Notes: generated by a model from the sequence alone, not told the origin. Positions 1 through 22,043 are shown, counted from the first letter of the stretch. The stretch is 22,043 nt of DNA from an uncultured Deinococcales bacterium (GCA_964244895.1 CAXTKV010000074.1:1-22043), one strand, 5' to 3'. Made by a program: numbers and translations.

Positions 1-54
1 GATCGTGCCGACGTTGACGTGGGGTTTGTTGCGCTCGAATACGCCCTTCGCCAT
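1..54 (-). CDS. tuf: Elongation factor Tu, 5' end (runs off the window)
   Basis: Reverse complement of 1-54 reads MAKGVFERNKPHVNVGTI, the EF-Tu N-terminus; Shine-Dalgarno-like GAGGAG at ~61-66. Not in the supplied ORF track. Confidence 0.96.
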   Translation of the reverse strand, partial: MAKGVFERNKPHVNVGTI

Positions 55-420
55 GACTTTCTCCTCTATCGTTGCTCGAGCATGGCTCGAGCAGACTGCC
101 CGTGATGGGCCTTGAAATGCGCCGACTGTCAATGTTCCTTGGGCGTTCGCTTCGGAACAAACCGATTGGAGCTTGTTATCCGGAAGCGTTGACCCAGGGG
201 CCGATTTCCGAGCTCGTCTTTGGTGACTCGAGAGACACCCGAGACGGCAGCCTTGAAAGGTTACATGAAGGTTTCAGGGAAATCAAGCCTTCCTTTGAAG
301 AGCGCACGGGCATCGATCGTGGTCGTGGATTCCCGATTGTTTGCGCAGCCGATAAAAAACGCGTCCGACCAATCGCGAATCGCCACGAACGTCCCTCGAG
401 GTGCGAGCAGCTCTCGCGTC

Positions 421-470
421 GAAGATTCCTGAGCTGCACAGAAACGAAGATTCCCGAGCTGTACAGAAAC
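421..470. repeat. 25-bp tandem direct repeat, 2 copies
   Basis: GAAGATTCCTGAGCTGCACAGAAAC (421-445) and GAAGATTCCCGAGCTGTACAGAAAC (446-470), 2 mismatches; followed by a GGGACGGTGTTC half-site. Confidence 0.9.
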
Positions 471-532
471 GTTCGGGACGGTGTTCGCGATTCCTCGAGC
501 GCCTCTCCCCTGCCATGTTTTACAATCCCAGG

Positions 533-1075
533 ATGCTTCGGCTCGAGCAACCCGACGCACGATACCGCGAGACTTACCTCGGAGCCCTGTCCGAATTCCG
601 CGCGGAAGGCAACCTGCGCGCGCTGCACGCTGAACTTTTTCACGCAGCACCGGATTTCGAGGCGTTCGTGGCGCGGCTTCGGGAAAAAACGGATCGCGCC
701 ACGTTGACCAAAAGCCTCGTGCCGGAAAGCGTGCTGTGGCTTGTTCAGGACGAAACCCTGATCGGGCGCGTCTCCGTGCGGCACGAACTGAACGCCAGCC
801 TACGAGAATTGGGCGGTCACATCGGCTACGAGATTCGCCCCTCCAAACGCCACCAGGGTTTCGGCACGCGAGCGCTCAGAATAGCCTTAGCCTTCGCTCA
901 ATCTCTGGGCATCGAACGCGCGCTGCTGACCTGCGACGCCGACAATCTGGGTTCGAGGAAAATCATCGAAAAAAACGGTGGCGTTCTTCAGGACGAGTTC
1001 CAACCTGCGGGCTCGAGCAAGTACCATCGGCGCTACTGGATCGATCTTTCAGGCCCGATCAATCCCGCGCCCTGA
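533..1075 (+). CDS. GNAT family N-acetyltransferase
   Basis: Motifs IGRVSVRHELN, GGHIGYEIRPSKRHQGFG (acetyl-CoA binding Q/RxxGxG-like), LLTCDADNLGSRKIIEKNGG. Start moved from 401 to ATG 533, which lies 6 nt after TACAAT (521-526). Confidence 0.9.
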   Translation: MLRLEQPDARYRETYLGALSEFRAEGNLRALHAELFHAAPDFEAFVARLREKTDRATLTKSLVPESVLWLVQDETLIGRVSVRHELNASLRELGGHIGYEIRPSKRHQGFGTRALRIALAFAQSLGIERALLTCDADNLGSRKIIEKNGGVLQDEFQPAGSSKYHRRYWIDLSGPINPAP

Positions 1076-1133
1076 GTTCAGATCAATGCTCGAGAAGTCC
1101 GCCGTGAACGGTGTTCTCGAGCATACGAGCATC

Positions 1134-1230
1134 CATCCCGCTATCGTGAACAACCTTCAGGATCTTTCGCCGTGGTCAGTCGAATGTACTCACCTCGAGA
1201 TCCCTGAATGCGAACTCATCGGGATGACGG
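1134..1230. repeat. Imperfect long inverted repeat, CGTC/GTCAT-type REP-like element
   Basis: CATCCCG (1134-1140) pairs with CGGGATG (1220-1226); TTCAGGATCT (1156-1165) pairs with AGATCCCTGAA (1198-1208); ends GGGATGACGG. Confidence 0.55.
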
Positions 1231-1274
1231 CCATTGTTTACTGCAGCCGCCAATCTCGATCACATGTTCGCGCG

Positions 1275-1338
1275 AGGGTAACCACAAGGGTTACCCCTAC
1301 ACGACAGGGTTCTTGTACGGGCTCTATGACCTGCCCTC
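1275..1338. repeat. GTAG-type REP-like palindrome plus a degenerate inverted partner
   Basis: Minus strand 1300-1275 reads GTAGGGGTAACCCTTGTGGTTACCCT, near-identical to 11748-11773; degenerate GTACGGGC...GCCCT at 1315-1338. Confidence 0.75.
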
Positions 1339-1368
1339 AAAGCGTTCTCGAGGGCACGACGACGGCAC

Positions 1369-1418
1369 GAGAACACCGTCTGGCACGCGTATCTAAGAAT
1401 GCGTGCTGGACGGTGTTT
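1369..1418. repeat. Dispersed palindromic element (AACACCGTCCAGCACGC family)
   Basis: GAGAACACCGTCTGGCACGC-N12-GCGTGCTGGACGGTGTT, just downstream of the S41 peptidase stop. Confidence 0.9.
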
Positions 1419-1426
1419 CGCTTCAT

Positions 1427-2707
1427 CTACTTCAACCCGAGCGTCTCTATGGCCTTCTCGAGCAACGGATCGCGGCCCGTGTTGGCGGCGCGCGCCAGGT
1501 TGAAATCGACTTCGATGTCGGGCGTGACGGATTCGGGCAGCACGGTTCCGTCCTGCAGCACGGCGCGCACGATGGTCACGGCGATCGCGCCGCGATCGAT
1601 CAACGGGAAGTAGGTCGTGGCCGTGTTCAGGACGCCCGCCGTGACTTGACCGATGACCGGGCCGCGCTTGGCGAGCTGAACGTGGTACGCGAATTCTTCG
1701 CTGCAAGAAGCGCTATTTTCGTTGACCAGCACGGCCATCTTGCCCGTCCAGAGCGCGGGCGAAGGCAACGTGTAGCCCTTGCGCGGATCTTGCGGGTCTT
1801 CCTCGAAGACCGTTCCGGCCTTGTAGTACGCGATTTGCTTGTCGAAGCGCGTCAGGAACGTCAGCTCGAGATCACCGATGAATGCGCCGACGGCGGTCGT
1901 GCATTCCTTGAGTTCGCCGCCCGGATCGTCCTCGAGGTCGACGATGATGGCGCTCGCGCTCTTCGATTGGGCTTCCTTGACGAGTTCGTGGACGCGCGGC
2001 CCGACGCGGTTGTACGCGCCGAAATCCGGGATTCGCAGCACGAACACGCCCTTGGGTGCGGTCGCCGGGTGGTACATGAACGGCAGCGCGGGCGAGCGGT
2101 TGATGGCGCGCTGGATCGTGACCTCGAAGGTGGTGGGGTTCTGCGCGTCCCCTCTGGCGATGCCAAACTTCACGGGCGCATCCACCCGAATCTTATTGCG
2201 AAACGCGGTCAGCGCGGCCTGGGCGTCCGTGGCTGGCTGGAGCTTTTCACCGTTGACGGAGGCGATCCGATCCCAGGGTTGCAAGCCCGCTTTTTCGGCG
2301 GCGCTGCCCGTGCGGACATCGCTGATCAGCACCTCGCCTCGCGCGTTGACGGTCGGCAAGGTGATGCCGAAGGTCGGTGTAACTGCCGCGTTCTCTGCGC
2401 CCTGCGAGCGCGCGTAGCCTTCCGGCGAGAGCAGGTACGTGTGCCCATCGTCGAGTTCACCGATCATCTGCTCGATGATCCCTCTGGCCACGTCGTAACC
2501 GCAGGCGTCACCTTTGGGCTGGCAGGCGGCCTCGAGTTGCGGCTGATACTTGGCGATCAGGTCTTTGGGGGCGACCTTTGAAAACCCGAAATAATAGAAA
2601 TCCAGGTAGAAGCTCGCCTCTTTGAACAGTTCCGTGGCCGGGCTGGCGAGGGCCGATGACAGGCTGGCGAAAGTAAGAATAGCGATGATCGAACGGATTC
2701 GTTTCAC
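1427..2707 (-). CDS. Secreted S41 family peptidase with PDZ domain
   Basis: Signal peptide, LDDGHT, PDZ-like GSAAEKAGLQPWDRIASVNG, IIVDLEDDPGG, LVNENSASCSEEF (catalytic Ser), VTPDIEV; GTG start with GAGGAG RBS. Confidence 0.9.
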   Translation of the reverse strand: MKRIRSIIAILTFASLSSALASPATELFKEASFYLDFYYFGFSKVAPKDLIAKYQPQLEAACQPKGDACGYDVARGIIEQMIGELDDGHTYLLSPEGYARSQGAENAAVTPTFGITLPTVNARGEVLISDVRTGSAAEKAGLQPWDRIASVNGEKLQPATDAQAALTAFRNKIRVDAPVKFGIARGDAQNPTTFEVTIQRAINRSPALPFMYHPATAPKGVFVLRIPDFGAYNRVGPRVHELVKEAQSKSASAIIVDLEDDPGGELKECTTAVGAFIGDLELTFLTRFDKQIAYYKAGTVFEEDPQDPRKGYTLPSPALWTGKMAVLVNENSASCSEEFAYHVQLAKRGPVIGQVTAGVLNTATTYFPLIDRGAIAVTIVRAVLQDGTVLPESVTPDIEVDFNLARAANTGRDPLLEKAIETLGLK

Positions 2708-2790
2708 GCGGGTCTCCTCGGGGTGCGGAATGCTCTGTCTTACACCAGATCGAGCAATTCGTAGGCGTCGAAGGTCGCAGTCGAGGATCG

Positions 2791-2811
2791 GTCAGAAGTC
2801 AGAGGTCAGAA
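2791..2811. repeat. Heptamer tandem repeat (GTCAGAR)x3
   Basis: GTCAGAA GTCAGAG GTCAGAA; complementary copies CTCTGAC CCCTGAC at 2963-2976. Confidence 0.6.
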
Positions 2812-2900
2812 GCGAACCTCGAGTTCGCTGGGGACGGCGCACGCGCTCAGGCTCGAGGGCAAGAGTGCTTTTGCTCGAGATTTACCCGGAAGCCAGCACT

Positions 2901-2958
2901 GAGAACACCGTCCCACACGCAATTTTTTGAATCCATAAAACGCTGTCCTGGACGGTCT
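2901..2958. repeat. Dispersed palindromic element, degenerate copy
   Basis: GAGAACACCGTCCCACACGC ... GTCCTGGACGGTCT. Confidence 0.8.
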
Positions 2959-2987
2959 TTGCCTCTGACCCCTGACTTTTAAGCATC

Positions 2988-2996
2988 TGATACGAT
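2988..2996 (+). promoter_or_regulatory. Putative extended -10 promoter for ndk
   Basis: TGaTACGAT matches TGnTAnnnT about 77 nt upstream of the ndk ATG. Confidence 0.5.
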
Positions 2997-3072
2997 GCGC
3001 GGCGGTGCGCTCGGGGAACACCTAGGCGCTCGAGACGCGCAAATCGCGTTAAAACGCTGGCAGGAGGATCAC

Positions 3073-3486
3073 ATGGAACGCACTTACGCAATGCTCAAAC
3101 CCGACGGCGTGCGCCGTGGGCTGACCGGGGAAATCATCGCGCGATTGGAACGCAAGGGCTTCAAGGTCGTGGGTTTGAAGCAGCTCGTGATTCCGCGCGA
3201 ACTGGCCGAAACCCATTACGGCGAGCACAAGGGCAAGCCTTTTTTCGATGGTCTGGTGAGCTTCATCACGTCCGGGCCAGTCGTGGCGATCGCGCTCGAG
3301 GGGCCGAACGTGATCGCGGAATTGCGCAAGATGATGGGCGCGACCCACCCGAAAGATGCCGCGCCCGGCACATTTCGTGGCGACTACGCGACCACCATCG
3401 ACGAGAATGTGATCCACGGCAGCGCCAACGCCGACGACGCCGCCCGCGAATTGGGCCTGTTTTTCTCGAGCCACGAACTGCTGTAA
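3073..3486 (+). CDS. ndk: Nucleoside diphosphate kinase
   Basis: [44 protein letters not shown] (catalytic His); AGGAGG RBS at 3062-3067. Confidence 0.98.
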
Positions 3487-3498
3487 GCGTCCGAATGA

Positions 3499-3533
3499 CC
3501 GTCCCGGATCTCGCGTCCGGGACGGCTTTTTTT
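3499..3533 (+). terminator. Rho-independent terminator of ndk
   Basis: 10-bp stem CCGTCCCGGA/TCCGGGACGG, 7-nt loop, followed by T7. Confidence 0.9.
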
Positions 3534-3680
3534 GCTCGGAGTCGGATGGACGAGAATGGAGCGAACAACGCGTCGAGCGCCGAGTCTCGAGCGCCATCCA
3601 GATTTTGTGCGAGAACAACATCACTGGATACCGGAACCCCGTAGACTAAGAACAACTCACGCTTACTTCAAGGGGTTCTC

Positions 3681-4133
3681 ATGAAACGATGCGGTCTCGG
3701 GATGCTCTTCACGTTCGTGATCGTCGCGGTCTGGGCGCAACCCGGATTCTCGCAACCGGGCACGTGGCGATCCACCATCACGGGCGTCAACCTACCGTTG
3801 AGCGCATCCAGAATTGTGGACACGAAAATCCTGATCGCCGCCTCGAAAACCCTCGAGGCCATCGCCAGTGAAAACGCCCTGAGCGGGCGCTGTCGCGGCA
3901 CGGAAATCGTGGAATCCAGCCAACCGCGCCCATCCCGAATCGTGGACGCGCTCGAGAACGGCCTGACCAAACAGGGCTTCAAGCTCGAGAACCTGCCCGG
4001 TGGTGACGGTTCGCGCTACAGCGTGGCCGCGCGGCGCGGCGGGCGATTAATCATCTTGAACGTCAACGGAATAGAGAACGGTCGCATGGTCATCGCCTGG
4101 TGCGCCCTGGAACCCGTCAACCGCGCCGGATAA
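3681..4133 (+). CDS. Hypothetical exported protein (150 aa)
   Basis: Signal-peptide-like N-terminus (MKR...VAVWAQ), AGGGG upstream, two Cys in the mature part; no family recognised. Confidence 0.7.
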   Translation: MKRCGLGMLFTFVIVAVWAQPGFSQPGTWRSTITGVNLPLSASRIVDTKILIAASKTLEAIASENALSGRCRGTEIVESSQPRPSRIVDALENGLTKQGFKLENLPGGDGSRYSVAARRGGRLIILNVNGIENGRMVIAWCALEPVNRAG

Positions 4134-4193
4134 GGCCGAGACGAGCAGCAGGATCGCGGGCTGGACGCGCCCGAAAACCACCTGAACCGACAC

Positions 4194-4670
4194 TCAGTCC
4201 TCGTAGAACTCCGTCGCGTCCCGCGCGGGCGCGGCCTTCTTCGGTTTGAGCACCTTGAGGCGCTCCAGCAGCGCGTCCGTGCGCGCCACCGCCTGCCCGA
4301 GCATCGCCTCGGATTCCTCCGAGCGAGCCGGTTTTTCCGTCATTTCGGACAAGACCAGTTGCCTGTAACGCACCCAATCGTCGTCGTCTTCCATCTCGGC
4401 GTGCAGTTGCAGCACGGGTTTGATCCAGCGCAAGCGCTCGTGATCCGCGTCGATGCCGCGCTCCTCGAGTTCCGCGAGCGCCTTCTCGAGCGCCTTGAAA
4501 TCTTTTTCAAGCGTTTTCAAGAGTTTCGATTTCGACCAGCCCAGCCTGTCCAGCACGCCTTCCAACGCGCCGTCCGCGTCGATCAGAACTTCCGCCAGCC
4601 CGTCCCCAGTGAGCTTGCCAGCGCCCCGCCCGGCGCGTTTCGAGGTGGTCGGTTGCGGCTTCACGGTCAT
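4194..4670 (-). CDS. Hypothetical helical, charged protein (158 aa)
   Basis: Protein-like composition; start set at ATG 4670 with GGAG at 4680-4683. Confidence 0.75.
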   Translation of the reverse strand: MTVKPQPTTSKRAGRGAGKLTGDGLAEVLIDADGALEGVLDRLGWSKSKLLKTLEKDFKALEKALAELEERGIDADHERLRWIKPVLQLHAEMEDDDDWVRYRQLVLSEMTEKPARSEESEAMLGQAVARTDALLERLKVLKPKKAAPARDATEFYED

Positions 4671-4742
4671 ACCGTACAACTCCGCACGGCCCGAACGAGC
4701 TTGTTGAGGCGGGATCAAGGCGCTCGCTCGAGGCTCGTCTCA

Positions 4743-4802
4743 GAGAACACCGTCCCACACGCATTCTCTCGAGGTTTAATTCTCGCGCGCAGGACGGTGT
4801 TC
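4743..4802. repeat. Dispersed palindromic element
   Basis: GAGAACACCGTCCCACACGC ... GCGCGCAGGACGGTGTTC, abutting the stop of the SUKH-like gene. Confidence 0.85.
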
Positions 4803-4803
4803 G

Positions 4804-5406
4804 TTACAATGCCTCTCCTCTACAAACTTGCAATACGAACTCCCAATAACTTCCGGGTGTGACCGCTTTCGGGTCAAGCGCTCGTATCACACTTTCGAGT
4901 AGATTTCCTCGCTCTCGAGTCTCATCAACAGTGAAAGCATCAATCGGAGAGGAGTCAAAAATAATTCGAAAGGCAAGTATACTCTCGAAGAACGCCTGAA
5001 AACTTGAGCTTACGTAGTTTGGTTGCAGATTTTCGTCCGCCAACTCGGGGATTTCTTCAACAATTATTCCGGATCTATCATCGAAACACAGGATTTGCCC
5101 TGATCCACCCTCAGCACCACTCCAGCAGATAACCCATAGTGAAGCCCACGACTGAGAAATGAATTCGTCTTCGTCTCCAGATCCACGCATTAACTCTTCT
5201 AGATTTACCAAACCTTCGGTCTTAAACCAATCAAGTTGAAGGGTTAACCAGTTTTTCTTTTGAATGACGATACGCCAAGGCAACCCCGCCTCGAGCAAAA
5301 CCGCTTTAGCTTCGCTCGAGATCGCAACTTTCTCGAGCGAAGCCGCAGGTGGTTTTATCCACAGGTCGTCTCCCCAGCGATTTCTAAATTCTTCTGGCGT
5401 CATCAT
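4804..5406 (-). CDS. SUKH-4-like (SMI1/KNR4 superfamily) immunity protein
   Basis: Pattern AKAVLLEAGLP ... ILCFDDRSGII ... YVSSSFQAFFESI ... LDPKAVTPGSYW resembles SUKH-4 proteins; ATGA overlap with the speA stop; visibly AT-richer than its neighbours. Confidence 0.7.
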   Translation of the reverse strand: MMTPEEFRNRWGDDLWIKPPAASLEKVAISSEAKAVLLEAGLPWRIVIQKKNWLTLQLDWFKTEGLVNLEELMRGSGDEDEFISQSWASLWVICWSGAEGGSGQILCFDDRSGIIVEEIPELADENLQPNYVSSSFQAFFESILAFRIIFDSSPIDAFTVDETRERGNLLESVIRALDPKAVTPGSYWEFVLQVCRGEAL

Positions 5407-7319
5407 TCCAGATACGTGTACCCGACCAATTCCTCGTCGTAATGCTCGATGAAGCTGTCGCCCTCCCACGGCCCTAACACGCCGCGTTTGATCGCGTCCT
5501 GTACGGCGTCGCGGGCGCTGGCGGAAAGCTGGGGTGCGCTGTAGCCCATGCTTTCGATCAACCGTCGGGCTTTCTGGCCGCGCACGAAATTCTCGAGTTC
5601 CAACTGTCCGTCATCGGTGACGCGGACATGCACTTCGTTGACCTTGCCGAACAGGTTGTGGGCGCTGCCGAGCACGTCCTGGTACGCGCCGACCAGGAAC
5701 ACGCCCAGGTAGTAGGGTTCGTCGCCGCGCAGTTCGTGCAATGGCAGGGTTTTTTGAACGTCGCGCAGGTCGATGAATTTGTCGATCTTGCCGTCAGAAT
5801 CGCAGGTGATGTCCACGATGGTTGCGCGCCGGGTGGGGCGTTCGTTCAACCTTGAAAGCGGCACGATCGGAAAGAGCGCGTCTATCGCCCAGTGGTCGGG
5901 CAGGCTCTGAAACAGGCTAAAGTTGCAGATGTACTTGTCGGCCAGCAGTTCGGCCAGGTCTTCAAATTCGTCGGGCACATATTTCGCGTCGGCGTCGCGG
6001 ATGACGGTGGCGACGCGTAGGGCGATGCGGTTGAACAACTCCTCGCCTCGGGCGCGGTCGCGCAGGCTCAGGTAGCCCAGGTCGAAGAGGTTGTGCATCG
6101 TGTTCTTGTTGTCCGCCGCGTCGAAGTACGCTTCGCGGTAGTTGCGGACGTTGACGTTCCGGAGGATTTCCTCGAAGTCGGTGATCAGTTGGTGCTGGTC
6201 GGGCTCGCCGGGCGTCAGGTCTTCGGGGAAGCGCGCGGGGCCGGTCACGTCCAGCACGGGCACGACCAGGATCGCGTGGTGCGCGGTCACGGCGCGACCG
6301 GATTCGCTGACGATCACGGGGAAGGCGTCCGGCTCGAGCTCGGCGTTCTTGCAGGTTTCGGAGACGCTATAGACGACATCGTTGGCGTATTCCTGCAGGG
6401 AATAGTTGCTCGAGGTGTAGAAGGTCGTTTTTGAGCCGTCGTAATCCACGGCCAGTCCACCGCCGACGTTCAGGTACTTGATCGGCACGCCCAGTTCGCG
6501 CAGTTCGGCGTAGGTCTGGGCGGCCTCGCGCACGGCGATCTTAATTTTGCGGATGTCGGTCAGTTGGCTACCGACGTGGCAGTGGATCATCACCAGGGCA
6601 TCCGTCAGGTTCTCTTTTTCCAGCCGCCGCACGACGGCCAGGAGTTCGGTGGCGTTCAGCCCGAATTTGGCCTGGTCGCCGCCGGATTCTTCCCATTGAC
6701 CTGAACCTCTCGCGTGCAGTTTGAAGCGCACGCCGATGGCGGGTTTGACGCCGACCTCGCGGGCGATGCGCAGCACGCGCTCGAGTTCAGAAAATTTTTC
6801 CAGCGTGATGACCACGTTGCGCCCGAGCTTGCGGCCCCACAGGGCCAGGCGCACGAAACCGTCGTCCTTGAAGCCGTTGCAGCACAAGAGCGCGTCCGGG
6901 TTCATGTCCTGCGCCAGACAGAGCGCCAGTTCGGCCTTCGATCCCGCTTCCAGGCCGTGCGCGTAGGCCATGCCCGCCTTGGCGATGGTCTCGACGACCA
7001 CGCGGCGTTGGCTGACCTTGATCGGGTAGACGCCCTGGTACTTTCCGGGGTAAGCGTATTCGGAAATGGCTTGCTGGAAGGCTTCGTTGAGCTGGCGCAC
7101 GCGCGACTCGAGGATCTGCGGGAAGCGCACGATCATCGGCAGGCTCTCGCCCCTGGCGACCAGGCGATCGATCACGTCCTGAACGGCGACGGCGTGTTCA
7201 CCGCCGAGCGTCGCTTGGAGCTTGCCGGATGTGCCGACGCGGAAGTAGCCGCCGGACCAGTTGTGGACGCCGTACAGTTCCGTCGCGTCCGACACCGTGA
7301 AACGCTCGAGCGTGTTCAA
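5403..7319 (-). CDS. speA: Biosynthetic arginine decarboxylase
   Basis: GVYPIK (PLP Lys), GLEAGSKAEL, HCHVGSQ, NVGGGLAVDYDG, ESGRA, NFSLFQSLPDHW, CDSDG, GAYQDVLG; TTG start at 7319 with AGGAGG at 7330-7335. Confidence 0.96.
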   Translation of the reverse strand: MNTLERFTVSDATELYGVHNWSGGYFRVGTSGKLQATLGGEHAVAVQDVIDRLVARGESLPMIVRFPQILESRVRQLNEAFQQAISEYAYPGKYQGVYPIKVSQRRVVVETIAKAGMAYAHGLEAGSKAELALCLAQDMNPDALLCCNGFKDDGFVRLALWGRKLGRNVVITLEKFSELERVLRIAREVGVKPAIGVRFKLHARGSGQWEESGGDQAKFGLNATELLAVVRRLEKENLTDALVMIHCHVGSQLTDIRKIKIAVREAAQTYAELRELGVPIKYLNVGGGLAVDYDGSKTTFYTSSNYSLQEYANDVVYSVSETCKNAELEPDAFPVIVSESGRAVTAHHAILVVPVLDVTGPARFPEDLTPGEPDQHQLITDFEEILRNVNVRNYREAYFDAADNKNTMHNLFDLGYLSLRDRARGEELFNRIALRVATVIRDADAKYVPDEFEDLAELLADKYICNFSLFQSLPDHWAIDALFPIVPLSRLNERPTRRATIVDITCDSDGKIDKFIDLRDVQKTLPLHELRGDEPYYLGVFLVGAYQDVLGSAHNLFGKVNEVHVRVTDDGQLELENFVRGQKARRLIESMGYSAPQLSASARDAVQDAIKRGVLGPWEGDSFIEHYDEELVGYTYLE

Positions 7320-7437
7320 TTCGCGCGTGCCTCCTCTTTCGCCCTCTTGCTCGCCTTGGCGGGAGGGCAAAAAACCAGGAGAGTATACAGAAAAGCCTTT
7401 GTCGCAACGTCACGCTTGAACACTCGCGCAAAAGCAT

Positions 7438-7489
7438 CGTGCTGGACGGTGTTTCGGCGAGATGCCCCAGGCCGTGCTGGACGGTCTTC
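7438..7489. repeat. Two tandem right-arm half-sites of the dispersed element
   Basis: CGTGCTGGACGGTGTTTC (7438-7455) and CGTGCTGGACGGTCTTC (7473-7489). Confidence 0.85.
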
Positions 7490-7494
7490 TCGAT

Positions 7495-7710
7495 TCAGGC
7501 GCGGTGTTGTCGATGCGGCGCTTCCGGGGTTGCAATCGGCATCCCGAGGTGCCCGGCGTGCTGCTGACGCGTTTCGGCCAGCACATCGCACCAGTCTTGA
7601 ACCGTGCGCGCTCCGGCTTCGATGGCAGCGACCGGCGAACGGTACGGCAAGTTCTCGAGGAACTTGATCGCGGCAAGCTGCGTGTAGTTGATCGCTCGCT
7701 TCTGACGCAT
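7495..7710 (-). CDS. Small hypothetical protein (71 aa), probably leaderless
   Basis: MRQKRAINYTQLAAIKFLENLPY...; TAGGCT (-10-like) 5 nt upstream of the ATG. Confidence 0.55.
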   Translation of the reverse strand: MRQKRAINYTQLAAIKFLENLPYRSPVAAIEAGARTVQDWCDVLAETRQQHAGHLGMPIATPEAPHRQHRA

Positions 7711-7836
7711 GAATGAGCCTACAATCGCGACGCTTCCAAAATTGTTAGCGAGGCACGCTCGTCCGGGAACGCCCGCTCTGGGTTCAGGGAAAGCGCTCTC
7801 ACTGTCGCGCACTAAACTGCGAATTGGAGGTGGGTC

Positions 7837-8034
7837 ATGGACTGGAAGAAATTCAACGCGACCCTCGGAGCCAATCTCGGGCAACTGCGACCGCTGACCA
7901 GCGAAGGCCGAGCGCACGTCACGGCGCTGCTCGAGAAGCGGCGTGAGCTCGAGGCCATCAGGGTTTACCGGGACGAGACGCGCGCCAGTCTCTCCGATGC
8001 GGTACAGGCCGTCAGGGATCTCCAGCGCGTTTGA
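7837..8034 (+). CDS. Small protein with an L7/L12 C-terminal-like motif (65 aa); not rplL
   Basis: ELEAIRVYRDETRASLSDAVQAVRDL resembles KIxAIKxxRxxTGxxLxEAKxxV; GGAGG RBS at 7826-7830; TAAACT at 7813-7818. Confidence 0.7.
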   Translation: MDWKKFNATLGANLGQLRPLTSEGRAHVTALLEKRRELEAIRVYRDETRASLSDAVQAVRDLQRV

Positions 8035-8133
8035 GGGTTCAACGCTGACCGGGCACGCCGAAAAGGCACGAGAGCGCCCCGATGTGGCACATCGGGGCGC
8101 TCTCGTGAAGACAACCCCATGCTAGTGGGTCAT

Positions 8134-8209
8134 ACTGGGCAACCGTGAACTGGGCAACCGTGAACTGGGCGCGGGTGGTGGTGGCGGTGGTGGTGGCGGT
8201 GGTGGTGAC
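8134..8209. repeat. Two adjacent in-frame tandem repeats: 15-bp x2.5 and 12-bp x3
   Basis: ACTGGGCAACCGTGA at 8134 and 8149, partial at 8164; GGTGGTGGTGGC at 8174, 8186 and 8198 (last with one mismatch). Confidence 0.9.
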
Positions 8210-9131
8210 GCTCGCGGGGTGCGTCAGTCCCGCGCTCGAGCCAGACCCGTTCGGCTCGAGCCTCATTCAACCTGCACCATCCTTATCGCGCGTGCTCGAG
8301 ACGGCGCGGGACGTGATCGGGTCGGAGCGGACGCTCGCGCTGAGAGAATTGTTGAACCGGAACGTGCCGGAGGGCGCACCGATGGCGAACCTGCCGGGGT
8401 TCGATTCCAGGCGCGCGGAAATCCAGGCCGTCTGGCGGTGGCTGATGTTCATTCGGGGCGTACACGACGCGCGTGCCCAGCTCAAGACGATGGCGCTTCG
8501 GGATCGGACGATGGCGCTCGCGTCCAACGCACCGTTTCCGCTCGAGCCTCGGGCGGTGCTGGAACACCGCGCGGAAATCTGGTGGGCGGCGCGCGCCGCG
8601 AAGCTGCCGCCGGAGGTGCTGGCGGCCATCGTGGACGACGAGCAATCGGGCGCGAACCTGATGCTGGGCCTGTCCGGTGCGTTGCGCGCGCTGGCGGACG
8701 GTCTGGCGCTGACCGAAGCCCGACTGACGGGACGCTCGAGCCTCTCGGGCGGATTTTCCATGACGCTCGGGATCGCACAGATGTCGTGGCGCGACGCGAT
8801 GGGTCAACGCGCGCGTCTGGACGCGATGAACGCGCGGTTCGAGCCGCGCGTTCCGACGAGCGAACTCGAGATGCGCGCGTCGCTCGAGCGCCCCGATGCG
8901 AACCTGATGCTGACCGCCAGCCGATTGCGCGGTTACCTGAACGCCAGCCTGCACCGTCCCAGCCTGGACGTGCGCGCCTTCCCGAGCGGTTGGGCGGCGC
9001 TCGAGGGGCCGTTGTGGCACAACCGTCCCGATCTGGCGCGCGCGCGCCAGGTCAACGCCTACGCTTTCCACGCGTTTTTCAAGGCGTGCCTGTACGCGGT
9101 GCTGCTCGAGGATAAACGCGTCGAGGACTGA
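8145..9131 (+). CDS. Putative lipoprotein with a lysozyme/lytic-transglycosylase-like domain
   Basis: Hydrophobic stretch plus LAGC lipobox; LPPEVLAAIVDDE, LGIAQM and LERPDANLMLTASRL resemble SLT-fold motifs. Start could be GTG 8145 or 8160. Confidence 0.65.
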   Translation: MNWATVNWARVVVAVVVAVVVTLAGCVSPALEPDPFGSSLIQPAPSLSRVLETARDVIGSERTLALRELLNRNVPEGAPMANLPGFDSRRAEIQAVWRWLMFIRGVHDARAQLKTMALRDRTMALASNAPFPLEPRAVLEHRAEIWWAARAAKLPPEVLAAIVDDEQSGANLMLGLSGALRALADGLALTEARLTGRSSLSGGFSMTLGIAQMSWRDAMGQRARLDAMNARFEPRVPTSELEMRASLERPDANLMLTASRLRGYLNASLHRPSLDVRAFPSGWAALEGPLWHNRPDLARARQVNAYAFHAFFKACLYAVLLEDKRVED

Positions 9132-9177
9132 GAACACCGTCCAGCACGCGAATCCTGAAATGCGTGCTGGACGGTGT
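9130..9177. repeat. Dispersed palindromic element
   Basis: Perfect 16-bp inverted repeat ACACCGTCCAGCACGC (9134-9149 / 9162-9177), 12-nt loop; overlaps the upstream TGA. Confidence 0.95.
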
Positions 9178-9436
9178 CCCCGCGGTTCCACGGCGTACGG
9201 AACCCGGCCACAAAACCGATCTTTGCGGGGCGCAATTCACGGCCCGTTTCGAGATGCTCGAGCCTCTCTTTTCCAGGTCTTCCTGATCTTCGTTCAGAAT
9301 CTTTCGCTGTCGCTCGGTCGATCCCGCGCAACGCGGACGCCTCAGGGTGACGAGGAAGCTCGAGGCGCGACCAGTTCGGGGTTTTCGCGTTAAACCCCGA
9401 ACTCGAGACACCGCTATGACTCGAGGCCAGACCGCT

Positions 9437-10405
9437 TCAGGCCGTACCGAAACTGAGGCCCAGTTCCTGCAACCACTGCCGGTACGCGATCGCCATGCGG
9501 TCGGATCTGAGGTGCAGCTCGGCCTGCAAATCGAGCGGCAATCGTTCCGGGCGTTGCGATTCCAGGATCGGCTGATCCTGCGAGAAAATCGTGGCCTGAA
9601 AGGCTTGCCGCTCGCTGTCCGGCGTGTCGTGCGCGTAATTCATGGCCAGCACGAACCGCGCGGTGGTCTCGAGCTGGCTGACCGGCGTGACCGCCAGCAT
9701 GATCGTCAGGCATTTCTCGCCCGAATTCTTGCGGAAGTACGCGACCAGTGGCCGGAAGACCGTGTAGGTGTAGTTGACCCAGCGGCCCACGCCATCCCCG
9801 TCCGGGTTGGGCTGGTAGACCTCGATGTCCCTTGAGGTGATGCCTTCCGGCGCGTGCTCGACGGTATAATCAGGGATTTCCGGGTGATCCTGGGAACCCA
9901 GGTAGCCCTCGTGGACGAACGCGAAATAGGCGACATCCAGAAAATTTTCCACCACCCGTGGGCCGCTGGCGTGAACGGAAAAAGGGCCGCACGGAATTTT
10001 CTTGAAATGTTCGTCCGTCCATTCGGGCAGAGCGGGCGGGTCGTGCTCGGGTTGCTCGAACGCGACCCAGACGATGCCGCTCGAGATACTTAGGGGCAGT
10101 CGCGGCGTGCGCGCTTTGGTCGGGATGGCCTGGTCGGGATGCGCCGGAATGTGAACGCACGCGCCGCCGGAACCGTAAGCCCAGCCGTGGTACGGGCAGG
10201 TCAAGCGCCCATCCGTCAGCTTGCCGAGCGAGAGTTTCGTGCCGCGATGCACGCACAGATCCAGCCAGCATTCCCAGCCGTTTTCCAGGTGAACCAGCAC
10301 CAGGTCTTCGTTCAGCAGCCGAAAGCCGAAAGGCTCGTTCGGATTCAACTCGCTCAGGTCGGCGGCGGGCAGCCATTCGCGTTTGAGCACCGGGTCGTCA
10401 ATCAT
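9437..10405 (-). CDS. Rieske non-heme iron oxygenase alpha subunit (VanA/NdmA-like demethylase family)
   Basis: Rieske motif CVHRG...CPYHGW, ENFLDVAYFAFVH, FSQDQPILESQRP; ATG 10405 is 5 nt after TACACT (leaderless-type). Confidence 0.9.
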   Translation of the reverse strand: MIDDPVLKREWLPAADLSELNPNEPFGFRLLNEDLVLVHLENGWECWLDLCVHRGTKLSLGKLTDGRLTCPYHGWAYGSGGACVHIPAHPDQAIPTKARTPRLPLSISSGIVWVAFEQPEHDPPALPEWTDEHFKKIPCGPFSVHASGPRVVENFLDVAYFAFVHEGYLGSQDHPEIPDYTVEHAPEGITSRDIEVYQPNPDGDGVGRWVNYTYTVFRPLVAYFRKNSGEKCLTIMLAVTPVSQLETTARFVLAMNYAHDTPDSERQAFQATIFSQDQPILESQRPERLPLDLQAELHLRSDRMAIAYRQWLQELGLSFGTA

Positions 10406-10569
10406 GCCCGAGTGTAATCGGGCGAACCGCTCGAGCGCCAACGCGGCGTCCGACTCGGACTTGTCGAGCGACCCGTTTTCGTGTGACACTCTGCGAACCA
10501 GCTTCGGTTTCAGGCCGAAACTGATCAAAAAACTCGAGACGTGACCTCAGTTTCTCGAGCGGAGGGCGT

Positions 10570-11727
10570 ATGAAGAACAGGTTCCTGTCGTTCGGACTGG
10601 CGGCACTCGCGGTCGCCACCATCGGGCTGGTTTCGAGCATTCCGGCTCAGAACGCGAAACTCAAGGTGGCCTTCATTTACATCGGCCCGCCCGGAGATTA
10701 CGGCTGGACCTACGCGCACGAACAGGGCCGGTTGGCCTTGCAAAAAGCCCTGCCGGACATCGAAACCATCAAGGTCGAGAACGTGCCCGAATCTCAGGCC
10801 GGGCCGTTTCTGGACCAGGTCGTCAAGGAAGGCGCGAAAGTCGTGTTCACCACCTCTTTCGGCTACATGGATGGCACCCTAGAAGCCGCCAAGAAGTACC
10901 CGGACGTGATCTTCGCGCACGCCACGGGCTTCAAACGCGCACCCAACATGGCGACGTACATGATCGACCTCTACCAGATGTACTACCTGAACGGCATGAT
11001 CGCCGGGGCGCTCAGCAAGACGGACAAACTCGGGTACGTCGCGGCCTTCCCGATCCCGGAAGTCAAACGCGACATCAACGCCTTCGCGCTGGGAGCCAGG
11101 GCCACCAACCCGAAAGCCACCGTCAGCGTCACCTGGATCAACGCCTGGTTCGATCCGAACAAGGCCAAGGAAGCCACCGAAGCCCTGCTGGCCGACGGCG
11201 CGGACGCTTTTGCCTTCCACGAGGACACGCCGACCGTGATCCAGACCGCCGCCGCCAAGGGCGCGATCGGTTTTTCGCACAACAGCCCGATGCAGAAATT
11301 CGCGCCGAAAGCCGTCCCGAGCGGACAGCTTTCGGATTGGGCTCCGTACTACATCGATTTCGTGAAGAAAGTTCAGGCCGGAACCTACACCACCAAAAAC
11401 CTGGCGGATGTGGACTACTGGGGCCGGATGAGCGAGGGCGGCGCGCAACTTGGCGGGGAATACGGCGTGCCGATCAACCCGGAATTCGTCGGCGCCCTGA
11501 AAGCCAAGAAGGTCGGTTCGCAGAGCGTCTACGACCTGGTGATGTCCCGCATGCAGCAGATGAGCGCCAAGGGCGGCCCGAAGTTCGAGCCGTTCAGCGG
11601 CCCGATCAAGGATCGCAACGGCGTGACTCGCGTGGCCGCCGCGAAATCCTTGACGCAGGGCGAACTGTTCAGCATGGAATGGGCCGCGCCCGGCGTGGTC
11701 GGCCCGTGGGCGAACGAACCCAAGTGA
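10570..11727 (+). CDS. BMP family ABC transporter substrate-binding protein (purine/nucleoside type)
   Basis: KVAFIYIGPPGDYGWTYAHEQGR, FTTSFGYMD, IPEVKRDINAFALGA, WFDP; signal peptide; GGAGGG RBS. Confidence 0.93.
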   Translation: MKNRFLSFGLAALAVATIGLVSSIPAQNAKLKVAFIYIGPPGDYGWTYAHEQGRLALQKALPDIETIKVENVPESQAGPFLDQVVKEGAKVVFTTSFGYMDGTLEAAKKYPDVIFAHATGFKRAPNMATYMIDLYQMYYLNGMIAGALSKTDKLGYVAAFPIPEVKRDINAFALGARATNPKATVSVTWINAWFDPNKAKEATEALLADGADAFAFHEDTPTVIQTAAAKGAIGFSHNSPMQKFAPKAVPSGQLSDWAPYYIDFVKKVQAGTYTTKNLADVDYWGRMSEGGAQLGGEYGVPINPEFVGALKAKKVGSQSVYDLVMSRMQQMSAKGGPKFEPFSGPIKDRNGVTRVAAAKSLTQGELFSMEWAAPGVVGPWANEPK

Positions 11728-11747
11728 TCCCGGCCTGACGGGTCTTT

Positions 11748-11773
11748 GTAGGGGCAACCCTCGTGGTCGCCCT
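11748..11773 (+). repeat. GTAG-type REP-like palindrome
   Basis: GTAGGGGCAACCCTCGTGGTCGCCCT; homologous to 1275-1300. Confidence 0.8.
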
Positions 11774-11820
11774 TCCCTCGAGCCTTGTTCGATCACCCTC
11801 GCGAAAACGCCCTCGACACG

Positions 11821-11870
11821 AGAACACCGTCCAGCACGCGAGTCTGAATATGCGTGCTGGACGGTGTTCT
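11821..11870. repeat. Dispersed palindromic element (best consensus copy)
   Basis: Perfect 19-bp inverted repeat AGAACACCGTCCAGCACGC, 12-nt loop, between convergent genes. Confidence 0.95.
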
Positions 11871-11911
11871 TGCAGCTTGCGGCCCACCCCCGAGCCCCGA
11901 CCGGGACGCCC

Positions 11912-12181
11912 TTAGCCCTGGCTCGAGAGCCGCGCGTACAACTGTCGAACCAGCCGCACGGGACGGCGCACCAGGCTGATGGGTCGGGCTCGAGGCCATC
12001 GGAACTCGCGAAGGCTCGAAAGCGCCCGACCCAGCGCGGTTTGAGGCTCGAGCCTGGACGACCCGTAGATCACCAAGAGCGCACCGACGATCGCGTCCGT
12101 GGGTTCTCCCTGGGCGATGAACAGTCCGAGCAGCCCGAGACCGAGGGCTGTCAGGAACCATTCAAACCAGGCGTGTCTCAT
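11912..12181 (-). CDS. Small membrane protein (89 aa)
   Basis: Two hydrophobic segments and an Arg-rich tail; AGGAG RBS at 12190-12194. Confidence 0.65.
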   Translation of the reverse strand: MRHAWFEWFLTALGLGLLGLFIAQGEPTDAIVGALLVIYGSSRLEPQTALGRALSSLREFRWPRARPISLVRRPVRLVRQLYARLSSQG

Positions 12182-12315
12182 CGCGTCATCTCCTACTGCT
12201 ATTGCACCAGATCGCATGAGAACCCCGTGTGAGACGGCTCGCAGAACACGCCATTGTGCGTAGGGGCTCTGGCATTCGATCTACCGAGCAACGCGAGGGC
12301 TCGAGAAAAACGGAT

Positions 12316-12351
12316 TGGACGGTGCTCTCAGGGTGCAAGAACACCGCCCAG
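12316..12351. repeat. Outward-facing pair of half-sites of the dispersed element
   Basis: TGGACGGTGCTCT-N9-AGAACACCGCCCAG. Confidence 0.7.
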
Positions 12352-12366
12352 AGCGCAAATCTTCGA

Positions 12367-12933
12367 TTATTTCTTCGAGAGCAGGTCGGTCAGTTCCTTG
12401 AGAGAATCGGCCATGCGACCGTCCTTGAAAGGGTTGAAGGGCTTGTCGTTCTGGATCGCGTCGAACATCGCGCGGTTGCCACCGCCGGGGCCGCCCTGAC
12501 CGCCGCCCTGACCGCCCGCGCGGGGAAGCCCGATACCGCCGCTCTGCGTTCCTTGTTCTGCCATGCGCTTGCGGCGTTCCTCTTCTTGCGCCAGGCGTTT
12601 TTCATCCATCCATTTGAGTTGCGCGGCGCTGGCGACCTTGTCTTCTAGGGTGTTGGTGATCTTGGTCGCGTCCTCGGGTTTGAGGACGGGCCGCGCGCCC
12701 AAATCCTTGAGGATCGGCAAGGCCAGCTTGGCCTGGGCTTTGGTGAAGGCCAGTTTGGGTTCCTTGTCCACGTCGACCATGATGCGGATGGTGCTGCCCA
12801 GATCGAACCACGGACGGTATTTCTGGAACTTGGCGGCCATGGCCGGGTCCTGTCCACCGGGGCCACCCTGCGCCAGGACGATGCCGACGAGCGCGATGCT
12901 CGAGAATGCGAGTGCGGTCAATGCTTTTTTCAT
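12367..12933 (-). CDS. Exported hypothetical protein with Gly-rich linker (188 aa)
   Basis: MKKALTALAFSSIALVGIVLAQ signal peptide; GGAGG RBS at 12939-12943; downstream of and co-oriented with the efflux operon. Confidence 0.85.
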   Translation of the reverse strand: MKKALTALAFSSIALVGIVLAQGGPGGQDPAMAAKFQKYRPWFDLGSTIRIMVDVDKEPKLAFTKAQAKLALPILKDLGARPVLKPEDATKITNTLEDKVASAAQLKWMDEKRLAQEEERRKRMAEQGTQSGGIGLPRAGGQGGGQGGPGGGNRAMFDAIQNDKPFNPFKDGRMADSLKELTDLLSKK

Positions 12934-13098
12934 GTCTTCCTCCAAAAAAGTGTTTCAACTCGAGATGAATCCTGAATGGAAACCTTCAGCCGTCCGCCGT
13001 CTGCTCGAGAAGACCGTCTTGAACGCTGCCTATTCGTGGATGCTGGGTGGCTCGGGTTGAACCCTGACCCGTACCGTCTGGTGCACCCGAATCCGAGT

Positions 13099-14421
13099 TC
13101 ACTCGTAGCGCAGTGAATCCACGGGGTCGAGCTTCGCAGCGCGGGACGCGGGGTAATAGCCGAAGAAAATCCCGACCGCCGCGCTGAAGCCGAAAGCCAG
13201 GAGAACGCTGCCCGTGCCGATGACCGGCGTGATGCTCAATCCCTTGCCCGCCGCGAACGCCAGCCCCGTGCCGATCACGATGCCGATGATGCCGCCACCG
13301 ACGGACAGCACGAAAGCTTCGACCAGGAATTGCGTCAGGATGTCGCGCGGTTTTGCGCCGAGCGCCTTGCGGATGCCGATCTCGCGGGTGCGCTCCGTGA
13401 CGGAGACCAGCATGATGTTCATGATGCCGATGCCGCCGACCAGCAAACTGATGCCCGCCACGCCGCCCAGGAACAGCGTCAGGATCTGCGTGATCTGGTT
13501 GACGCTGGCCAGCGCGTCCGCCTGGTTCTGAACGTTGAAATCGTACTCGTCGGGCGTGGCTTTCTTATGGCGCACGGCCAGCAGGTCGGTGATGTCCTGC
13601 TGAAGCTGTTTGAGGTCGTTCTTGTCGGTGCCCTGAATGAAAGCGCTGCTGACGGTCTTGCCGCTGTTGGTGCCGCTCGCCTCCTGCCGCCCGAGGCGCT
13701 GGAGGTAGGTGTTGAGCGGCACGTAAATCGCGGAGTTCGGGCTGCCGAAACCGCTCGCGCCCTTGTCGGGCAGCACGCCGACGACGGTGAAGCTGACGCC
13801 GTTGATCTTGATTTTCTGACCCAGCGCGTCGCCGTTGTCGCCGAACAGATCCGTCTGGATTTGCGTACCGATCACCGCCACGCGTTTGCGGCTGGTGTTG
13901 TCGGCGTCGGTGAACCACGCGCCGCGTTCGACCTCGCTGTTGCGCACCACGGCGTAACCGGGCCAGGTTCCGGTGATGCTGGCGTTGGTGTTCTGGCTGT
14001 TGGCCTTGACCTGAATGTTGCGTTGCAGCGAGGGCGCGATGCCGCTGATGCGGGATGCGAACTGCGTCTGGATGGCTTTGATGTCGTCCAGCGTGATCGA
14101 GGGTGCGCCGAAGGAGCGCACGATTCCGGGCGGGCCGCCGTTGCGCGATTGACCGCTGGCGACGGTCAGCAAGTTCGTGCCCAATCCCTCGAGTTGCTTG
14201 GTGATGCCGCCCGTCGCGCCCGATCCCAGGCTGGTCAGGGCGATCACGGCGGCCACACCGATGATCACGCCGAGCGCGGTCAGCATGCTGCGCAACGGGT
14301 TTCCCCGAATCGCGCGCCAGGCGATGCCGACCGTCTGGATCAGGTTCAGTCCCGCCACGCTCGAGCGGGTTTTCTGCACGGGCGGGCTGGCGTCCAGTTG
14401 GCGGGCTCGCATGGCGCTCAT
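13099..14421 (-). CDS. MacB/FtsX-type ABC transporter permease
   Basis: LRSMLTALGVIIGVAAVI, GGIGIMNIMLVSVTERTREIGIRKALGA, QFLVEA, PASRAAKLDPVDSLRYE; AGGAG before ATG 14421. Confidence 0.95.
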   Translation of the reverse strand: MSAMRARQLDASPPVQKTRSSVAGLNLIQTVGIAWRAIRGNPLRSMLTALGVIIGVAAVIALTSLGSGATGGITKQLEGLGTNLLTVASGQSRNGGPPGIVRSFGAPSITLDDIKAIQTQFASRISGIAPSLQRNIQVKANSQNTNASITGTWPGYAVVRNSEVERGAWFTDADNTSRKRVAVIGTQIQTDLFGDNGDALGQKIKINGVSFTVVGVLPDKGASGFGSPNSAIYVPLNTYLQRLGRQEASGTNSGKTVSSAFIQGTDKNDLKQLQQDITDLLAVRHKKATPDEYDFNVQNQADALASVNQITQILTLFLGGVAGISLLVGGIGIMNIMLVSVTERTREIGIRKALGAKPRDILTQFLVEAFVLSVGGGIIGIVIGTGLAFAAGKGLSITPVIGTGSVLLAFGFSAAVGIFFGYYPASRAAKLDPVDSLRYE

Positions 14422-14438
14422 GACGCTCCTCTTTTCTG

Positions 14439-14490
14439 GGGAACACCGTCCAGGACGCAAATGAATCCGTGCGTCCTGGACGGTGTTCCC
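14439..14490. repeat. Dispersed palindromic element inside the operon
   Basis: Perfect 21-bp inverted repeat GGGAACACCGTCCAGGACGCA, 10-nt loop. Confidence 0.95.
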
Positions 14491-14503
14491 GTAAATTCGT
14501 GGC

Positions 14504-15265
<762 letters not shown>

Positions 15266-16612
15266 TTAAGGCCCGCCAATCGCGCTGGTGCTCGAGCCCT
15301 TCTGCTGGCGCGTGGGCAGCACGATGGTTTCGCCCGCCTTGAGGCCGTCCGTGACGACGATGTTCGTGCCGTCGTCCGGGCCGGTCGTGACGCGGCGCGT
15401 GTCCACGGTCTTGCCGTCGCTCGTCTTCTGTCCAGCCGGGAGCTGCACGTCCACGTAGGATCGGGTGCGAACCGTCTGGATGGCGCGTTTGGGGATCGTA
15501 ATAGCGTCCTGGATTTCCTGGCTGACAATTTCCGCCTCGGCGGTCATGCCGGGGCGGAGCGCGCGAGCCTGGTTGTCCACGGTGACGGTCGCGTAGAAGA
15601 CCGCGATGTTCGAGACGACCGTGGCGGACGGGCTGATGCTGGTGACGGTTCCGGTGAAGGTTTGACCGGGCAGCGCGTCCAGCGTCAGGTCGGCCTTCTG
15701 ACCGAGCTTGACCTGCGCGATCTGGGTTTCGTCCACCTGGACGGGCATCTGAATCTTGGAGTCATCAATCAGCGTCACCAGCGCGCCACCACCGGACGAG
15801 CTTCCCGTGCCGAGCGCCGAACCGCCGACCGCTCCGTTGACCGCCGAGACCACGCCAGTGAAGGGCGCGTAGACTTTCGTGTTGGAAAGATCCGTCTGGG
15901 CGCTCTTGAAGCTGATGGCGGCCTGATCCACGGCGTACTGCAGGTTCTGGAGGTTCTGTGCGCCCGCCGCGTTCTTCAACGGCTGGGACTGGCGGGCCGC
16001 GTTGAGCGCCGCGCGGGCGCTTTGAAGGTTCGTCTGCGCCTGATCGAGGCTGGATTGCGCGTCCTTGACGGTTTGCGCGCTGACGCCGCCCGCCGCGAAC
16101 AGGTTCTTCTGGCTTTGCAGGTTGGTGGTAGCGGTCTGAACGCTCAATTGCGCGTTGTCGAATTGCGCCTGCGCGCTGGCGACTTGCTGATTCTGCGAGG
16201 CGCTGTCGCTCGAGGCGGTCGCGCGTTGGCCCGCGAGTTGGGCTTGCGCTTTGGAAAGCGCCAACTGCGCGTTGTCCAACGAGCGCTGGTAGTTGGTTGG
16301 ATCGAGCTTGGCCAGGAGCTGTCCCTTGGTGACGCGGTCGCCGACCTTGACGATCGAGAGGATCGTGCCGTTGACCTGCGGTTTCACGTCCGCGCTGTTG
16401 ATCGCGGACAGCGTGCCGGGGCCGGTCACGCTGACCCGGAAGACGCCCTGGGTGGCGGTCGCGGTTTCGACCTTGGCGGCGGTGGACGCGCTGGTATTTC
16501 CCTGCGGGAGCTTGATGACGCCGGTCAGCAGCAGCGCCGCGGCGGCCACCGGCACGAGCAGCAAGCTCCACCACGGGCTGATGCGTTTTCTGGGTTGTTG
16601 TGCGGAAATCAT
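15266..16612 (-). CDS. Efflux periplasmic adaptor (MacA-like membrane fusion protein)
   Basis: N-terminal TM segment, lipoyl-like halves VKVGDRVTKGQLL and VYAPFTGVV, long alpha-hairpin, VDETQIAQVKLGQ, LRPGMTA; ATGA overlap and AGGAGG. Confidence 0.94.
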   Translation of the reverse strand: MISAQQPRKRISPWWSLLLVPVAAAALLLTGVIKLPQGNTSASTAAKVETATATQGVFRVSVTGPGTLSAINSADVKPQVNGTILSIVKVGDRVTKGQLLAKLDPTNYQRSLDNAQLALSKAQAQLAGQRATASSDSASQNQQVASAQAQFDNAQLSVQTATTNLQSQKNLFAAGGVSAQTVKDAQSSLDQAQTNLQSARAALNAARQSQPLKNAAGAQNLQNLQYAVDQAAISFKSAQTDLSNTKVYAPFTGVVSAVNGAVGGSALGTGSSSGGGALVTLIDDSKIQMPVQVDETQIAQVKLGQKADLTLDALPGQTFTGTVTSISPSATVVSNIAVFYATVTVDNQARALRPGMTAEAEIVSQEIQDAITIPKRAIQTVRTRSYVDVQLPAGQKTSDGKTVDTRRVTTGPDDGTNIVVTDGLKAGETIVLPTRQQKGSSTSAIGGP

Positions 16613-17715
16613 GATGCGCCTCCTTTGAGACCGATCTGATCCACCCCGGACGCGGTCGAGAGCGACGCGAGCGCCCGCAGGTACGAATCCGTGGATTGAG
16701 TGTACGTATAACGCGCGCGGAGCGCCGTCACCTGGGTGGTCTGGAGTTGCACCGCCGAGATCGTGCCGCTCTTGAATTTGGCCTGATCCTGCGACAGGGA
16801 TTCGGTGGCGTTATCCAGGTTCTGCTTGGCGATTCGCACCTGCTCCAGCGCGTTCGAGACGTTGCGGTTGGCGTCTCTCAGGCTGGTCAGGGCGTTGGTG
16901 CGGGTGGTGTCCAGGGTGCGCTGCGCGTTCTCGAGTTGGGTCTTGAAGTCGCGCAGGGTGGCGGGCGGGGTGTACTCGTTGTCGGAAAGGCGCACGTTCA
17001 GGTTGGCCAGGTCTACGGCCTGGGACGCCTGAAGCACGCTGGGCAGGCGCGTCTCGAGGCTTTTTTCCAGGGTGGCCTGGTCGATCTTGACTTCCTTGAA
17101 AGCGGGCGGGGCGCCGACCGTCAGGTTGCCGGTGTTCGTGCCGAGCATGACCTCGAGCCGGTTCGAGAGGATCGGCAGTTGGGCTTTGGCGTCCGCCAGG
17201 CTCTGCTTGCTGGCTGAAAGGGTCGAATCGGCCTTGCTGACATCGAGTTGCGTGCCGTTCTTGGCGGCCAGTTTGGCCTTGGCGACATCCAGGTTTTTGG
17301 CATCCAGATCGAGTTGCGCCTGCAAGACCTTGACGTTCTCCTGGCCTTCAAAAAGGTTCAGGTACGCCCCGGCGACGTTCGACATGACGCTCAATTTTTG
17401 CGCCTCGAGCTGCGCGGTGTTGAGCGCCAGGGTCTGCTGGGCTTGCGTCATGGCGATCACCAGCGTGCTGGGGTCGGATTGCTTGGCGGCCAGGTCGGCC
17501 TGGGCGTTCTTCAGGGTCGCCTGGGACGTGGCCAGATCGGGGCCTTTGGTGAAAGCCTGAGTCATGCTGCTCTCCAGCGTCAGTACCGTCTGCGCGGAGG
17601 TCAAGCCGATCGCGAGCGCCGCGCCAAGCGCCGCCAGGTAGGCGGATCGCCTCGAGAGAACCGTGCTGGACGGTGTTTTTGATTGGGCTCGCGTCTGGGA
17701 CGGTGTCGGGCTCAT
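16609..17715 (-). CDS. TolC/OEP family protein, short paralog
   Basis: Signal peptide, LTLESSMTQAF, VAGAYLNL, FKSGTISAVQL OEP motifs; GGGAGG RBS before ATG 17715. Alternative start 17802 (TGATG overlap) cannot be excluded. Confidence 0.82.
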   Translation of the reverse strand: MSPTPSQTRAQSKTPSSTVLSRRSAYLAALGAALAIGLTSAQTVLTLESSMTQAFTKGPDLATSQATLKNAQADLAAKQSDPSTLVIAMTQAQQTLALNTAQLEAQKLSVMSNVAGAYLNLFEGQENVKVLQAQLDLDAKNLDVAKAKLAAKNGTQLDVSKADSTLSASKQSLADAKAQLPILSNRLEVMLGTNTGNLTVGAPPAFKEVKIDQATLEKSLETRLPSVLQASQAVDLANLNVRLSDNEYTPPATLRDFKTQLENAQRTLDTTRTNALTSLRDANRNVSNALEQVRIAKQNLDNATESLSQDQAKFKSGTISAVQLQTTQVTALRARYTYTQSTDSYLRALASLSTASGVDQIGLKGGAS

Positions 17716-17801
17716 ATTGTTCCTCCCTGAGAGGTCTGGTTGGCTGGTGGGCGCTGCGGCGGGCGCAGCTTCGCGGATGGTCGCGGTTTCAGGCTGCGGC
17801 A

Positions 17802-19223
17802 TCAGCGTGTCCCCGGTATCAGGTTGAGCGACCCGATGGCGTTCTGAAGCTGATAGACCGCGCTGACCTGCGCTGCGAGCGCCGTTTCGAGGCTGGTCTG
17901 CGCTTGAAGCAGGTTGACGCGGGCGGCTTCCAGGTCAATCGCGGTGTTCAATCCGGCCTTGTTGCGGGCGGTGGCGGTTTCATAGGTTTTCTGGGCGCTG
18001 TCCACGGCGCTCTGGGCGGCCTTGATCTGGGCGTTGGCGATCTGGGCGGTGCTGAGGCGCTGGGCAACATCGATGGCGGCGGCGCGGCGCGCGGTCTCGA
18101 GGCTGGCCTTGGCGGCGTCCAATCCGGTCTGGGCGGCGTTGACGCTGGCGTCCAGGGATGGCCCGAGCACCGGGAAGCTGGCCGAGAGCGAGACATTCAA
18201 TCCCGTCCCGCCGGAACTCGAGCCGCTCTGCACCACGGGCACCGTGCCGGTCAATGCCGTGGTTCCCGACTGAAAGTTGAGGCTTCCGGTCAGGCTCGGG
18301 CTGCCGACCGATCCGGTCGCGCTCAACTGCCCCACCCCGAGGCTCAGGCTGGCATTGGGCAGCACCCGGTTGCGCTGGGCGTTGCCCAACGCGTCCTCGG
18401 CGTCCTGCACCCTGGAAACCGCCTGGAGCACGTCGCTGCGGCGCTCCAGTGCGGCTTTGATTAGCGCCTCCGGGGTTCCCTGCGGTAGCTCGAGCGCGGT
18501 CGGTGCGGTCGTGAACTTCGTGCTGGCCGAAACACCGAGCTGGGCGAGCGCGATATCGAGCGCGTTCTGCGAGGAGAGCGTCGCCGATTGCGCCGTGGCC
18601 AGGTTCTGCTGGGCGGTCAGCAAGTCCGCAAAGGCGATCTGGCCGTTCTGGTATTGCAGGTTGGCCACGCGCAATCGGCTGGTCAAGAGCGCCTCGTTGG
18701 CCTGGGCGGCCTGAAGGCTGAGGCTCGAGTTGCGGGCGCTGAAATAAGAGCTGACGGTCGTGAGCGCCAGCGAGTTGCGCGCGTCGCGCTGGGTCAGGCT
18801 GGCGCGTTCGAAGGCGCGCTGAGCGCTGCGGATCGCGTCGTAGGAGGCCGACCACGGCAGCACGTTGGCGCTGGCCGTGACCGAAACCGAGACGCTGTTG
18901 GATGAGCTTCCGCTGCTCGGGAAGGTTCCACCGTAACTGCTGCCCGCCGAGAGGTTGATGCCGGTCGCGGCCTGCGCGGTCTCGAGGTTGCGCTGGGCGG
19001 TCTGGTAGGTCAGATCCGCCGATTGCCAGTCCGGTGTGGCCTGCACGGCTGCGAACGCGCTCTGAAGGCTGTAGCCCGCGTCCTGCGCCAGCGCCGCGCT
19101 GCCCAGCAGGGCCAGCAGCGCGACTCGCGGCACTCGCGCAAAGGCTCGAGCCCGCCAGCCTCGGGGGTTCCTGCGGGCCGATGAATGTCGTTGAATGTCT
19201 AGGTTCGTAAGTGGGGGTTTCAC
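17802..19223 (-). CDS. TolC/OEP family outer membrane efflux protein
   Basis: Signal peptide, YQNGQIAFADLL, ALERRSDV, KAGLNTAIDL, alternating beta-strand segments; GTG start at 19223 with AGGAGG at 19232-19237. Confidence 0.87.
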   Translation of the reverse strand: MKPPLTNLDIQRHSSARRNPRGWRARAFARVPRVALLALLGSAALAQDAGYSLQSAFAAVQATPDWQSADLTYQTAQRNLETAQAATGINLSAGSSYGGTFPSSGSSSNSVSVSVTASANVLPWSASYDAIRSAQRAFERASLTQRDARNSLALTTVSSYFSARNSSLSLQAAQANEALLTSRLRVANLQYQNGQIAFADLLTAQQNLATAQSATLSSQNALDIALAQLGVSASTKFTTAPTALELPQGTPEALIKAALERRSDVLQAVSRVQDAEDALGNAQRNRVLPNASLSLGVGQLSATGSVGSPSLTGSLNFQSGTTALTGTVPVVQSGSSSGGTGLNVSLSASFPVLGPSLDASVNAAQTGLDAAKASLETARRAAAIDVAQRLSTAQIANAQIKAAQSAVDSAQKTYETATARNKAGLNTAIDLEAARVNLLQAQTSLETALAAQVSAVYQLQNAIGSLNLIPGTR

Positions 19224-19260
19224 ATCGGGTTCCTCCTGCGGTTCAGTCTTCACGCGACCC

Positions 19261-19299
19261 GTGGACTCACAACGAAGGTCTTGTGAAGGTTGTGTGAAC
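19261..19299 (-). promoter_or_regulatory. Putative OmpR-family direct-repeat operator upstream of the efflux operon
   Basis: Hexamers at exact 11-bp spacing on + strand: GTGGAC 19261, ACGAAG 19272, GTGAAG 19283, GTGAAC 19294. Confidence 0.6.
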
Positions 19300-19326
19300 T
19301 GCATTTCTGGATTCGCCCGACACCAG

Positions 19327-19381
19327 CACCGTTCAGCACAGACCGCACTAAACGCGACGAACATCGTCCTGGACGGTATTC
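19327..19381. repeat. Dispersed palindromic element, degenerate copy
   Basis: CACCGTTCAGCAC ... CGTCCTGGACGGTATTC. Confidence 0.7.
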
Positions 19382-19533
19382 TTTTTGAGCGCCCCAGACA
19401 GTTCCAGGATTCCCGGCTTCAGTTCTGGCCCCAGCATCCGGTTTTGGATTCAGCGAACCGAAGTGCGAATGCGAATGTCCTGAACCCCAGGGAAAACCGT
19501 CGGACGCGCGCGCCCTGGAAGCACTGGAGCTGA

Positions 19534-19572
19534 GTTCACGGAATCTTCACGGCGCGCCCCGCGAACCTTCAC
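19534..19572 (+). promoter_or_regulatory. Putative OmpR-family direct-repeat operator upstream of the response regulator
   Basis: GTTCAC 19534, CTTCAC 19545, CTTCAC 19567 (11- and 22-bp spacing); mirror image of the 19283-19299 box. Confidence 0.6.
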
Positions 19573-19644
19573 ACGCAGCGAGGAAACTTCAGGGGCATGG
19601 AAACCCCGACCCCACATCAGACATCCGGCGTTACACTGCCCACC

Positions 19645-20322
19645 ATGGGCGCGTGCATTCTGGTGGTCGAAGACGAACTCGAGATCTCCGAGGTCGTCGA
19701 AGGCTACCTGCGCCGCGACGGTTTTCGCACCGAACGCGCCACGGACGGCGCGCGCGCCCTGGAGCTGTTCCGCGCCGCCAAGCCCGACCTGGTGCTGCTG
19801 GATATCATGCTGCCCGGCGTGGATGGCCTGGAAGTGCTGCGGCGCATCCGGGCGCTGGCCTCGACGCCCGTGATCATGCTGACCGCCCGCGCGGAGGACA
19901 TCGACAAACTGCTGGGATTGGAACTGGGCGCGGACGATTACGTGGTCAAACCCTTTAGCCCGCGCGAGGTCGTGGCTCGCGTCAAGGCCGTGCTGCGCCG
20001 CACCAAACACGATGAACCCAAAACCGTCCACCGCGTCGGACCCCTGGAAATTGACACGCGCCAGGTGATCGCCACGCTGGACGGCGCGCGGCTCGATTTG
20101 ACCCCGACCGAATTCAAATTGCTCGAGCACCTGGCTGGAGAACCCGGACGGGCGTATTCCAGGGCGGAATTGTTAGAGGCCGCGCTGCCCGATTCCGATG
20201 CGCTGGAACGCGTGGTGGATGCGCACCTGAAAAACTTGCGGCGCAAGCTAGAGCTGGGCGGCGCGCCGGAACTCCTCGAAACCGTGCGCGGCATCGGTTA
20301 CCGATTGTGGGTGAACGCTTGA
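19645..20322 (+). CDS. OmpR/BaeR-family response regulator
   Basis: ILVVEDE, DLVLLDIMLPGVDG (phospho-Asp), GADDYVVKPFSPREV, winged helix ending ETVRGIGYRL; ATG 19645 is 7 nt after TACACT. Confidence 0.96.
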   Translation: MGACILVVEDELEISEVVEGYLRRDGFRTERATDGARALELFRAAKPDLVLLDIMLPGVDGLEVLRRIRALASTPVIMLTARAEDIDKLLGLELGADDYVVKPFSPREVVARVKAVLRRTKHDEPKTVHRVGPLEIDTRQVIATLDGARLDLTPTEFKLLEHLAGEPGRAYSRAELLEAALPDSDALERVVDAHLKNLRRKLELGGAPELLETVRGIGYRLWVNA

Positions 20323-21665
20323 ACCCATCCGAACCCTTGCGCGGTGCGCCCGAGAAGACCCTTCCCGACGCGACCCCCGCGATCTCGAGAGGCCCTCGCG
20401 CGGCGGGTCTGATCTCGAGGATCTCGCCGTTGCGCGGGATCGCGGCGCGGCTGGCCATTGCGATGGTCGTGGTCGCGGTCGGTTCGGTCGGGGTGGTGGC
20501 GATCATCCTGAGCCTGACGGCGGAATCGCGCTTTCGCAACCCGCCGCCGAACGTGGTCGAGATGCGCAGGATCTTCACGGTGCTGCGCGAACGCTGCACG
20601 GAAAAAGTCAAGATCGGGCCGCAAGGCGAACTGAACGGCATGATCTGCCCGCCGGACACGCTGGTCAGCCTGCCCAGCGGTGCGCCCAACGCGACCAGTT
20701 TGCTGCTGCTGGGCGGCGGCAAGAAACCCGATCCGTTCGACCCGCGCGAATGGGTCATCCCGACGACCTTTTTGGGCATGGGCATCGCTGCGGCCTTCGC
20801 GGTGCTGCTGGCGCTGGTGATGGCGCGCCGCATCGCGCGACCGATCCAGGCCGTGTCCATCGCGGCGAACCGCATGGCGGCGGGCAACCTGGCCTCGCGC
20901 GTGACGCTGCCCACATTCGTCACCAGGGACGAGGACGAGACCGCCACCCTTGCGCGCAGCTTCAACACGATGGCCGAATCCCTGGAACGCCAGGAGGAGA
21001 CCCGCAAGGCCATGATCGCCGATATCGCGCACGAACTGCGCACGCCGTTGGCGGTCATGCAAGCCAAGCTCGAGGCCCTGGAAGACGGCGTGCTGGAACT
21101 TTCGGTGGATGAAATCAAGCGCCTGCAACACCAGACGCACGTGCTTTCCAGGTTGGTGGACGACCTGCGCGTGCTGTCGCTGGCCGAGGCCGGTCAGCTC
21201 GCCCTGGAGCGCCGCCGCGTCAAGCTCGAATCGTTGGCGCGCAGCGTGACGCTGACCTTTAACGAACGCGCGCACTCCAAGAACATTCAGCTCGAATTCG
21301 TCTCGAGCGGCGAGATCACGCTCGATGCCGACCCCGACCGCATCACCCAGGTGCTCTCCAACCTGTTGGACAACGCCATCCAGCACACGCCCGCGTCGGG
21401 TTGCGTGACCGTCAGCCTCGAATCCCTCGAGAAAAACGCGCAGTTGAGCGTGTCCGACACGGGTTCCGGTTTGCCGCCCGAAACGATCGATCGCGTCTTC
21501 GACCGCTTCTACCGCGCGGACGCGTCCCGCAACCGCTCGAGCGGCGGTTCCGGTCTGGGTCTGGCCATCGTGCGCGCGCTGGTCGAGTTGCACGGCGGCA
21601 GGGTTCGCGCCCAGAACGGCGCGGGCGGCGGCGCGGAGTTCGTCGTGCTGTTGCCTCGCGCGTAA
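20319..21665 (+). CDS. BaeS-like sensor histidine kinase
   Basis: Two TM segments, HAMP, H-box ADIAHELRTPL, N-box NLLDNAI, DTGSG, GSGLGLAI; TTG start overlapping the regulator stop (alternative GTG 20307). Confidence 0.95.
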   Translation: MNPSEPLRGAPEKTLPDATPAISRGPRAAGLISRISPLRGIAARLAIAMVVVAVGSVGVVAIILSLTAESRFRNPPPNVVEMRRIFTVLRERCTEKVKIGPQGELNGMICPPDTLVSLPSGAPNATSLLLLGGGKKPDPFDPREWVIPTTFLGMGIAAAFAVLLALVMARRIARPIQAVSIAANRMAAGNLASRVTLPTFVTRDEDETATLARSFNTMAESLERQEETRKAMIADIAHELRTPLAVMQAKLEALEDGVLELSVDEIKRLQHQTHVLSRLVDDLRVLSLAEAGQLALERRRVKLESLARSVTLTFNERAHSKNIQLEFVSSGEITLDADPDRITQVLSNLLDNAIQHTPASGCVTVSLESLEKNAQLSVSDTGSGLPPETIDRVFDRFYRADASRNRSSGGSGLGLAIVRALVELHGGRVRAQNGAGGGAEFVVLLPRA

Positions 21666-21677
21666 AGCCGATGACTC

Positions 21678-21719
21678 GAGAATACCGTCCAGCACACGAA
21701 TTAACCCATGCGTGCTGGA
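21678..21719. repeat. Dispersed palindromic element with truncated or interrupted right arm
   Basis: GAGAATACCGTCCAGCAC ... GCGTGCTGGA; the missing ACGGTGTTTC appears at 21795-21804. Confidence 0.8.
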
Positions 21720-21808
21720 ACGCGAGTAGCCCGTGAGCGATCCCACCCGTGAGGTGCGTCTTGGGATCAAGAAAGTGCTGTCTGTTGAGCAAGAACGGTG
21801 TTTCCTGT

Positions 21809-22043
21809 TCACGTCCGCTCGAGCGTCAGTTTGCGCCCGTCACCGAACAACTCCAACCTGATCAGCACGGGATGCTCCAGGTCGTCACGCAAGGGTTCAC
21901 CCCACTCGATCACGGTGAATCGCGCATCCTCGATCAGTTCCTCGAGTCCCATCTTGAAGAGCGTCCGTGCGTCCGGAAGGCGGTAGGCGTCGACGTGAAC
22001 CATTAAGCCTTGCGGCGTCGGGTACTGGTGAATGTAGGTGTAG
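21809..22043 (-). CDS. tsaE: tRNA threonylcarbamoyladenosine biosynthesis ATPase TsaE, 3' part
   Basis: YTYIHQYPTPQGLMVHVDAYRL ... VIEWGE matches the TsaE (SPT)YT, HxDxYRL and IEW motifs. Confidence 0.9.
   Translation of the reverse strand, partial: YTYIHQYPTPQGLMVHVDAYRLPDARTLFKMGLEELIEDARFTVIEWGEPLRDDLEHPVLIRLELFGDGRKLTLERT

Follow-up and report, generated by a model that had tools for sequence, protein, structure and literature searches.

HIP1, a highly iterated palindrome known from cyanobacteria and associated there with methylases, has gone unexplained for three decades. Here we describe a HIP-like word from a different phylum, denser than HIP1 and seemingly without a methylase partner: CTCGAG in an uncultured Deinococcales bacterium, analyzed in a window (the whole 22,043-nucleotide stretch of DNA), in its genome, and across its family and order. 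Literature searches returned no description of a CTCGAG excess. Like HIP1 (GCGATCGC) and the alternate cyanobacterial HIPs, as described in PMC4390886, PMC5861425, and PMC13756078, one palindrome stands far above all others. The likeness extends to over-representation in each reading frame and outside coding sequence, to codons that are better conserved inside the motif, to spread by substitution, and to a function that is unsettled. CTCGAG differs from HIP1 in being a 6-base word of 67% GC from another phylum, GCGATCGC not being the word here. It occurs at 4,300-6,800 per Mb in the family versus 300-2,700 for HIP1, and this genome, at 4,270 per Mb, lies above the roughly 1,000-2,000 or more that mark the HIP class (PMC4390886). 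Unlike the HIPs, it has no known methylase common to the family, and other GC-rich palindromes are strongly avoided (CGGCCG, 30 copies in the genome; CCCGGG, 60). CGATCG is under-represented (O/E 0.32). CTCGAG here works like cyanobacterial HIP1 but is not accompanied by the known CTCGAG or TCGA enzyme types, as a TaqI-like methylase query gave one weak match in 19 family genomes (E 5e-9) and a PaeR7I-like query one in 19, at 30% identity.

Known Chi sites are non-palindromic and less dense than CTCGAG is here. Like the Chi of RecBCD and AddAB, CTCGAG is a short over-represented word in a host that encodes AddAB and whose AddB aligns with the Chi-scanning domain of the B. subtilis protein, and methylation is unneeded (PMC3321194). 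Unlike Chi, it is palindromic, far denser, and incapable of strand skew, and some addB-bearing relatives are without the excess. A named Chi sequence for Thermus or Meiothermus was not found in the available portions of the literature cited here. The uptake sequences of Pasteurellaceae and Neisseria, as reported in PMC2817400, resemble CTCGAG in genome-wide accumulation, in a proteome where the encoded peptides are about doubled, in a preference for poorly conserved genes, and in the company of competence genes. CTCGAG is, however, shorter and much denser, a pure 6-base palindrome, whereas described uptake sequences have non-palindromic cores of 9-10 bases and number in the hundreds to thousands, and competent Deinococcus avoids it. 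Finally, the XhoI/PaeR7I site and the target of the orphan CTCG(m6A)G methylases reported for Marinithermus and Meiothermus (PMC4752239) are the same sequence. Unlike restriction sites, which are avoided here (CGGCCG, CCCGGG), CTCGAG is amplified, and searches of the family found no close methylase and no cognate nuclease: XhoI-family nuclease (PF04555) was present in 0 of 19 family genomes and in 7 of 251 across the order.

In the window there are 97 exact copies of CTCGAG between 75 and 21946, or one per 227 bases, which agrees with the 95-100 copies at about one per 230 bp in the initial annotation. That annotation had placed GC near 64%, where it is 62.7%, but its expectation of 7-8 copies stands (7.4 from base composition). 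Dinucleotide shuffles of the window gave a mean of 11.2 and a maximum of 23, with none of 100 reaching 97. Within the 18 coding sequences the sites divide by frame as 40, 2, and 19, against means of 10.1, 0.3, and 2.4 over 1000 shuffles (maxima 22, 3, and 7), so that the middle frame is without significance in the window taken alone. The 4,580 bases outside these coding sequences hold 36 sites. Density is 3.07/kb in 14 Pfam-matched genes, 6.91/kb in 7 genes without a Pfam match, and 7.48/kb in the remainder, which supports the earlier view that sites crowd intergenic DNA and poorly conserved genes. The features of the window are as follows.

75..21946, both strands by symmetry: CTCGAG palindromes, exact copies with flanking bases not fixed
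1372..1417, no strand: REP-like inverted repeat of 46 bases, whose ends give near-matches of CTCGAG
4746-4801, from 9133, 11823-11868, and 14442-14487: further REP-like copies
5403..7319, minus strand: arginine decarboxylase gene with 6 sites, the anchor for orthologous regions of 13 relatives
8145..9131, plus strand: gene without a Pfam match, site-rich and poorly conserved, with 9 sites (7 Leu-Glu frame, 2 Ser frame)
9257..9425, no strand: 4 sites clustered between genes, in line with the 7-8/kb found there generally
10560..11776, no strand: long site-free stretch spanning the BMP gene, an ordinary distribution tail
20307..21665, plus strand: histidine kinase gene with 6 sites, 4 of them in the x-Ser-Ser/Arg frame

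The histidine kinase gene, with four of its six sites in the x-Ser-Ser/Arg frame, illustrates that a habit of Leu-Glu codons is not behind the excess. The BMP gene (10570-11727) does lack CTCGAG, as had been remarked, but its emptiness carries no special meaning since it contains one Leu-Glu pair and 26 of the 1,485 genes over 1 kb in the whole genome are likewise empty. The REP-like repeat is a beneficiary of the CTCGAG process, not its origin. The closest named relatives of the NDK encoded in the window are Thermus, Meiothermus, and Trueperaceae.

The genome as a whole carries 21,883 copies (about 4.3/kb), with an order-2 O/E of 9.8; the runner-up hexamer reaches 4.3 on 25 copies. Genome-wide, 7-mers containing CTCGAG have a maximal-order O/E of 0.89-1.06, and the word is therefore a pure hexamer with free flanks, a longer motif around it being rejected. 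Among the 4,342 genes called in this analysis (79% coding, with atypical genes missed), sites by frame number 10,268, 717, and 3,014, against 2,818, 55, and 423 in synonymous-codon shuffles (3.6x, 13x, and 7x). A codon-pair null is uninformative for the Leu-Glu frame, where the codon pair is the motif itself, but in the other two frames a dicodon Markov null expects 315 and 1,667 versus the 717 and 3,014 observed. Intergenic DNA holds 3,986 sites, up to 8/kb, versus 129-380 expected at Markov orders 0-2. The proposal that sites occupy several reading frames and intergenic DNA thus holds beyond the window, and the excess persists genome-wide, outside the Leu-Glu frame, and, in the other two frames, against codon-pair composition. 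Leu-Glu is the most over-represented dipeptide of the proteome. The probability of a site given Leu-Glu is 0.59 against a baseline of 0.16, and it is flat (0.58-0.61) across a codon-bias proxy.

Comparison with relatives indicates how the word persists. Synonymous loss of CTCGAG was 49 versus 230 expected, or 0.21x background, and was reduced at each of three symmetric positions (0.15, 0.26, and 0.25), with 4 site-breaking synonymous transversions versus 58 expected. Control hexamers spanned 0.33-5.4 on small counts, and intergenic loss was without clear reduction (8 versus 11.4 expected). Codons are conserved at 0.85-0.96 inside CTCGAG and at 0.51-0.75 when the same codons lie outside it, a comparison of two sister genera rather than of this genome's own genus. 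A two-state model gave gain of 4-12x and loss of 0.07-0.25x in 7 of 10 tests, the other 3 being saturated; these gain rates are model-dependent. Direct counting of gains (24 opportunities, 2 observed versus 1.6 expected) failed because stable one-letter neighbors are too scarce. Very probably, a two-way, DNA-level fixation bias acts on CTCGAG in every frame and in intergenic and mobile DNA, regardless of the codon habits of genes: point mutations completing the word reach fixation at a raised rate, and point mutations destroying it at a lowered one. The active site-creating and site-maintaining process postulated in the initial annotation is supported by these loss and modeled gain ratios, as is its HIP1-like character by the all-frame excess and the conservation of codons inside the motif. 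CTCGAG is maintained and renewed strongly enough to alter proteins.

All 19 family genomes show the excess, at 4.3-6.8/kb, with Leu-Glu O/E of 2.1-2.5 versus 0.84-1.06 in Thermus-like and Deinococcus-like samples. The preference reaches Meiothermus-like and Thermus-like genomes and is reversed in Deinococcus-like genomes, these labels being inferred for the genomes compared. Meiothermus, Calidithermus, and Allomeiothermus, which are harmless and in culture, have a moderate excess; in 50 kb of the plasmid of Allomeiothermus silvanus, CTCGAG is the commonest 6-base palindrome (63 versus 17 expected). Thermus spares the word, with CTC-GAG at 174 versus 211 expected while its one-letter neighbors are nearly absent (CTC-GAC, 2 versus 111; GTC-GAG, 0 versus 82). 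Deinococcus-like DNA avoids it (5 versus 54 expected), and no Deinococcus-like genome exceeds 0.3/kb. An AT-rich genus (g27) that has a methylase is also enriched. This grading across one order, from strong to moderate to merely spared to avoided, amounts to a natural experiment on the origin of such words, and with the moderate forms and the sparing Thermus in culture, rival mechanisms are therefore bench-testable. Of 131 matches to viral contigs, 80 loci had DNA, and a few of these were dense in CTCGAG (up to 6.9/kb); among the best 25 viral loci, none matched proteins of this genome.

We infer that the bias originates in recognition of the hexamer, in its unmethylated form, by a protein of the host. 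The leading mechanism, tentative as a whole, is that the AddAB helicase-nuclease treats CTCGAG as a palindromic Chi-like stop and thereby favors site-bearing alleles. Starting at a break, AddAB would degrade the DNA inward and halt on reaching CTCGAG; an allele bearing the site would be spared and then used in strand invasion, while an allele lacking it would be resected and overwritten by a second copy or by DNA arriving from kin. Being a palindrome, the word could stop AddAB from either side. Over many rounds this would resemble biased gene conversion, or weak selection for shorter resection, at each site. We put the probability of the full reading, that CTCGAG is the palindromic AddAB Chi of Deinococcales and that protection from resection drives it to one per 150-230 bases without a methylase, rewriting proteins on the way, at roughly 0.3. 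If true, it would supply a Chi sequence for Thermus and Meiothermus, and a resection-stop drive could account for the highly iterated palindromes of other polyploid bacteria.

Several observations favor the AddAB reading, beginning with the two-way bias in relatives and the flat, elevated probability of a site given Leu-Glu. The genome encodes addB (C128:11522-14110) and an addA split across the ends of C128 and C123. Of 59 AddB matches, 51 are 43-100% identical, the query's own entry being counted. A profile built from the family's AddB aligns with B. subtilis AddB over the N-terminal domain (E 2.5e-8), where residues D41, Q42, T44, R70, and F210 are required for Chi recognition according to PMC3321194. 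The aligned Gln is nearly invariant, and the other pocket positions differ. An initial metagenome scan with AddB returned no match; an alignment scan yielded 79 loci, and setting aside the 27 shorter than 8 kb left 52. Of these, which are not independent, 37 show specific excess or sparing (index at least 2.3) and 15 do not (0.9-1.6). Five of these exceptions have lost the Gln, but ten keep the LPxQR pocket, and AddAB is therefore not sufficient. Deinococcus is reported to be without addAB and most Thermus to have it (PMC9751324 and PMC11143384), and Deinococcus-like DNA avoids the word. That correspondence is, however, a single loss event, and a RecB/AddA-like gene pair is reported in 1 of 11 Deinococcus species (PMC6300522) though Deinococcus-like genomes stay at or below 0.3/kb. 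The sparing in Thermus fits the AddAB reading, yet CTC-GAG itself falls below expectation (0.38-0.59) in Thermus-like addB loci, and at one marked locus of T. thermophilus gene conversion was excluded as the cause of allele segregation (PMC6469415). CTCGAG is found in 5 of 18 CRISPR spacers, versus 0.18 expected from composition and 2.3 at the genome rate. At distances of 21-180 bases, neighboring sites fall slightly short of expectation (0.93-0.95), in keeping with an AddAB stop, but the control range (0.91-1.09) overlaps. The model dependence of gain, the intergenic loss, and the spread of the control hexamers likewise weigh against the proposal, as do the palindromic form and high density that set CTCGAG apart from known Chi sites.

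An unlikely alternative is that the competence machinery prefers CTCGAG-rich fragments and recombination spreads the word, as with Neisseria and Haemophilus uptake sequences. ComEC occurs in 18 of 19 family genomes, ComEA-like and PilT-like genes are present in this one, the proteome distortion and preference for poorly conserved genes run parallel to uptake sequences, and HIP1 is reported to raise transformation in Synechococcus (10.1101/2024.09.10.611283). The ComEC family also matches the Deinococcus radiodurans and Thermus thermophilus controls, however, although Deinococcus-like DNA avoids CTCGAG; the cores of described uptake sequences differ as noted above, and a sequence-reading uptake protein was not found. 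Equally doubtful is selection for a sequence-specific chromosome protein, for packaging or repair-factor loading, with a site every 150-230 bases. The loss and gain ratios are near the prediction for a selection strength of about 3-4, the mild avoidance of close neighbors is consistent with it, and Xu et al. make the same argument for HIP1 (PMC5861425). Against such a protein, the distribution of gaps between sites is close to exponential (CV 0.96), and pair counts stay level between 10 and 400 bases, the range examined in an assembly of 328 contigs, the longest of 66 kb. In a mobile-looking region the word is denser than in the genome (5.65/kb), and no candidate protein was found.

Rather improbable is a methylase-coupled repair ratchet (Elhai 2015), in which mismatch repair would retain whichever strand an orphan CTCGAG methylase had marked. 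According to PMC4752239 (S3/S4), CTCG(m6A)G methylases without a listed cognate nuclease are active in Marinithermus hydrothermalis (94.6% of sites), Meiothermus chliarophilus (94.1%), and M. ruber (99.5%); in parts of the order, then, the word is found together with its methylation. This genome encodes MutS and NucS, and 17 of the order's 251 genomes carry a PaeR7I-like enzyme, mostly in CTCGAG-rich groups. But the family richest in CTCGAG is without TaqI-like or PaeR7I-like enzymes beyond the single matches given above, and the XhoI/PaeR7I-type methylase suggested in the initial annotation found no support there. The very-short-patch repair enzyme Vsr was absent from the 5 genomes searched, and a pure ratchet is not expected to cut loss fivefold. 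A. silvanus has five methylated motifs listed in PMC4752239, CTCGAG not among them, yet its plasmid is enriched. The methylases of this genome are type I, BREX-type, and two linked to a neighboring putative nuclease, and one further methylase adjoins a helicase in a mobile-looking region; a C5 methylase is absent from this 91% complete genome. Neither searches of it with PF07669, PF01555, PF00145, PF02384, and PF02086 nor six-frame motif scans found a conserved orphan methylase. In family clustering (30 loci per search, of about 65-78 matches each), the largest cluster was 12 ORFs from two genera and none was family-wide; the PF02086 search covered 4 family genomes. G006, a single-contig genome, has a type I enzyme, a fused enzyme of 1,111 residues, two D12 enzymes, and, within an AT-rich island, a C5 enzyme; the genome analyzed here showed no close match to any of them. 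Under the AddAB reading, the orphan methylases of some relatives would serve secondarily to protect an XhoI-type target that is very abundant.

It is hardly credible that the abundance of CTCGAG simply follows from preferences among codons or amino acids, from base composition, from REP-like repeats, or from assembly, for although Leu-Glu makes up 73% of coding sites and intergenic density is higher near the repeats (8.8/kb versus 5.7/kb away), the excess appears in every frame and away from repeats, is constant at 12-13x in every GC bin to 70%, and is seen in all 19 family genomes (GC 0.44-0.63), with the repeat core scarce in relatives (0-3 per locus in 27 family loci counted). Frame, conservation, and cross-genome tests rule out all of these sources, the Leu-Glu codon habit and seeding by REP repeats included. 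Tandem CTCGAG is depleted (8 versus 28 expected) because GAGCTC is avoided.

The window holds 97 copies of CTCGAG between positions 75 and 21946 where base composition predicts 7.4, in agreement with the initial annotation, which had counted about 95-100 against some 7-8 expected. Dinucleotide shuffles of the window gave a mean of 11.2 copies and a maximum of 23, and 97 was reached in 0 of 100. As had also been noticed, the sites fall in intergenic DNA and in several frames: 36 are found among the 4,580 bases not covered by the 18 coding sequences, and those within are distributed 40/2/19 per frame against shuffle means of 10.1/0.3/2.4. Their clustering in intergenic DNA and poorly conserved genes is likewise seen in the densities, which are 3.07/kb in Pfam-matched genes, 6.91/kb in genes with no Pfam match and 7.48/kb in the remainder. 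The BMP gene (10570-11727), with a single Leu-Glu pair, does contain zero sites as described, yet it is one of 26 equally empty genes among the 1,485 longer than 1 kb in the genome that holds the window, G000.

The G000 assembly (5.12 Mb, 328 contigs, 91% complete) contains 21,883 copies, or 4.27/kb, with an order-2 observed/expected ratio of 9.8 and unconstrained flanking bases. The word is enriched 12-13x in each GC bin up to 70%. Other GC-rich 6-base palindromes are for the most part avoided (30 copies of CGGCCG, 60 of CCCGGG). GGWCC is also strongly avoided, and GAGCTC occurs 0-25 times in 16 of the 19 genomes of the family and 568 times in G000. Under a codon-shuffled null the excess is present in all three frames. 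Across 3,684 of 4,342 home-made gene calls, the counts are 10,268/717/3,014 against 2,818/55/423 from within-gene synonymous shuffling, and a dicodon null that already includes five of the six letters of the word still leaves the two minor frames at 2.3x and 1.8x. Leu-Glu is the top dipeptide of the proteome (observed/expected 2.13; Glu-Leu 0.99), and a Leu-Glu pair is written CTC-GAG with a probability of 0.59 against a baseline of 0.16, flat across a codon-bias proxy. Short intergenic stretches carry 7.97 sites/kb, intergenic DNA remote from REP-like repeats still 5.7/kb and a mobile-looking region 5.65/kb, and there are no copies in a 1,375-base 16S rRNA fragment or in a pair of AT-rich genes from a putative restriction system. 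Gaps between sites are near-exponential (CV 0.96). Leu-Glu site pairs at most 12 bases apart reach 0.73 of expectation (five controls, 0.83-1.52), partly because tandem copies create the avoided GAGCTC; out to 180 bases the values are 0.90-0.95 (controls, 0.91-1.09).

All 19 family genomes have 4.3-6.8 sites/kb, and a survey of 251 genomes, with the unpublished G250 counted in tallies only, shows a graded density over the order. Genera g13, g22 and g24 have 1.4-3.5/kb, family f4 0.7-2.9, family f2 0.3-2.6, genus g9 0.6-1.6 and the 70 genomes of family f3 0.01-0.5; from genome size, GC content and consistency with named loci, we infer these to be Meiothermus-like genera, Marinithermaceae, Trueperaceae, Thermus and Deinococcaceae, respectively. 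The closest named matches of the NDK encoded in the window are from Thermus, Meiothermus and Trueperaceae. Codon-shuffle tests on fetched samples found a multi-frame excess in five genomes (G042, G200, G025, G059 and G103), no Leu-Glu-frame excess in g9 and depletion in the Deinococcus-like sample, g7. For Leu-Glu pairs themselves the ratio to expectation is 2.1-2.5 in the family, falls to 1.2-1.5 in a middle group and is 0.84-1.06 in g7 and g9. At 14 Thermus-type loci, nine of them named, CTC-GAG reaches 0.82 of the expected count, with ATC-GAG at 0.45 and CTC-GAA, CTC-GAC, GTC-GAG and TTC-GAG at 0.00-0.08; CTC-GAG is spared amid general TCGA avoidance. Deinococcus-like loci avoid it as they do other palindromes (5 copies against 54 expected), and in seven named Trueperaceae loci pooled, CTC-GAG (1.65) is not above its neighbours (CTC-GAC, 1.64).

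For want of a close genome within G000's own genus, about 130 kb of reference sequence was aligned in two sister genera, one represented by 6 and the other by 4 genomes (78-95% identity). Synonymous changes specific to a tip destroyed a site 49 times, where matched background predicts 230, and the shortfall extends to every position; synonymous loss in control hexamers ranged from 0.33 to 5.4 on small counts. The 8 intergenic losses are not clearly different from the 11.4 expected. Directly counted gains were 2 against 1.6 expected in 24 opportunities, stable one-letter neighbours being too rare. Codon conservation is 0.85-0.96 inside sites and 0.51-0.75 outside. A two-state model gave gain at 4-12x and loss at 0.07-0.25x background in seven of ten tests, with three saturated and odds of 29-103, which upholds the earlier proposal of a process that actively creates or keeps sites. 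Raised gain combined with lowered loss fits neither protection alone nor a mutational ratchet acting in one direction. The pattern is characteristic of either selection or a conversion-like drive, and these data do not tell the two apart.

The reading that we favor, with a probability of roughly 0.3, is that CTCGAG is a palindromic Chi site, the stop signal of the helicase-nuclease AddAB, spreading by a resection-stop drive. A host factor reading the unmodified word would be expected in the family and also in Thermus and the Meiothermus group, but not in Deinococcus. As CTCGAG is a palindrome, AddAB would stop at it when arriving from either direction, so that site-bearing alleles would be spared and site-less alleles replaced. 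The enzyme is reported to be missing in Deinococcus and present in most Thermus (PMC9751324, PMC11143384), with one of 11 Deinococcus species reported as an exception (PMC6300522). In G000, addA lies after addB and is divided between two contig ends. Of 59 AddB matches, 51 (counting the entry of the query) have 43-100% identity, and the family AddB profile can be aligned to the region of B. subtilis AddB in which Chi-recognition residues are described (PMC3321194). Several chromosome copies per cell are reported for T. thermophilus and D. radiodurans, but the same report finds that, at one marked locus, allele segregation is not caused by gene conversion (PMC6469415). Of 79 addB loci, 52 were long enough to test, many of them near-duplicates; 37 show specific CTCGAG excess or sparing. 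Neither is seen in the other 15, of which 5 have lost a conserved Gln and 10 retain it. Because of those 15 loci, AddAB, which fits in outline, is judged from sequence to be a plausible if tentative agent that would not be sufficient alone.

ComEC, encoded in 18 of 19 family genomes, would suit a DNA-uptake drive that spreads the word (PMC2817400), an explanation that we consider unlikely, and maintenance by a structural DNA-binding protein is doubtful to much the same degree. Least probable of the three is a methylase ratchet that maintains the word (PMC4390886). The methylases found in G000 are of type I, BREX-type, N6/N4, D12 and DUF6094 classes, and no C5 methylase was found in this 91% complete genome. 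Three methylase loci are as follows:

L009:1273-3185, D12-class methylase and NotI-family nuclease
L003:207-2346, AT-rich N6/N4 methylase and a 391-residue gene without Pfam family
L475:8195-11184 (G000:C50), DUF6094 methyltransferase beside an SNF2/ResIII helicase

Both the N6/N4 methylase and its 391-residue partner are free of CTCGAG, and the region of the DUF6094 locus resembles an integrated mobile element, with 5.65 sites/kb. G000 also encodes NucS (L467:2508-3257) and MutS (L468:2266-4872). In another family genome, G006, a C5 methylase lies in an AT-rich island of four genes (L253:853-5747), which has 0-3 CTCGAG per gene and was probably acquired recently.

Methylases of CTCGAG-rich G025 (M.TaqI-like; E 2e-126 against M.TaqI) and G200 (which we take to be PaeR7I-like; 49% identical to a methylase adjoining an XhoI-family gene) served as stand-in queries. 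The former had strong matches in 32 of 32 Thermus-like g9 genomes (L212-L241) and one weak match in the family; the latter matched 17 of 251 genomes, of which G002 (30% identity) is the one family member. XhoI-family nucleases occur in 0 of 19 family genomes and 7 of 251 in the order, and Vsr is absent from the five genomes searched. The initial annotation had offered a methylase of XhoI/PaeR7I specificity as an example; within the family that part of its interpretation is not supported, and the site-creating or site-keeping process is. For Marinithermus hydrothermalis, Meiothermus chliarophilus and M. ruber, Blow et al. list CTCG(m6A)G methylases that are active and for which no cognate nuclease is given; for M. 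silvanus they list no such methylase (PMC4752239). In a 50-kb stretch of the A. silvanus plasmid, no 6-base palindrome is commoner than CTCGAG (63 against 17; frames 46/2/5 against 24.6/0.3/1.7). Given this excess and the sparse matches in the family, methylation does not appear necessary, although it goes along with CTCGAG in some groups of the order. It is possible that the apparent absence of a methylase reflects incomplete genomes, recent loss or an enzyme family beyond those searched.

The suggested likeness to cyanobacterial HIP1 is borne out in abundance, frame independence and codon conservation (PMC5861425, PMC13756078, 10.1101/2024.09.10.611283). Unlike the HIP1 class, the CTCGAG-rich family shows no clear associated methylase of the known enzyme types, and as the word is also not HIP1 itself, we do not file it as a HIP member. 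No published description of CTCGAG excess in Deinococcales was found in a search that mostly excluded subscription literature.

Several repeat features accompany these sites:

1372-1417, REP-like inverted repeat
4746-4801, REP-like inverted repeat
from 9133, REP-like inverted repeat
11823-11868, REP-like inverted repeat
14442-14487, REP-like inverted repeat
L627 (G000:C36:30816-32156), CRISPR array of 19 repeats

Among 471 complete REP-like copies in G000, 311 are 46 bases long and 109 are 56-57; their arms have about 2,300 matches in G000, and the repeat is rare in relatives. CTCGAG adjoins 123 of 942 repeat ends, and both ends in 1 copy only (about 8 expected). The 37-base CRISPR repeat carries CTCGAG in most copies shown, as do 5 of 18 spacers; none of the 18 matches any other part of G000. 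Four viral contigs (L562, L563, L524 and L503), without matches to G000 proteins, have 4.7-6.9 sites/kb and no palindrome avoidance. In the window, a SUKH-4 immunity-family gene (4804-5400, minus strand) comes immediately downstream of that for arginine decarboxylase (5403-7319, minus strand), and 13099-21665 encodes an ordinary MacB-type ABC exporter with an HlyD adaptor, two outer-membrane efflux proteins and a divergent two-component system.
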